Assembly: GCF_035084215.1 (NCBI RefSeq)
Contig: NC_090366.1
Location: forward strand, 10,230,001 to 10,294,000
Direction: 5' to 3'
Length of the DNA stretch: 64,000 bases
From: Heptranchias perlo
Lineage: Eukaryota
Under the pieces are notes generated by a model. The model was given only the letters and a program-made list of their open reading frames with translations. It did no database searches and was not told the DNA's origin. Shown here one piece after another: positions 1 through 64,000 of the stretch (positions within the stretch are counted from its first letter, which is position 1; every line of letters starts with the position of its first letter). The position numbers and the translations under genes are program-made.

Positions 1-1000
1 GGGGTAGGCCATTCAGCCCCTCGAGCCCGCTCCACCATTTGATAAGATCATGGCTTATCTGTGATCTAACTCCATATACCTGCCTTTGGCCCATATCCCT
101 TCATACCTTTGGTTGCCAAAAAGCCATCTATCTCAGATTTAAAATTAGCAATTGAGCTAGTATCAATTGCCGTTTGCAGAAGAGAGTTCCAAACTTCTAC
201 CACCCTTTGTGTGTAGAAGTGTTTTCTAATCTCACTCCTGAAAGCTCTCGCTCTAATTTTTAGACTGTGCCCCCTACTCCTAGAACCCCCAACCAGCGGA
301 AATAGTTTCTCTCTATCCACCCTATCCGTTCCCCTTAATATCTTATAAACTTCGATCAGATCACCCCTTAACCTTCGAAACTCTAGAGAATACAACCCCA
401 ATTTGTGTAATCTCTCCTCGTAACTTAACCCTTGAAGTCCGGGTATCATTCCAGTAAACCTACGCTGCACTCCCTCCAAGGCCAATATGTCCTTCCGAAG
501 GTGCAGTGCCCAGAACTGCTCACAGTACTCCAGGTGCGGTCTAACCAGGGTTTTGTATAGCTGCAGCATAACTTCTGCCCCCTTGTACTCCAGTCCTCCA
601 GATATAAAGGCCAGCATTCCATTAGCCTTATTGATTATTTTCTGCACCTGTTCATGACACTTCAATGATCTATGTACCTGAACCCCTAAGTCCCTTTGGA
701 CATCCACTGTTTTTAACTTTTTACCATTTAGAAAGTACCCTGTTCTATCCTTTTTTTGGTCCAAAGTGGATGACCTCACATTTGCCTACATTGAATTCCA
801 TTTGCCACAGTTTTGCCCATTCACCTAATCTATCAATATCCCTTTGTAATTTTATGTTTTCACCTACACTGCTTACAATGCCACCAATCTTTGTGTCATC
901 GGCAAACTTAGATATGAGACTTTCTATGCCTTCATCTAAGTCGTTAATAAATATTGTGAATAATTGAGGCCCCAAGACCGATCCCTGCGGGACTCCACTA
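1..1000 (-). mobile_element. CR1-type LINE, 3' part of ORF2 (RT C-terminus) and 3' tail
   Basis: ORFs 745..975 ([20 protein letters not shown]) and 66..779 ([21 protein letters not shown]) are CR1 RT motifs split by a frameshift. Confidence 0.92.
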
Positions 1001-1002
1001 TT

Positions 1003-1873
1003 CCACTCTCATCCCAGGAATAAATCTAGTGGACCTTTGTTGTACCGCCTCTAAGGCAAGTATATCCTTCCTTAGGTAAGGAGACCAAAATTGTACACAG
1101 TACCCCAGATGTGGTCTCAACAAAGCCCTGTACAACTGCAGCAAGACTTCCTTACTTTTGTATTCCAATCCCCTTGCAATAAGGCCAACATACCATTTGC
1201 CTTCCTTAGTCCTTGCTGTACTTGCATGTTAACTTTCTGTGTTTCATGTACAAGGACACCCAAATCTCTCTAAACACCAACATTTAATAGTTTCTCACCA
1301 TTCAAACAATTTTCTGTTTTTCTATTTTTCCTACCAAAGTGAATAACCTCACATTTCCCCACATTATACTCCATCTGCCACCGTCTTGCCCACTCACTTA
1401 GCCCTTGATTGACTTGTTGTGTCCTCCTCACAGCTTACTTTCCCACTTAGCTTTGTATCATCAGCAAACTTGGATACATTACACTTGGTCCCTTCATCAA
1501 AGTCATTAATATAGATTGTAAAGAGCTGAGGCCCAAGCACTGATTCTTGCGGCACCCCACTAGTTACAACCTGCCAACCAGAAAATGACCCGTTTATTCC
1601 TGCTCTCTGTTTTCTGTTGTTAACCAACTATTAATCCATGCTAAAATATTACCCTCAATCCCATGAGCCCTAATCATGCATAACAACCTCTGATGTGGCA
1701 CTTTATCGAATGCCTTTTGAAAATCTAAATACGTTACGTCCAGTGGTTCCCCCTTATCTACCCTGCTCGTTACTCCCTCAAAAAAAACTCTAAATGGTTT
1801 TGTCAAACACGATTTCCCTTTCATAAAACAGTGTTGACTCTGCCCAATCATATTATCATTTTCTAAGTGTCCT
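1003..1873 (-). mobile_element. Older degenerate CR1 LINE fragment, interrupted on the left by the previous element
   Basis: ORFs 1594..1851 ([13 protein letters not shown]) and 1394..1627 ([17 protein letters not shown]), frameshifted. Confidence 0.88.
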
Positions 1874-3169
1874 GATGTACATTAGTGAATCAGAAGATTT
1901 TTGATGACAATCCGACAGCTTTCATGGTCATTTTTCTGATGCCTGCCCATAATTTCCCAGATCTTATTTAATTCAATTTCTTAACTTGCCATCATACGAT
2001 TTGAGCCCATGGCGTCTGGGTACGTCGTCTACCACAATATCAACGACAGTAATGTTCCCTAGCTGTGCAGCAATGAACTAAGAAATCAGATTTTTACATT
2101 AAATAGGTTTGTAGTTAACCCTCTCTTAACTCGTCTATGTAATCAGAGATAAGAACAACCAAGGCTGTAAACTTTTCTAAGAATTGTTTTTATTAACATT
2201 AAAACTCAACAGTTTTACAAATGAAGATTCATGCAATCATTAAGTCAGTAGTACAACTCCCTTCTTTCACATTAGCATGGCTGCTCTTATACCATTCTCG
2301 CATACAAAGGAAAGCTTTTCAGTAACTTTCCCCTCTCACTTGCCCACGGTTACGCAGACTGATGATATGGAAATGGCAGCTGGTGTTCTAACGATTTCCC
2401 ACAGTCTCTCAAGGCCTCCTTATCCATAGCCTTCCACACAGTCTGAATAACATTTTCCGAATGTGGCCAACCTTCCCAGCATGCCGCCATGAACAGTCAG
2501 TTTAACAGTTCCTTTGTTGAATTAATACTTTTAGCCAAACTCGGCTCCTCCAGCAGGCAAATAATGCAGGATTTCTAGCCCATCCTTTCAGTCTCCTTAA
2601 ACCTGGTATTGAGAAGTCCAAAATCCTCCAGGTTAAAATCGCTTTCAAAATTGTAGGTGAAAGAATTCATCAAATGTTCATTCCTCGCCGTGAGGAGCAG
2701 TAGGATTTACACAAGAGGCTATGAAATTAAACAAAATGTCCAACCAAGAGTGTAGGATTTGCTTGAAGTATTAGCTAATTTAACACCTTTTCTTGCGTTT
2801 TAAGTAGAGATAAACGAAAATCGGCAAGCATGAGAACCAGGAAGTAAGTTATCTTCATTCTATTCCTTCGCATGCTGAATGATCAACATTTTGTGAAGGC
2901 TATTTTTTGTTTCACCGTCTAGTTCATTCTCATTTTGCCCCTCCCTCTTTCCTTTAGGCGGAGAAATCCATGTCTCCAATGTTTAAGGGTCTCGGATGAA
3001 AGGCCTAAGGAGGAAGATGATTAGAAGGAAACACATCTCATTCTGTTTGCACCCTGATTGTTACTCTGACACTTAACCTTCCTCTAAAGTCCCTGTGGAT
3101 TTCCCCCATCAATTTCGTAGGGCGGTTTGCATCTTGTTTGGAGACAATGCTCGTTCGTTTTCCTAAATG

Positions 3170-3488
3170 CACTCCAGTGCAGTACTGAGGGCGTGCTGCA
3201 CTGTCGGAAGTGCTGTCTGCTGGCTTTGGGATGAGACGCCAAACCGAGGCCCCGTCTGCTCTCTCAGGTGGAGGTAAAAGATCCCACGGCCGCTATTTCG
3301 AAGAAGAGCAGGGGAGTTCTCCCCGGTGCCCTGGGCCCTCGACCAACATCACTACAACAGATTGTCTGGTCATTATCACATTGCTGTTTGTGGGAGCAAT
3401 AGTGACTACACTTCAAATGCACACCATGGGCTGTAAATTGTTTGAGGACATTCAGAGGCATTATCGAAATGCGAGTCTTTCTTTTTTC
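3170..3488 (+). mobile_element. Deu-domain SINE (SacSINE1/AmnSINE1-like), partial
   Basis: gcagtactgagggcgtgctgcactgtcgg...aaaagatcccacgg...gaagaagagcaggggagttctcc, tail aaatgcgagtctttc; same core recurs at about 19.2, 22.5, 39.1, 43.2 and 44.7 kb; family name from recall. Confidence 0.75.
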
Positions 3489-4934
3489 TATGAATCGCTT
3501 TCAAGGTTCCTGTGTGTTTCCTGCTCTCCTGTCAAACACTGTGTGGTTTTACAATTGTGGGCTGTTTTGCCAAGTAAATTAAGGAATTCTGGAAGGAACA
3601 GACAAATGTAAACATACAAAATATATGATGGAAATTGTCTCATGTGCGTTTGCAAATGTTCACTGACCTGGATTCTATTATTATTATTTTCTGTATTTAT
3701 TTCAAATTCCCAGCATTTGCAGTTTTTACATAAATAATGTTGCATTATTAGTTTCTCTTTACAATTCATTTATATTTCAATAAAACACCTATCTAGTTGA
3801 TGGACAGTTCATTCTTCCTGCGGTCTCGTCCGGGCTATGTTTGCTTGGTAACGCTGTGTTTGAGCCTGCCTATAAATCTCTGAGTACATGTGATTATTTC
3901 CAGATGTTTGTATCTGCCTGTGCATCTATGTGTGTACCAGTGAGTCTGTCTCTGTCTGGGAGACCGTTCATCTTTCTATGCGTGCTTGTCTGGGAGAGAA
4001 TGCGTGTATGCGAGTCTGTGCGGGTATCTGTGCGTTTGTGAGCCTGTATATGTATGTCTGTCTCCCTGGGTGAATTTATACATACCTCGTTTTTTGCCTC
4101 TGGTCCTCTCCTCAAAATGCTGACTGGTGTAGCTTCAACGCACCGATGTTTCTCTACCGACTCTGCTCAGTGACCGTTCTCTACTTGTGTGGATGAAATT
4201 TCCATCCATTCACTGGGACCCATCAACGCACACTTTGAGTTGAAATTAGTCCGGGCGGTAATCGTATCGACCGCCTGTTATAATTCCCGCCCAGTCCAAT
4301 TTTCCTCAATAGAAGTGAATATCAAATAGGGCCTATAACAAGCGGCCATGTAATAACACCCGTTTCGGGCCACTATCTTAGACGAATTTCTAGCCCAATA
4401 GATCACGTTATTATCTCGGTTTTAATAGTTGCAAAACCAATTAAAATATAACAGATTACATGATACTAAACTGGAAATGGAATGCTATCAATTACGGCAT
4501 AATTGTGGATAATGTTGGAGTTGTAATCTAGTTTGTGGCATTTCTTAAATGCTCTGTTTATAATATTGATCAAATCACATTAACAGGGAATGGCAATGCT
4601 GGTTTACAAAGAAAAAAAGTTTTTGTAGTTAACAATAAACAGTGATTTATTTTTAAGTGAATTTCTAATCTGTGTTAGTTATTGCGGCTGTATATTCCAC
4701 CTTGGTTTCAGCCCTTTAATGCTGCTGGTTCCAAGCAGCCTGTCCCTATACAGTGCGAAGGATATGGTGCAGCTCCAATTATATTGTGACAGCTTATCTA
4801 CCTCATTCATGGTATCACTCAAATACATTTTCGGTGTTGGCAAGAGGTGTCATTACTGGCAGAGAGGCGAGTGCTCCAAAGATCGATCTTGTTGATTGGG
4901 GCTATGTATTGGTGAATTTTGGGATCAACTGAGA

Positions 4935-5045
4935 CTGAGCACAGATCACTTCACCAGTCAGTGTTAAACCAAACTGGGCCTTGGAACTGAGCACAGATCA
5001 CCTCACCAGTCAGTGCTAAACCAAATTCGGATCTGGGACTGAACA
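4935..5045. repeat. Two units of a ~51-bp tandem repeat related to the arrays at 23.6 and 28.3 kb
   Basis: actgagcacagatcacytcaccagtcagtgytaaaccaaa repeated twice. Confidence 0.7.
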
Positions 5046-5593
5046 TGTATATGAGAAGCGCCTGCCAATCTATAATCTTCCTTAACCTACAGCAATTAAC
5101 CTCTGATTGACTTCAGGATTTGGCTCCTTACTGCAATTATACTTGTGGCTTTCATTGGACAACTCCTGTAACCTTCTCAAGGGCAATTAGGGATGGGCAA
5201 TAAATGCCGGCCTCGCCAGCGACACCCACATCCCATGAACGAATAAAAAAAAATCTTGAACTTCATATTAGCAGTGTAATAATACACCGGGGTAAATTAT
5301 CAACTTAACCTCCCCCCGGTACAAAAATTGAGTTGTGGATCGGCTGCCCGTTATAGAAACCGTCGATTTTCATTTGTAGTAAAATTAATGGAAATTAAAA
5401 TGGGGTGGTTTTGCAATGAGTGGTGAATCAGTAATGCCTGTTTCCATCCCTGGGGGGCAAGTGAAAAATCTAAGTCAATGTGTTTTCATGGCCTGTTTAG
5501 AATTCCTACACTATTCTGACACTGGCATTTCAAGACTAGTTTATCACTTGTACGCGATTATCAGAGTGAAAATTCAACCCAATAATATGCAAT

Positions 5594-6013
5594 ATGAGAT
5601 TGGATAGGCTGGGGTTGTTTTCCTTGGAGCAGAGGAGGCTGAGGGGAGACTTGATTTAGGTGTACAAAATTATGAGGGGCCTAGATAGAGTAGACAGGAA
5701 GTACCTGTTTCCCCTCGCGGAGAGTTCAAGAACTAGCTGATTGGCGGAAGGATTAGAGGGGACACGAGGAAAAACTTTTTTACCCAGAGGGTGGTGGGTG
5801 TATGGAATTCGCTGCCCAAATTGGTGGTAGAGGCAGGGACCCTCAACTCTTTTAAAAAGTACCTGGACCTGCATCTATAGTGCTGTAAGCTGCAGGGCTA
5901 CGGACCGGGTGCTGGAAGGTGGGATTAGAATGGGTTGTTCTTCGAGCCGGCGCAGACACGATGGGCCGAATGGCCCCCTTCCGTGCTGTATCTTTTCTAT
6001 GGTTCTATGGTTC
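5594..6013 (+). mobile_element. CR1 3'-end fragment
   Basis: ggagcagaggaggctgaggggagacttgat (EQRRLRGDL) through a ttctatgg-repeat tail. Confidence 0.85.
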
Positions 6014-6834
6014 CAAGGTAATGGAATCTAGTCTCATTAATGGCTATAAGGGTTTGACATGAAGAGTTTGAGCAGAGCGCAGATCAAAATGGCTCATCTT
6101 TAATTCAGCATCGTCACACAGTGCCATTTCAAAACCAGTTCGATATTTCATTGAGAGATAATTTCAAAGCTGACGATTTTCCATTGTTTATCATGCAAAC
6201 AAAACCCAAAAAGAAGAACTCCATCTGAACAAAACCATGAGCTCATCGATTCTAATTTTGACTATAATGTTCCAACAGAAAACCTCGGACAGCTGCACAT
6301 TGGAAATGCAGAACTAATGTTAGAACAGTGTAAAAATGTATAGGTTACCATTAATAGTCTTAATGCATGAAAGTACTAGATATTATGGTAGAGGGGCACT
6401 GGCACTTTAAAGTGAGCTTGAGAATGTCGACCTCACCCTAACTACACCAGTTGAAAACTAACCCAATAATATGTAATGGAATCTAGTCTCGTTGATGGCC
6501 GTAAGGATTTAATATGAAGACTTTGAGCAGTGCCATGCAGATAGGGAGCTCATATCAAAATGGGCCCTCTTTAATTCAGCATTAAAGTGACAGCAATTCG
6601 TAGAGAGGCCACAAAGGGGTGAACACTTCAAACCTCAAGCTAGTGCATGAAATGGGATTGTTGTAAGAGTAACTGAGACTAAGAGAGGCGCTGGGTGCGG
6701 TGCGAGCTGGCACCATTAATAACTGATACCTGAAGAGTATCTCCAATTTGTATTTTCAGTGAACTGAAAACAGTTCAAATTCAGCCCACATCTTAGCCAA
6801 GGGTATTCATTAATGGATCTATTCTAGGAGTATG

Positions 6835-8195
6835 GATTCATAGATTCATAGAAATTTAAGGCAGAGAAGGAGGCCATTTGGCCCATCATGTCTGTGTTGG
6901 CTGAAAAAGAGCTATTCATCCGAATCCCACTTTCCAGCTCTTGGTCTGTAGCCTTGTAGATTATGGCACTTCATGTGCATATCCAAGCACCTTTTAAATG
7001 AGTTGAGGGTTTCTGCCTCTACCACCCTTTCAGGCAGTGAGTTCCAGACCCCCACCACCCTCTGGCTGAAAAATTATTTCCTCAGCTCCCCTCTAATCCT
7101 AGCAATTACTTTAAATCTATGCCCCCTGGTTATTGACCTCTCTGCTAAGGGAAATAGGTCCTTCCTATCCACTCTACTTAGGCCTCTCATAATTTTATAT
7201 CCCTCCATTAAATCTCCCCTCAGCCTCCTCTGTTCCAAAGAAAACAACCCCAGCCTATCCGATCTTTCCTCATAGCTAAAATTCTCCAGTCCTGGCAACA
7301 TCCTCTCAAATCTCCTCTGTACCCTTGTGGAAATGCATAAAGAGATACCTGACCAAATTAACTTTCTAATACCCTTAAACCATAAAAAAGAAGAAATGCA
7401 TGATGGATATTTGACCATATTAACTCTTTGGCTCCCATAATGGGGTAGCTACAGCACACACACACACAGAAAGGCACAATTGTGTAATTACGTTTAAGCC
7501 TTGGTATGTTGATAATTAAGTTAGCTGAGCAGGTGCTTAGTACTGTCTGCCCCCACCCCCCCCCCGAGCGGATAAGGGTATTGCTGACTATAAAATATAA
7601 TGAGAATACAGTTTCTTCAAAGGTCATGTGGCCTCGAGACTGACTTCAGTCCTACTGATAACCAGCTCAGGAATGTAGGGAGGATAGTGTGCTCAGGCCT
7701 ACGAGGCCTACGTGCCAATATAGGAATGAGCTATGGACGTCCAGAGGGGGCAGGCTCACTACTTGATTGACCAACTACCTGAACCAATAAAGAATGTACA
7801 TGTACGCCCATATTCTACGACAGGTGGGCGTACACGATTAACTGTATAAACATGAAGCTGTCTCACTGACTCGAAGAAGCTGTGCCTTCAACGTTTGCTT
7901 GAGGGCGCTCTTCCCTTGTATACAAGTCAATTAAAGTAAAACTTTTCCCTTTGTGATACTGGTCTGAGTGTGTTAGTGCATTGGTATAGTGTTAAGTTTC
8001 GACACCCTCTCTAGTGCAATCACATCTCTCCTGTAATGTGGTGAGCAGAACTGTATGCAGTACTCTAGCTATGGCCTAACCAGTGTTTTATACAGTTCTA
8101 GCATGTTCTTATATTCTATACCTTGGCAAATAAAGGCTAGTATGCCGTATGCTTTCTTAACCACCTTATCTACCTGCCCTGCTACCTTCAGGGAT
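6835..8195 (-). mobile_element. CR1 3' fragment interrupted by a solo LTR (7326-8004)
   Basis: ORF 7074..7418 switches into VQRRFERMLPGL...EQRRLRGDL; CR1 sequence resumes after 8004. Confidence 0.85.
7326..8004 (+). mobile_element. Solo LTR (LTR retrotransposon or ERV), 679 bp
   Basis: Starts TGTGGAAA, ends TTTCGACA (7/8 inverted terminal match, TG...CA); 4-bp target duplication ccct at 7322-7325 and 8005-8008; TATA-like tataaa near 7845 and attaaa near 7930. Confidence 0.8.
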
Positions 8196-9025
8196 TGTTT
8201 ATAAGTATAGATCATAGACTGAAATTAAATGAAGATGTGTATTTAATTAATTGAATTTAAATTCCCCAGCTGTTGTAGCAGGATTATGAACTCATAGATT
8301 TTTAGTCCGGGGCTATTACCAGTCCAGTAACATAACCACTATGCTACCGTACCCAGTTGACATAATTCTATGGTTCTATGAGCTAGTCAAGTGGTTGCTG
8401 TGTTTTATGGCCGGAATATTGGTTGCCCAGAATTATTAAAAGACGCTGAGATGCTGAGTTTTGCAATTTGTATGTTGGTCATTTCACAACAAATGCCACA
8501 ATTACAAATAAAGACGTGTGAAATCGAGAGCTCCAGAGAGAGGTGGGAGTTATTTGTTGCATATTTTCTAAAATAAGTTTCTGGAAACACTGACATATTT
8601 ATCGTGCGTCCTTGTAAATGTGAAGAAAAGAAGGTTTTTCGCCTAGATATAAACCGCCCATGTGCACCCTGACTAATTCTCCTACTCCTGTTATAACACA
8701 TGGCAGGGAAATCCCAGGCACACTTCTGTATTTCAAACATCCAGGATACATCTGCTCAACAGATGCTTTTGTTTGTGCAAGGGGAGTCTGTGCAGCATTT
8801 GCAGGTAGTGCCATCAGTCCACGGTCCCTAGAGGGTGAACTGCCACTGTCGAGTGCTTGTCCAGACTGGATAAAATCGGCCACCACAAACTCCTTGATAA
8901 TCTTCCCACAATCTTCCCAGGCTAGCTCCGTGATATTGAACACCGAGAGCGAGTGGCGTCTCGTCTTTTCTTATCCTGAACTCCATTTCTGAATCTATCG
9001 GTGTAAACCTGAATTATGCCCACTC

Positions 9026-9074
9026 ATGAAGTGCTTCGGATTTTCCTTCCTCGTTGTCCTGCCGTTTACAGAAG
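9026..9074 (+). CDS. Siglec-like copy 1, signal-peptide exon (MKCFGFSFLVVLPFTE)
   Basis: ATG, hydrophobic leader, phase-1 donor gaag|gtaaat matching the leader-exon end of copies 2 and 3. Confidence 0.75.
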
Positions 9075-9772
9075 GTAAATCGTTTACTTTGTCTTTACAG
9101 AAGCCACCAGAGTTGGCGCAATGAGACTCTTTGCAATGGAGGTAAACTTGCATCAACAGTCAGGTTACAAGTGCTGGGTTGGTGGTTTCACCAATTGTTC
9201 GCTGGATCTGGGATTTGCATGGATGGAAACATGCTCTCCGACACCTATCCCCAAACAATACCTGGTCATTATCTCATTGCTGTTTGTGGGATCTTGCTGT
9301 GCGCAAATTGGCTGCTGCGTTTTCCTTTACTGCAATAGGGACTACACATCAATAGTGCTTCATTGTCTTTAAAGCGCTTTGGAACATCCTGAGGTCGTGA
9401 AAGGCCCCAGATTGTTCCTTCTTGCAAAAGGTTGGTGTTTTAAAGTAATTTGATTTCAAAGATGGAGTTGGTCCAATGCGCCATACAGACCAGGAAGGTC
9501 CAACCTTTCATCTCCGCCAAGTGTCGAGTTAGCCAATCACAGTCAGGGCTGATACGATTGGCCTCAATAATCCTTAGTTGAGAGGCGGGGAAGAAGAACT
9601 GGTCAGAGTTCTGCTTCTGAACTCCTGAATCCAGTGACTCCTCCTGGCAATGACGGCATTGGGTTAGACTTTTACTCCCTGCTTCCCTCCAGCAGTTGAA
9701 TAGCCCACCAACATTTAATGTCCAGTCTCACACACAAAGAATGGCCATTTAAGCAACGTACCAGAAGACCAC

Positions 9773-11450
9773 AGGGGGAAAATTGGATCGGGCCTGTTTT
9801 GGGGCGGGGGTAGCACGATCCGCTATTACCCCGCGCCCAATGGTCACTGCGCGGGCAGGATGAGATTTTCGTCAAGTCTGAGGACTTACCTGCAATCTGC
9901 GTTGGAAATCAGCGTGAATGAGGATTCCATGCAATTCGCACTTTCCACCAGCAGGGGAGCTCCAGTCTCTTAAAGGCAGGCTGTCTGTTAGAAATCTCTT
10001 AAAGGGAGCTGCTACCTGTTGCTTGCTGAATATAACAGCCTGCTGTCTGCAGGGAGTCTGAATAGAGATCAAACACTGCACACGTAAAGCACAGATGCAG
10101 GTCCCATCCCTATGTTTACATACTGATGAGTTATGTTAAAACATTGAATAAAGGTTGCACACCACTAAATCCCACATCCTCCAATCTGCATGCCAGACCT
10201 CGCCAAACTGCTGATCTGAGAGTCCGTGCACCAAGGTTCTCTGCTGATGCACCAGAGGTCTTGATGCAAGAGGTGGACAGAAGGAGGGACATCCTATACC
10301 CACGGAGGGGGTGGGGAGCAAGAGGCCCTCCAGACATATGCCCAAAAGGCAGTGGGAGGCAGTAGGGGATGAAGTCAATGCCAGGGGCACAGCATCATGA
10401 ACATGGATGCAGTGCAGGAAGAAGTTCAATGCTTTGACATGAGTGGTCAAGTTGAGTGAGGTCAACTGTCAAGTGGCATCTCCTACCAATTGCACCACTA
10501 GCTGCATCCACTGCTCCACACACTACACCCAACACCCACCTACCAACAAACTCATTCCATCAGTACTCAACTCTTCCAATCAGATGCATCCTCTGACCCT
10601 CACACATTACCACTATTGCAAACCACCGACCCACAACTCACAGGCCACACACACTGGCAGCTATTCAACCATGACAGGCACATCACTCAGGCACACGCCC
10701 CGCTTTCTTGCAGGAGAAGGTGGCGCATATCAGTAGGCAGCAAGTGGCAGTGGCATTCAGCCCCTCGAGCCTGTTCTGCCATTCAATGAGATCATGGTGG
10801 ACCTGTGACCTAATTCCATATACCCGCCTTAGCCCCATATCCCTTAATACCCTTGGTTCACAGAAATCTATCAATCTCAGATTTAGAATTCAGAATTGAG
10901 TTACCATCAGCTGCCGTTTGCAGAAGAGCTTTGCAAACTTCTCACACCCTTTGCGTGTAGAAGCATTTCCTAACTTCACTCCTGTACGTCCTGGCTCTAA
11001 ATGTTAGGTTATGTCCGTAGTCCAAGTATTCAAGTATAGGAGACCTCCAAAAACAGTTACAAATGTCTCGGCAGCCAGAAGCAACAATCCAGCCACTAAC
11101 CTGTAAATCCTGCATGGTCCCTTTAAATAGCGCTGGTGGGGGGGGTCCTCCAGGCACTCTAAGACACGCTCAGATGGTCGGGGTTAAGACTGTACATTGA
11201 GTTGAGCGTTAAGTCCCAAAATGGTGTCTATCACTTTAAATCAGCGTTTCACACTGATTGAAGCCATTTTCTCCCTACTTTACATGATTCTAGCGTTCGT
11301 TATCTGCGCCTGCGCCAACTCCTATACCAAGATGGCGTCTGGTGCATGTCACGCTGGAAACATGCGTGCGCATCCAAGATGCCATCTTGGATGTCATAGA
11401 GGCCGTGTTGCGCTGAAATAACGGGCGCTACATTGTCCAATTTAGCACCC
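9773..11450 (+). mobile_element. Harbinger-like DNA transposon derivative with degenerate Myb/SANT-like coding remnant; contains a CR1 tail near 10750-11030
   Basis: Termini ggggaaaattgga ... tccaatttagcacccc; RAPRFSADAPEVLMQEVDRRRDILYP (ORF 10126..10365) followed out of frame by WMQCRKKFN. Confidence 0.7.
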
Positions 11451-11451
11451 C

Positions 11452-12425
11452 ACGGTCCGCCCATGCCACCAGCCCGTCTATATCCTCTTGAAGTCTATCA
11501 CTATCCTCCTCACTGTTTACTACACTTCCAAGTTTTGTATCATCTGCAAATTTGAAAATTGTGCCCTGTACACCCAAGTCCAAGTCATTAATATATATCA
11601 AGAAAAGCAGTGGTCCCAGCACCGACCCCTGGGGAACACCACTGTACACCTCCCTCCAGTCAGAAGTTCAATCGTTCACCACTACTCCCTGTTTCTTGAC
11701 CCTTAGTTAATTTTGTATCCATGTTGCCACTGCCTCTTTTATTCCATGGGCTTCACTTTTATTGAGAAACTTATTATGTAGCACTTTATCAAACACCTTT
11801 TGGAAGTCCATAAACACAACATCAAACACATTGCCCTCATCGACACTCTCTGTTGCCTCATTCAAAAAAGTCAACCAAGTTCGATAAACACGATTTGGCT
11901 TTAACAAATCCATGCTGGCTTTCCCTTATTAATCCACACTTGTCCAAGTGACTATTAATTTTGTTCGGGATTATTGTTTGTAAAAGCTTCCCCACCAGCG
12001 AGGTTAAGCTGACTGGCCTATAGTTGCTGGGTTTATCCTTACACCCTTTTTTGGACAAGGGTGTAACATTTGCAATTCTCCAGTCCTCTGGCACCACTCC
12101 CATATCTACAGATGTTTGGAAGATTATGGCCAGTACCTCCGCAATTTCCACCCTTACTTCCCTCAGCAACCTGGGATGCATCCCATCCAGACCGGGTGAC
12201 TTATCTATTTTAAGTACAGCCAGCCTTTGGACTTTCTCCTCTTTATCAACTTTTATCCTATACAGTATCTCAACTACCTCCTCCTTTACTGTGGCTTTGG
12301 CCGTATCTTCTTCCTTGGTAAAGACAGACGCAAAGTACTCATTTAGTACCTCTGCCATGCCCTCTGTCTCCATGCGTATATCTCTTTTTTGGTCCCTAAT
12401 TGGCCCCACCCCTTCGCTTACTATC
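11452..12425 (-). mobile_element. CR1 LINE internal ORF2 fragment
   Basis: ORFs 11858..12481 ([20 protein letters not shown]), 11707..11913, 11428..11649 ([16 protein letters not shown]). Confidence 0.9.
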
Positions 12426-12775
12426 TGTGGTAATGTGCATTTACTGGCTAATTTAATGAATATTGAATAGACATGCAACATATATTTACATTAATGTAAG
12501 TTAAATGGAAATTTTAATGGACATCCACTTACTTTTTGGTGGAGAGAATGGTTTTTAAAACACGTATAAAATAGGTTGTGCGATGGACAGTTAAATGGAT
12601 ATTGGGAATGGTATTTAATTGGTATTTGAATGGATCGTTAAAGGGAATTTTAACTGCTATTGAAATGTAGTGAGCGGTTCTTTCGTAGTTTAATGGATAT
12701 ATTAATAAATATTTAAGCAGTATTAGAATGGATATTGGATAAACACTTAAAGAGTGTGTAATTTTTTTTTCTCAG

Positions 12776-13156
12776 TTCTTTGCGGCATTCCATGGTCCGT
12801 GGTGATGCCGCAATTTCTGTCGACTGTGACCGGCTCGTGTGCAATGATTCCTTGTACGGTCAAACATCCAGTTTACGACAGAAGCCCAATAGCGATGTGG
12901 TTAATGGAGGATCCTCATCTAAGTATCTCTGAGTTCTCTATTCTCTACAATTCGGGAGATCCAGTTGGGAGCCACTCTAACTACAGTGGGAGAGTTGAAT
13001 TTATGGGCAACCTCAGTAATAAACAATGTTCCTTACTGATAAAGGATATCAGAAAGAGTGACGAGGGTGTACATTACTTCAGGGTAAACGTGTCGTTTCC
13101 TTGGTTTAATGATACATCTCAGATCTCCGAGTCTAAGATTTCTCTTTCTGTTTTAG
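12776..13156 (+). CDS. Siglec-like copy 1, V-set Ig exon (open, 381 nt)
   Basis: ttctcag| acceptor, |gtaagt donor; WSVVMP...GSCAMIPC...KQCSLLIKDI...DEGVHYFR with the Siglec Cys pattern and Arg codon at 13081-13083. Confidence 0.88.
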
Positions 13157-13354
13157 GTAAGTTTCTTTCCCATTTATTCATGTTTTTATTATTCTAGCTC
13201 TTCAGTGTGAATGCCTCGAGCATGCAAATGAGGTGATGTCCCTCCTTAACTCAAAGGGTAATAGAAACATAGGGTGTAGATGAAAGACGAGATGATTATT
13301 ATCCAATTCTCTGATATATTGTGACTCAAATACCCACTTCCATCCTTAGGTTAG

Positions 13355-14008
13355 CTACATAAGAACATAAGAAATAGGAGCAGGAGTAGGCCATATGGCC
13401 CCTCGAGCCTGCTCTGCCGTTCAATCAGATCATGGCTGATCTTCAACCTCAACTCCACTTTCCCGCCTGATCCCCATATCCCTTGATTCCCCTAGAGTCT
13501 AAAAATCTATCCATCTCAGTCTTGAATATACTCAACGACTCAGCATCCACAGCCCTCTGGGATAGAGAATTTCAAAGCTTCACAGCCCTCTGAGTGAAGA
13601 CATTCTTCCTCATCTCAGTCCTAAATGACCTAACCTTTATCCTGAGAATATGCCCCCTAGTTCTAGACCCTCCAGCCGGGGTAAACAGCCTCTCAACATC
13701 TACCCTTTCAAGCCCTCTCACAAATTCCATATGTTTCGATGAGATCACCTCTCATTCTTCTAAACTCCAGAGAATATAAGGCCATTCTACTCAATCTCTC
13801 CTCATAGGACAACCCTCTCATCCCAGGAATCAATCTAGCGAACCTTCATTGTACGGGTTATGAGGCAAATATATCCTTCCTTTGGTAAGGAGTCCAAAAC
13901 TATACACAGTACTCCAGATGTGGTCTCACCAAAGCCCTGTACAATTGTAGCAAGACTTATTTACTCTTGTGCTCCAACCCCCTTGCAATAAAGGCCAACA
14001 TACCATTT
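13355..14008 (-). mobile_element. CR1 3' fragment
   Basis: acataagaacataagaaataggagcaggagtaggcc tail plus reverse-strand RT C-terminal sequence. Confidence 0.85.
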
Positions 14009-17000
14009 GCAAATACTGACTGCACAGTTCAGTTGGTCTGCACAACCACTGCTGTGGAACTGAACTCTGTAGACGAGAAGCTCCCAGTGCAATCGCTCCT
14101 CGATGCTGATTTCCATCGCAGTGATATATTTGGCCTGATTTGGGCCGAGGTGGTGGGAAAACAATCGAGGTTCGTGCTCTTACGAAAATACGAAATTGAC
14201 GGGCAGGAAAAGACCATCTGGTCCATCAAGCCTGCCCCACATTAATGACAGATGGAGCATCATGTCGAGATATGCCCTCACCTCCAGCCATGGGAGAGGC
14301 AAACAACCAGATAAAGACCCAAGGCTAACAAGGGGAAAAAATACTCTGGAAAATTTCTCTCCAACCCCCTCAGGCAATCGAAACCAGTCCGGGAGATCAC
14401 ATGGACCGTGTGTTTTCTCTAAAGCCACTTACCTTTGATATGATACGGTGTCTGCTCCAGTCGAGAATTGGTCCAGCTCCCCCTTGAAGGCACGCAGAGA
14501 GTCAGCACTCACTGTATCAGCAGACAACGCATCCCAGAGGCAATGGTTGATCTCTGTTGAACCCTCCTAGAAAGCCCGGGAGAGTGTCCATGGTCTGAGC
14601 ACAGCAGGGCCAAATAGACTGCAGGCACTCAGTGTATGGCACACCCTTTGCGTGATTATCCCACACCATAATTGCAAGGCCACCAACATTAAATATGGAA
14701 CCAATGTCGACCAACATGTGGATCAGGCCTCCTTTCTCCCCCAGCCCATGTGCAATTTACAACCATTAACTTTGCCAAAAAATCTAATCTTCTGAGGGTG
14801 TTGAGGAACCAGAGGGAAACGTCCATCAAGATAAAACTTTGCAATTTGTCCCTGACCGCTGGAGCCAAACAGTGCAATTTGCCTTATTCAAACATCATAC
14901 AATTACAGAATCATTGAATCATAGAATGATACAGCACAGAAGGAGGCCATTCGGCCTACCGTGCCTGTGCCGGCTCTTTGGTAGAGCTATCCAATTGGTC
15001 CCACTCCCCTGCTCTGTCCCCATGGCCCTGTAATTCACCGAGCCTTGTGCCATCTGCAAACTCTGTAACCGTATACCCAAGCCCAGGTCACCAACACATA
15101 TCAAAAAGAGCAGTGGTTCCAATACTGACCCCTGGGGGGCACCAGTCTGGAAAACAACCGTTCACCACTGCTCTCCGCCCTCTGTCCCCGAGCCAATCTC
15201 TTATCCATGCTGCCATTGTCTCCCCAATCCCATGTGCTCCAACCTCGCCAAGAGATTTAGAGTTCCATGTAACCCTAGACTTGGCGCTGAATCGTTTCTG
15301 GGATTAGTAGATGCTCTACACTTGCCTATAAAATATACAATTATATAAAAGTTACAACAAGGAATCAAAGCAGTCAGTATTGGTATTGATCCTCTACTTG
15401 GAAAGTGGATCTAATTCCACGTGCCTTCTCTCTTCCTCCCTTCCTTTCCCCCCATTCATTTAACCGGCTACCTAAGTAGACAAAAAATCTCTTATTTTCT
15501 GTTCCAAATTTAATCTATTCTCTCTATCTCCTTATTCTAGACCCCGAATCACTGGAAACAGTCTGGTTCTGTCTGCAATCTCTCATATAGTCACAGTTTC
15601 ATACATTTCTGTCATATCTCTCCACAATATCCTCTGCACTATGGCGGACACAGATTTAAAATATTTGGCAAAAGAACCAGAGGGGGAGATGAGGAGAATT
15701 TTTTTTACGCAGCGAGTTGTTATGAGCTGGAATGCACTGCCTGAAAGCAGATTCAATAATAACTTTCAAAAGGGAATTGGATAAATACTTGAAGGTGGAA
15801 AATTGCAGGGCTATGGGGAAAGAGCAAGGGGAGTGGGACTAATTGGAAAGCTTTTCCAAAGAGCCGGCACAGGTGCGATGGGCCGAATGGCCTGCTCCTG
15901 TGTTGAATCATGATACTAGGGAAAGCTACCCCAATTTTGAAGTTTTCCTTCCTATTTGGCTTTGCTCGTAACAGTGATTCTGTGCTGCTCTCTCTCCTTT
16001 GCTTTAATATCTACCTTATAGCGTAGAGCCCAAGACTGCACCCAGTACTCCAACTGTGGTCCAACTAAGGTTTGCTTCAGGTTCGCCATTTCACGCGACT
16101 TTAATATTCTATACTTCTTGCTATAAAACCGAGTTTTCCATTAGCATGTAAATAGCCTTGTCCACTTGAAGTGCTGCTTTTAATGTCTTAATATCCAAAT
16201 GCACAAATCCCTCCGCTTTTACGCAGCTTTGCACTATTAAACGTATAATATTTAATTTTTTAACCAAATTATACCACCTGTCATGAACTTTCAATTCCAC
16301 TTGTTACTTTTTATTTTGCTCATCCAAACACCTTATCAATAATCCTTCCATTGGTCTTCAATATTATTTATTATGTCTCCTATTTTAGTGTCATCTTCAA
16401 ATTTGGACGAAATTTCCTCTTGCTCTGTACCCAAATCATTGATGTTCGCCGTGAATTTAATCGGTCTCAGAACAGATAATCGGTGCCCATCTCCCACCAC
16501 CCTGAGAAACCACTGTTAACTCCTACTCTCCGCGTCCTCCCTTCTAACCAAGTTTAATGCAGTGAGCTACACACTCTCTAATTTCATACTTCTTACTCTT
16601 CGCCAATGGTCCCTTGTCTCCTAATTTGTCCAAGCCTGTTGCAGTGATCAGTTGCTGTAAAACACTTCGGGGCTTACTTAGGAGGGTAAAAGGTGCTCTA
16701 TGACTGCAATTTGCTTTTCATACCTACACATATCTTTAAAACCTTCAACCCGTTTTCAATTGGATCTCAATGGAAAGGGAAATTTGATTTATGTGTCAAA
16801 AATAAAACCGATTTCCACATTCTGATTTGTTTGTTGATTCTGATCCCTCGCCACCAGTATGATATTTCTGCTGAAGCCATCATGAGTTTTACATTAGAGG
16901 AACCTTCTGCTCTTCTCCAGTAAGGTACTACCATATCTATACTTTTCCAGTCTCTTTATAGCTTCAGCTTCACCTTTCTATGATGACAGGCGTTTTGCAG

Positions 17001-17403
17001 TGGTATCTAGGACATACCCGGTCTGTATCGCACTGGGAAGTGTTGTAACCAATAGGGTAGATTAGTTCTTCCTTATTTGTAAAGAGTTAATGTTGATTGT
17101 AAATGCTGCGTGTCTGACTGTTTGGCAGGATTGTAGGTCGAAGGTTCATTATGAGATGAATTCATATGATAAAATGAATGCTGGTTAACGAAATGATGCC
17201 AATATTAATTGGCGAGGCAGTTACTTATTTTATACAAGGGATAATTCACAATAGGTAACTTAATTTCAATACAGAGCACACAGACAGTATAATAGAATTA
17301 GATTATGCTTCTAATTCTTTCTCAGACTTTAGATCGAATCGCCACTCGACAAATTTAAGATTGAGATGTCCGGTCACACATGCGTTTCCTTCTCGTCTTA
17401 CAG

Positions 17404-17701
17404 ATAATCCAGATATCTCAGATTCAGGGGAAATGACTGATGGACAACCAGTCAGATTGACCTGTTCTATTACCTACAGTTGCCTAAATTGCAAACTCCA
17501 ACTGAAGTGGATTGATTACAATGGTTCTTTTCCATTTTGGTGGAATCGCTAAGATAGAAAAGAGACTGTGAATGAACTTCTGAGTTCGTGGGCAGTTTCA
17601 TCCACGTTTACCTGCACATCACGGGAAAACGGTGGGATGCAAATTTATAATCGATGGTGTGAGAACTAATGACCCACAATCTCTTACGCTGGAGGTTTTA
17701 T
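17404..17701 (+). pseudogene. Siglec-like copy 1, disrupted C2-set exon
   Basis: cttacag|DNPDISDSGEMTDGQPVRLTCSITYSC...LKW; in-frame TAA at 17550-17552; 298 nt versus 312 nt in copy 2 (14-nt deletion, frameshift); HGKTVGCK...LTLEVL|gtaagt in the shifted frame. Confidence 0.88.
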
Positions 17702-18099
17702 GTAAGTAACTGCTCTAAACTTCATGGAACCAACTTATCGCAAACGACTTCAATGCTTCAAGGGGTAGAAAATCGTGTTGAGCGGTAGATTGGAACTCTA
17801 TATCGGGTGGAGCTTATGACAGTGTCACCGTCCATTTTGTACTGTGCATTCACCACATGCAACTGCAATTGATACTAGCTCAATTGCTAAATTTAAATCT
17901 GAGATAGATAGCTTTTTGGCAACCAAAGGTATTAAGGGATATGGGCCAAAGGCAGGTATATGGAGTTAGATCACAGATCAGCCATGGTCTTATCAAATGG
18001 CGGAGCAGGCACGAGGGGCTGAATGGCCTACTCCTGTTCCTCTGTCTACCTGCTGTAGAAGCTTTAATGTGGAATGGGTTTAGGGCAGTGTGAATCCCG

Positions 18100-19200
18100 T
18101 TCAGTTTGGGTAAAGGATTGAGATCACAAAATTGCTTCGAACTATGCTCCAATGGGAACAAAATGCTTGTGGGTGAATCCAAATCTAAGGGTCATAAATA
18201 TAAGATAGTCACTAATAAATCCAATAAAGAATTCACAAGAAACTTATTTACCCAGAGAGTGGTGAGAATGTGGAACTCACTACCACATGGAGTAGTTGAG
18301 GCGAATAGTGTAGATGCATTTAAGGGGAAGCTGGATAAACACATGAGGGAGAAAGGAATAGAAGGATATGGTGATAGGGTGAGATGGAGAGAGGGAGGAG
18401 GCTCGTGTGCAGCATAAGCACAAGCATGTACCAGTTGGGCCGAATGGCCTGTTTTTACACTGCAAATTTGACGTGATTATATGTAAATGTTCAAAGACGT
18501 ATTTACGATGTGACTACGTACAGCGTTCACCGCAATTCCATTGGGACGCAAACGCCTTCGCAAATCACTCTGCAGAAATATATTGACCCCGAACATAAAC
18601 GGTTCAGCTCAGATCAGGTTCAATTCCTTCCCTACTGTTTGTTACAGATTGACGCTGGGTATATCGAAGTTGAACTCTAAAAGTGTTTTCTTTTCTTGCG
18701 ATGAAACCAACTGCGATTCACGTACGCTACTGGAAGTTTCTCGAATACTGGAAAATGTGAAGGATGTTTCCAGCGTGGGGACTCGTGAACATGGAACAAT
18801 TAACATAACTGGAAGCGAATACCATGTACACCATTATGGGGGCAGGGTTTGATACAATACCCCTTCCCTCCAAACACTGCAGGAACTCTTGTGAGAATGA
18901 ATATCTATCAGAGAATATTTAATAAATTCACTTCTGTTTGTTGGTATTTTTGAATTGCATTCACAAACTCTTTTCTAGTATTTTACCATTGGTCTCTCCT
19001 TTTCAAATACAGCACAGGATGAGACTTAATCATTGATGCCTTTGTTCTTTTTATTTAAAATATGAAATCAGCTAGTTTCTAAATAATCAATACACCGCTA
19101 CACATTATAAATTCTGCTGGAATTCCCTATGGCTCAGATTGCAGCCTTCGTTTGCTGGCTCGCCTGTTCTGTCAGCCGTGGGCTCTTGCTTGTGAATTAG
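18100..19200 (+). repeat. Segmental duplication block Y, paralogous to ~60040-61200
   Basis: Shared CR1 tail followed by shared unique sequence, e.g. gtgaacatggaacaattaacataactg and atatttaataaattcactt at both sites. Confidence 0.85.
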
Positions 19201-20215
19201 AAGGTTTGTTGCTTCCAGCCTCCCTCCAGAGACTTGGACACATCATCCGGGTTGATGCTTCAATGGACTACTGAGGGAGTGCTGCACTGTTGGAGGTGCC
19301 ATCTCCCAGGAGGCCCCATCTGCCCTCTCGGGGTACAAAAGACCCCAAGGCACTATTGGGAGACAAATAGCTGAGTTCTCCCCAGTGTCCTGGGCCCAAT
19401 ATTTATTCCTGGACCAACATCACAAAATAACTGATTATCAGGTCATTTATTGCATTGCTGCTATTGGGATCTTGCAAATTGGCGACGCTAGAACAGTGAC
19501 TATACTTCAAAATTCCTATTATTGCTTGTTTAATAGTACCAGCCAGGGGAAACAACCTCTCGGCATCTACCCTGTCAAGCCTTCTCAGGATCTTTTATGT
19601 TTCAATGAGATCACCTCTCATTTTTCTAAACTCCAGAGAGCGTAGGTCCATTCTACTCAATCTCTCCTCATAGGACAACCCTCTCATCCCAGGAATCAAT
19701 CTAGTGAACCTACAATGCACTGCCTCCAAGGCAAATATATCCTTCCTTAGGTAAGGAGACCAAAACTGAACACAGTACTCCAGGTGTGGTCTCACCGAAG
19801 CCCTGTACAATTGTAGCAAGACTCCCTCACTCTTGTACTCCAACCCCCTTGCAATAAAGGCCAACGTGCCATTTGATTAGGACATATCTCAGATAAATAC
19901 TCTGTTTCCCCTGGCTGGAATTCTCTACCCCGGAGGGCTATAGATGCTCAGTCATTGAGTATATTCAAGGCTGAGATCGATAGATTTTTGGACTCTAGGG
20001 GAATCAAGGGATATGGGGATCGGGCGGGAAAGTGGAGTTGAGGTCAAAGATCAGCCATGATCTTATTGAATGGTGAAGCAGGCTCGAGGGGCCGAATGGC
20101 CTACTCCTGCTCCTATTTCTGATGTTCTTATGTTCCTAAAAGTACTCCATTGGCTGTAAGGCGCTTCGGGACATCTTGAGGTCGTGATAGGTGCTACAGA
20201 AATGCAAATCTTTCA
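19170..20215 (+). mobile_element. Deu-domain SINE interrupted by a 5'-inverted CR1 insertion (~19535-20136)
   Basis: SINE breaks at cttcaaaa (19512) and resumes aaaagtactcc (20137); insert is minus-strand CR1 (ORF 19595..19864) then a plus-strand CR1 tail. Confidence 0.75.
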
Positions 20216-21064
20216 TTACATGGGGTGGTGGCTCCGAGTTAAGTGTCTCCATTCATTATGGTTTCATTAATGAATATTGTGACTTCATGACATTCGGATG
20301 TCACATCCAGACATAGTTTGGAAAGTGCGAAACTCAGTACCAAGGGATAGGAGGCAGAATTGTGATTGTGATTCCTGCAGAAAACACGTCGGGAGGAATT
20401 TCAAATAGTCCCAGTGAAATAGATTCTCGCTTTAAAGGTCATGAGAACAGGAATAGAAAATTCGGTGAAATGGACGAATTGTATTTTGTTTGCATTTTGT
20501 GAATTAAATGCCTGAATGGAACATTTTTGCGACCTCGTTCTTTGCCTCGAGACTAAATGCCTCGAATCCAAAACACAACAATCCATTGCACCGATTTGTC
20601 GTGTCCATTTCAGTTGACCACCGGGCACTGAAAGATACAGCGCCACGTGACCACTGTCCGGTTGGTCAATAGTTATACCGCACCCGGGTGTTCTCATGTT
20701 GACCAAACCGGCTGTGCCATTGGCAACTGGTGACGTTTATATACCAACATACGAATTAAGAGCAGGAGTAGGCCGTTCGGCCCCTCGAGCCTGCTCTGCC
20801 ATTTGATAAGATCATGGCTGATCTGATTGTGACCTCAACTCTACTTTCCCGTCTACCTACTATAACCTTTGACTCCCTTGTTAATCAGGAATCGGTCTAA
20901 CTCAGCCTTAAAAATATTCAATTTCCTTTCATACCAAGTACGGTATTTCTGTGTTGGTGATGGCGACACTTTGGGAGAAGATTCCCTCTCGTCTCTCTCT
21001 CCGTTAGTGACGGTTTACATTTACGTAGCGTGTGCAGCACAGAAACAGGCCATTCAGCCCAACC

Positions 21065-21670
21065 ATTTTTTAAATTCGTTCATGGGATGTGGGCTTCGCT
21101 GGCGAGGCCAGTATTTATTGCCCATCCCTAATTGCCCCTTGAGAAGGTGGTGGTGAGCCGCCTTCTTGAACCGCTGCAGTCCGTGTGGTGAAGGTTCTCC
21201 CACAGTGCTGTTAGGAAGGGAGTTCCAGGATTTTGACCCAGCGACGATGAAGGAACGGCCGATATATTTCCAAGTCGGGATGGTGTGTGACTTGGAGGGG
21301 AACGTGCAGGTTGTGTTGTTCCCATGTGCCTGCTGCCCTTGTCCTTCTAGGTGGTAGAGGTCGCGGGTTTGGGAGGTGCTGTCGAAGAAGCCTTGGCGAG
21401 TTGCTGCAGTGCATCCTGTGGATGGTACACACTGCAGCCACAGTGCGCCGGTGGTGAAGGGAGTGAGTGTTTAGGGTGCTGGATGGGATGCCAATCAAAC
21501 GTGCTGCATTGTCCTGGATGGTGTCGAGCTTCTTGAGTGTTGTTGGAGCTGCACTCATCCAAGCAAGTGGAGAGTATTCCATCACACTCCTGACTTGTGC
21601 CTTGTAGATGGTGGAAAGGCTTTGGGGAGTCCGGAGGTGAGTCACTCACCGCAGAATACCCAGCCTCTGC
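21065..21670 (-). mobile_element. Second non-LTR (CR1/L2-group) LINE family, 3' fragment
   Basis: ORF 21211..21645 YKAQVRSVMEYSPLAW; same family at 5172-5250, 24010-24250, 35725-36535, 47707-50205, 54240-54500. Confidence 0.85.
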
Positions 21671-22479
21671 CCATGCTGTACACCAGCCACCTCCCATCCC
21701 TGTTCATCTCACCCTATCAATATATCCTTCTATTCCTTTCTCCCTTATGTGTTCATCGAGTTTTCTCTTAAATGCATCTATGCTATTAGTCTAAACCATT
21801 CTTTGTACTAGCGACTTCCACATTCTAACCACTCTCTGGGTAAAGAAGTTTACCTGGTAATCATGTACTGGGAAGATTCCCTTTGGTCTCATTATACCTC
21901 ATTTTGTTTTACACTGCTCTCATTTAGAGCGGGGGATGGTACGGCGAACTTGAATTGAACACAGTGAGGATTCAGGGAGTGACTGATACCTGTTACAATT
22001 CCACATACTACCCATCTAAGCCATCTTAACCGCCTTTTCCTGCAACATTTTTGCGAATTAGTCATTAGTGGTTGCCCACTGTGTGATGGATTGTGTGACC
22101 TCGTAGCCTAGTGGGTTGTAATTAACTGTTTTTATGTGGGTGGTGGAATATTTTGTGTGTGAGGGTGGGCCTGTTTCCAATGCTTAGAGTTTGACAAGGA
22201 AAAAGCAAATATGCCTTTGAGCTCTGTTCGAAACTAGATATCACAAGCTCAGCACAGACAATCCATTCCCCCTCCCCACAAAAAAAAACATAAAACACTG
22301 AACTACAACACGGGTCGTTCAGCACCTGGAGAGCTGTTGATCTGTTTATTTCAAATCGGTTTAGACCTGATTTTAAATACTGGAGAGGAGAAATTTGGGA
22401 TAAAGACTTTGAAGGTCTGTCAATAACGTTACAAACAGCAACATCTACCCTAAGGTGAGAGAGAAGGTGGAGAAAAGAA

Positions 22480-23028
22480 AGACAGAAAGAAAGAACTTGC
22501 ATTTATATAGCGCCTTTTTCGACCTCAAAGCGCTTTGCATCAAGTGAAGTACTTTTGAAGTGTAGTCACTGTTGTAATGTAGAAGTGAATTTGTGCACAG
22601 CAAGATCCCAGCAACATTATAATGACCAGCAAATCGACTTTGGCAGGTATATGGAGTTAGCTCACAGATCAGCCATGATCTTATCAAATGGCGGAGCGGG
22701 CTCGAGGGGCTGAATGGCCTACTCCTGATCCCATGTTGCTAGGTGAGGCTGGTTGAGGGATAAATATTAGCCAGGACACCGGGGAGAACTCTACTGCTCG
22801 TCTTTGAAATAGTGGCCTTGGGATCTTTAAATCCACCTGAGAGGGTTGATCGGGCCTCGGTTTAATGTCGAATCCAAAAGACGCCCCCTCCAACATTGTC
22901 GAAAACCCTCGCTACTGCACCGAAATGCCAGTCTAGAATTTGTGCTTAAATTTCTGGAGTGGGAGTTGAACCCACGACCTTTTGACTCAAGCGGTGTGGG
23001 AGCTATCCGCTGAGCCACGGCTGACACC
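22480..23028 (-). mobile_element. Near full-length Deu-domain SINE with a short CR1 tail inserted (~22640-22735)
   Basis: Reverse complement has a tRNA-like head (gtcagccgtggctcagcgg...gggttcaactccc), Deu core and tataaatgcaagttctttc tail. Confidence 0.78.
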
Positions 23029-24455
23029 TCAATAGTGAGATATTATTATCATGTATTATTTATTGTGTAGATTTATTAATATGGATGTTCTGAGCTCTCA
23101 TTCTGCATTACAGTTTAAACATAGAACTGCAAACAAAACAGCTCCTTTCACGATGCAGCACACGCTATAACCTGATCAAAGGTAAGCGCTTTCTGGTCCT
23201 ATTTTCCACAATGATTCACACCCAAGACCCTCATGGATAGCAGCGAGGTATGGGCTGCAGAAACCGTAACTAATTGGGCTCTAAATAGAACCGAGCTCTT
23301 CACACCTCTGCTCTGGAGGTGCACTGGCACACGGTGTAAATAAACCCACCCCGGTGTAGCCACAATGATTGAGAATAGCAGGTGAGACACTGACTCGTTC
23401 CCAATGTGAGCAGTGGCGAGACACTGAGAGTGCAACATGTGAGCAGTCAGTGTTAAATCCAAACTGAGCTCTTGTACTGATTACACATCATTCCACTTGT
23501 CAGTCTGAGATCAAACTCGGTCTTGTGTGGAGCTTATTTGAGCAGAGAGCATTGCGTCTGCGATTGATCAGATACTACCACAAGAGCTTTTGTTAAACCA
23601 AAGGGGGCCTTGGATCTGAACACTTTTCTCTAAACTAGTCAGTAAAGCAAACTGGTGCCTGGATCTGAAAACACATCCCTAAACTAGTCAGCAAAACTAA
23701 ACAGGGCACCGGAAATGAACACATATCCCTAAACTAGTCAGTAAAACCAAGTTGGGGCGTGGGTCTGAAGGCATATCCCTAAACTAGTCAGTAAAACCCA
23801 AACTGGGCTCTGGTTCTGCGCGCACATCTCTGCTCTTTCTCTTTCGAACTCTCTCTCACCGCCTCAGACATGCTCCATGTCACACACAGTCACTCTCACA
23901 CGCTCGCTCTCTTTTCTGATGGAGGTCTTTAAAATTATGACGGGGTTTGATAGTGTAATTGTAGACAAGATGTTTGTGCCTGCGGAGGTGTCCAAAACGA
24001 AGGGACTTTTTTTTAATCCATTCTTGGGATGTGGGCGTCGCTGGCGAGGCCGGCATTTATTGCCCATCCCTAATTGCCCCTTGAGAAGGTGGTGGTGAGC
24101 CGCTTTCTTGAACCGCTGCAGTCCGTGTGGTGAAGGTTCTCCCACAGTGCTGTTAGGAAGGGAGTTCCAGGATTTTGACCCAGCGACGATGAAGGAACGG
24201 TGATATATTTCCAAGTCAGGGTGGTGTGTGACTTGCAGGGGAACGTGCAGGTATTTTCGACTGTCATAAATATATGATAGATGCTAATAAATCCAATAGT
24301 GAATTCAGGAGGAATCTCTTTATTTAGACAGTCGTTATAATGTGGAACAGGCAGCCACAGAGAGTGGATGAGGAGAATAGCACAGATGCATTTAAGGGGA
24401 AGTTAGATAATTAGTACACGGTCACTCCAGAAAAGGTATCACCCCCTTTTCTGAG
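23005..24455 (+). repeat. Duplication block Z, direct repeat of ~27745-29080
   Basis: Shared aaaccgtaactaattgggctctaaatagaaccgagctcttcacacctctgctctggag, shared 50-bp array and CR1 remnant; ORFs 23199..23462 and 27992..28231 are mutual paralogues. Confidence 0.9.
23590..23830. repeat. ~50-bp minisatellite, about 5 units
   Basis: aaactagtca recurs at 23632, 23681, 23731, 23781. Confidence 0.85.
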
Positions 24456-26106
24456 TACAGAATTAAAATCTGTTGAGCGGGAAGGTGATGTCAGTGTTAC
24501 AGTAGACGAGTCACTGAATGTGCACAGCCACTGCCAAAAGGCCATTGCAAAGGATAATAGAATACTTGGATGGGTAGCGAGGGTGATCCAGTGTAAAAGA
24601 AAATAAAGTGGCTTTGCAGTCCTAGTAAAAGGCGCTGGTTATGCCCCATTTGGAATACTGTGTCCAGTGTTGGTCCTCTCACGCGGTGGGTGAGGTAGAC
24701 AATCTGAAAGAAGGTTGAGCGGAGGGCCACCCGTGAGATACCTAGTTGAAAAGCCCCTGCCCGAGTGAGCTGGGTCCTTTTACTCTGGATAAGTGGAGGC
24801 TCAGGAGCAATTTAAACCGCTGCAGTCCGAGTGATGAAGGTACTCCCACAGTGATGTTAGGTAGGGAATTCCAGGATTTAGACCAAACGATGATGAAGGA
24901 ACGGCAATTTATGACCAAGTCAGGATGGTTTGTGTGACCGAGAGATGAATTTGGATGTGATGGTGAATCGCCGCAACAAATTACCTGATATGGAGTTCAT
25001 AATAGCCCTCATTATTGCTTCGTCCTAGCTCACGTTCTAATTTTAATGGTAATTGCACTGTTCCACTCTACAAACTGAAAGCCTCGCTTGCAACGACTGT
25101 CAGAGTTTCGGATACAGTGATGCAGCCTATCTCCGACCCGTTTTTCCTGTAATCCACACGAGCACGTTGCCCCTTTGTGAGAAATATTTAGACCTGCAAA
25201 ATTTCCCAATAAAAGTTGACTGATATTTCCTTACACTGAAACTGTTTTAACAGTCCGATTGTGTGCCTGTTTAATAGTCAATTAATATTTGATATATATA
25301 TAGTTTGAAACTGATCATAGTGACTAAAATAACAGGCAACATGAAACACAAAGGCATTGGAATGTATTGCGATTTGTTCACCGGCCGCAGCGTTGTTCTG
25401 CACTGCACCAGTTGGTCAAAATTCCAGCCGGTGTACTGAAATTTTCACATGTTATAACACATGATGCTCTGACTTGTCTGTCAGATTGTCCTTACATTTT
25501 ATCTATCGCTTGCACACCCGGAGTTGGAACATCCCGAAGACCAAATTGCAAGGCTTCCCACTCTTCCCATTCTTTCCTCCCCGGACGCCATCTCTTTAAG
25601 CAATAAATAAGTTTAGGTTCCACTGAGACTGTTTCTTCTTAAATATATTTGCCCTTTTGTCAATTTAAGATATCTTTTCGGAAAACGCGCTAATGCATAT
25701 GTAGTTCCTAACACGATGTTGACGCTATAGTTTCACAAAAGTCATCCAAAGTTTATTATCGCTGTTGAGTGAACCCAGTTGCAAGTTTCCCTGTGGACAT
25801 CCAGAGAGGGCAGGATCAGATTCGGGTGATGGGTCTCGCAGCAAACTTCATTGTTAATAGAGCCATTTGCAAAGTAGCAGCTTGAGCGAGGGATTGGAGG
25901 AACCGGAGCTCAGCAAGGAGTCAATTCGTTCAAGGTGGAAGAGGAGAATATTGGGGCAAATACTGCAAGCAACAACAGCGAGCGTTTCCATTGTCTTGAT
26001 TGTAAAAACGGCTGGTATCTCCTGGTTTTTATATTTAGTTCGTTTGGAGAAAGAAACTGAAATGTGGGCAATCAGACAATACGACCTCTGCAGGCTCTGG
26101 TCCTTT

Positions 26107-26264
26107 TCAGTTATACTTAATATCAACATATTGACTCATCTCTATGCCCTGAAGGAACAGTTAAAAAAATGCACAGTGGCGTAATTAATTTCAGGGTTCT
26201 GCTCAGTCGAATCTGTTATCAGTACCCCGACGTTATTGTCTGGCTCATTCTCACAATGATCTCC
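26107..26264 (-). pseudogene. Orphan terminal cytoplasmic exon A of a convergent ITIM receptor (frameshifted)
   Basis: ttgcag|GDHCENEPDNNVGVLITDSTEQNPEINYATVHF; ITIM INYATV; net 16-nt loss puts SQYVDIKYN* out of frame (new stop at 26142); minus-strand AATAAA at 25752-25757. Confidence 0.72.
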
Positions 26265-26269
26265 CTGCA

Positions 26270-27390
26270 ACACAAAGGACACGTTGTGCAGGTACACAAA
26301 GATCAGATAGTGCAGATGCAAGAAGATCTCGTGGTACAGATCCACAAAGAACACGTGGTACAGATACACAAAGTACACGCCATACAGGTACACAGAGAAC
26401 ACGTGGTACAGATACACAGACAAAACGTGGTGCAGATACAGAAAGAACACGTGGTCCAGATACACTAAGAATACGTGTTACAGATGCACAAATGAAACTT
26501 GGTGCCAATACACAAAGAATTACAACTAGCTATAAAAAGCACACGTGGTACAGATACACAAATAGTTGTAGTGCAGATATACAAAGCACACCTGGGACAG
26601 ATTCGCAAGTACAGATTCTCAAAGAACACGTGCACAGATACACAAAAACACTTAGCACAGATAAACAATGAACACGTGGCACAGATACACAATGAACACG
26701 TGGTACACATACACAATGAACACGTGGTACAGATACACAATGAACACGTGGTAGAGATGCACAATGCTCACATGTCACAGATATGCGCAGAATATTTGGA
26801 GATACACAAAGAACAAGTGGTAATGATAAACAAACACCACGTGGTGCAGATACACAAGGAACACCTGGTACAGATGCGCATAGAACACCTGGCACAGATG
26901 CAAAAAGAACAAGTGATATAAATACATGAAGAACACATGGTCCAGATACACAAATAACGATGTGGTGCAGATACAAAAGGACCGCGTGTTACAGATACGA
27001 AATGAACACGTGGTACAGATACACAAAGTACATTCAGCACAGATACATAAAGAGCACGTGGTTCAGATACATAAATAACATATGGTGCAGATGTATAAAG
27101 AATTGCGGTACAGGTATACCAAGCGCACCTGGTACAGATGTACAAAGACACTCGTGCAGATACACAAAGAACATGTGGTACAGATACATAAAGAACACGT
27201 GGAACAGGTACACAAAGAACACGTGGTACAGATCAACAAAGAACACGTGGTACAGATACATAAAGATAACGTGGTACAGATTCAAGAACAAAACGTGGTA
27301 CAGATACCCAAAATACACATGGATCAGATACGCAAAGAACATGCGGTACAGATACACAAAGAACACGTGCTACAGATACACAAAGGAGTA
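26270..27390. repeat. 24-bp minisatellite (consensus gaacacgtggtacagatacacaaa), about 46 degenerate units
   Basis: Visible periodicity; yields 8-aa repeat ORFs (EHVVQIHK / VYLYHVFF) in several frames. Confidence 0.95.
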
Positions 27391-27463
27391 TTTCCGCTTT
27401 GAATTAGTAAGAATCAGTTTTGCGAACACAAACTGCCATGGGACAGATTGTGGAGAGACTCAC

Positions 27464-27549
27464 TCTGGTCTCTCCTGCCTCTGCACCTTTGTAAAGCGAC
27501 ATGTTAATATAGTTATTGCCCGGAGTTCGAATGCAGGTTTAGTTTCTCG
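27464..27549 (-). pseudogene. Candidate degenerate penultimate cytoplasmic exon of the minus-strand receptor
   Basis: Phase-0 donor |gtgagt conserved in both paralogues; reads NNYINMSLYKGAEAGETR; 1-nt indel versus the paralogue, which is split by LINEs at 56.1-59.1 kb; 5' boundary uncertain. Confidence 0.35.
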
Positions 27550-28249
27550 CTGTGACAAATAGGTGGCGCGGTGGGTCCACTGTGTTTCATCCCGCCACAC
27601 ATTGTCAGCACACGGGGGATCTGTTACGATTTACCGGTAAACTGATTGTCCGTCTCCCTTCCCAATGCATCCTTCCTTTTCAGAACATGTTAGGGTAGAA
27701 ATCCGCCTTGGACGGTGTTACATGCTCACAGTTGTACCTGATGCTGCGCTACCCACTGAACCACAGCTGATACATTAATAACGCCATCGTTATTAGCAGG
27801 TATTATTAATGATGTGGATATATTATTAATATTCAAGTTCTGAACTCTCACTTTGCATTGCACTTTAAACATTCAACTGAAAACACAACAGCTTCTTTCA
27901 CGATGCAGCACAAACTATAACCGGATGTTACCTGACCACAAGTAAGCTCATTCTGGTTTAATTGTCTAGAATGATTCACACCCCAAGAGCGTCACAGATA
28001 GCAGCGATCCATAGTTGCTGTACAAACCGTAACTAATTGGGCTCTAAATAGAACCGAGCTCTTCACACCTCTGCTCTGGAGCTGTACTGGCACACGGTGT
28101 GAATAAACCCACCTCGGTGCAGCCACACTCAATGAGAACAGTGGTTGAGACACTGACTCGTTCCCAATGTGAACAGTGCCCAGACAATGAGGTAGCATCA
28201 TATGAACAGCCAGAGCCCCGTGGCTGACCACACACCACTTCAGCTGTCA

Positions 28250-28740
28250 GCCTGAGAACGAACTGGTTCTTGTGTGGAATCTGCATCTGAACACAATCCC
28301 AAAGCTAGTCAGTAAAACCATACTGGGCTCTGGATCTGAACAAACACACCCAAATTAATCAATAAAACCAAACTGGGCCCTGGATCTGTGAACACATCCG
28401 TAGACTAGACAGTTAAACCAAATCGGGCACTGTAGGTGAACCTGCATCCCTAAATTAGTTAGTAAAACCCTACTGGGCCCTGGATCTGAAAACAATCCCA
28501 AATCTAGTCAGTAATACCAAACTAGCCCTCAACCTGAGCACGCATTCCTAAACTGTTCAGGAAGACTAAACTGGTACCTGGATCTGAACCGACATCCCTA
28601 AACTAATCAATAAAACCAATGGCCCTGGATCTGAATACAGATCCATAAACCAGTCAATCAATCCAAACTGTGCCCTGGATCTGAACACACTTTCCTAAAC
28701 TAGCCAGTAAAGCTGAACTGGACATGGATCTGAGCGCGCA
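28250..28740. repeat. ~50-bp minisatellite, about 10 units (expanded paralogue of the 23.6-kb array)
   Basis: Repeating ctggatctgaacaca...taaactagtcagtaaaaccaaactgggcc. Confidence 0.88.
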
Positions 28741-29959
28741 TCCGTGCTCACTCACGCTCCTACACTCTCTGTTTTCTCTGGAAAAGAGAAGACTGAGAGG
28801 TAACCTATTGACTACCTTAAAATTATGAAGGGATTTGAAAATCAAGATGTAGAGAAGATGTTTTCACCTGAGGGGGTGTCCAAAACTAGCGGACATAAAT
28901 ATAAGATAGTCGTTAATCAATGCAACAGGGAATTCACGAGAAACTTCTTCCCCCAGAGAGTCGTTACAATGTGGAACACGCTGCCACAGAGAGTGGTTGA
29001 GGAGAATAGCACAGATGCATTTAAGGGAAGCTGGATTCATACACGGTCACTCCCGAGAAGTTAGCGCTCCCTTTTCTGAATTCCTGAACCCATAGATATT
29101 TCAGGGAAACTGCCATTGCATGTTCAGTCCAGTGCGTGTCCATCCCAGAAGGCTTAAGTAGTCACATTCAGAGCTCCACATTGAGTGTTTCTCGGAGACA
29201 ATTTTCATTCGCTGAAATACTTACACATTCCTCAGTTCGTATATTGTATTTCCATTCACTCCCCGATGATATTTTATATTTCCTATTAGATTTCAAATAA
29301 CCGATTTGGAAGCGATTAGTCGCCATTCTGTCATGTGAGATACCGTTCTCACTTTACTAAAATGCCTGCTTTCAATTCTGATGAACTATTTACCCAAAAT
29401 TTACTAATTTCTTCTCCCCTATCGATAGCGACTGACCTGTAATATCTTTCCAGTATTTTCTGGTTTGCTACAAGCCTTTGGGTTCCCGGGATGTCCAAGA
29501 GTCCTGATTGATCTCGCCTGGCTGCCGTGACCATTCTCCTTAAGGGCATGGGGAAAACTCGGAGAGTGAATTATGTTTCCCGTGTCGAGAAGTCTAATAA
29601 GTATGACCATAACGTGCAAAAATTGGTCACTTGAGAGTGCGGCAGAAAATGAGCGATTTCCTCGTGAAAGTGGAACGGATTTCAGGTTTAGAATTGTGAA
29701 ACAGAAAACGGAATAAGTGAGTTGAGCAAACTGTATGAGGCTCATCCGAGGCTTTACTGGAACGTATAACTTAAGATATTGATTGATCACTAACCCCGCG
29801 TCCAAGGCAGCGGTGATACGGGACTCTTACCTTCCAACTAGTCTGGACTTATTCTGCTTCTTAAACTAATCTGAAATGCGCCCAGTTGCAGGTGGGCGAT
29901 GTTTGATTGGATCTAAGATTTGCTCTCACTGATCAATTTAAAGGAATTTGATCCTGTAG

Positions 29960-30360
29960 ATAAAAAATATCCACCTTGTGTCCTGTAGCATTGACACACG
30001 AATCTAAAAGCTCCAGCGACACGTCCTAGATCCGGCACTGACATTCAGAAAAATCATAAACGGGTTAATGAAGCAATTGGGATATAAATGAGTTAATTTC
30101 ACAGATTTCATATCTCTGGTGTGTGAATATATATACTTGAGGTCACTTCGGAAAATGGCAGTTTGCCTGTCTGAAACTGTTTACTGACAAACCCTTTTGT
30201 GCCTTTGATATTTCAGATACGTGTTACGCCCCAACTACTGAAGATGTTAAACCCACATGTCTGGAGACAGCGACTGCAGAACTAACCACAGCTGCACATT
30301 TCAAACAATCAGATTTCAAGTGCTAACAAATAGCTAAATATGTGGGAGTTGTGAGTCTGG
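29960..30360 (+). promoter_or_regulatory. Candidate promoter / 5' region of copy 2, conserved upstream of copy 3 (~45470-45820)
   Basis: Shared TATAAAT (30083-30089; 45585-45591), gaggtcacttcg, and RUNX-type AACCACA (30284-30290; 45759-45765); conservation may only reflect duplication. Confidence 0.35.
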
Positions 30361-30781
30361 GCGTCTAAAGTAAGTGTAAAAGATTAATTTAGAGATTGCA
30401 ATTTAAAGTGCCATCCCCTGCCCTGTAACTTTCCAGATGACGAGGGAGGCTGGGCATTTACTGGCCAGGGGTATTTATCAATAGTTTCGCCTGATCACGT
30501 CCTGTAACTGCGGGCCACAGACTGATGTACATTGTCATAGCCGATGTGTCGCAGAGTGGCAGCAGAAATGGTGACTAACAGTGGGTGAGTGTCTCAACCC
30601 ATATGAGCCATCACGGTTCCCGTGGATTGGTGGGTGCTGAACAGCTGACCTCTCGGTACTCTGATTCGATTCGCGAGGAAATCCAGTATATTTCCGGTGG
30701 GCAGAATCCAGAACCGTGATTAATCTAAGATCGGAGATAAATGTTTGCTTGTCATTTTGACAACGTGAAACTCCGCTGGTC

Positions 30782-30824
30782 ATGAACAGCAGAAATATTA
30801 TTTTCATTCTGGTATTTAGTGAAG
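30782..30824 (+). CDS. Copy 2 exon 1, signal peptide MNSRNIIFILVFSE
   Basis: gtcATG, donor gaag|gtaaaa; continues VVHCS-RW in exon 2. Confidence 0.8.
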
Positions 30825-33800
30825 GTAAAATATTCTTTTGAATATTTCTCTCAAGCGATTTCCATTTTGTGGCAAAATAACAAAGTAATTAGTTATAGAA
30901 ATAATAAATAGCTAGTGATTTGGAAATTCGCGAAGAAGGTTTTTAATGTATATTATATTCGGAACTGAATCCTGTAATTTATTCGGATTATTTAATACTT
31001 AATGTGTGTTTCATTGGGAATCAAAGGACATTTTAATGGAACAGTTCCACTGGGATATTTACGAGTTTAAATGGGTAAGGAGACGCAAATATCGGTGGGT
31101 GTTAAAAGGGTCATTTAATGGTATTTATCTGGAATTGTAGGGAATGTTTTAATTGGAACATTATTGTGGATTTCATTGGGTGTTTAATTTCTATTTTTCA
31201 TCAGTTGTCCATTGTTCACGATGGTCTGTGAACATGCCGTGGTTTGTGTCGGCAGTGAACGGTTCATGTGCAGAGATCCCGTGTACATTTGATTATCCCG
31301 CCTATGGCCGCAGTCCATGGGGTATGTGGTTAAAGGGGGGTTCTGATCCCAGTAGCCGACGTGTCTCAATTGTCTATGATCCCAGAGCTTCAAACAAAAT
31401 AAACGTTAACTATTTGGGACGAACTGAGTTGAACGGCAACTTTGTAAAGAAACAATGTTCCTTACGGATTAAAGATATCAGGAATAGCGATGAAGGTGAA
31501 TATTACTTCAGACTGAAGATCAGCACTGCCCGGAATGTTACAGAACAATACACTTCCATATTGCAGGCCAATATTTCTATTTTAGGCAAGTTTTTTTTCA
31601 TTTGTTTCTTCAGTAGTTAATATTCCGTCTCCTCAGTGCCATGTAATTTAAGCCTAGAATGGAAAGATATCGTGATACTTTTGGCCTACGTCGCACGTTA
31701 TAGCGGCACGGCTTGTCCATTGAATATTACCCAGGTGAGTGTTATGTATTCTCTTGAAGAGATGTATGATACTGGGCTACTCTTCATAACTTACAGAAGC
31801 TCCCCGCGTTATTCGGTTGCTAAGTGCAACCTTAGATGTTGTATTGAACCGTAAACACCGGGGGGTCAAAATTAAATCCATAATTGAAGCGAAAAAGTAA
31901 GTCAAAGTTTTTAATTCTGAAGGAAGGGTAGGTTGGATATGGTCTAAACACGGGAGGGATTTCGAGCGTCAGTCAGGACTATCTTCAACCATCGTTTTGA
32001 GATGTCAGCAACGCAGTGAGTGAGTGGAAGTTAATTGACTGGCCAATAACCTGAATAATTCATGTGATAAAGCACATGTGATCCGATTAGTTCAGTAATT
32101 GTAAGGATTTATTGACTTTAGGCATCTTTCCCTGCAGCTGAGAGCAGGCGGAACAGAACAGAATTCATTTTTAAGGTGATATTTTCTCAGTGTTTGGGTT
32201 GAATCGCCTGGCACATCATTGGCCGTTTTCAAAATTGAAATCCACTATAATTTCCTTCTCCCCTTACAGAAAAACCAAGTATATCAGTCTCTGGGGAATT
32301 AATTGCTGGACAACCAGCGCAACTGACCTGCTCGATCACCCACAGTTGCCCATCCGCTAACCTTGAGCTGAAGTGGACTTATGATCAAGGTTACTTTCCA
32401 TATCTGACAGAGACTAAAACTTCAGAACAAAATGTCAACGGTTTGGATGATTCCCGGAGGGTTTCATCCATTTTCACCTTCGTCCCATCCTCGGATCATC
32501 ATGGGAAAACGCTGGGATGTAAACTTATAGTTGAAGGTGTCGAAGCGACTGTTCAAGAAACTCTTACACTGGCCGTTAAATGTAAATACCCGCTCAATGC
32601 TTGATTCAACCAGTTGGTTGATAAACAGGTTCTAATGTTATTTTTATTCTCAGTGCAGTGAGAGCTCGACTGGATAATAAATTAATCGAATTGTCTATCA
32701 GCTAATTCTTGTCAGTCACTTTACTAAACATTTTTCCCAGAGAATTGGAGTAATATTGGTGGTTCCACGGGTGTGGTTTTTGTACAATATTAATCCAAAG
32801 GATCCCAATGCCTGATGACATTTTAGCCACAGAGTAACTGATTAACATTAAATATAATGTACAGCTCAAAAACAGGCCATTCGGCCCAACGAGCCTGCTC
32901 CCACTTCTCTGCATCCAATCCCATCAACGTGACCTATTCTTTTTACCCTCGTGTGTTTCTCTAGCTTCCCCTTAAATGCATCATACAGACCAGGAGAGTG
33001 TGTTTTGAATTAGCTGGGGCGGTGGGGTCGAGATGCTACACTTGGCCTCAACACCCCTGTGTGAGAGAAGGGAAAGTCGACCAAGTTCTTGTTCTGGGAG
33101 GAATGGTCACTTGGTTGACGTACCGCTGGACTCGAACCTTACCCGGGCAAACAAACAAATCTCTAATGACAAGAGGGGAAACGATGCTTATGTTGGAAAT
33201 GAGCTTAAGGTCTGAGACATCAAAAAACACGAGAGTTGTGTGAACACGGGGGAAATGAGACCCATGCGTAGTCATTGTGGAACGGATCACTGATGTCCCT
33301 TCATACATTTAATAGATTCACACTGTACTTACGTTGTATGAAAATCTGTGTTGAGCTGTTTGCAGTGACCAAGTTATCTCCAGCCATGCGCCAATGTTAC
33401 ATTTATGTTACGTTTGATCTACAACTGAATTAGCAAGATAGTCACCATATCTTACTTAATATTGTTGTTTGGTTGTCACTTAATTTGTTTTTTTTTCTCT
33501 TACGCGCTGGAATTCTCATTTACCGCCAATGGCCTCATCAGTACCAGTTGCCCCGCGGAAACCAACCGTCAATTCCTCTATAGTAGCAGTGGAAGGGAGT
33601 TCAGTATTACTGTACTGCACGGCCCAGGGTAAACTACCGGTCAGTTTAAGATGGGTGAGAGATGGTTCGGAGATCAGCATGTCTTCCACCGGTGAACTGC
33701 GGCAGATATTTCACAACATTAGTTCTAAAGATGACGGACAATATTGGTGCGTGGCTGAAAATATCGTGGGCAAAGCAAACAGCTCCACACAGATTTCTGT

Positions 33801-36800
33801 ACAATGTAAGTGCGGTGTGAAACTACCTTCATTCTCTTTATTATGTTACTTTACTGAAGTTAAGCGCGCTGTTATAAACAATCACCATCAAAACTCGTAG
33901 ACTGGGAGTGGAGTTAATCATTTCCTATTTATCTCATTGATATTTGGAAAGCTAATCTTCCTCACACCAGGTTCCGTTGAGGATCAAACGTAACATAAAT
34001 GTAACAGTGGCGCATGGCTGGAGATAACATGGGGACCGCAAACAGCTCCACACAGGTTTTTGTACAACGTAAGTACAGTGTGAACCTATTAAATGTAAAA
34101 AGGGACATCAATGATCCGTTCCACAGTGACTACGTATGGGTCTCATTTCCCCCGTGTTCACACAACTCTCTCAATAGCCGATGTTAGTAATATTCACAGA
34201 AAATCCAGTAAAAGAAGGAGAATTTGACCACATTTAGCGTGTAAAAAACATCGTTAAAAACCAGAGACGCCAATGCACAAAAGCAGGTAAAATGTATCTA
34301 GACTGGTTAAAACCAAATGAATGAATATGTGAGATGTGAAACGCCAGAATTAATGTGCGGGGGACTGATCCCAGCGATCCTGAACTGGGTAGCTGGTACT
34401 GTTGAGGTCATTGGCGGCCAATGAGAAGTCCAGCGCATAAAGGAGAAAAAACATTTTAAGTGACAACCAAAAACAATATTAAGTAAGATATGGTGACTAT
34501 CTCATCAAATCTAAATTGAAAAGCGAGCTCGTGTTTTTTGATGTCTTAGACCTTAAGCTCATTTCAAACATAAGCTCTCTTGTCATTAAAGATTTGTTTG
34601 TTTGCCCGGGTAATCTTCTAGTCCACCGATACGTCAACCAAGTGACCATTCCTCCCAGAACAAGAACTTGGTCGACGTTCCCCTCCCTCACACAGGGGTG
34701 TTGAGGCCAATTGTAGCATCTCGACCCCACCGCCCACCCACCCCCAGCTAATTCAAAACACACTCTCCTGGTCTGTATGATGCATTTAAGGGGAAGCTAA
34801 AGAAACACACGAGGGTGAAAAGAATAGTTCACAATACCCGACTAACTCACCTCAACTCTCAGTTCTGGTAAAACTGTTCGTATTTAATCGAATAAACTTC
34901 TACCTTTGTGACTGACTAATAAGTTATTCTGACTGGGTAATCGCCCACAGCACGAAGTTAAATGGATCAAATGACCGCTCATTGTTTCAATGTGAACTTA
35001 TAACTGAGTTATTGATTGCTAGAATTTAGCAAAAAGCAAAATCTGATGATGCATTAAACGAATGTATCATTGTATGGCTCCAATTAAACACGGCTGTGCA
35101 GTAACCTCTCTGGTTAGTCTAAAGGTCCAAATGGTTCTACTGAGAAACGACAAACTGCTTGATGAAAGCTAACGGAAGCTGAACTGCTCTTATTTTTTTT
35201 TAGATAAACCTTCAATAGTGTCAGGCCCGAACTGCACCATTTCTGAGAGTGGGATTGATTGTACCTGCAGTGTCAGAGCCAACCCCCCGGCAAACATCAC
35301 ATGGGGTCTCAATGGAAGAAACATCACTAGGTACAGTTCAGATGGTGAAGTTATCTCCTGGGCAGTGACTGGTCACCTGGTGCAGAGCTCCCTGACATTG
35401 ATTCACCCAACTAGAACTGGAAACCAGATCTCATGTGTTGCAGCAAACAAGCACGGCATTAGTGTCGGCAAATATCAACTCCAATTAGCAGGTAAGTCCT
35501 GACATTTCCTGGAATTTAATTACTGGAGCTGGATTTTTCCGTCACTGGCCCGCCACTAAGTGAACGGTGTTAGTGTCAGCAAATACCAGCTCCATTCGCC
35601 AGTTGAATACCAAACCCATCTGCAATTAAGGACAGAATCCATTGGATAATTTAACTAGTCTCCAGGTATGGTCCGCCACTGACCACTCACTCACTAAAAG
35701 TTGCGATCGGAATAATACATTATTTTATTTATTTGTTCATGTGATGTGGGCGTCGCTGGCAATGCCAGCATTTATTGCCTATCTCCAAGGTGGTGGTGAG
35801 CCGCCTTCTTGAACCGCTGCAGTCCGTATGGTGAAGGTTCTCCCACAGTGCTGTTAGGAAGGGAGTTCCAGGATTTTGACCCAGCGACGATGAAGGAACG
35901 GCCGATATATTTCCAAGTCGGGATGGTGTGTGACTTGGAGGGGTGTTGTTCCCATGTGCCTGCTGCTCTTGTCCTTCTAGGTGGTAGAGGTCGCGGGTTT
36001 GGGAGGTGCTGTCGAAGAAGCCTTGGCGAGTTGCTGCAGTGCATCCTGTGGATGGTACACACTGCAGCCACGGTGCGCCGGTGGTGAAGGGAGTGAATGT
36101 TTTGGGTGGTGGATGGGGTGCCAATCAAGCGGGCTGATTTGTCCTGGACGGTGTCGACCTTCTTGAGTGTTGTTGGAGCTGCACTCATCCAGGCAAGTGG
36201 AGAGTATTCCATCATACTCTTGACTTGTACCTTATAGATGTTGGAAAGGTTTTGGGGAGTTAGGAGGTGACTCACTCGCGGCAGAATACCCAGCCTCTGA
36301 CCTGCTCTCGTAGCCACGGTATCTATGTGGCTGGTCCAGTTAAGTTTCTGGTCAATGGTGAGCCCCAGGATGTTGATGGTGGGGGATTCGGCGATGGTAA
36401 TGCTGTTGAATATCAAGGGGAGGTGGTTAGACTCTCTCTTGTTGGAGATGGTCACTGCATGGCACTTGTCTGGCGCGAATGTTACTTGCCACTTGTCAGC
36501 CCAAGCCTGGATGTTGTCCAGATCTTGCTGCAGACGTGTCACTGATTTATCGGATTTGGTTATCGTTGCATTGTTTTCCTCAATATCGGAAGGGATTAAT
36601 ATAAAACAGTATAAGTACCATGCGATCTTGAATAAAACAGAATCTTCTGAATTAACTCGACGCTTTCTGAAGTCAGGTTGTCTCGCACTACAACAGGAGC
36701 GGGCTGCAGTCCATCATTGAATTCACACTTGCTCAGTTCTATCTTGTTCATACATTTCAAATAAACAGCTCTTCCAGCTATTTCAGACTGCTCCTGGGAT

Positions 36801-39800
36801 TGTTTTCCTTGAGATGTTCTGAGAAGACTCTTAATTTGGGTAATGTGGAAAATGGAGTCTGAATACCTGAATACCTGGGATAATTGAAGATTAGAGACTG
36901 AATTCAAATAAGGCTCGCAAGCGAATGAACCATGTTTGTGAGATGAATATTGGCACACATTCGGGATTGGAGACTGAATTCTTTGTTGTGCTTTATTCAG
37001 TCCTCAATAACATCCTTTCAAGGTTGATGTCATCCTGGTAATTTAAATACAGCACCGTGTGAGGGGGGTTCGTTTGTTGCTTCCTGACCCCATGTTGCAT
37101 TTTACCAAATGTCTCAGTTACGTTAAAAAATTCCGACTGTTTTATCGAGGCAGAGGTGTATTCGATGGACTGTCCGTGTACGTTTCTCTTTCCATGATTT
37201 GATATGTACGGAACAGATAGGAATTCAATGTATAAATATTTATTTTAAATTTACACAGGGCATAGAACAAGGGTAAAATGATGGGGGAAATCCAGTGTTA
37301 GTTCGTGGAAAAAGCAATCAGTTCAAATCCTACCCTGTCCATTTTCTGCGAATATTTCCCAATATATTAATGCAGCATATTGATGTTTTTTAGAGAGATT
37401 AGATTAGGGATCATTTTCAAATCGTGCGTCCTTTGATCGCCGGGTCAGAGTTCTGAGGTTTCAGTAAATATATAAAATCTTTGGGTCTGACTTTTAAGAT
37501 GTGAATCTCTAGGAAACTCGCCAATTCAGGCGGATTAACGTTATCCTAATACCATGTTGTAATCGTAGAGCAATAATGAACAACAAAGTTGAGGGGCATA
37601 GATAAGATAGATAGTCAAAATCTTTTCCCAAAGGTAGGGGAGTCTATAACGAGGGGGCATAGATTTAAGGTGAGAGGGGAGAGATAAAAAAGGGTCCAGA
37701 GGGGCAATTTTTTCACTCAAAGGGTGGTGAGTGTCTGGAACGAGCTGCCAGAGGCAGTAGTAGAGGCGGGTACATGGGGAAGATGGGTATAGAGGGATAT
37801 GGGCCAAGTGCAGGCAACTGGGACTAGCTTAGTGGTATAAACTGGGCGACATGGAGATGTTGGGCCGAAGGGCCTGTTTCCATGTTGTAACTTCTATGAT
37901 TCTATGATTCTATAAAGTATTTTTGAATATTTCAGGAACTTTTCCCTGGATAATTGTCATCGCAGCTGAAGCAGCGGCCACTTTGATCATCCTGTTTCTG
38001 ATCGCGGTGATGTTACTGAGGTATGTGTGGTGCACAGTTTACATGAACTCTTGTGTTAATCACAGATCTGAAAGGGGTCCATGGCATCAGGATTTCTGCC
38101 TCTGAGAAACTATTACAGTGAACTGTGTGGAGGATAATAACAGATATCAGGAGGACATGGACAGACACATGACAGATGAAATTGAACGCAGAGAAGTGAT
38201 TCATTTTGGTAGGAAGAATGAGGAGAGGCAATATGAAGTAAATGGTACAATTTTGAAGGGAGTGCTGGAACAGAGAGCCTCGAGGGTGCATGTACACAAA
38301 TCTTTGAAGGTGGCAGGAAAAGTCGAAAAGGTCGTTCAAAAGCATTTGGGATCCTGTGTTTTATAAATAGAGGCATAGAGTGCAAAAGCAAGGAAGTAAT
38401 GCTGAACCTTTATAAATCACTGGTTGGGCCCCAGCTGGAGTATTGGGTCCAATTCTGGGTACCACACTTTAGAAAGGATGTAAAGGTTTTAGAGAGGGTG
38501 CAGAGATTATTTACTAGAATGGTACCAGGGATGAGAGACTTCAGTTACGTGGACAGACTGGAGAAGATGGATTGGTACTCATAGAGCAGAGAAGTTTAAG
38601 AGGAGATTTGATAGACGTGTTCAAAATCATGAACGGTTTTGATAGAGTAAATAAGGAGAAACTGTTTCCAGTGGCAGAAAGGCCGGTAACCAGAGGACAC
38701 AGATTTCAGGTGATTCGCAAAGAACCAGAGGCGACATGAGCAAACATTTTTTTTAAGCAGCGAGTTGTTATGATCTGGAATGCACTTCATGAAAGAGCGG
38801 TAGAAGCAGATTCAATAATAACTTTCAAAAAGGACTTGGATAAATCACTTGACGGACAAACAAATCATTACTATGGGAAAGAGCAGGAGAGTAGGACTAA
38901 TTGGATAGCTCTTTCAAATAACCGGAACAGACGCGTAGGGCCGAATGGCCTCCTTCTGTGCTGTACCATACTATTTTACTATGATGCTATTTCTTCAAAT
39001 ACTTAACCCTTGAAAGCTTTGGCCCTGAAACTCAGCTCAGAGTTGTCTATCGCTTCTCCCAGCTCGAATAACAGACCGGAATAATTCTACTCTAGACTTT
39101 GGCTCAGTCTCCTTCGCTTCTAAGTTTAAAGTTTGTGGTTCCAGCCTCCAAATAAAACATGAGCCCCGCATCGAGCCGGACACACCACTGTAGTGTAGTG
39201 CGGCATTGTGGGAGGTGCCGTCTTTCACATCAGACATTAAACCTAAGCATCGTCTGCATGCTCAAGCGGATGTGAAATATCCCTTGATAATATTGGCGGA
39301 AGAGAAGGGAGTTTCCCCCGTGTCATGGCAAAAATATATCCAGCCAGTCAAGCCAGGAAAACAGATTAACTGTTCACTTGACTCGCGTGGGATCTTCCGA
39401 TTGCTCTTTAGGCAATATGTTAGGCCTATGTTTGCAAATCCGGCCTCATTAATCACACCTCTGCTACTTAATAAGATGTTAATTTGTGAAACAAAGTGTT
39501 AATAAACAATAAAATTACCCCGCTATTTCATATAGTGGGAACACACTTGATAAAAATCCTCTAATTGTTTTTGAAACAAAGTGTTATCTTAGTGTGAGGA
39601 ACTCCTATGACCGTTATTTGAACAGTTGTTCGCAATCTATCTACAAGTGTGATAAAATACTGTGCAGGCTGATCTTTTCTCCAAGTGCAGACTGCACCAA
39701 TTCATTATCCAGCTTCATGGGATAGAGAGAAATCGTCATTCAGAAATATGTAACCGTAAGGATAGAACAGAAACTGGAAGGAAATCATGTCTATGCTAAT

Positions 39801-42800
39801 CAGGAAACGTTATATACACAAATCCTTGATGACGTAGGGCACCAGAAGATTTATTAACCTTAAATATAAGCAGTTATGAGATTTTCATTATTTGTATTGT
39901 TTTGAATCAGGAAGAAGACAAGAGACACCGTTAGTGTCCCCGCAACAAACAACGATTCTGTGACTTACGCTGCGGTGCAGCACCCGTTTAACACTGAGGT
40001 AAGTGAGGAGATGGAAATTGTCCAGCATTCGCTGGAGTTACCTGCCTGATATTTGCTCTGTTTGTAACCAGTGGAAATGACATTCAACACAAAACGCAAC
40101 GGTTTAACGGGTGCTTTAGATACTTGTTTTGACGGAATTTTTACAGGGTGGAAGGGCCACCTCAGCCTACTGACAGGAACTGATGCGCTGGTCATGACCT
40201 GATAAATCGGTCATGGACATTTACAGTATTGGGGATTTTATTGAATTCAAAGTAGGTCGAAGAAAATCGTTTTCTCATATCACTTAAGGAAACAAATCTT
40301 GCACTGCCCTCCCTCATGACATTATGACACTCGGGGGATGGGGTTGGTTCGTGAATCTTTGGAATTCTCTCCCCCAGAGGGCTGTGAATACTCAGTGGTT
40401 GATTATATTCAAGGCTGAGATGGGTAGATTTTTGGACTCTAAGGGAATCATGGGATATGGGGATTGCGGAGGAAAGTTGAGTTCAGGTCGTTGTTCAGCC
40501 ATGAACTTATTGAATGGCAGAACAGGCTCGAGGGGCCCTATGGCCTCCACCTACTGCTATTTCATATGTGCGTTGCTTTAAATTCTCAGCAAGATCACAG
40601 TTTGTGACGGGCCTGAGAAGCGCCAGACCGCATTGCAGTTCTCTTGGATTATCTGCATTTTCCTCCCTGGATTTTACGTCCCAATTTATTCTGGGGTGGG
40701 ATCGGTCCGTGCGAGGGGCCTGGGTGTGCAACATGCTCGCCTGCCGAAAGCCGGATTGATTTTACGCCCGGTCCAAGCCCCGGCATAAATAATTGCCTGG
40801 CCGGCCGGCGCGCCCATATTTTTGTGAAGGAGAAGGCCGCTGCTTGCGACCGCGGGAATAGCCCCCAAAAGTCAGGTAAGGGTTGGAAATGGGGGCGAAG
40901 TTGATCTGGGTAGGGGGAGAGGAGTCCGCGACAAGGCAGCCATAAGGTTGCCTTGTGGCGCCAGAAGCAGTACTCCTGCCGCTCCTGGCTCACAAGGAAA
41001 TCGATATAAGAAATAAAAACTCACTGGGGCTGTTCTGGCCACCATTCAGCTCCCGACACGTCTCCCTCGCTAAGGCTTCGGGCTAAAATGACGCATTGGG
41101 CTCCAATGCCATATATGGAGTCCGATCCGCATATTTATAGAGGGCCCCGCCGTCTTGCGGTGGATGTCCTTGCCCCCTGCAATTTAAAATTGCAGGCGGT
41201 CATATCTGAGCGGGAAAGGGTTAGATAAGTAGCCCGCTCCATTTTAAGTGTCCTACCTCGTATCCGCCAGGCGCACGGAGTTAGATTCAGGGCATTAATA
41301 TTGGTTTGGATGAGTTGGTCGCGCCCACGGTCTGTTTCACAGTGTTGGTGGTTCAAAGCCTACGTCACCCAACGTGGATGCAGGAAGGATGTTTTCCCTT
41401 TCTGGGGGGTCCAGAACGGGGGGGGGGGGGGGGGTCACAGTCTCAGGATACGGGGTAGGACATTTAGGACTGAGATGAGGAGAAATTTCTTCACTCAGAG
41501 GGTGGTGAACCTGTGGAATTCTCTACCACAGAAGGCTGTGGAAGCCAAGTCACTGAATATATTTAAGAAGGGGCTACATAGATTTCTAGACACAAAAGGC
41601 ATCAAGCGGGATGGGGAGAGAGCGGGAATATGGTATTGAGATAAAGGATCAGCCATGATCATATTGAATGGCGGAGCAAGTTCGAAGGACAGAATGGCCT
41701 ACTCCTGCTCCTGTCTTCTAGAATCATAGAAGTTACAACATGGAAACAGGCCCTTCGGCCCAACATGTCCATGTCGCCCAGTTTATACCACTAAGCTAGT
41801 CCCAATTGCCTGCACTTGGCCCATATCCCTCTATACCCATCTTACCCATGTAACTGTCTAAAAGACAAAATTGTACCCGCCTCTACTACTGCCTCTGGCA
41901 GCTTGTTCCAGACACTCACCATCCTTTGAGTGAAAAAATTGCCCCTCTGGACCCTTTTGTATCTCTCCCCTCTCACCTTAAATCTATGCCCCCTCGTTAT
42001 AGACTCCCCTACCTTTGGGAAAAGATTTTGACTATCGACCTTATCTATGCCCCTCATTATTTTATAGACTTCTATAAGATCACCCCTTAACCTCCTACTC
42101 TCCAGGGAAAAAAGTCCCAGTCTGTCTAACCTCTCCCTGTAAGTCAAACCATCAAGTCCCGGTAGCATCCTAGTAAATCTTTTCTGCACTCTTTCTAGTT
42201 TAATAATATCCTTTCTATAATAGGGTGACCAGAACTGTACACAGTACTCCAAGTGTGGCCTCACCAATGCCCTGTACAACTTCAACAAGACATCCCAACT
42301 CCTGCATTCAATGTTCTGACCAATGAAACCAAGCATGCCGAATGCCTTCTTCACCACCCTATCCACCTGTGACTCCACTTTCAAGGAGCTATGAATCTGT
42401 ACTCCTAGATCTCTTTGTTCTATAACTCTCCCCAACGCCCTACCATTAACGGAGTAGGTCCTGGCCCGATTCGATCTACCAAAATGCATCACCTCACATT
42501 TATCTAAATTAAACTCCATCTGCCATTCATCGGCCCACTGGCCCAATTGATCAAGATCCCGTTGCAATCCTAGATAACCTTCTTCACTGTCCACAATGCC
42601 ACCAATCTTGGTGTCATCTGCAAACTTACTAACCATGCCTCCGATATTCTCATCCAAATCATTAATATAAATAACAAATAACAGCGGACCCAGCACCGAT
42701 CCCTGAGGCACACCGCTGGACACAGGCATCCAGTTTGAAAAACAACCCTCTACAACCACCCTCTGTCTTCTATCGTCAAGCCAATTTTGTATCCAATTGG

Positions 42801-43846
42801 CTACCTCACCTTGGATCCCATGAGATTTAACCTTATGTAACAACCTACCATGCGGTACCTTGTCAAATGCTTTGCTGAAGTCCATGTAGACCACGTCTAC
42901 TGCACAGCCCTCATCTATCTTCTTGGTTACCCCTTCAAAAAACTCAATCAAATTCGTGAGACATGATTTTCCTCTCACAAAACCATGCTGACTGTTCCTA
43001 ATTAGTCCCTGCCTCTCCAAATGCCTGTAGATCCTGTCCCTCAGAATACCCTCTAACAATTTACCCACTACAGATGTCAGGCTCACTGGTCTGTAGTTCC
43101 CAGGCTTTTCCCTGCCGCCCTTCTTAAACAAAGGCACAACATTTGCTACCCTCCAATCTTCAGGCACCTCACCTGTAGCGGTGGATGATTCAAATATCTC
43201 TGCTATGTTTCTATGTCACATTTTGAGCCTTCCATCCAGAGTTTGACTCGGATGTAGCACAGAGCAAGTGCTGCATTAAGGGAGGTGCCGTCTTTCAGAT
43301 GACTGCTTAATCCAGGGCCTTGGCTGCCTGTTCCAGTAATCCAGTTGGATGTTAGAAATCTCAATGCAATATTGGAAGAAGAGTCGGGATTTCTCCAAAT
43401 GTAATGGTTAAAATTGGTCGAAACGTCACCAAAATTGATCGCCAGGTCATTCTACTCATTTGCTTTTATTGTGGGCGAATTAGCTGATGTAATTTAAATG
43501 TAATCCATTGGTTACAACATGCTGTAATGAGGTGCTATGTAAACACACGTTACTTATTGTTTTAGAGCTTAAAATGCTTTACTCACTGAGTAGGGACATT
43601 AGACCATACCAGGTAGGGAATAACGCGAGTTATTCTGGTACAGGAAGCGCACTCCCACCTAGCAGCAGTTCCATATCTAATTCCTACTTTCTGTTCCAGA
43701 GCCAAGGCCAGTATGCAAACACTGATGTTCGAGGGGCTGCCTCCAAACAATCAGCAGAAAGAGAAAATGTGCTGTACGCAGCTGTCAAAGTATCAAACGT
43801 TCGCAAACATGAGAAATATCTCCAGAATGAGGAGTCCAGTGAATAG
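30782..43846 (+). CDS. Siglec-like (MAG/CD22/CD33-related) inhibitory receptor, copy 2; 8 exons, 533 aa: join(30782..30824,31205..31585,32270..32581,33548..33805,35204..35491,37936..38020,39911..39998,43700..43846)
   Basis: Exon phases are all compatible (1,1,1,1,1,2,0), total 1602 nt with no internal stop; signal-V-C2-C2-C2-TM-ITIM-ITIM; orthology not assignable from sequence alone. Confidence 0.88.
31205..31585 (+). CDS. Copy 2 exon 2, Siglec V-set domain
   Basis: WSVNMP...GSCAEIPCTFDYP...KQCSLRIKDI...DEGEYYFR...EQYT; Arg codon 31510-31512; donor is GC (ag|gcaagt). Confidence 0.92.
32270..32581 (+). CDS. Copy 2 exon 3, C2-set domain 2 (absent from ORF track)
   Basis: cttacag|EKPSISVSGELIAGQPAQLTCSITHSCPSANLELKW...FTFVPSSDHHGKTLGCKL...LTLAVK|gtaaat; extra Cys (HSCP) for the Siglec interdomain disulfide. 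Confidence 0.92.
32929..34832. repeat. Three pairs of inverted repeats surrounding exon 4
   Basis: 32929-33232 vs 34525-34832; 33231-33420 vs 33982-34170; 33436-33556 vs 34395-34502; ORF 32998..33243(+) matches 34497..34763(-). Confidence 0.9.
33548..33805 (+). CDS. Copy 2 exon 4, C2/I-set domain 3
   Basis: FAPRKPTV...EGSSVLLYCTAQG...LRW...DDGQYWCVAEN...ISVQ|gtaagt; a second in-frame AG lies 6 nt upstream (start 33542). Confidence 0.92.
35204..35491 (+). CDS. Copy 2 exon 5, membrane-proximal Ig domain resembling MAG domain 5
   Basis: tttttag|YKPSIVSGPNCTISESGIDCTCSVRANPPANITW...SSLTL...ISCVAANKHG...|gtaagt; C-x8-CxC pattern. Confidence 0.9.
35725..36535 (-). mobile_element. Second-family LINE 3' fragment in intron 5
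   Basis: ORF 35772..36542 LQQDLDNIQAWADKWQVTF...MEYSPLAW. Confidence 0.9.
37590..37913 (+). mobile_element. Young CR1 3' fragment inserted just upstream of the TM-exon acceptor
   Basis: Target duplication aaagt at 37585-37589 and 37914-37918; near-identical to the 3' end of the CR1 at 41720-43203. Confidence 0.88.
37936..38020 (+). CDS. Copy 2 exon 6, transmembrane segment
   Basis: tttcag|GTFPWIIVIAAEAAATLIILFLIAVMLL(R)|gtatgt. Confidence 0.88.
38118..38980 (+). mobile_element. Degenerate CR1 3' portion in intron 6
   Basis: ORFs 38118..38366, 38399..38584 (LYKSLVGPQLEYWVQFW), 38770..39006. Confidence 0.88.
39911..39998 (+). CDS. Copy 2 exon 7, cytoplasmic, ITIM VTYAAV
   Basis: aatcag|(R)KKTRDTVSVPATNNDSVTYAAVQHPFNTE|gtaagt; phase 2 in, phase 0 out. 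Confidence 0.88.
41720..43203 (-). mobile_element. Young 5'-truncated CR1 LINE with open 441-aa RT ORF, nested in the tail of another CR1 fragment (41385-41720)
   Basis: ORF 41842..43167 with uninterrupted RT motifs ([32 protein letters not shown]). Confidence 0.95.
43700..43846 (+). CDS. Copy 2 exon 8, terminal cytoplasmic exon (QYAN, ITIM VLYAAV)
   Basis: ttccag|SQGQYANTD...ENVLYAAVKV...EESSE* then AAIKLK* in frame to 43867. Confidence 0.88.
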   Translation, partial: SQGQYANTDVRGAASKQSAERENVLYAAVKVSNVRKHEKYLQNEESSE

Positions 43847-44164
43847 GCCGCAATTAAATTGAAATGAAATGCAGCAGGATTTACACCATTCGGAGAGAGG
43901 GAGCTCATTAGCATCTTCACACAATTGGTTTTATGAGCTAGAACAGGAACTTCACATTCCAGGAAGTGCTGTGAGAATGGACATCTTTCAGACATTAATT
44001 GATAACATTTTTAATATCTTTGTGAGAGTATTTGATTTACAATCCAAACACGTCTTTGGTTTCCAAACACACTTGTGAAAAGCAGCGGGAAATGGGCTTT
44101 AATCGTCAATATGAATTGATACCTGTTCATCTGCTCTAGTAAACCAACTATTTTCTTAATTCGA

Positions 44165-44260
44165 ACGTTGTATTTATTTAAGACCTCTCTTTGCTAATTT
44201 ATTAAAAAGCCCTGTCGATCAGCGTTCACTGTCTCTATCCGGGGTTGGGTTTGTTTGCAC
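44165..44260 (+). terminator. Candidate AU-rich element and polyadenylation signal of copy 2
   Basis: tatttattta at 44171-44180, ATTAAA at 44201-44206, GT-rich stretch downstream. Confidence 0.4.
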
Positions 44261-44659
44261 CCTCTCCCAGCCCATTGTAACAGGCGATTACCAGAGTGTA
44301 AACTTCCATCAGTTTGTTTATTGTGGTTTCACCGGCATCGGCAGAAGGGAAGGAATGATAAAGGTTGGATCTGTGGGTTTGGTGAATCCCTACAGTCAGC
44401 CTTTCTGCTCCGGATTCAGGCTTAGCATTTCAAAAAAAATATATTATCGAGAAGGTCAGGTCGCTAACAACGGGCCAATTTATTTCTCATCCCGAGCTGT
44501 CCTGAGTTTGATCCGATTGAATGGCTTGCTAGGCCACTTCAGAGGGCAGTTAAATGTCAACCACGTTGATGTGGGACAGGAGACACATATTGGCGGAGAC
44601 TGACTAAGGACAGCAAGTTCTCTTGGATAAATAACATGAGTGAACCAGTTGTGTTTTTA

Positions 44660-45078
44660 AAGAAATACTTGCATTTATCTAGCGCCTTTCTCGACCCAAT
44701 GCGCTTTACAGCCAATGAAGGACTTTTTTTAAGTGTAGTCACTGTGGTAGGAAACGCGGGAGCCAATTTGAACAAAGCAATGTATCACAAATAGCAGTGT
44801 GATAGTGACCAGGTAACGTGCTGTTTGGTGGTATTGATTGAGGGATAAATATTGGCCAGGACACCAGGAAGAAACCCCCCTGCTCTTCTTCGAAATAGTG
44901 CCGTGGGATCTTTTCCGTCCACCAAAAAGAGTTGACCGGTCCTCGGTTTAACTTCTGATCTGAAAGACAGCGCCTCTGACAGTGCAGCACGCCTCAGTGC
45001 AGCACTGGAGTCTCAGCCTAGATTTTGTGCTGAAGTCACTGGAGTGGGATTGAACCTACAAACTTCTGACTTAGAGAC
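44660..45078 (-). mobile_element. Deu-domain SINE
   Basis: Reverse complement of the same core (cccctgctcttcttcgaaatagtgccgtgggatctttt). Confidence 0.78.
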
Positions 45079-46287
45079 ACCTTTCTATTCCCACATTTTA
45101 AAAAACTGAATTCATATTCTCAAGCTGCCATGGTGGGATTCTGAACTCACGTTCTCTTGATTACGAGTCCAGTGACATAACCACCACATCGCCAACCGAT
45201 CAGTGAAATTGAATAAAACTGACAAGAGTTTTGAGCAAATTGTACGAGGCTCATCCGGTCACTTCACTCTGATCTGTAATATAAAATGACAATTGACGCT
45301 GGACGTCAGTTCCACGGCAGTAATAACACGGACCTTTTACCCCCTGCTGGCAGAATTAGTTTGAACTGATTCTGTCTCTCAATCAAATGCCAATGGCGCC
45401 GAATGCTTAAAGTTGACGGGGTTTGATTGAGTTCCCGATTGAATCCAGAATTTGTTTACTCAAATTGATGTAGATAAAAATATCCATATTGTTTCCTCCA
45501 GCATTGACACTCGAATCTAAAAGCTCAAGTCACACGCCCCAGATCTAGTTCTGAATCACAGACCGGTCATTGTAGCTACCGGGTTATAAATGAGTTAATT
45601 TCAGAAGATTTCACATCGCTGGAGTGTGAAAATGAACAGTTGAGGTCACTTCGAAATATAGCAAACTCTTTTGTGCCTTTGACATTTCAGATACACGTTG
45701 TGCCCCGAACCACTGAAGGTGATAAACCCAAATGTCTGGAGACAGCGGCTACAGAACTAACCACACCGTCTCGTTCATAGCGCCTTGGCAGCCAAGTGGC
45801 TAAACATGTGGGAGATGAAAGGCTAACGTTTGTGTATCAGGTTATTTTAGATATTCGAATCTTAAATGTTAGTTCCTGTCCAGTAAATGTGTAACTGATG
45901 AGGGGGAGGGGTAATTCTCTGATCGAGAGTCTGGCGCTATGTTGACCTTATATCCAGTAACTATGGTCTCACATTGATGTCCCTTTTCATATCCGAACTG
46001 TTCGAGAGTGCGAGCAGTTATGGTCACTAACAGTGAAGGGGTATCTCAAGCTGTGTGAGTTCACACGGTTCCCAATGATTGGCTGGTGCCCAACAGCTGG
46101 TCTTCCAATACTCTGTTTCGATTGTCATCGATATCGATTATATTCCCGGCGAGCGGAATCCAGACCCGTGATTAGTCTTAGATCGGATTGAGATAGTTGT
46201 TTTTTTTATCGTGTTTCCATCATGAACCGTGTGTAGTGATGAAGAATATGAAGTTCGTTTCTCTCTTATTATTTAGCGAAGGTAAAT

Positions 46288-46735
46288 TCATAGAATAATA
46301 GAAAGGTTACAGCACGTAAGGAGGCCATTCGGCCCATCAAATCCCTGCCGGCTCTATGCAAAAGCAACCCAGCTAGTCCCACTCCCCGCCCTATCCTCGT
46401 AGCCCTGCATTTTTTTTCCTTTGAAGTGCTTATCCAGTTCCCTTTTGAAGGTCATGATTGAATCTGCCTCCACCACCCCCTCGGGCAGTGCATTCCAGGT
46501 TCTAAACACTCACTGTGTAAAAAAGTTTTTCCTCTTGTCACCTTTGCTTCTTTTGCCAATCATATTACATCTATGACCGCCAATGGGAACAGTTTCTCTC
46601 TATCTACTCTGTTTAGATCCTTCATGATTTTGAACACCTCTATCAAATCACCTCGCAACCGTCTCTGTTCCAAGGAGATCAATCCCAGCTTCTCCAGACT
46701 ATCCACGCAACTAAAGCCCCTCATCCCTGGAATGA
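46288..46735 (-). mobile_element. CR1 3' fragment inserted about 6 nt downstream of the copy 3 leader-exon donor
   Basis: catagaataatagaaagg tail follows ggtaaa; intron homology to copy 2 resumes at aaaatattcg (~46736). Confidence 0.8.
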
Positions 46736-48264
46736 AAATATTCGTTATAATTATTTCTGCTGGAGACGTTTTCCATCTTGTGGAAAAATAACAAAGTAAT
46801 TAGTTACAGACATGGTATATTGTTAGTTTGTGATTTGTGAATTCATGAAGTGGCTATTTCAGGTATGTTACATTCGAAACTTTAATCTGTATTTTATTCG
46901 GATTTATTGAACACAATGTGTGTTTTATTCGGTATCAATGAGAATTTTAATGGAATTTAAGAAGTTTCAGTGGGGTTTCCACGTGTTTTAATGGTTGGTG
47001 ATGTATTGATTAATGGGTGATTAAAGAGTAATTTAAAAGCATTTAGCTGGATTGTACGGGAATGTTTGAATTGGAACGTTTTTGGGTATTTCAATGGGTG
47101 TTTGATTTCTATTTATCATCAGTTGTCCATAGTTCACCATGGTCTGTGGCGATGCCATGCTTTGTGACGGCAGTGAGCGGTTCAGGTGCAGAGATCCCGT
47201 GTAAATGTGATTATCCCGTCGATGGCCGCAACCCACGGGGTATGTGTTTAAAGCGGGGTTCTGATCCTGGAACCCGAGGAGTCTTTATTGTCTCTGATCC
47301 CAGAGGCCCAGTCAATATACACTTGATCTACAGAGGGCGAGCTGAGTTCACCAGCGACTTCACATAAAAACAATATTTTTTACGGATAAAATACATTGAT
47401 GAAGGTGACTATTAATTCCGACTGAAGAAAACCAATGCCCGGAATATTATAAAAGAACATGCTTCCAGGTCACATGTCAATCTTTCTATTTTAGGTATTT
47501 TTGTTTTCGTTTGTTCCTTTTTTCGTTTATATTCCATCTTCTCAGTACCATTTAACTTAATCCTCGAATGGAAAGATATCGTGATACTCCTAGCCTACGT
47601 CACAAGCTACAGGGAGGCTGCAGGTACATTGAATAATACCGAGGTGCGTGTTACGTTTTGACTTGAACAGAAATAATTGAATTCTCAGCAACTTGCAGAA
47701 GCTCCCTCCATTTTTAATGCCACATCCAGTCGTGAATGGTGGTGGACAATTAAACAACTAACGGGAGGAGGAGGCTCTGCAAACATCCCCATCCTCAGTG
47801 ATGGTGGAGTCCAGCACGTGAGTGCAAAAGACAAGGCTGAAGCGTTTGCATCCATCTTCAGCCAGAAGTGCCGAGTGGATGATCCATCTCGGCCTCCTCC
47901 CGATATCCCCACCATCACGGAAGCCAGTCTTCAGCCAATTCGATTCACTCCACGTGATATCAAGAAACGGATGAGTGCACTGGATACAGCAAAGGCTATG
48001 GGCCCCGACAACAACCCAGCTGTAGTGCTGAAGACTTGTGCTCCAGAACTAGCTGCGCCTCTAGCCAAGCTGTTCCAGTACAGCTACAACACTGGCATCC
48101 ACCCAGCAATGTGGAAAATTGCCCAGGGATGTCCTGTCCACAAAAAGCAGGACAAATCCAATCCGGCCAATTACCGCCCCATCAGTCTACTCTCAATCAT
48201 CAGCAAAGTGATGGAAGGTGTCGTTGACAGTGCTATCAAGCGGCACTTACTCACCAATAACCTG

Positions 48265-48930
48265 AGGCGAGACCATGCAGACGCTGCGACAACGGATGAA
48301 CGGACACCGCACAACAATCGCCAAACAGGAGGGTTCCCTCCCAGTCGGGGAACACTTTAGCAGTCATGGACATTCATCCACCGACCTTCGGGTAAGCGTA
48401 CTCCAAGGCGGCCTTCGAGACACACGACAACGCAAAATCGTCGAGCAGAAATTGATAGCCAAGTTCCGCACCCATGAGGACGGCCTCAACCGGGATCTTG
48501 GGTTCATGTCATGCTACACGTTACCCCACCAGCGAACAAATGTTATCTGTTTTTAATATAATGGGTCATTTGCTGGCTCTCTCTGCCTTCCGGATGTTTC
48601 TGCCTCTCTCTGTTTTTTTTCTCTGTTTTTTTTCCCTGTTTGTTTTTTTGTTGAATGTGTATTCGGGGGTTCTGCAGGTGACACCTCTCTGTCTGAACAC
48701 GGTGATTGCCTTGGCAACGGGCAGTTGCAGGGGCAGTCTGTAAACACCATGTATTGTTCTATATGTATAAATGCGTAGGCTTCAAGGAGCTCCTGAAACA
48801 TTTACCTGAGGAAGGAGGAAGTCTCCGAAAGCTTGTGAATTTAAAATAAAATTGCTGGACTATAACTTGGTGTTGTAAAATTGTTTACAATTGTCAAACC
48901 CCAGTCCATCACCGGCATCTCCACATCATG
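48265..48930 (+). mobile_element. Penelope-like element 3' fragment (GIY-YIG endonuclease C-terminus plus pLTR)
   Basis: ETMQTLRQRMNGHR...VGEHF...EQKLIAKFRT...GLNRD (ORF 48275..48556); 12-bp target duplication accaataacctg at 48253-48264 and 48931-48942. Confidence 0.88.
48800..48840 (+). ncRNA. Minimal type I hammerhead ribozyme-like motif in Penelope pLTR
   Basis: atttac-CTGAGGA-a-ggag(gaagt)ctcc-GAAA-gc-TT-gtgaat: core boxes, stem II, palindromic AAGCTT, 6-bp stem I. Confidence 0.7.
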
Positions 48931-51900
48931 ACCAATAACCTGCTCACCGATGCTCGGTTCGGGTTCCACCAGGACCACTAGGCTCCAGACCTCATTACAG
49001 CCTTGGTCCAAACATGGGTGAGGTGAGGTGAGAGTGACTGCCCTTGACATCAAGGCAGCATTTGACCGAGTGTGGCACCAAGGAGCCCTAGTAAAATTGA
49101 AGTCAATGCGAATCAGGGGGAAAACTCGCCAGTGGCTGGAGTCATACCTAGCACAAAGGAAGATGGTAGTGGTTGTTGGAGGCCAATCATCTCAGCCCCA
49201 GGGCATCGCTGCAGGAGTTCCTCAGGGCAGTGTCCTTGGCCCAACCATCTTCAGCTGCTTCATCAATGACCTTCCCTCCATCATAAGGTCAGAAATGGTG
49301 ATGTTCGCTGATGATTGCACAGTGTTCAGTTCCATTCACAACCCCTCAAATAATGAAGCAGTCCGAGCCCGCATGCAGCAAGACCTGGACAACATCCACG
49401 CTTGGGCTCATAAGTGGCAAGTAACATTCGCGACAGATAAGTGCCAGGCAATGACCATCTACAACAAGAGAGAGTCTAACCACCTCCCCTTGACATTCAA
49501 CGGCATTACCATCGCCGAATCCCCCACCATCAACATCCTGGGGGTCACCATTGACCGGAAACTTAACTGGACCAGCCATATAAAGACTGTGGCTTCGAGA
49601 GCAGGTCAGAGGCTGGGTATTCTGCGGCGAGTGACTCACCTCCTGACTCCCCAAAGCCTTTCCACCATCTACAAGGCACAAGTCAGGAGTGTGATGGAAT
49701 ACTCTCCACTTGTCTGGATGAGTGCAGCTCCAACAACACTCAAGAAGCTCGACACCATCCAGGACAAAGCAGCCCGCTTGATTGGCACCCCATCCAGCAC
49801 CCTAAACATTCACTCCCTTCACCACCGGCGCACTGTGGCTGCAGTGTGTACCATCCACAGGATGCACTGCAGCAACTCGCCAAGGCTTCTTCGACAGCAC
49901 CTCCCAAACCCGCGACCTCTACCACCTAAAAGGACAAGAGCAGCAGGTACATGGGAACAACACCACCTGCAGGTTCCCCTCCAAGTCACACACCATCCCG
50001 ACTTGGAAATATATCGCCGTTCCTTCATCGTCGCTGGGTCAAAATCCTGGAACTCCCTCCCTAACAGCACTGTGGGAGAACCGTCACCACACGGACTGCA
50101 GCGGTTCAAGAAGGCGGCTCACCACCACCTTCTCAAGGGCAATTAGGGATGGGCAATAAATGCCGGCCTCGCCAGCGACGCCCACATCCCGTGAACGAAT
50201 AAAATAATAAGTGTAATGCTGGACTGTAATGTTTTCAGATTCCCATACATGCTGATAAACGCTATCCTCATACCGTGTTGTAATCTTAGAAGAATAATGA
50301 GCAGCAAGCTTTTTCTTTTGAATATTTTAGGTACATTTTCATTGATAATATCCATGCGAATAAGAGCAGCCGCCGCAGTTATCATTCTGATTGCAGTCGT
50401 TGTCTTGGTGAAGTTTGAGAGGAATCTGCAAAAGTTCGAAAAGCAACTGGATGTGTTCCCTCCAGGCATTCAAACCACAGGTGGGATGTTGGTTAATGTA
50501 CCTCATCGGCATTGTTATCTCCTGGAACTCCTTTTAGTGATCAGAGAGGAATTTAACATATTTTTTTGATGAAGTGGCCTCATGCTTTTTATCTATTTTT
50601 TGCCTCTTCCTGGTGGTGGGAGGGAAGGCGCGTGTCCTGATGCTTTGATGGGTCATGACAGTTTGGGTCATGCTCGATGGACCAGTCGGTCTTTTCCTTC
50701 CCGTCTTTTCGTACGTGTGTAAGTTGTAAAGCTCAAAATGTTCCCCTAACTCAGTAGGAACAATAGATTAGTGCCAGAGGTGGAATTAAGCGGATTATTC
50801 CGGTACTGAAAGCGCACTCTCACCCGGAACAATGACTCCATGTCTAAGGCAGTACGTTATGTTATAGAGCCCAGGCCTTTATATAATCATTGGCCTCTAT
50901 GGTGTGAAGAGGAGTTGTATGCAGTGGGCAACGTTTGAAACTTTCGCAAACTTGAAAGATATCCCCAGACTGAGGAATCCAGTGAATACCCCGCAATTAA
51001 ATTTAAGTGAAAATCGAATGGGATTTACTGCATTTGGACGGATAGATCTGATCAATAACTCAACACATCTGGTTTCATGAGATAGAACAGGGACTTCACA
51101 CTCAGGAAGGGCTGTGAAAATGGACATCTTCCCGAGATTAATTGCGAACATTTTCAATTCTCTTTGTTGGAACATATGATTTATAACCCCACACAGTTTT
51201 CATTTTAACCAACAATCTGAAATGCAGTGAGGTAGACTTTAATGGTCAATATAACTTTTCAATAACTTTATTTTTACTTTAATAAACATAATTAATTTCC
51301 TAAGTAATTTTAACGTTGTTTCCATTTAAGGCTTCCCTCTCTCACCTTGTTATATGGTCCTGTTGCACGGCGTTTAACGTCTCCAAAGGCGGCTCTGTTA
51401 GTTTGGAAGCCTCTCCCATCCAGTGTAACAAATGTTCAGCTCAGTGTCAATTTTCATCAGTTTCATTCACGACGATATCCAGACATTTATAAACATATAG
51501 CTTCATTCAGAAGCAGTTTGCAATGGAAGCGAACTGATTACAAAGGGCGGAGCAGGGAGTTCCATGAATTATTGAAGTATGTATTGGATTCCACTCTTTA
51601 TCAAACTGTACTGAAAATTAATACTTGCTTAAAGATGGTGGGGCCATGGTTAGAAAATGATCATGACGTAACTGATCATTTGTTATTGTTTTGTTATCCA
51701 ATGAACGTGGATTACTTTACTTTACTTAAAGTCAAAATAAGCATCCACCCTTGCACAGACAGGTACAGTAGTCAACAGAAGAAATACGCTCTTGTTAGTT
51801 TGTACAGCAACTGGGTTAGACCCTCCCTTTTAACTCTCTGTGTTAGTGACAGTGTAAATATGGCTGGGGGATTCCATTTGGTCCCTTTGCGGTAGTGACA

Positions 51901-52299
51901 TTGGTCATGATTTTTGTGAATATTTCCCTTGTTCGGTGTCTCCACATAATCGTAAACGTTTCCCAGGTGTTATGCTTAAAATAGAGATAAATCCTCCCAT
52001 TATGTTTACACTGTCACTAAAACACAGCCTCCGGAGGAATCTTCGGTCAACCTTCGGTTATCTTTGTGTCTCTATTTCAGGAAAAGCGAGTCTAAAGGAT
52101 GAACTAGATTATAATGTGGTATAATAATGGGTCATTGGTTGTTTCTGACACTTTATCAGTGATGAAACATCACCTCACTCTTCATTATTGTCTGTCAGGT
52201 CAGTAGTATTTAGAACATCTGTTAAACTGTGTGTTTATGGTGTTGGAAACTAGCACAACTAACCTGCTAGATTTTGGAGCATGGAATATTGAGAATATC

Positions 52300-52660
52300 A
52301 GCGAACCACCAAGGAGCAATGCATCCACAGCTCACAGTTCGAGATACAATGGACAAACTTCATGTCCTAAGGGATACCCATTCACCACCCATAATGTGAG
52401 ATAGATTGGATCATCTACTTGTCCTCAGAGATCATCATTAGCCACTCCCAACGTGCGACGCAATGGGGAAACTACAGGTCAACACGATTAGTCCATACAG
52501 ACCAGCCACTGCGAGATACAAGGTGGGATCTACATGCCCTCAAGCATGTTCAATTCACAGCCCTGAATGCAATATTCAATGGGAAATCTACATGTGTCCA
52601 TAGCTGGACCATTAACTATATCCAATGTGAGATATAATGGATGAACTACAAGCCCGTAAG
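52300..52660. repeat. Highly degenerate 57-58-bp tandem repeat, about 6 units
   Basis: gagatacaatgg...ctacatgtcc-like core recurs at about 52341, 52398, 52455, 52513, 52570, 52629. Confidence 0.6.
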
Positions 52661-55655
52661 AAAATCTTGCATTAATATACTGCTTTAAATTGTAAAAACC
52701 AAAGCCGCTTGCTGAGAAGCGGAATATCAATACAGTACAGGATGTTTAAGAATATTAGAGAGAGCTAATTGAAGGCTATAACCAAATGATGGCTTTGGAG
52801 GAAGAGAGTGAAGTCGAGAGTAGACGATGATAGAAAGGGGGCGCCAGACTACATGGCCTAGGCGGCTGCAAGTGCTAGTTCACAATAGTGGGATGTTGCA
52901 ATGTGAACGCCACAATCACAGCACTAATAGTGCATGAAAGTAAATTCGCAAAAAGTTGCAGCGAATGGAAGGCGAACTGTTATGATCTGGAATGCACTTC
53001 CTGAAATGTTGATGGAAAGCGATTCAACAGTAACTTTCCAAACGTAATTGGATATATAGGTGAAAAGGAAAAAATAAACAGATGTTTGGGGAAAGAACAG
53101 GGGAAGTGGGACTAATTGGATAATCCTTTCAAAGAGCCGGCACATGAATGATGGACCGAATGTTCTCCTGTGCTATATGATTCTACGAATGGTAAGTAGA
53201 GGAATGTCGGAGACGGAGGTAACGACGGTATCCTGAAATTCGGACAACAAACCAGCACTAATTGATTTGACGTCACAGTCTCGATTATAATGTCCCAATT
53301 AAATATTAAAGCACGTTAATTTCCATAAAATAACTATGTTCCAAGCATCAAAGAAAATAACTTGCATGCAACGTAGCAAAGAATCACATTTGTGAAATTC
53401 CCTCATTTACTTTAATTCAACCTAATACACCTTAAACTGTGTTGCTAATAAGACCAAACATTGCATGAGGAACGTCACAAGCTTTAAAACGTGTTTGGCG
53501 TAAGATTTACCTTGGATAACTGAAGATTCCCGTGCTTGGTATCCAAATGGCAGTTTGAGCTATTGTTTCCATCAACAGGATGGAAGGAAAGTAACCAGAT
53601 CACAGTGCACGCCTTCTATTGGACAAAGGTAGCAAGTGCATTTCATCAGGTCGAACACATTCTCCGGCCACATCTGTTATGTTTAGCACACTGTGTACAC
53701 ATTTCGACAGTCTATGTTGGGAACAGTGAGGTAAATCAGGAGTTGAAGTTGCATGTTATGTCTCTCTACCTACTTTCGGACTCAGATGTGCCTGATGATA
53801 CAGTGACAGACATCCAGCCTATATAATGCTGTCGGTCTGCCACTGTGTGGCGCGCTGTTGAGTTTGAGCAAACCTTTTTCTCCACACTGATAATACGGAG
53901 CAAACAAGACCTCAGGTGGCAGAATGAATCAGAGAAATTATAACAAACTGCAATTCAAAATCCGATTGTAGGTTTTCCAACTGCCACGGTAAACAGAAAA
54001 CAATTGAGCCATTAATCTGTCCCAAGCCCAGCGAACCTGGGCTCAGAACTTAAAGGTCAGTCAGGGCGCCCGCTCCTGTCGAAAAACCCGCACATACTTG
54101 TTTTTCGGTTTGCAAGTTAAAAATGGTCAACTGTGTGAGGCACCCGTGGAAACACATTTTAATAAGAAGAAAGAACTTCAGAACATGGGCATCATTGGAA
54201 AATTGGAGGGAAAAGTCGTGGAAAAATACAAGGACATTTCTTATTCATTCTCGGGATGTGGGTGTCGTTGGTAAGGCCAGCATTTATTGCCCATCCCTAG
54301 TTGCCCTTGAGAAGATGGTGGTGGTGAGCTTTCATCTTGAACCGCTGCATATCGTGTGGTGAAGGTGTCCCCACAGTGCTGTTCGGTAGGGAGTAGCTGG
54401 ATTTTGACCAAACGACCATGAAGGAACAGCGAGATATGTCCAAGTCAGGATGGTGTGTGTCTTGGAGGCGAGTTTGGAGTTGATGGTGTTCTGAGACACC
54501 TACTGGCCTCACTGTCGGCAATAATAGCTTCCTCCCAGCTTACTTTTTGATTGTAGGGGTAATTGTACAGTTCCACACTACAAGCTCAGAACCACGCTTG
54601 AAATGATTTGGGTGGGGGTGTGGAGGGCGGGGAGGGTTTGAGGTGTTGACAAAGAATTGGGAACAGTAATGCGGCCTATCTCCGACCCATGTTTCCTGTA
54701 ATTCACACAAGCACATTGTCCTTTGAAGGGAAATAATTTGACCTTCAAAATTTCCCAATAAATGTTCACTGATTATCCTTATATTGAAAATGCTTTAACA
54801 ATCCGTTTGTCGGTTCTGTTTAATCGTCTATTAATATTTGATATATGTCGTTTCAAACTGATGATAGTGACTAAAATAACAGGCAACATTTACTGGAGAG
54901 GCATTAGAATATATTTTATGTTCACCGGGCGCAGCGTTGCTCTGCACCACACCCACTGTTCAAACGTCCCGCTGGTGTGCTGATTTTTTAACATGGCAAG
55001 TCACATGGGGAGGCTGTGACGTTTCTGTCAGATTGCCCTTACATTTTATATATCGTTTGGAAACCCGGAAATGGAACATCCCGAGGACTAGAGTGCACGG
55101 CTTCCCACTCATTCCCATTCTTTCCGCCCCGCACGCTTCCTCCTTAGGTAATAAATAAGCTTTAGGTTCCACTGCGAACGTTTGACCTTAATTATGTTTG
55201 TCCTGTTGTAAATCTACGATATCTTATAGGAAAAAGCACTGATACATATATAGTTCCCAACACGATGTTGACGTTATAACGTCACAAAAGTCATCCATAG
55301 TTTATTATCGCTGTTGAGTGAACCCAGTTGCAAATGTCCCTGTGGACATCCAGAGAGGGCAGGATCAGATTCGGGTGATGGGTCTCGCTGCAAACTTCAT
55401 TGTTAATAGAGCCATCTGCAAAATAGCAGCTTGAGCGAGGGATTGGAGGAACCGGAGCTCAGCAAGGAGTCAATTCGTTCAAGGTGGAAGAGGAGAATAT
55501 TGGGGCAAATACTGCAAGCAACAACGGCGAGCGTTTCCATTGTCTTGATTGAACAAACGGCTGGTATCTGCTGGTTTTTATATTTAGTTCGTTTGGAGAA
55601 AGAAACTGAAATGTGGACAATCAGACAATACGACCTCTGCAGGTTCTTGTCCTTT

Positions 55656-55829
55656 TCAGTTGTACTTAATATCTGCAAATTGACTTATCCCTTTGCCATG
55701 TATATATCCTTGCCCTTGAGGAATATGTGAAAAATGCACAGTGGAGTAATTAATGTGTTCGTTCTGCTGAGAGGAATCTGACATCAGTTCCCTGACGCCA
55801 CTGTCTGGATCATTCTCACAATGTTCTCC
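55656..55829 (-). CDS. Terminal cytoplasmic exon B of a convergent ITIM receptor (frame open; gene may be a pseudogene)
   Basis: ttgcag|GEHCENDPDSGVRELMSDSSQQNEHINYSTVHFSHIPQGQGYIHGKGISQFADIKYN*; ITIM INYSTV; minus-strand AATAAA at 55301-55306; no ectodomain exons recognised in the window. Confidence 0.68.
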   Translation of the reverse strand, partial: GEHCENDPDSGVRELMSDSSQQNEHINYSTVHFSHIPQGQGYIHGKGISQFADIKYN

Positions 55830-55834
55830 CTGCA

Positions 55835-55985
55835 ACACAAAGAACATGTGGTGCAGGCCCACAAACAACACGTGATAGAGGGACATAAAGATCACGTGGT
55901 GTAAATACTCACAGAACACGTGGCCCAGATACACAAAAACATGTGGTACACATAGGCAAATAACACAGAGTACAGATACACGAAG
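55835..55985. repeat. Short paralogue (about 6 units) of the 24-bp minisatellite
   Basis: gaacacgtggcccagatacacaaa-type units between the same flanks as at 26270-27390. Confidence 0.85.
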
Positions 55986-56099
55986 GAGTATTTCTGCTTC
56001 GTATTAATTAGAATCAGAGTTGGAAAACACAAACTGGAGTGGCGGGGAAGTGCAGGGAAAGACTCACTATGGTCTCTCTTGCCGTTGCACTCTGTGCGT

Positions 56100-59090
56100 T
56101 CGTGAAGGGAATGAGACAGAAAGCAGGTAACTATAGGCCAGTTAGCATAACATCTGTCACTGGGAAAATGCTAGAATCCATTATTAAGGAAGTAGTAGCA
56201 GGATATTTGGAGCTCATAATGCAATCAAGTAGAGTCAACATGGTTTTATGAAGGGGAAATCTTGTCTGGCAAATTTATTCGAGTTCTTTGAGGAAGTAAC
56301 GGGCGGACTGGATAAAGGGGAACCAATGGATGCAGTATATTTGGATTTCCAAAAAGGCGTTCGATAAGGTGCCACATAAAAGATTACTGCACAAGATAAG
56401 AGCTGATGGTGTTGGGGGTAATATACTGGTATGGATAGAGGATTGGCTAACTAACAGAAAACAAAGAGTCGGGATAATAGGGTCATTTTCAAAATGGCAA
56501 TCTGTAACTAGGGGGGTGCCGCAGGGCTCAGTGCTGGGACCTCAACTATTTACAATATATATCAATGACTTGGATGAAGGAACAGAGTGTCTTGTGGCCA
56601 TATTTGCTGATGATACAAAGATAGGTGGAAAAGCAAGTTGTGATGAGGACACAAAGTGTCTGCAAAGGGATATTGACAGGTTAAGCGAATGGGCAAAAAT
56701 TTGGCAGATGGAATATAATGTGGGAAAATATGAAGTCATCCACTTTGGGAGGAAAAATAAAAAAGCAAAATATTATTTGAATGGAGAAATACTACAAAAT
56801 GTAGCGGTAAAGAGGGATCTGGGTGTCCTCGTACATGAAACGTTGAAACATAGAAAATAGGAGCAAGACTAGGCCATTCGGCCCTTCGGGCCTGCTCCGC
56901 CATTCAAAATGATCGTGGCTGATCGTCTGACTCAGTACCCTGTTCCAGTGTTTTCCCCATATCCCTTGATCTGTTTAGCATTAAGAAAAATATCTATCTC
57001 CTTCTTGAATACATCTAATGATTGGCCTCCACTGCCTTCTGTGGTAGAGAATTCCACAGGTTCACCACCCTCTGAGTGAAGAAATTTCTCCTCATCTCGG
57101 TTCTAAATGGCATACCCCGTATCCTGAGACTATGACCCCTGGTTCTGGACTCCCCAGCAAACGGGAACATCCTCCCTGCATTTAGTCTGTCTGGTCCTGT
57201 TAGAATTTTATAAGTTTCGATGAGATCACCTCACATTCTTCTAAACTCGAGTGAATATAGGCCTAGTCGACCCAATCTCTCCTCATACGTCAGTCCTGCC
57301 ATCCCTGGAATCAGTCTAGTAAACCTTCGTTGCAGTCCCTCCATGATAAGGAGACCAAAACTGCACACAATACTCCAGATGCGGTCTCACCAAGGCCCTG
57401 TACAACTGCAGTAAGACATCCCTGTTCCTGTACTCAAATCCTCTTAGCAATGAACACCGACATACCATTCACCTTCCTAACTGCTTGCTGCACCTGAATG
57501 CTCGCTTTCAGCGACTGGTGTACAAGGACACCCAGGTCTCGTTGCACCTCCCCTTTTCCCAATCTATCACGTTTCAGATAATATTCTGTCTTTCTGTTTT
57601 TACAACCAAAGTGGATAACCTCACATATATCCACGTTATAACGCATCTGCCATGTTCTTGCCCACTCACCCAACTTGTCTAAATCACATTGGAGCCTATT
57701 TGCATCCTCCTCACAGCTCACATTCCACCCCAGCTTTGTGTCATCTGCAAACTTGGAAATGTTACATTTAGTTCACTCATCCAGATCATTGATATATATT
57801 GTGAATAGCTGGGGCCCAAGCACTGATCCCTGCGGTACCCCACTAGTCACTGCCTGCCACCCGGAAAAAGACCCGCCGATTCTTACTCTCTGTTTCCTGT
57901 CTGTCAACCAATTTTCAATCCATGCCAGTATATTCCCCCCAATCCCATGTGCTTTAATTTTGCACACTAACCTCTTGTGTGGGACCTTATCAAAAGCCTT
58001 CTGAAAATCCAAGTCCACCACATCCACTGGTTCTCCCCTATCTATTCTACTAGTTACCTCCTCAAAAAACACCAGTAGATTTGTTAAGCATGATTTCCCT
58101 TTCATAAACCCATGCTGACTTTGTCCAATCCCGTTAATGCCTTCCAAGTGTCCTGTTATCACATCTTTTATAATAGACTCTAGCATTTTCCCCACTACTG
58201 ATGTCAGGCTAACTGGTCTGTAATTCACTGTTTCTTCTCTCCCGCCTTTTTTAAATCGTGGGGTTACAATTGCCACCCACCAATCTGTAGGAACTGTTCC
58301 AGAGTCTATAGAATTTTGGAAGATGATTACCAATGCATCCACTATTTCCAGGGCCACTTCCTTTTGTACTCTGGAATGTAAATTATCAGGCCCTGGGGAT
58401 TTGGGAAACACAAAAAGCCAACATACAGGTGCAGCAGGTAATCTGGAAGGCAAAGGGAATATTGACCTTTATTTCTAGGCGGATGGAGTATAAAAGCAGG
58501 GAAGTCATGCTACGACTGTATAGGGTGCTGGTGAGACCACACCTGGAGTACTGCGTACAGTTCTGGTGCCCTTATTTAAGGAAGGACATACTTGCATTGG
58601 AGGCAGTTCAGAGAATGTTCACGAGGTTGATTCTGGGCATGGAAGGGTTGTCTAATGAGGAAAGATTGAACAGGTTGGGTCTGTACTCATTGGAGTTTAG
58701 AGGAATGAGAGGAGATCTCATTGAAACATACAAGATTCTGAGGGGACTCGATAGGGTAGATGCTGAGAGGATGTTACCCCTCGTGGGGGAATCTAAAACT
58801 AGGGGGCATAGTCTCAGAATAAGACGAAAATGAGGAGGAATTTCGTTTCCCAGAGGGTCGTGAATCTTTGGAATTCTTTATCCCAAAAAGCTGTGGAGGC
58901 GGAGTCATTGAATACATTCAAGGCTGAGTTAGACAAATGTTTGATCAGCGAGGGAGTCAAAGCATATGGGGAAAGGGCGGGAAAGTGGAGTTGAGGTAAT
59001 AATCAGATCAGTCATGATCTCATTGAATGGCAGAGCAGGCTCGAGGGGCCGAATGGCCTACTCCTGCTGCTATCTCTTATGGTCTTATTG
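56100..59090 (+). mobile_element. CR1 LINE (+) containing a nested antisense CR1 (56842-58404)
   Basis: Outer reading VHET|QKANIQVQQ is split, with gaaac duplicated at 56837-56841 and 58405-58409; inner ORFs 57773..58453 and 57434..57721 on minus strand. Confidence 0.9.
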
Positions 59091-59154
59091 CCTTATGGGC
59101 ATGTTAATATCGTTATTTGCGGCGAGTTCGAATGTAGGTGTAGTTACTGGCTAC

Positions 59155-59170
59155 GGCCACTAGGTGGCGC
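59155..59170 (+). promoter_or_regulatory. Putative CTCF site
   Basis: ggCCACTAGGTGGCGC matches the CCASYAGRKGGCRS core; paralogous site near 27555-27570 is degenerate (acaaataggtggcgc). Confidence 0.5.
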
Positions 59171-61299
59171 GGTAAGTCCACTGTATTTTATCACTATTTA
59201 TCACTAAACTGAGAGTTCTTGTCCCCTCCCAATGCATCTTTCCTTTTCAGAACATATTGTGGTAAAAACTTGTCCTGGGCGTAGCTAAGTGCTTACGGTT
59301 GTGCCTGATCCTGTGCTTACTCAGCCATGGCATGGGCACTTTGCCCAGCTGGAAACGGCTCACTCGACAGTGATCAGGAATGGGAAACGCTGGCTGTTTT
59401 CTGCCACTTAGGCCAGGAGCGTCGAGGCCATTCACAGTGCGGCCACTGCTATGCTAGCACATACCTGAAATTGAAGCTTGGGATCATCTCACAACTGGCG
59501 AAGTCTTTACCCTCAAACGGCATGTGTTATCTCTGACATAAACCAGCAAGGTGATTAAGACTTCATAATTAACCCATTAGTTGCACAGCACCTTGGGACA
59601 TCCCGAAAACGGGAAAGGCTATAGGTAAATGCACATTGTTTCAGTTGCCTTTCACGCGGAGACATGTGTGACACCTGTTTGTATTGTATCAAGCTCGACT
59701 CAGCAATTACCTTCTCGGGTCGCGAATATGGTCCTACAGGCTCATTATATTACCATCGTCCATATCTGTGCGTTCCAAATAAAAACGGAGTTAAAATAAA
59801 ATCACTAATTTAAACGTTAAGAGCTCACCTGGCTTGTTGCAGCATAACACGCACCCCAAATTTAATGACTGTAAAATGTTCTAATAACAAGGGAGGAGGG
59901 ATGATTTCTTTTGGTCACCATTTGCAGTGAAATCTAAATCTTCCGGACCGCTTACAAATTCGCTGGAAATGAGAACGATGGGAAATCTTCCCACTATGAT
60001 TAAATTCTTCGTGGACTGAAGGCTTCGTGGGACAAGGTTGGGAGAGCGCTATAAGATTAAGATAGGGTTTGATAGGGTGGATGGAGAGAAGCTGCTTCCA
60101 CTTGCGGGGGAGACCAGAACTAGGGACCATGAATATAAGATAGTCACTAATAAATCCAATAGGGAATTCAGGAGAAACTTCTTTACCCAGAGAGTGGTGA
60201 GAATGTGGAACTCGCTACCACAAGGAATAATTGTGATGATTCGCTTTGATGTATTTAAGGGGAAGCTGGATCAACACATGAGGGAGAAAGGACTAGAAGG
60301 ATATGCTGATAGGGTGAGATGGAGTAGGGAGGGAGGAGGCTCGTGTGGAGCATAAACATCAGTATGGACCAGTTGGGCCGAATGGCCTGTTTCTGTGCTG
60401 CATATTCTGTGAAATTCTCGGTAAATCTATGTAAATATTTGAAAACGCATTTACGACGTGTCTACGTAAAGAGTGCAGAGCAATCCCATAAGAATGTACA
60501 CATCTTCGCAAATCCGCAACTCACTCAGCAGAAGTATATGAACCCTGAACGAATACCATAAAAGGGTCAGATCAGATTCCATTGTCAGTTCAGACCCGGT
60601 TTATCTCCATCCCCACTGTTTCTGTTACCGAGTGACGATGGACGCACAGAAGTTCAACATTAAGTTTCCTTTTCTTGCGATGTAACCAATTGAGACTCAC
60701 GGTCGCTGCTGGGAGTTTGTCAGTTACTGAACAATGTGCAGGATCTATCCAGCATGGGGACAGGTGAACATGGAACAATTAACATAACTGAACGCGAATA
60801 CGATGTACATCGTTATGGGGGTAGGGTTTGATGCAATCTCCTATCTCCCCGAACACTGCAGGAACGCACGTAAGAAAGAATATCGTTCAGAGGATATTTA
60901 ATAAATTCACTTTTTTTTTGGCGTGTTTGATCTGCAATCTCAAACTTTTTTTCAATGTTTTACCATTGGCCGCTGGTTTTACAGCACTGTATGGGACTTA
61001 ATCGTTGATGCATTTTCTTCTTTTCATTTCAAATATTATATCAGCTGGTGTCTAAATAATCAATGCACATAATAATTTCGCCTCAAAGTTTGCTGGGTTT
61101 CCCCACGGCTCAAAGTGCAGCCTTCGTGCTGGGGATTTTGGAAGAATCGATTTGCTTTGGTGGCGTGTTGTGTCAACCGTGGCTCAGTGGGTGGCGCTTT
61201 CGCCTCTGAGTCCATGGGTTCGCTCGTTGGTTCAAGTCCCATCTCACGAGCACATAATCCAGGCAGACTCTCCAGTTCAGGTTTACTGGGAAGATTCCC

Positions 61300-61855
61300 T
61301 TAAATCACTGTTTAGACCTCAGCTGGAGTATTGTGTCCAATTGTGGGCAACACACTTTAGGAAGGATGTCACGGCCTTGGCAGAGGGTGCAGAGGAGATT
61401 TACCAGAATAGTAACAGGAATGCAGGACTTTAGTTATGCAGAGACTGCCCAAACTGGAATTGTTCACCTTGGAGCAGAAAAGGTTAAGGGGAGATTGAAT
61501 AGCAATGTTCAAAGTCATGAAGGGTTTTGATAGAGTAAATAAGAGAAATTATTTTCACTGCAAGAAGGGTCGGTAACCAGAGTTCATATATTTAAGGTAA
61601 TTGGCAAAAGAGCCAGAGGTGAGGTGAGAATATATTTTTTTTATGCAGCCCGTTATTATGATCTGGAATGCACTTTCTGAAAGGGTGGTGGAAGCAGATT
61701 CAGTGGTATGTTTCAAACGGGAATTGGATAATTACTTGAAGGGAAAAATATTGGAAGATTTTCAGGAAAGGAGGATGGAGCGGGACTAATTAGATAGCTC
61801 TTTCAAAGATGTACCGAATGGCCTCCTTCTCTGCCGTATGATTCTATGATTCTAT
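61300..61855 (+). mobile_element. Degenerate CR1 3' fragment
   Basis: KSLFRPQLEYCVQLW in ORF 61152..61433; tatgattc-repeat tail. Confidence 0.82.
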
Positions 61856-62029
61856 CTCACCATATCTCCTTTTGTATTGCGCTATTATCACTTCTGTCAT
61901 TTAATCAGCTCCTGTTCTCCAACTGATCATTTCACAAGCAATTTCTTCTGTATGTGGTGTTTACCGCTTTCCACTCCCCCACTCCCATCCCTGTTGTTTC
62001 TTACAAGCTGTTATCGGTAATATTGCCCA

Positions 62030-62064
62030 GTTCTGACGAAGGGTTACAGACCTGAAACGTTAAC
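62030..62064 (+). ncRNA. Minimal hammerhead-like motif in a probable Penelope-derived tail (~61860-62150)
   Basis: gtt-CTGACGA-agg(gttacaga)cct-GAAA-cg-TT-aac with palindromic AACGTT. Confidence 0.6.
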
Positions 62065-62399
62065 GTGTTTTCCTTTCTCCGCAGAGGCAGTCTGATCTAA
62101 TTCTACATTTTCGTTTTTGTCTCAGAATTCCAGCAACTGCGGTATTTTGTTTATTGCCCCTGTTGTCTGCAGTGCGTCACACACTGCACTGATTGCTGAT
62201 CCACACGCTAGGACCAATGTCCTGGCGAATTGAATAACTAGGGCGATATATAGGGCTTCAAACTAATAGGAGGAAGGGAGGGTTCAGGGAATGGTAATTT
62301 TAATTTTACCAGTCTAAAAAGAAATGTCAAGGCTTTAGAGCAGAGTAGCGATTTGGATAAAACAAGCAGAGTGTGTCAGGAAGGAACTGAGAGTTTAAC

Positions 62400-64000
62400 A
62401 AAAGGTAATTGAGCATTAGTGACTCAGGTCACATCAGGGAAAAAAAGCAAAATGTTAAAATTAAAGATGCTGTATCTGAATGCACGAAGCTTTCATAACA
62501 AGAATGGCGAATTAAAGGCACAACTAGAGATAAATGGGTTTTATCTAGTAGCTATTAGTGAGATGTGGTTGCAGGGTGACCAAGTTTGGGAACTAAATAT
62601 TCCAGAAAAGATAGACAAAATGGAAAATGAGGAGGACGGGTTGCCCTGATAATAAAGGATGAGATAAAGACAGTAGTGAGAAAGGATCTTAGCTCGGAAA
62701 ATCAGGATGCAGATTCAGAATGGATGGAGCTAAGAAATAACAAGGGGCAGAAAACAGTGGCAGGAGTAGTTTCCAGGCCCCCTGACACATAGTTACAGTG
62801 TTGAACAGAGTATAAATCAGGAAATTAGAGAAGCATGTAACAAGAGTAATGAATAATCATGGGGGGGACTTTAATCTTCATATTGACTGGGCAAACCAAA
62901 TTGGCAAAAGTAGTTTGGAGGACGAATTCATGGAATGCATTCGAGACAGTTTTCTAGAACAATATGTCGAGGAACCAACTAGGGAACAGGCTATATCAGA
63001 TCTAGCATTGGGTAATGAAACATGATTAATTAGTAATCATATAATGAAGGATCCTCTAGGGAAGAGTGATCATGATGCGATAGAATTTCATATTGAGTTT
63101 GAGAGTGATGTAGTCAAGTCCGAATCTATGGTCTTACCTTTAAACAAGGCCAATTACGTAGGTAGGAGGGGTGAGTAGGCTAAGGTAGATTGGAAAACTA
63201 GATTAAAAGATATGAAGGTAGATTAGCAATAGCAAACATTTAAAGAAATAATTCATTATTCCCAACGAATATACATACCTTTGAAGAATAAAAACTCCAC
63301 AGGAAAAGTGATCCAACCATATCTAAATAGAAAACCTAATGATAGCATTAGAGCCTTACAATGCTGTCGAAAAGAATAGTAAGCCTGAGGTTTGGGAGGG
63401 TTTTAGAAATCAGCAAATGATAACCAAGAAATTGATAAAGAGAGGAAATTGAATATGAGAGCAAACTACCAAGAAATATAAAAACAGATTGCAAGAGCTT
63501 CAACAAGTATATAAAACGGAAGAGATTAGCGAAAGTAAACGTGGGTCCCTTAGAGGCAGAGACAGGAGAAATTATAATGGGAAATAAGGAAATGACAGAG
63601 ACGTGAAACAAATATCCTATATCTGCCTTCGCAGTAGAAGATTAAAAAATATAATGGAAATAATTGGAGAACCAAGGGTCTAATAAGAGTGAGGAACTTA
63701 AAGTAATTCAGATTATTAAAGGAAAAGTTTTAGAAAAGTGAATGGGTCTAAAAGCCGACAGATCCCCTGGACCTGATAGCCTACACCCTAAGGTTTTAAA
63801 AGAGGTCACGGAAGAGATAGAGGATGCATCGGTTTTGATCTTCCAGGATTCCCTAAATTCTTGAACCGTCCCCGTGGATTGGAAGAGAGCAAGTGTAACA
63901 CCGCTATTCAGGAAAGGAGGTACAGAGAAAACAGGGAACTATAGACCAGTTAGCCTCACATCAGTAGCAAGGGACATGCTAGAATCTATTATTAAGGACG
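62400..64000 (+). mobile_element. Degenerate CR1 ORF2 5' half (APE endonuclease to start of RT), runs off the window
   Basis: LYLNARS...ISEMWL (ORF 62419..62649), [21 protein letters not shown] motifs with many stops. Confidence 0.88.

What the first reader, a model, noticed from the sequence alone, without database searches (positions are those of the whole stretch)
9026..55829. Shark-type cluster of Siglec-like receptors with a MAG-like ectodomain and an immune inhibitory tail, in birth-and-death turnover
Seen: three + strand paralogues (one intact, 533 aa; one truncated; one pseudogene) and two convergent ITIM terminal exons. Known: the GxC-xx-IPC / CSL Cys pattern, the F-strand YYFR Arg, the D2 xCP Cys and a C-x8-CxC last domain are Siglec/MAG hallmarks, and QYT after the Arg recalls MAG NQYT. 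Unlike 5-domain MAG, this has 4 Ig domains and a tail with two ITIMs plus a YxN site. Inference: a lineage-specific expanded inhibitory Siglec family analogous to CD33-related Siglecs. I cannot tell whether it is already annotated.
Basis: partly seen in the sequence, partly recalled or inferred. Interest (0 to 1): 0.85.

Follow-up and report, generated by a model that had tools for sequence, protein, structure and literature searches.

The report
Shark Siglec-like inhibitory receptor gene cluster
This stretch of sevengill-shark DNA holds one intact and several decayed copies of a Siglec-type immune receptor gene; the family is widespread in sharks and rays and is already in automatic gene annotation, but I found no paper describing it.

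Summary
The window is Heptranchias perlo DNA. It carries three + strand Siglec-family paralogues.

- **Copy 2 (30782-43846):** eight open exons encoding signal peptide, V-set, three C2-type Ig domains, a transmembrane segment and a two-ITIM tail. Exon arithmetic gives 535 or 533 aa.
- **Copy 1:** intact signal peptide and V exon, but a broken second Ig exon.
- **Copy 3:** a pseudogene with in-frame stops and a LINE insertion.
- **Minus strand:** two exons that are homologous terminal exons of the same family.

The V domain matches sialoadhesin and other Siglecs by sequence and by fold, and it keeps the sialic-acid arginine. The last Ig domain matches MAG domain 5. Spliced contigs from public runs use the predicted exon borders, though most come from paralogues.

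In a V-domain tree both intact V domains sit inside a well-supported clade made only of sharks and rays, in two old subfamilies. They are therefore not a one-to-one MAG or CD22 orthologue. Which conserved Siglec lineage is their sister stays open.

The genes are already RefSeq models. The copy 2 model (XP_067831291.1) skips most of the V domain. The scan has noted several other Siglec-like clusters elsewhere in this genome. Sialic-acid binding and inhibitory signalling are inferred, not shown.

The parts
9026..9074 (+). Copy 1 signal-peptide exon (16 codons plus 1 base; GT donor)
   Evidence: 100% match to residues 1-16 of RefSeq XP_067831554.1 (P0016). Sequence read.
12776..13156 (+). Copy 1 V-set exon, 381 nt and open. 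Arg kept (HYFR). Donor AG|GTAAGT.
   Evidence: Pfam Ig_CD22 40.6 bits. 98% match to P0016.
17385..17732 (+). Copy 1 second Ig (D2) pseudo-exon with an in-frame stop and a frameshift
   Evidence: 66% DNA identity to copy 2 D2. Three-frame reading.
26142..26264 (-). Minus-strand ITIM terminal exon (INYATV). No upstream Ig exon found between it and copy 2, so it is probably a relic.
   Evidence: Paralogue of 55656-55829. Weak tail homology: 15 of 1000 shuffles reach its score. No minus-strand Ig hits.
30782..30824 (+). Copy 2 signal-peptide exon
   Evidence: Sequence. Spliced contigs join about 30824 to 31205, GT..AG, in runs X1 and X2.
31205..31585 (+). Copy 2 V-set exon: GSC..IPC, QCSL, YYFR. 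Ends in a GC donor (TTAG|GCAAGT).
   Evidence: Contigs run through the internal donor at 31321 as far as 31515-31525.
32270..32581 (+). Copy 2 D2 (C2-set) exon with the extra HSCP cysteine
   Evidence: 100% match to P0135. Aligns with Siglec-5 and MAG domain 2. The contig joint at 32581 uses GT..AG.
33542..33805 (+). Copy 2 D3 (I-set) exon
   Evidence: Pfam I-set 48 bits. Joint 33805 to 35204, GT..AG, in X1 and X2. The P0135 junction reads KLPVAP.
35204..35491 (+). Copy 2 D4 exon with C-x8-CxC
   Evidence: 100% match to P0135. Aligns with MAG residues 396-479, domain 5.
37936..38020 (+). Copy 2 transmembrane exon, with a Glu inside the hydrophobic span
   Evidence: Matches P0135.
39911..39998 (+). 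Copy 2 first cytoplasmic exon, carrying ITIM VTYAAV
   Evidence: Conserved in Mustelus, Scyliorhinus, Heterodontus and Carcharodon relatives.
43700..43846 (+). Copy 2 last coding exon: YAN site, ITIM VLYAAV, TAG stop at 43844-43846
   Evidence: The stop lies where copy 3 and 13 of 20 relatives have the Tyr of a distal EYAAIK-type motif.
47116..47494 (+). Copy 3 V pseudo-exon (start approximate): two in-frame stops, two cysteines lost, 3-aa deletion
   Evidence: 75% DNA identity to the copy 2 V region including intron. No Pfam hit for the open part.
47677..50146 (+). LINE reverse-transcriptase ORFs occupying the place of copy 3's D2-D4 exons
   Evidence: ORFs. No D2, D3 or D4 hits in copy 3.
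50329..50412 (+). Copy 3 transmembrane exon relic (approximate), with Arg where copy 2 has Glu
   Evidence: ORF and frame 2. The position comparison was done by eye.
50867..51010 (+). Copy 3 last-exon relic with a deletion and an in-frame stop. Keeps SEYPAI, where copy 2 stops.
   Evidence: tblastn hit 50906-51007. 68% DNA identity to 43559-44315.
55656..55829 (-). Minus-strand terminal exon of a family member (INYSTV; distal motif with Phe in place of Tyr). Any upstream exons would lie beyond 56 kb or off the window.
   Evidence: Full-length alignment with the P0164 tail: 0 of 1000 shuffles reach its score. No Ig exons found at 56-64 kb.

Best explanation
The window is a piece of a Siglec-family receptor gene cluster on a 15.7-Mb scaffold of the sharpnose sevengill shark.

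**Copy 2.** It encodes a type I membrane protein: a signal peptide, a Siglec-type V-set domain with the F-strand arginine, three C2-type Ig domains of which the last is like MAG domain 5, a transmembrane helix, and a cytoplasmic tail with two ITIMs.

**Most likely working (inferred).**
- The V domain binds sialylated glycans through the arginine.
- Src-family kinases phosphorylate the ITIM tyrosines.
- SHP-1/SHP-2-type phosphatases are recruited and damp activation of the leukocyte that carries the receptor.

**The other pieces.** Copies 1 and 3 and at least one of the two minus-strand terminal exons are decayed products of duplication.

**The family.** It is specific to sharks and rays and is old. 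V1 and V2 belong to two subfamilies shared by several shark orders. The family often loses the arginine.

**Shown versus inferred.** Gene structure, family membership, decay of the paralogues and splicing of family transcripts are shown. Ligand, signalling and cell type are inferred.
For: **Species and gene.** RefSeq XP_067831291.1 (P0135, Heptranchias perlo) matches the D2, D4 and cytoplasmic exons at 100% identity.

**Siglec V domain.**
- Pfam Ig_CD22 and V-set both score above their cut-offs.
- Sialoadhesin scores 2.2e-14, with YNFRFEIS aligned to YYFRLKIS.
- The AlphaFold model has pLDDT 91.7. The best Foldseek matches are the sialoadhesin V domain (TM 0.81-0.83) and MAG Ig1 (TM 0.85).
- The three-cysteine pattern and the Arg are present.
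- The extra D2 cysteine aligns with that of Siglec-5.

**MAG-like stalk.**

**Tail.** Both ITIMs are conserved in relatives from several other shark genera.

**Splicing.** Contigs of runs X1 and X2 join about 30824 to 31205, 33805 to 35204 and 32581 to 35204, all GT..AG.

**Family.**
- The V search found 827 proteins at E <= 1e-3.
- The elasmobranch-only clade has support 98/93. V2 is sister to a Heptranchias paralogue (95/93). V1 sits in a 9-row subclade (99/94).

**Decay.**
Against: - No binding, signalling or tissue data exist.
- Most of the spliced contigs are 87-97% identical to the window, so they come from paralogues. The closest differ at 4 of 229 and 11 of 313 aligned letters. The runs are only guessed to be RNA.
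- Copy 2's V exon ends in a GC donor, not GT. RefSeq's model instead splices from an internal donor and drops the Arg-bearing part of V.
- Copy 2's stop removes the distal tyrosine motif that 13 of 20 relatives keep.
- 13 of the 23 elasmobranch-family V sequences that I aligned lack the arginine, so sialic-acid binding is not a family constant.
- The transmembrane Glu is unusual for a purely inhibitory receptor.
Confidence: 0.75

Rival explanations
1. Copy 2 is simply the shark one-to-one orthologue of myelin-associated glycoprotein (Siglec-4), a glial adhesion molecule rather than an immune receptor.
For: MAG is the best solved-structure match of the gene's RefSeq protein, at 168 bits. D4 aligns with MAG D5, including C-x8-CxC. 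NCBI names the protein MAG-like. No authenticated shark MAG turned up in my searches.
Against: - It has four Ig exons, not five.
- There are six Heptranchias V rows in one elasmobranch-only clade, and three paralogues in this window alone.
- It has a two-ITIM tail.
- Another Heptranchias protein, P0141, scores higher against MAG at 238 bits.
- The V domain scores higher against sialoadhesin than against MAG.
Confidence: 0.05
2. The 'intact' copy 2 is itself on the way to being lost, or makes mainly a V-less product. All exons are open, but splicing out of the V exon is impaired and the tail is shortened, so the window holds no fully working receptor.
For: - It has a GC donor where copies 1 and 3 have GT.
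- RefSeq's model uses the internal donor at 31321 and has no signal peptide.
- A TAG sits on the distal motif's tyrosine codon.
- No contig identical to copy 2 spans V to D2.
Against: - AG|GCAAGT is the usual form of working GC donors (general knowledge, not tested here).
- All eight exons are open with matching phases.
- Contigs 96.5-98.3% identical join the signal-peptide exon to the V exon and run past 31321 unspliced.
- Both ITIMs are intact.
Confidence: 0.2
3. The family is Siglec-derived but does not work as a sialic-acid sensor. Its V domain recognises proteins or other ligands, as paired receptors such as PILR partly do.
For: 13 of 23 elasmobranch-family V sequences have lost the arginine. 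PILR V domains are among the sequence and fold matches.
Against: Both open V exons in this window keep the Arg, the A-strand Trp and the Siglec cysteine pattern. Arg loss in some members is also known among mammalian CD33-related Siglecs (recalled).
Confidence: 0.15

Closest known systems
Myelin-associated glycoprotein (MAG, Siglec-4)
   Same: It is the best solved-structure match of the C2-type domains (168 bits). The last domain aligns with MAG D5, including C-x8-CxC. V domain fold TM is 0.85. The F-strand Arg is shared.
   Different: This gene has 4 Ig domains, not 5. It is multi-copy with decayed paralogues and has a two-ITIM tail. Its V domain is closer in sequence to sialoadhesin. Orthology is not resolved, because no authenticated MAG sequence was available for the tree.
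Mammalian CD33-related Siglecs
   Same: Shared features are a clustered, expanding and decaying gene family, a V domain plus C2 domains, and a membrane-proximal ITIM plus a distal tyrosine motif in the family consensus. Members also lose the Arg repeatedly. A sister relation is not rejected (AU p = 0.217).
   Different: In the V tree the window's domains lie in an elasmobranch-only clade (98/93). They are apart from the clade of Marmota Siglec-12 and the amphibian Siglec-12/13-named proteins (100/98). The stalk domains are MAG-like. Synteny was not tested.
Sialoadhesin (Siglec-1) V-set domain
   Same: It is the top sequence match (2.2e-14, 56.7 bits) and the top fold match of the V domain. The A-strand Trp and F-strand Arg align.
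   Different: Sialoadhesin has 17 Ig domains and no ITIM (recalled). Elgaria sialoadhesin sits in a separate clade in the V tree.
RefSeq gene models XP_067831291.1 ('myelin-associated glycoprotein-like', 423 aa) and XP_067831554.1 ('sialoadhesin-like', 144 aa) of Heptranchias perlo
   Same: They are the same genes as copy 2 and copy 1, with 98-100% identity to the exons.
   Different: The copy 2 model has no signal peptide and skips 88 codons of the V exon, including the Arg. The copy 1 model is signal peptide plus V, read on into the intron.
Teleost expanded Siglec-like families named MAG-like or Siglec-13/14-like by NCBI (e.g. cyprinid si:dkey-238d18.5 relatives)
   Same: They are likewise multi-copy Siglec-type V plus C2 receptors outside the four 'conserved' fish Siglecs.
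   Different: They fall in separate clades in the V tree.

Membership tests
Siglec family (I-type lectins) | N-terminal V-set Ig domain of Siglec type | tested here: met
   Pfam Ig_CD22 scores 40 bits (cut-off 27) and V-set 40.3 bits (cut-off 26). Siglecs are the 18 best solved-structure sequences. The fold matches sialoadhesin and MAG Ig1.
Siglec family (I-type lectins) | Conserved arginine on the F strand that binds the sialic-acid carboxylate | tested here: met
   YYFR aligns with sialoadhesin YNFR. The Arg is present in V2 and V1, and even in the V3 relic. Its role in binding is not testable here.
Siglec family (I-type lectins) | Siglec cysteine pattern: three Cys in V (no F-strand Cys) and an extra Cys in the first C2 domain | tested here: met
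   C21, C26 and C84 are present and the F strand has FR. The HSCP Cys aligns with the extra Cys of Siglec-5 D2. The disulfide pairing itself is recalled, not tested.
Siglec family (I-type lectins) | Binding of sialylated glycans | not testable with these tools
   Needs a recombinant V-Fc protein and a glycan array.
Inhibitory immunoreceptors (ITIM-bearing) | Cytoplasmic [S/I/V/L]xYxx[I/V/L] motifs after a transmembrane segment | tested here: met
   VTYAAV and VLYAAV are present and are conserved in relatives. Phosphatase recruitment is not testable here.
CD33-related Siglecs | Membership of the CD33-related clade by V-domain phylogeny | tested here: inconclusive
   The ML tree puts the window's V domains in an elasmobranch-only clade, apart from the tetrapod CD33-related-like clade. 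Holding the two clades together costs only 4.5 lnL (AU p = 0.217).
CD33-related Siglecs | Location in the conserved CD33-related gene cluster (synteny) | not tested
The window holds no flanking non-Siglec genes, only LINE debris.
MAG (Siglec-4) orthologue | Five Ig domains | tested here: not met
   Copy 2 has four Ig exons.
MAG (Siglec-4) orthologue | Single conserved orthologue per genome | tested here: not met
   There are three paralogues in the window, and further Heptranchias paralogues in the same clade.
MAG (Siglec-4) orthologue | Membrane-proximal domain of MAG D5 type | tested here: met
   D4 aligns with MAG 396-479, including C-x8-CxC (E 1.8e-8).
CD22 (Siglec-2) orthologue | V domain inside the CD22 clade; seven Ig domains | tested here: inconclusive
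   There are four Ig exons, so the domain count is not met. The V domains lie outside the CD22-named clade (98/95). A sister relation of the whole elasmobranch clade to that clade is not rejected (AU p = 0.33).

The most novel reading that the evidence does not exclude
The elasmobranch clade is the true sister, or co-orthologue, of the tetrapod CD33-related Siglecs and/or of MAG. Under this reading, inhibitory Siglecs with a MAG-like stalk and a tail of ITIM plus a distal EY..IK-type motif were already a multigene, arginine-losing, birth-and-death family in the ancestor of jawed vertebrates. MAG and the mammalian CD33-related cluster would then be its specialised survivors. That contradicts the printed view that fish lack such receptors.
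Probability: 0.2. Interest if true: 0.7.

Novelty: new member of a known kind. Interest (0 to 1): 0.45.

Why it matters
Reviews and a fish-focused study hold that fish have only Siglec-1, CD22, MAG and Siglec-15 and lack inhibitory CD33-related Siglecs. I saw this in passages of PMC7226832, a teleost study that does not mention sharks.

This locus and its many relatives show that sharks and rays carry a large, old, turning-over family of ITIM-bearing Siglec-type receptors. That gives a second, independent or ancestral, instance of the dynamics seen in the mammalian CD33-related cluster. It would allow comparative tests of why such receptors repeatedly lose their sialic-acid arginine.

In practice, the copy 2 RefSeq model needs correcting, since it lacks the lectin part of the V domain. 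The NCBI names (MAG-like, sialoadhesin-like, Siglec-5/13) should not be read as orthology.

Tried and rejected
**Orthology and references.**
- One-to-one MAG or CD22 orthology is rejected on domain number, copy number and the tree.
- I tried to obtain authenticated references, but several 'MAG'-named proteins are not canonical MAG. P0074 belongs to an expanded cyprinid family. P0382 and P0405 score only 119-127 bits against mouse MAG. P0141 belongs to another elasmobranch expansion. The tree therefore lacks a true mammalian MAG, CD22 or Siglec-15.
- AU tests against the CD33-related-like, CD22-named and sialoadhesin clades rejected nothing (p = 0.217, 0.33, 0.139).
- Full-length phmmer score rankings against multi-domain references were set aside, because repeated Ig domains inflate them.

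**Searches that found nothing.**
- Minus-strand Ig exons upstream of the two minus-strand terminal exons: none.
- Rfam at gathering threshold: no match in the window.
- A findings search for a MAG orthologue: nothing.

**Literature.**
- Searches by listing for Siglec with cartilaginous fish, shark plus ITIM, Callorhinchus, or elasmobranch, and for MAG plus shark plus Siglec-4 gave no paper on shark Siglec clusters.
- I read one passage of PMC8455134, which lists Siglecs among gene families of jawed vertebrates.
- I read four passages of PMC7226832.
- PMC13358205 gave only a reference-list hit.
- Subscription papers, such as the 2018 Siglec evolution review that I recall, and all supplements were not seen and may bear on novelty.

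**YxN site.** Rejected as a family feature: 0 of 20 other tails have it.

Full report
**What is there.** The window is shark DNA full of LINE debris, with no N runs. Three + strand sets of Ig exons stand out.

Copy 2 has eight exons with matching intron phases:

| Exon | Coordinates |
|---|---|
| Signal peptide | 30782-30824 |
| V | 31205-31585 |
| D2 | 32270-32581 |
| D3 | 33542-33805 |
| D4 | 35204-35491 |
| Transmembrane | 37936-38020 |
| First cytoplasmic | 39911-39998 |
| Last coding (stop 43844-43846) | 43700-43843 |

The exon lengths sum to 1605 nt, or 535 codons.

**Identity of the locus.**
- A full HMMER scan with the V exon found 827 proteins at E <= 1e-3 and 8 at E <= 1e-30.
- One hit, P0135, is RefSeq XP_067831291.1, 'myelin-associated glycoprotein-like' of Heptranchias perlo.
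- P0135 matches the D2, D4 and cytoplasmic exons at 100% and D3 at 95% over a local alignment that overruns the exon. It contains only 29 residues of the V exon.
- The model starts at an internal Met, uses an internal donor at 31321 (G|GTATGT), and so lacks the signal peptide and 88 codons of V, including the arginine.
- The cause is probably that copy 2's V exon ends in a GC donor (TTAG|GCAAGT). Copies 1 and 3 have GT at the same place.
- Copy 1 is RefSeq XP_067831554.1, 'sialoadhesin-like', 144 aa.

**Family membership.**
- *Pfam.* V2 scores 40.3 bits for V-set and 40 for Ig_CD22. V1 scores 40.6 for Ig_CD22. D2 and D4 hit C2-set_2, and D3 hits I-set at 48 bits.
- *Solved structures by sequence.* The V exon's best matches are sialoadhesin (2.2e-14), Siglec-10, -8 and -5, MAG (1.6e-9), Siglec-7, CD33 and Siglec-15, then PILR. 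The sialoadhesin alignment puts YNFR on YYFR.
- *Fold.* An AlphaFold model built on a 33-row alignment has pLDDT 91.7 and pTM 0.85. Its best Foldseek matches are the sialoadhesin V domain and MAG Ig1 (TM 0.81-0.85).
- *D2.* It aligns with Siglec-5 and MAG domain 2, with the extra cysteine in register.
- *D4.* It aligns with MAG residues 396-479 (domain 5), including C-x8-CxC.
- *Whole RefSeq protein.* It scores 168 bits against MAG, 45 against CD22 and 38 against Siglec-8.

So 'Siglec with a MAG-like stalk' is a fair description.

**The tail.** It has VTYAAV and VLYAAV. Both are conserved in relatives from Mustelus, Heterodontus, Scyliorhinus, Carcharodon, Pristiophorus and other Heptranchias genes.
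- Thirteen of the 20 other tails examined end in a third motif of the type EYAAIK.
- In copy 2 a TAG stands on that tyrosine's codon, where the copy 3 relic still has TAC.
- The YAN site is unique to copy 2: 0 of 20 others have one.

**Paralogues and decay.**
- Copy 1 keeps an open signal-peptide exon and V exon. Its D2 has a stop and a frameshift, and nothing follows it.
- Copy 3's V exon has two in-frame stops, two lost cysteines and a deletion. LINE ORFs fill 47677-50146. Transmembrane and last-exon relics remain, the latter with a stop.
- The minus-strand exons 26142-26264 and 55656-55829 have good acceptors and lie in a 1.6-kb direct duplication (78% identity).
- The second aligns along its whole length with the last-exon tail of a family member (0 of 1000 shuffles reach the score). 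The first is weaker (15 of 1000).
- No minus-strand Ig exons were found upstream of either within the window. The first is probably an orphan relic. The second may belong to a gene beyond the window's end.

**Transcription.** One search found three coded runs of one sample. They are guessed, not recorded, to be RNA.
- Laid on 30200-35700, their contigs cover the exons and not the introns.
- They carry GT..AG joints at about 30824/31205, at 33805/35204 and at 32581/35204, the last skipping D3.
- Most contigs differ from the window by 3-13% and must come from paralogues. The closest differ at 4 of 229 and 11 of 313 letters.
- Those two join the signal-peptide exon to the V exon and continue past the RefSeq donor at 31321.
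- No joint 31321/32270 was listed, but contigs cannot show absence.

This shows that the family is spliced at these borders. It does not prove that copy 2 itself is expressed.

**Phylogeny.** I built a careful IQ-TREE of 57 N-terminal V domains over 127 columns. I chose the rows from the 420 proteins held; many teleost and elasmobranch rows were left out.
- Both window V domains sit in an elasmobranch-only clade of 19 rows (support 98/93).
- V2 is sister to a Heptranchias paralogue named Siglec-5 (95/93).
- V1 lies in a 9-row subclade (99/94) with three other Heptranchias proteins plus Heterodontus, Scyliorhinus, Pristiophorus and Mobula.
- The V1/V2 split therefore predates the shark orders sampled.
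- CD22-named proteins, Elgaria sialoadhesin, and a clade of Marmota Siglec-12 with amphibian Siglec-12/13 form separate, supported clades.
- The backbone is weak (75/39). AU tests do not reject joining the elasmobranch clade to the CD33-related-like clade (p = 0.217), the CD22 clade (p = 0.33) or sialoadhesin (p = 0.139).
- Reference names are NCBI's automatic ones. Several 'MAG' names proved unreliable, so no authenticated MAG was in the tree.

**Arginine.** Of the 23 elasmobranch-family rows in alignment A1, 10 keep the Arg; these include V2, V1 and its duplicate P0016. The other 13 have K, A, I, S, T or L. All 10 outgroup rows keep it.

**Extent.** In my searches eight distinct Siglec-named RefSeq proteins lie on the same 15,743,313-bp record. 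The scan's own unchecked notes list further Siglec-like clusters 6.6-6.7 Mb before and 3.3-3.6 Mb after this window. They also list Siglec-15-like genes on other pieces.

**Novelty.**
- The genes are already automatic RefSeq models, so the locus is not unknown.
- Five literature searches found no paper on Siglec expansions in cartilaginous fishes.
- A teleost study states that fish genomes lack inhibitory CD33-related Siglecs (passages of PMC7226832).
- Supplements and subscription reviews were not seen.

I rate this a real, well-formed member of a known kind. It is of moderate interest because it belongs to an undescribed, large elasmobranch radiation.

Noticed in passing
window 31321 and 31585-31590: Copy 2's V exon ends in a GC donor (TTAG|GCAAGT), while copies 1 and 3 have GT. 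RefSeq's model uses an internal G|GTATGT donor at 31321 and loses the lectin half of the V domain.
   Followed up: partly
window 43844-43846 versus 50990-51010: Copy 2's TAG stop sits on the codon that is TAC (Tyr) in the copy 3 relic. In 13 of 20 relatives this is the Tyr of a C-terminal EYAAIK-type motif, so copy 2 has lost a third tyrosine motif by a nonsense change.
   Followed up: yes
window 25767-26066 and its copy near 55.3-55.6 kb: About 300 bp just downstream of the minus-strand stop codon is 96-98% identical between the two duplicates. The flanks, coding part included, are 72-86% identical. This could be a gene-conversion patch or a constrained 3' UTR element.
   Followed up: partly
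window 26270-27385: A 24-bp minisatellite of about 46 copies abuts the acceptor of the minus-strand exon 26142-26264. Only a short version is present beside the second copy (55835-55987).
   Followed up: partly
window 32929-34832: The D3 exon is bracketed by inverted copies of its own upstream intron (32929-33553 against 34832-34387, 88-91% identical), plus small copies of its 3' end. Paralogue transcripts skip D3 (joint 32581/35204).
   Followed up: partly
window 37936-38020 and about 50329-50412: Copy 2's transmembrane segment holds a Glu, and the copy 3 relic holds an Arg at the same place (compared by eye). This hints at former pairing with charged adaptor chains.
   Followed up: no
alignment A1 (shark relatives): The sialic-acid arginine is replaced in 13 of 23 elasmobranch-family V domains. 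This includes most of V1's subfamily, although V1 itself keeps it.
   Followed up: partly
window 41842-43167 (-), 47677-50146 (+), 56039-58833: Long LINE reverse-transcriptase ORFs lie inside copy 2's last intron, in copy 3 and downstream of the cluster. The 441-aa ORF at 41842-43167 is uninterrupted.
   Followed up: no

Follow-up and report, generated by a model that had tools for sequence, protein, structure and literature searches.

Among splicing switches, the docking and selector sequences of Dscam represent the type that works through competing RNA structures. Small inverted duplications with microhomology at their junctions have been described as causes of exon skipping, affecting exon 12 of CHM (PMC8756506) and exons 8-10 of MANBA (PMC6549551), and a mechanism for rearrangements of this type is offered by the MMBIR model (PMC2621351). 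In mouse, Tbxt exon 6 has been flanked by a 220-bp self-derived pair of reverse complements (PMC10901737), and inverted Alu pairs loop out exons, with weak acceptors reported to be prone to skipping (PMC13019027). Inverted repeats also drive the formation of circular RNA (Sry, ZKSCAN1), although stronger hairpins can inhibit circles (PMC4201285).

Here, we analyzed an Ig exon of Heptranchias perlo that is enclosed by inverted repeats built partly from its own splice sites. All coordinates refer to a window of 64,000 nt (NC_090366.1, positions 10,230,001 to 10,294,000). We consider it likely that its three arms are the scar of replication template switches in one gene of a fast-changing Siglec-like cluster, and that they form the dominant predicted stem of the pre-mRNA, with exon 4 at most partly skipped as a side effect. 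The locus was absent from the titles and abstract openings of the papers listed on shark Siglecs, Siglec conversion or shuffling and antisense splice-site copies, a body of text that mostly excludes subscription journals.

Results

A Siglec-like host gene

The host gene (public model P0006) has a V-C2-C2-C2-TM architecture, lies on the forward strand (+) and keeps its frame open across all exons. Exon 1 (30782..30824, +; 43 nt, phase 1, GT donor) encodes the leader peptide and is followed by exon 2 (31205..31585, +), a V-set domain with V-set and Ig_CD22 matches and a GC donor at its end, exon 3 (32270..32581, +), a C2-set domain, exon 4 (33548..33805, +), an Ig domain (I-set/Ig_2), and exon 5 (35204..35491, +), a C2-type Ig domain. 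Exon 6 (37936..38020, +) provides the transmembrane segment, and the cytoplasmic exon 7 (39911..39998, +) carries a VTYAAV motif, which by its consensus we take to be ITIM-like. The coding part of exon 8 (43700..43846, +), covered by RNA contigs with 0 differences, contains a VLYAAV motif and ends with a TAG stop at 43844.

Two AGs precede exon 4 (33540-41 and 33546-47), either of which keeps the frame. P0006, the only public model, includes exon 4 and begins it after the first AG (33542, giving 264 nt), and the 258-nt start is used in six relatives. The preliminary description had given exon 4 as 258 nt in phase 1-1, which holds, and its skipping would be in frame, as the reading frame is open both with the exon (533 residues plus stop) and without it (447 residues plus stop). 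The V exon of P0006 is mis-modelled, so RNA support for this model is doubtful.

The N-terminal V-set carries an F-strand arginine (YYFR, aligned to YNFR of sialoadhesin), a residue with a known role in Siglecs. By its predicted V-set with arginine, C2-type domains, transmembrane segment and ITIM-like tyrosine motifs, the gene is Siglec-like and resembles the family comprising sialoadhesin, MAG and the CD33-related members. Unlike that family, it belongs to a shark-specific cluster in which the number of C2 domains differs among paralogs, and it has a stop where the last tyrosine motif would stand.

Inverted arms around exon 4

Upstream of exon 4, arm A (32929..33233, +) is original intron 3 sequence and arm C (33436..33553, +) is the original exon 4 acceptor region, with a T-rich tract at ~33482-33502 and the AGs at 33540 and 33546. 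Between them lies arm B (33231..33429, -), an inverted copy of B' that holds the antisense exon 4 end and donor. Downstream, spacer d1 (33826..34002, +) separates the real from the duplicate exon end, and arm B' (33972..34170, +) comprises a decayed exon 4 end (34003-34068), a duplicate donor GT at 34069 and the ancestral start of intron 4. Spacer y' (34171..34386, +) is intron 4 sequence common to a paralog without exon 4 (contig match 34059-34388) and is followed by arm C' (34387..34502, -), where the exon 4 acceptor is repeated in inverted orientation. The 25-nt linker x' (34503..34527, -), which from junction comparison would match the A-to-C linker whose place on the upstream side is now taken by B, leads to arm A' (34528..34832, -), an inverted copy of A that ends abruptly inside a fragment of an interspersed, high-copy repeat, presumably SINE-like. 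This fragment (32847..32990, no strand assigned) continues without a break from the upstream flank into arm A and can be aligned to a copy at 18290-18470.

The arms match at 89.2% identity with gaps for A/A' (305 nt, E 3e-120; 94.6% over aligned bases, interrupted by two indels), 91.0% for B/B' (199 nt, E 3e-77) and 88.1% for C/C' (118 nt, E 1e-36), and the top inverted match scored 421 bits, where 100 shuffles gave no more than 45.5. The arrangement first proposed from the sequence, A-B-C upstream and B'-C'-A' downstream in antisense, is thus real and its coordinates hold. C was also correctly said to span the pyrimidine tract and AG of exon 4, a description now refined to two AGs, and the degenerate copy of the exon's 3' end and donor reported in B and B' was placed as an 86-nt copy at 34003-34088 in sense (80%) and 33313-33398 in antisense (79%). 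The duplicate donor (AAC/GTAAGTAC) and the real donor (AAT/GTAAGTGC) match the consensus equally well. Overall, the duplicated segments are discontinuous and occur in both orientations. An entire decayed exon 4 made up of d1 and B' was ruled out, as the alignment extends only over the last 20 codons and d1 is not recognisable as an exon 4 copy (score 78 against a shuffle mean of 76).

Origin of the arms

The truncated repeat tail, putative junction microhomologies of 2-4 nt and the simpler layout of a relative point to template-switch inverted duplications on top of an older direct duplication; a complex template-switch scar had been the fallback reading of the preliminary description and is the one backed by this evidence. 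FoSTeS/MMBIR rearrangements are expected to show 2-5 bp of microhomology at new junctions. At the A/B junction GAG is common to both sides, a clear match. The B/C junction contains a 6-nt filler and AGAT is present in both donors, which makes microhomology plausible, as does a short G run in common at y'/C'. Matches of such lengths can also be chance events. At the A'/downstream junction, judged from its present flank, no microhomology was found. The repeat fragment is cut in A' and runs on upstream of A, which identifies A' as the copy. In a distant shark contig, the exon 4 donor passes straight into the tail of B' (joint 33813>34083), so the duplicate exon end is derived.

Divergences of the arms were 5.4, 9.0 and 10.3%, differences that were not significant (p 0.14), and A is less diverged than C although they were copied together (Fisher p 0.08). 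The duplicate donor is 20% diverged against 9% for B, i.e., twice as old. Following the proposed order, the exon 4 end and donor would have been duplicated downstream (20% diverged), the A-linker-C segment that closes intron 3 would then have been copied in inverted orientation into intron 4, and an inverted copy of B' would finally have taken the place of the linker in intron 3. The last two steps (5-10% diverged) may represent a single four-switch event, since A' retains the linker, without B, under both orders; the divergences fit either one event or two.

The A-B-C-exon 4 layout is also found in a second copy ~11% diverged (contig match 33146-33596), so the arms have outlasted a gene duplication, which counts against a neutral scar. 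A contig of another species spans A/B by 16 letters, where the rule of the tool is 31 letters, and only hints that the arms are common to that species. Low-copy repeats surround the locus, with paralog pieces at 12793, 17406 and 47125 and in other H. perlo models. Exon 4 is lost from paralogs through the joints 32850>34059 and 32741>34084, seen in DNA or in unspliced RNA, an opposite-strand joint at 34840/34925 in another copy adjoins A' outside the arms, and the exon 4 Ig domain is missing from 11/24 shark and ray gene units. Judged from these sequences, the locus is one that rearranges often.

Predicted RNA folding

Folding was modeled at equilibrium over 2 kb, ignoring protein binding and co-transcriptional splicing. 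The preliminary description held that B:B' and C:C' cross and compete. Crossing was upheld, as it follows from the order B<C<B'<C' along the sequence; a balanced competition became unlikely, as the fold combining A:A' (280 pairs) with B:B' (187 pairs) reached a predicted -1041 kcal/mol compared with -877 kcal/mol when B' was blocked. Duplex energies quoted for B:B' versus C:C' were -328 versus -172. When A:A' is closed, the 25-nt linker is too short for the 199-bp B helix, so that all three helices cannot fully form together. A third pairing, absent from the preliminary description, joins B to the real exon 4 end and donor (67 pairs). B:B' excludes C:C' sterically and excludes B:donor by bases held in common, and the alternative folds are not comparable in stability. 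With B' blocked, C:C' is predicted to bury the T-tract and both AGs. The T-tract lies 37-43 nt from the AGs, and the acceptor looks weak.

During transcription, B would briefly cover the real donor and then pair with B', which is made before C'; A:A' would extend the stem, with C:C' predicted to be mostly excluded. With exon 4 looped out of this one predicted dominant stem, skipping would be partial at most and would yield a 3-Ig receptor in frame, a form that paralogs reached through DNA deletion. Going by the published precedents, this gene may plausibly undergo passive loop-out skipping or back-splicing. Changes in the arms tolerated by G-U pairing numbered 13 against 11 of the A-C type (p 0.84, with only 24 informative changes), and this test gave no hint that pairing on the sense strand was under selection.

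RNA evidence

Four runs were taken as RNA because their joints at exon ends followed GT..AG and depth was zero over single-copy intron bins; paralog loci were known from contig pieces rather than the whole genome. The exon 3-to-5 junction (32581>35204), suggested earlier as a check for skipping, was present in RNA, but on a contig with 23 differences in 314 nt, and among the 17/23 differences listed, 8/8 residue changes fit the first P0001 unit and 6/8 the second. The joint was therefore rejected as skipping by the host gene and assigned to a paralog without exon 4, a trap by which unassigned reads yield a false positive. No own exon 3 or exon 4 alleles were found among the RNA contigs listed, and the back-splice 33805>33548 was absent from the best 15 of 161 and the best 15 of 45 joints, in contigs that drop rare forms. 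With regard to A-to-G editing, the substitutions in one run (A>G at 21 places, T>C at 26, C>T at 19, G>A at 21) were paralog differences, and none of the RNA contigs listed over the arms carried the host gene's alleles. No public protein with the host exon 3 but without exon 4 was found among 3 matches or in the one-member P0006 cluster.

Discussion

A splicing function of the arms was weighed against the template-switch scar. We regard it as unlikely that a self-built RNA cage toggles exon 4 to produce long and short receptors from one gene, at a ratio set by transcription speed through the folding order of B on the donor, B' and C'. Somewhat more doubtful still is a selected switch between B:B', which leaves the acceptor free, and C:C', which buries it, setting a 4-Ig/3-Ig ratio as the preliminary description suggested. 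The crossing helices, the burial of the T-tract and both AGs predicted when B' is blocked, the in-frame skip, the weak-looking acceptor of a kind reported as skip-prone (PMC13019027), and the upstream layout of the second gene copy fit such a switch; the fold gap of ~164 kcal/mol and the earlier transcription of B' make balanced switching unlikely, G-U bias was absent and the observed skip junction belongs to a paralog, all of which weaken that claim. No switch-like behavior was observed. Very unlikely is the retention of B as a mask over the second donor (34069), use of which would introduce an in-frame stop, such that the stem protects normal splicing. That donor is as consensus-like as the real one, translation continuing beyond the real donor would end at residue 363 with a stop and 187/199 bases are predicted to pair in B:B', but B pairs with the real donor too, and at twice the age of B the duplicate shows that the gene long managed without it.

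Recombination between A and A', inverting the exon 4 cassette to give on/off alleles, is as improbable as this masking role: the 305-nt arms are 94.6% identical over aligned bases, the lower divergence of A than C weakly hints at arm-to-arm exchange and another copy has an opposite-strand joint beside A', but this joint falls beyond the arms, A/A' is broken by two indels and no site-specific recombinase signal or gene was evident. The only outcome of an inversion would be a gene without exon 4, as the inverted strand reaches stops after 10-47 codons and offers no replacement Ig exon, and no arm-to-arm flip joint was present among the best 15 of 45 joints, in contigs that break at the repeat in A. 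The ~300-nt outer arms enclosing a cassette would fit an exon captured by a DNA transposon, with the arms as its terminal repeats, an origin that we consider highly improbable given that the arms are low-copy outside the repeat fragment (summed contig depth 20-50 against 3e5 for the repeat), consist of the host gene's intron and splice-site sequence, begin inside another repeat and lack a flanking duplication. An assembly artefact can be almost dismissed: the cluster does contain near-identical paralogs and none of the contigs listed spans the whole cage, but the arms differ by 5-10%, with indels, and A/B, B/C and C/exon 4 are likewise continuous in the diverged second copy. One contig also crosses y'/C' with 0 differences, over only ~20 letters and maybe from the source sample.

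A rearrangement scar of known kind is likely, with a plausible passive side effect on splicing, and as a scar it would let small template-switch events be read from an immune cluster of cartilaginous fish where one Ig domain is recurrently lost (11/24 gene units). If skipping is confirmed, the locus would be a natural, old, non-transposon case of loop-out that carries antisense copies of both splice sites, and a search for such cases was proposed in the TBXT paper (PMC10901737).

Compared with the FoSTeS/MMBIR cases CHM and MANBA, the shark locus likewise combines local inverted self-copies, putative short microhomology, filler bases and a predicted hairpin over an exon. Each of those alleles is one recent disease rearrangement that copied whole exons and still matches perfectly, whereas the shark locus holds two reciprocal copies, each flanking intron carrying an inverted piece of the other, with arms 5-10% diverged and found in a second gene copy too, the exon body in the loop and a predicted skip in frame. 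With TBXT exon 6, the mouse alleles and inverted Alu pairs, it has in common complementary arms in both flanking introns, a stable predicted stem and a looped exon that can be skipped in frame; in contrast to TBXT and Alu pairs, its arms are self-derived and include antisense copies of both splice sites. As for Sry and ZKSCAN1 circular RNA, the two splice sites of a single exon would be drawn together by the predicted stem, here across a 542-nt loop.

Host gene and family members

The host gene comprises eight exons with an open frame of 533 residues, encoding in order a leader, a V-set domain, three more Ig domains, a TM segment and two ITIM-like cytoplasmic motifs. The V domain (31207-31584) is nearest to sialoadhesin and retains the aligned Siglec arginine, and the Ig exons match the public model P0006 (XP_067831291.1, 'MAG-like', Heptranchias perlo) at 100%. 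In this model the V domain is reduced to 29 residues, probably because the V exon donor at 31586 is GC (AG/GCAAGT); the paralog donor at 47494 is GT. Transcription of the host gene, or of an identical copy, is evident from RNA contigs, which match the last exon with no differences in three of four runs and with two differences in the remaining run; one contig begins exactly at the exon boundary. At 43844-43870, also covered by RNA contigs without differences, the host gene carries a TAG at the tyrosine position (EYAAIKFK) of P0001, a public family protein containing two gene units, and has therefore lost its last tyrosine motif, the remains of which lie in the 3' UTR.

Further family pieces in the window are a V exon (12793-13161), a frameshifted exon 3 (17406-17697), a V exon with stops (47125-47493) and a last-exon remnant (50906-51014). 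A tandem array of 46 copies of a 24-nt unit (26270-27385) lies between two 50-nt arrays that belong to a single family (23594-23818 and 28281-28733).

Inverted repeats around exon 4 and their origin

Exon 4 (33548-33805) is surrounded by three inverted pairs, located where the preliminary description had placed them: A (32929-33233) with A' (34528-34832) at 89% identity, B (33231-33429) with B' (33972-34170) at 91%, and C (33436-33553) with C' (34387-34502) at 88%. The top pair scored 421 bits, against a maximum of 45.5 among 100 shuffles. The degenerate copies of the exon 3' end were likewise recovered: the final 66 nt of the exon, together with the next 20 nt of intron, have a sense copy at 34003-34088 (80%) and an antisense copy at 33313-33398 (79%). 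When the window was cut into overlapping 2.6-kb tiles, inverted pairs of at least 100 nt occurred in 8 of 47; two of these are the exon 4 locus and six hold pairs at 68-86%, mostly sequences repeated elsewhere within the window. The potential for intronic double strands is common across the window, and the exon 4 arms are the most alike set.

A begins within a high-copy repeat fragment extending further upstream, and A' ends at the same point; since the fragment stops in A', A' is the copy. Downstream, A' is joined to C' by a 25-nt linker, whereas upstream B is placed between A and C, with a shared GAG at the A/B junction and a 6-nt filler at the B/C junction, where AGAT occurs in both donor sequences; this layout and these junctions point to B as a copy of B' that was inserted in inverted orientation. 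B derives from B' rather than from the exon, because B and B' have 11 departures from the exon in common, whereas the other pairings have 4 and 3. In a distant shark, a contig joins the exon 4 donor directly to the B' tail (33813>34083), so the doubled exon 4 end is derived; at 20% divergence, it would be the oldest of the steps. The arms have similar ages (divergences of 5.4, 9.0 and 10.3%, p = 0.14). We infer that the exon 4 end and donor would have been doubled downstream before A, linker and C were copied inverted, giving A', the 25-nt linker and C', and that B' would then have been copied inverted and inserted between A and C. The latter two steps would fit either two events or one event with four switches. 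The truncated repeat and distant-shark joint, together with the GAG and AGAT junction matches, which are short enough to occur by chance, favor what the preliminary description had offered as a fallback, the scar of a template switch.

Exon 4 in transcripts and other gene copies

The exon 3-to-5 joint suggested earlier as a sign of skipping (32581>35204; GT..AG, depth 96.7) is present in RNA, but on a paralog-type contig: its exon 3 shows 23 differences in 314 nt, and all 8 residue changes agree with the first unit of P0001, which is without the exon 4 domain. Joints including exon 4 reach a depth of 696 on a contig matching the family protein P0002. In X5, a run treated as RNA, the variant positions listed for exons 3 and 4 show paralog letters throughout their depth, so these joints do not report splicing of the host gene. 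Neither back-splicing nor editing nor a flip was apparent among the listed joints and differences, although assembled contigs would hardly be expected to reveal any of these.

The exon 4 acceptor has two AGs 6 nt apart, of which P0006 uses the first and six relatives the second; in P0002 and P0004 (another family protein) the exon starts 24 nt further upstream, where the host gene has AC. The phase 1-1 originally described is preserved with every start. Across 33524-33547 the family uses three acceptor positions (0, -6 and -24 nt); in a highly expressed paralog CAC replaces the usual AG, and splicing occurs 24 nt upstream, adding 8 residues. Identity to P0002 is 98% in exon 4 (33548-33805; 6 of 248 nt differ in RNA) versus only 69% in V and 51% in exon 3, and exon 4 may have been recently transferred or converted between paralogs.

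In the DNA run X2, one contig runs from within A through B and C into exon 4 (33146-33596; 48 differences, 35 gap letters) and a second covers 33815-34005 with 19 differences, so at least part of the arrangement is common to a second gene copy. Copies without exon 4 show the joints 32850>34059 (X5, with indels that X2 also contains) and 32741>34084 (X2). Among 24 gene units from 22 shark and ray proteins (predicted models, some partial, including two fusions; P0002 isoforms, two in number, and seven hits from teleosts were excluded), the exon 4 domain is present in 13 and absent from 11; in H. perlo alone, five have it and two do not. An opposite-strand joint of 34840 and 34925, just outside A', in two X2 contigs suggests that a paralog or allele carries a further small inversion.

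Predicted folding and alternative explanations

When the sequence is folded only as far as the donor, B is predicted to form 67 pairs with the exon 4 end and to mask the donor; with B' included, B:B' (187 pairs) would displace this pairing, and the further addition of C' leaves the fold unaltered. The complete region is predicted to form A:A' (280 pairs) and B:B' (187 pairs) at -1041 kcal/mol; with B' blocked, C:C' (103 pairs) would bury the acceptor at -877 kcal/mol. The proposed competition between B:B' and C:C' holds sterically, as once A:A' has closed the 25-nt linker is too short to bridge the 199-bp B helix, but it is lopsided in energy and timing. A selected RNA switch between these pairings is improbable, since the two folds are not of comparable stability, and arm differences gave no sign of selection for pairing (13 G-U-tolerated versus 11 A-C type, p = 0.84, at low power).

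Masking of the duplicate donor by the arms and flipping of the exon at the DNA level are each quite improbable, a transposon relic is very unlikely, and an artefact is scarcely credible. We favor the template-switch scar as the probable explanation, its dominant stem likely looping out exon 4 and perhaps giving some in-frame skipping or circles.

Comparison with known systems

Literature matches on shark Siglecs, Siglec conversion or shuffling and antisense splice-site copies did not mention the locus in the titles and abstract starts of those listed, with subscription journals mostly uncovered. Published systems provide parallels. The arm pattern resembles the FoSTeS/MMBIR model (PMC2621351) and the CHM (PMC8756506) and MANBA (PMC6549551) alleles. 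Strong hairpins are no guarantee of circles (PMC4201285), and the self-derived reverse-complement arms of mouse Tbxt are a precedent for a loop-out effect (PMC10901737); the predicted exon 4 stem would work like such known loop-out arrangements.

Follow-up and report, generated by a model that had tools for sequence, protein, structure and literature searches.

A transcribed nonsense change trims the third tyrosine motif from one Siglec-like receptor copy in Heptranchias perlo

The inhibitory Siglecs of mammals carry a cytoplasmic tail with one or more ITIMs and a distal ITIM-like or ITSM tyrosine (available excerpt of PMC9659267), and the ITIM consensus is given as [I/V/L/S]-x-Y-x-x-[L/V] in the parts of PMC7226832 and PMC10906256 available. 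The excerpted text of PMC10906256 reports that a distal-tyrosine mutant of CD33 (Y358A) kept 90% of inhibition and that a distal mutant of Siglec-9 (Y456F) kept only 40%. According to the same excerpt, SHP-1 is recruited to CD33 by the proximal ITIM, and SHP-2 is favoured by the distal motif. For Siglec-6, both tyrosines are described as required for SHP-2 recruitment (PMC9659267, in its excerpted portion). CD33-related Siglecs evolve by duplication, pseudogenisation and point loss of key residues, as stated in the available part of PMC13358205.

Here we analyse a Siglec-like receptor gene of the shark Heptranchias perlo in which a TAG stands in place of the terminal tyrosine codon. Positions refer to the window, the whole stretch of 64,000 nucleotides that was analysed. 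An initial annotation of this DNA had drawn attention to the stop and proposed that it might be recent, polymorphic or leaky.

Gene structure and the stop codon

The receptor gene lies on the forward strand and has 8 exons. Their joined open frame contains 535 codons before the TAG and would contain 542 if the TAG were read through. A predicted signal-peptide exon (30782..30824) aligns with the N-termini of the models P0001 and P0035. It is followed by a V-set exon (31205..31585), in which Trp21 and Arg117 (31510-31512) are aligned to sialoadhesin and which ends at a GC donor. Three Ig exons come next: a C2-type exon at 32270..32581 (profile match; 100% to P0006), a C2/I-set exon at 33542..33805 (profile match; alternative acceptor at 33548), and a third, C2-type, at 35204..35491 (PF08205 at 25.5 bits with a cut-off of 21; 100% to P0006). 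The transmembrane exon (37936..38020) encodes a hydrophobic stretch with a Glu at 37968-37970. The first cytoplasmic exon (39911..39998) contains the ITIM VTYAAV (39960-39977, Tyr477) and is spliced to 43700 in RNA, and exon 8, the last coding exon, occupies 43700..43867, with RNA-type contigs running unspliced to at least 44117. Six of the seven introns are GT-AG; the intron after the V exon is GC-AG.

The V exon scores 40.4 bits with PF07686 and 40.0 bits with PF24518 (V-set and CD22-type first Ig models, both above cut-off), and the next three exons match C2-set or I-set models. Among solved structures its best matches are to sialoadhesin (E 2e-14), Siglec-10, -8 and -5, MAG, Siglec-7 and CD33. 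The F-strand Arg of sialoadhesin, Siglec-10 and others has its counterpart in Arg117, and the N-terminal Trp is aligned too. As judged from sequence, the predicted protein thus has the make-up of a Siglec, with a V-set domain bearing the conserved Arg of the sialic-acid site, further C2-set domains and one predicted transmembrane helix. Its tail also has the ITIMs of an inhibitory Siglec: VTYAAV (Tyr477) and VLYAAV (Tyr513, 43769..43786) both fit the consensus, are intact and lie 36 residues apart. Where an inhibitory Siglec has its distal ITIM-like or ITSM tyrosine, this gene has TAG.

The same gene is represented at NCBI by P0006 (XP_067831291.1, Heptranchias perlo, 'myelin-associated glycoprotein-like', 423 aa), with 100% identity in those exons where the tblastn match did not run past the exon, and with the same end at ESSE. 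That model is shorter than the 535 aa found here and gives no sign that the stop is derived; it has no signal exon and is short of most of the V domain, quitting the V exon after 29 codons. The V exon donor at 31586-31587 is GC (AG/GCAAGT), where both in-window copies have GT, and the NCBI model takes a cryptic GT near 31321 instead, losing most of the V domain including Arg117. AG/GCAAGT is the strong type of context for a GC donor. The Glu at 37968-37970 (Glu441) lies within the predicted transmembrane helix and is absent from both halves of P0001 and from P0035; P0007 (Scyliorhinus) has an Asp in its transmembrane segment. A putative extra exon at 39744-39833 was dropped, as it breaks the frame if included and is in no homologue model. 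An intronic open stretch at 39758-39854, just 5' of the first cytoplasmic exon, encodes HVYANQETLYTQI with two tandem tyrosine motifs; no in-frame donor was found for it, and no homologue model contains it.

By translation, 43832-43867 reads ESSE-stop-AAIKLK-stop, with TAG at 43844..43846 and TGA at 43865-43867. The TAG is codon position 536, in frame and 7 codons 5' of the ancestral TGA. What is left of the distal ITIM/ITSM-like motif in the tail alignment, S-E-stop-A-A-I, spans 43838..43855, and the six former codons with the ancestral TGA (43847..43867; translation and contigs) are now 3' UTR. The initial annotation placed the stop on the tyrosine of the C-terminal motif and ascribed it to a single C-to-G change removing 7 residues, including the conserved terminal S-x-Y-x-x-I motif; the translation and the Tyr in relatives bear this out. 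Its label 'ITIM-like' is a fair one, because S-E-Y-A-A-I falls between the ITIM and ITSM consensus; how far it resembles the C-termini of L-MAG and CD33 was judged only through the consensus in the available parts of PMC10906256 and PMC7226832. The seven lost residues are part of a disordered tail. Two details needed adjustment. The codons beyond the stop had been called intact: the six are open and the old TGA is in place, but codon 43859-43861, Phe in the nearest paralogues, is now Leu541 (TTG). The annotated 533-aa and 540-aa forms can be obtained with an acceptor 6 nt further into exon 4, but our preferred model gives 535 and 542.

Of 13 sequencing runs matching the window, eight (word share above 0.2) represent one sample and one animal. 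Four of the 13 were compared over 43540-44500 as assembled contigs, none of them from organisms B and C, whose runs have a word share of 0.05-0.07. X5, X6 and X8 are, by inference, probable RNA runs, and an exon-exon junction in X5 shows spliced RNA. X5 record 9 has 0 differences from the window over 43698-44087, and its loose 5' end is 39967-39996, the end of the upstream exon; a spliced transcript therefore carries the TAG. X8 record 13 also has 0 differences (43744-43982), and X6 record 11 (43758-44117) has two, yet it has G at 43846. The initial annotation held that TAC at this site would mean an assembly error, and contigs of all three RNA-type runs have G; as it had also stated, the stop is in the last exon, and the transcript with TAG is present in RNA-type contigs. 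C at 43846 was found in three contigs, each with linked paralogue differences. X2 record 2, from a DNA run, has five differences (43813, 43824, 43830, 43846 and 43861) that give the P0001 tail KYLRNAESSEYAAIKFK, and X5 record 10 and X6 record 12, with seven differences in 71 nt and unlike flanks, represent a more distant expressed paralogue. Across 43804-43968, X2 has the paralogue's path only and no contig of the window's own path; contigs drop alternative paths, and this gap was counted neither for nor against heterozygosity. No splice avoiding the stop was seen among the contigs over 43540-44500. Taken together, the nonsense change to TAG is real and transcribed, and it removes the third tyrosine motif from one Siglec-like copy. 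The data come from one animal, and a recent or polymorphic change, as proposed initially, is plausible.

The distant TAC paralogue (X5 record 10, X6 record 12) is expressed in the same animal at similar contig depth; its loose ends are absent from the window. At 43789 the TAG-bearing X6 contig has T for A (Lys to Asn), possibly a heterozygous site. We did not accept this contig as a second TAG haplotype, as 43789 lies more than 31 nt from 43846 and phase is not preserved.

Relatives and neighbouring copies

The tail was aligned with 19 other rows, made up of 17 named shark and ray models (P0001 counted twice) plus P0064 and P0081, which were kept on tail similarity. Left out of the count were P0006 (the same gene), P0034 and P0002 (isoforms of the P0035 locus), all non-chondrichthyan matches, and P0005, P0007, P0019, P0021, P0022, P0036 and P0055, which have no homologous tail. 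In these tails, which are those of automatic gene models, the TAG column holds Tyr in 15 of 19 rows. Four rows are without it: P0015 and P0018 stop short of the column, P0081 passes into different sequence, and the first half of P0001 is fused, in its model, to the following gene and says nothing about this column. No other row among the 19 ends at the TAG column. Tyr is retained in 15 rows at the first tyrosine motif, in 18 at the second and in 15 at the third, and 12 of the 19 have all three; P0015 (Heterodontus) and P0018 (Mobula) have the same two motifs as the TAG gene. Among the rows compared, the Tyr in relatives' tails marks the stop as derived and as confined to this copy, and the presence of Tyr in 15 of 19 tails indicates that the residue normally matters.

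In sharks and rays, Siglec-like receptors with three tyrosine motifs in the cytoplasmic tail form a multi-copy family. In a tree of 20 rows (19 from sharks and rays and one from a frog, mammalian Siglecs not being among them), the TAG gene groups with both halves of P0001 and with P0035 of the same species, with supports of 98/98 and 100/100, and the two paralogues of this group with a readable end have Tyr. Intact TAC or TAT copies in the same species are the second half of P0001, P0034/P0035, P0010 and P0012. The nearest paralogue, the second half of P0001, is 86% identical (451 of 526 columns) and has Asp at the first Tyr with the other two tyrosines kept. Changes unique to the TAG gene, compared with those unique to this sister, numbered 20 versus 26, 21 versus 21 and 10 versus 21 with three outgroups; on these protein comparisons, the TAG gene appears to evolve no faster than its sister copy. 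A protein search with the tail alone matched only the gene's own model (1 of 15 candidates). The NCBI model P0001 (1066 aa, 'hemicentin-1-like') fuses two adjacent Siglec-like genes and, in the last exon of the first, breaks off immediately 5' of the codon for the terminal tyrosine.

The window holds further copies. The downstream one (46242..51010, forward strand) consists of a signal exon, a broken V exon (47124-47493), LINE insertions and a last exon. It is dead, with in-frame stops in the V exon and an in-frame TGA upstream of its TAC, and relatives' proteins gave no C2 or transmembrane exon match between 47500 and 50900. The initial annotation used this copy as its comparator. The TAC at 50987-50989 is there, within ESSEYPAIKFK-stop at 50975-51010, but the 'paralogue' is a pseudogene and for that reason a poor comparator. 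That a dead copy still ends YPAIKFK-stop means that intact terminal codons outlast function.

A third Siglec-like copy lies upstream at 12790-17720, with an open V exon near 12790-13157 and a frameshifted C2 exon near 17397-17700; no further exons of it were found. On the minus strand there are two orphan last exons of a related type with an INYxTV ITIM, at 26262-26110 and 55830-55657. In the first, a frame break before the terminal tyrosine motif puts the motif out of frame; the second has Phe for Tyr in the terminal motif. No upstream exons were found in the window for either. Each adjoins a tandem array with units of about 24 nt, at 26270-27385 and, shorter, at 55835-55985.

Explanations for the truncation

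The explanation we favour, and consider probable, is a tolerated loss of the kind produced by ordinary birth-and-death variation in the shark Siglec-like cluster. A single C-to-G change would have turned the terminal tyrosine codon of one transcribed tandem copy into a stop, so that the predicted protein ends at ESSE with two of three tyrosine motifs kept. By analogy with mammalian Siglecs, Src-family kinases would add phosphate to Tyr477 and Tyr513, which would then draw in SHP-1 as well as SHP-2 through the phosphatases' tandem SH2 domains, and without the distal ITSM-like tyrosine SHP-2 recruitment would in the main be weakened or shifted, and inhibition not abolished. Redundancy within the tail and among neighbouring copies would account for the tolerance. 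Two other broken copies and two damaged orphan last exons in the window were counted in favour of a tolerated loss; private oddities of the gene (the GC donor on the V exon and the transmembrane Glu) were counted against it, as they could mark decay. The persistence of two intact inhibitory-type motifs makes ordinary variation in a fast-changing family, and not programmed readthrough, the likely account.

On the same analogy, the TAG form is likely to be a receptor that is still inhibitory, with SHP-2 recruitment weaker or shifted, and the effect on signalling is likely to be modest. It could exceed that, given that the Siglec-9 distal mutant falls to 40% and that Siglec-6 needs both tyrosines. 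The initial annotation set the importance of the motif loss too high, because two canonical ITIMs survive and tails short of one motif recur in the family.

A different reading takes the gene to be an incipient pseudogene, in which the stop is one among several lesions not under selection and from which no working receptor is made. We regard this as unlikely. At the V exon both in-window copies have a GT donor and this gene a GC, though in the strong AG/GCAAGT context. The NCBI model uses the cryptic donor, leaving out most of the V domain, and is without a signal exon; both neighbouring copies are dead. Against decay stand the 535-codon open frame, the retention of Arg117 and the Ig cysteines (the sister copy has lost one Cys) and the presence of a spliced transcript (last junction only). 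A Glu inside the transmembrane helix and the Phe-to-Leu change beyond the stop also point toward decay; amino-acid changes as a whole are not in excess over the sister.

We judge it improbable that motifs were partitioned under selection, the TAG copy keeping tyrosines 1 and 2 and its sister 2 and 3, with a differing SHP-1/SHP-2 balance and SH2 spacing. The losses are indeed complementary in the two closest copies (86% identity, 451 of 526 columns), the tyrosines are spaced 36 residues apart in the TAG copy and 23 in the sister, and the excerpt on CD33 assigns SHP-1 to the proximal ITIM and favours SHP-2 at the distal motif. This is one pair of copies, however, in which independent neutral losses would give the same pattern, and unrelated shark lineages, too, have in scattered cases lost the first or the third Tyr. 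If the partition were true and the stop fixed in this copy, the two genes would be a natural receptor pair tuned to different SHP-1/SHP-2 outputs in an expanded three-tyrosine Siglec cluster.

Programmed or functionally leaky readthrough, with Tyr placed at UAG to yield a regulated minority of full-length receptor, is very improbable. The available text of PMC4615788 lists UAG as decodable as Gln, Tyr or Lys, reports that A at -1 and -2 helps readthrough in yeast (this TAG has an A at each), and gives UAG-G as the core of the viral type III signal; the old TGA is, in addition, still in frame. Tyr would be inserted in a fraction of events only, however, and a type III signal requires a downstream pseudoknot, whereas all three stretches 3' of the TAG were no stabler than shuffles (z -0.18, 1.21 and 0.36, with pseudoknots not modelled). 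In the excerpt of PMC4615788, +4 G lies below C for UAG in all three mammalian UAG rows of Table 1, and basal readthrough is put at 0.01-0.1%. Stop identity and the +4 base are named as the main predictors of readthrough, with UAG contexts predicted worst, in the part of PMC10954755 available. The context here, UAG-GCCGCA, contains no CAAUYA, no CUAG and no strong readthrough motif bar the bare UAG-G. The codons flanking the site are identical in the TAC paralogue, so this context is inherited Ala-Ala coding sequence. An open six-codon frame is, moreover, expected under neutrality in most trials at low divergence: in a neutral simulation the six codons stayed open and the old stop was kept in 97%, 94%, 74% and 54% of trials at 1%, 2%, 10% and 20% divergence. 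The intact downstream codons are uninformative, because even a dead pseudogene keeps them. Nor is the stop shared, as none of the 19 other rows ends there and 15 have Tyr; a close relative's true orthologue was not among the sequences found. The known programmed systems (the mammalian UGA-CUAG; the viral UAG-CAAUYA and UAG-G plus pseudoknot) resemble this site in having an in-frame stop, a short extension that would restore a motif, and UAG followed by G; they differ from it in that this TAG is private to one copy, without a stimulatory motif or stable structure. We conclude that programmed readthrough is unlikely and that trace basal readthrough, not special to this TAG, is possible. With no strong motif beyond the bare UAG-G, no stable 3' structure and a stop private to one copy, the leaky readthrough suggested by the initial annotation is not supported.

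That G at 43846 is an assembly error is scarcely credible: the sole DNA contig across the site (X2 record 2) has C, but its four further linked differences spell the P0001 tail (KYLRNAESSEYAAIKFK), and contigs of all three RNA-type runs have G on this gene's own sequence.

Comparison with described receptors

MAG has five Ig domains and is a conserved single-copy gene. The TAG gene resembles MAG (Siglec-4) in its V-set plus C2 architecture, and its V exon matches solved MAG at E 1.6e-9, more weakly than sialoadhesin (E 2e-14); it has four Ig exons, as against five domains in MAG, whose solved ectodomain chain is 500 aa. A MAG orthologue was rejected on the four Ig exons, the same-species paralogue clade (98/98, 100/100) and the weaker MAG match. 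Judged from sequence comparison, the gene is best described as a lineage-expanded Siglec-like copy, and 'MAG-like' as an automatic label. CD33-related-like genes in fish have reportedly been the subject of earlier work, and for this reason we do not claim a shark cluster of ITIM-bearing Siglecs as new. Fish MAG is stated to have ITIMs, and fish genomes to be without inhibitory CD33-related Siglecs, in the excerpted part of a 2020 teleost paper (PMC7226832). Among the literature matches listed, no paper was devoted to shark Siglecs and none on Heptranchias perlo dealt with this locus.

The truncation itself is of little weight, involving seven residues in one of several redundant copies and being already present in a public gene model. 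It offers a natural variant with which to ask what a distal tyrosine contributes if two ITIMs are still there. More interesting than the stop is its setting, a multi-copy shark cluster of ITIM-bearing Siglec-like genes with three tyrosine motifs.

Mammalian CD33, Siglec-6, Siglec-7 and Siglec-9 share with the TAG gene a V-set domain with the conserved Arg, C2-type domains and a transmembrane helix, and the inhibitory members share the tail with ITIMs and a distal ITIM-like or ITSM tyrosine (PMC9659267, as excerpted). The CD33-related cluster is likewise tandem, with pseudogenes and quick turnover (available part of PMC13358205). Shark tails have three tyrosine motifs, unlike those of mammalian CD33-related Siglecs, and a distal loss therefore leaves two ITIMs and not one. 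CD33, Siglec-9 and Siglec-6 have only two tyrosine motifs to begin with, whereas the TAG gene still has two ITIMs; and the shark loss is a natural nonsense change, while the mammalian comparisons are engineered Tyr mutants.
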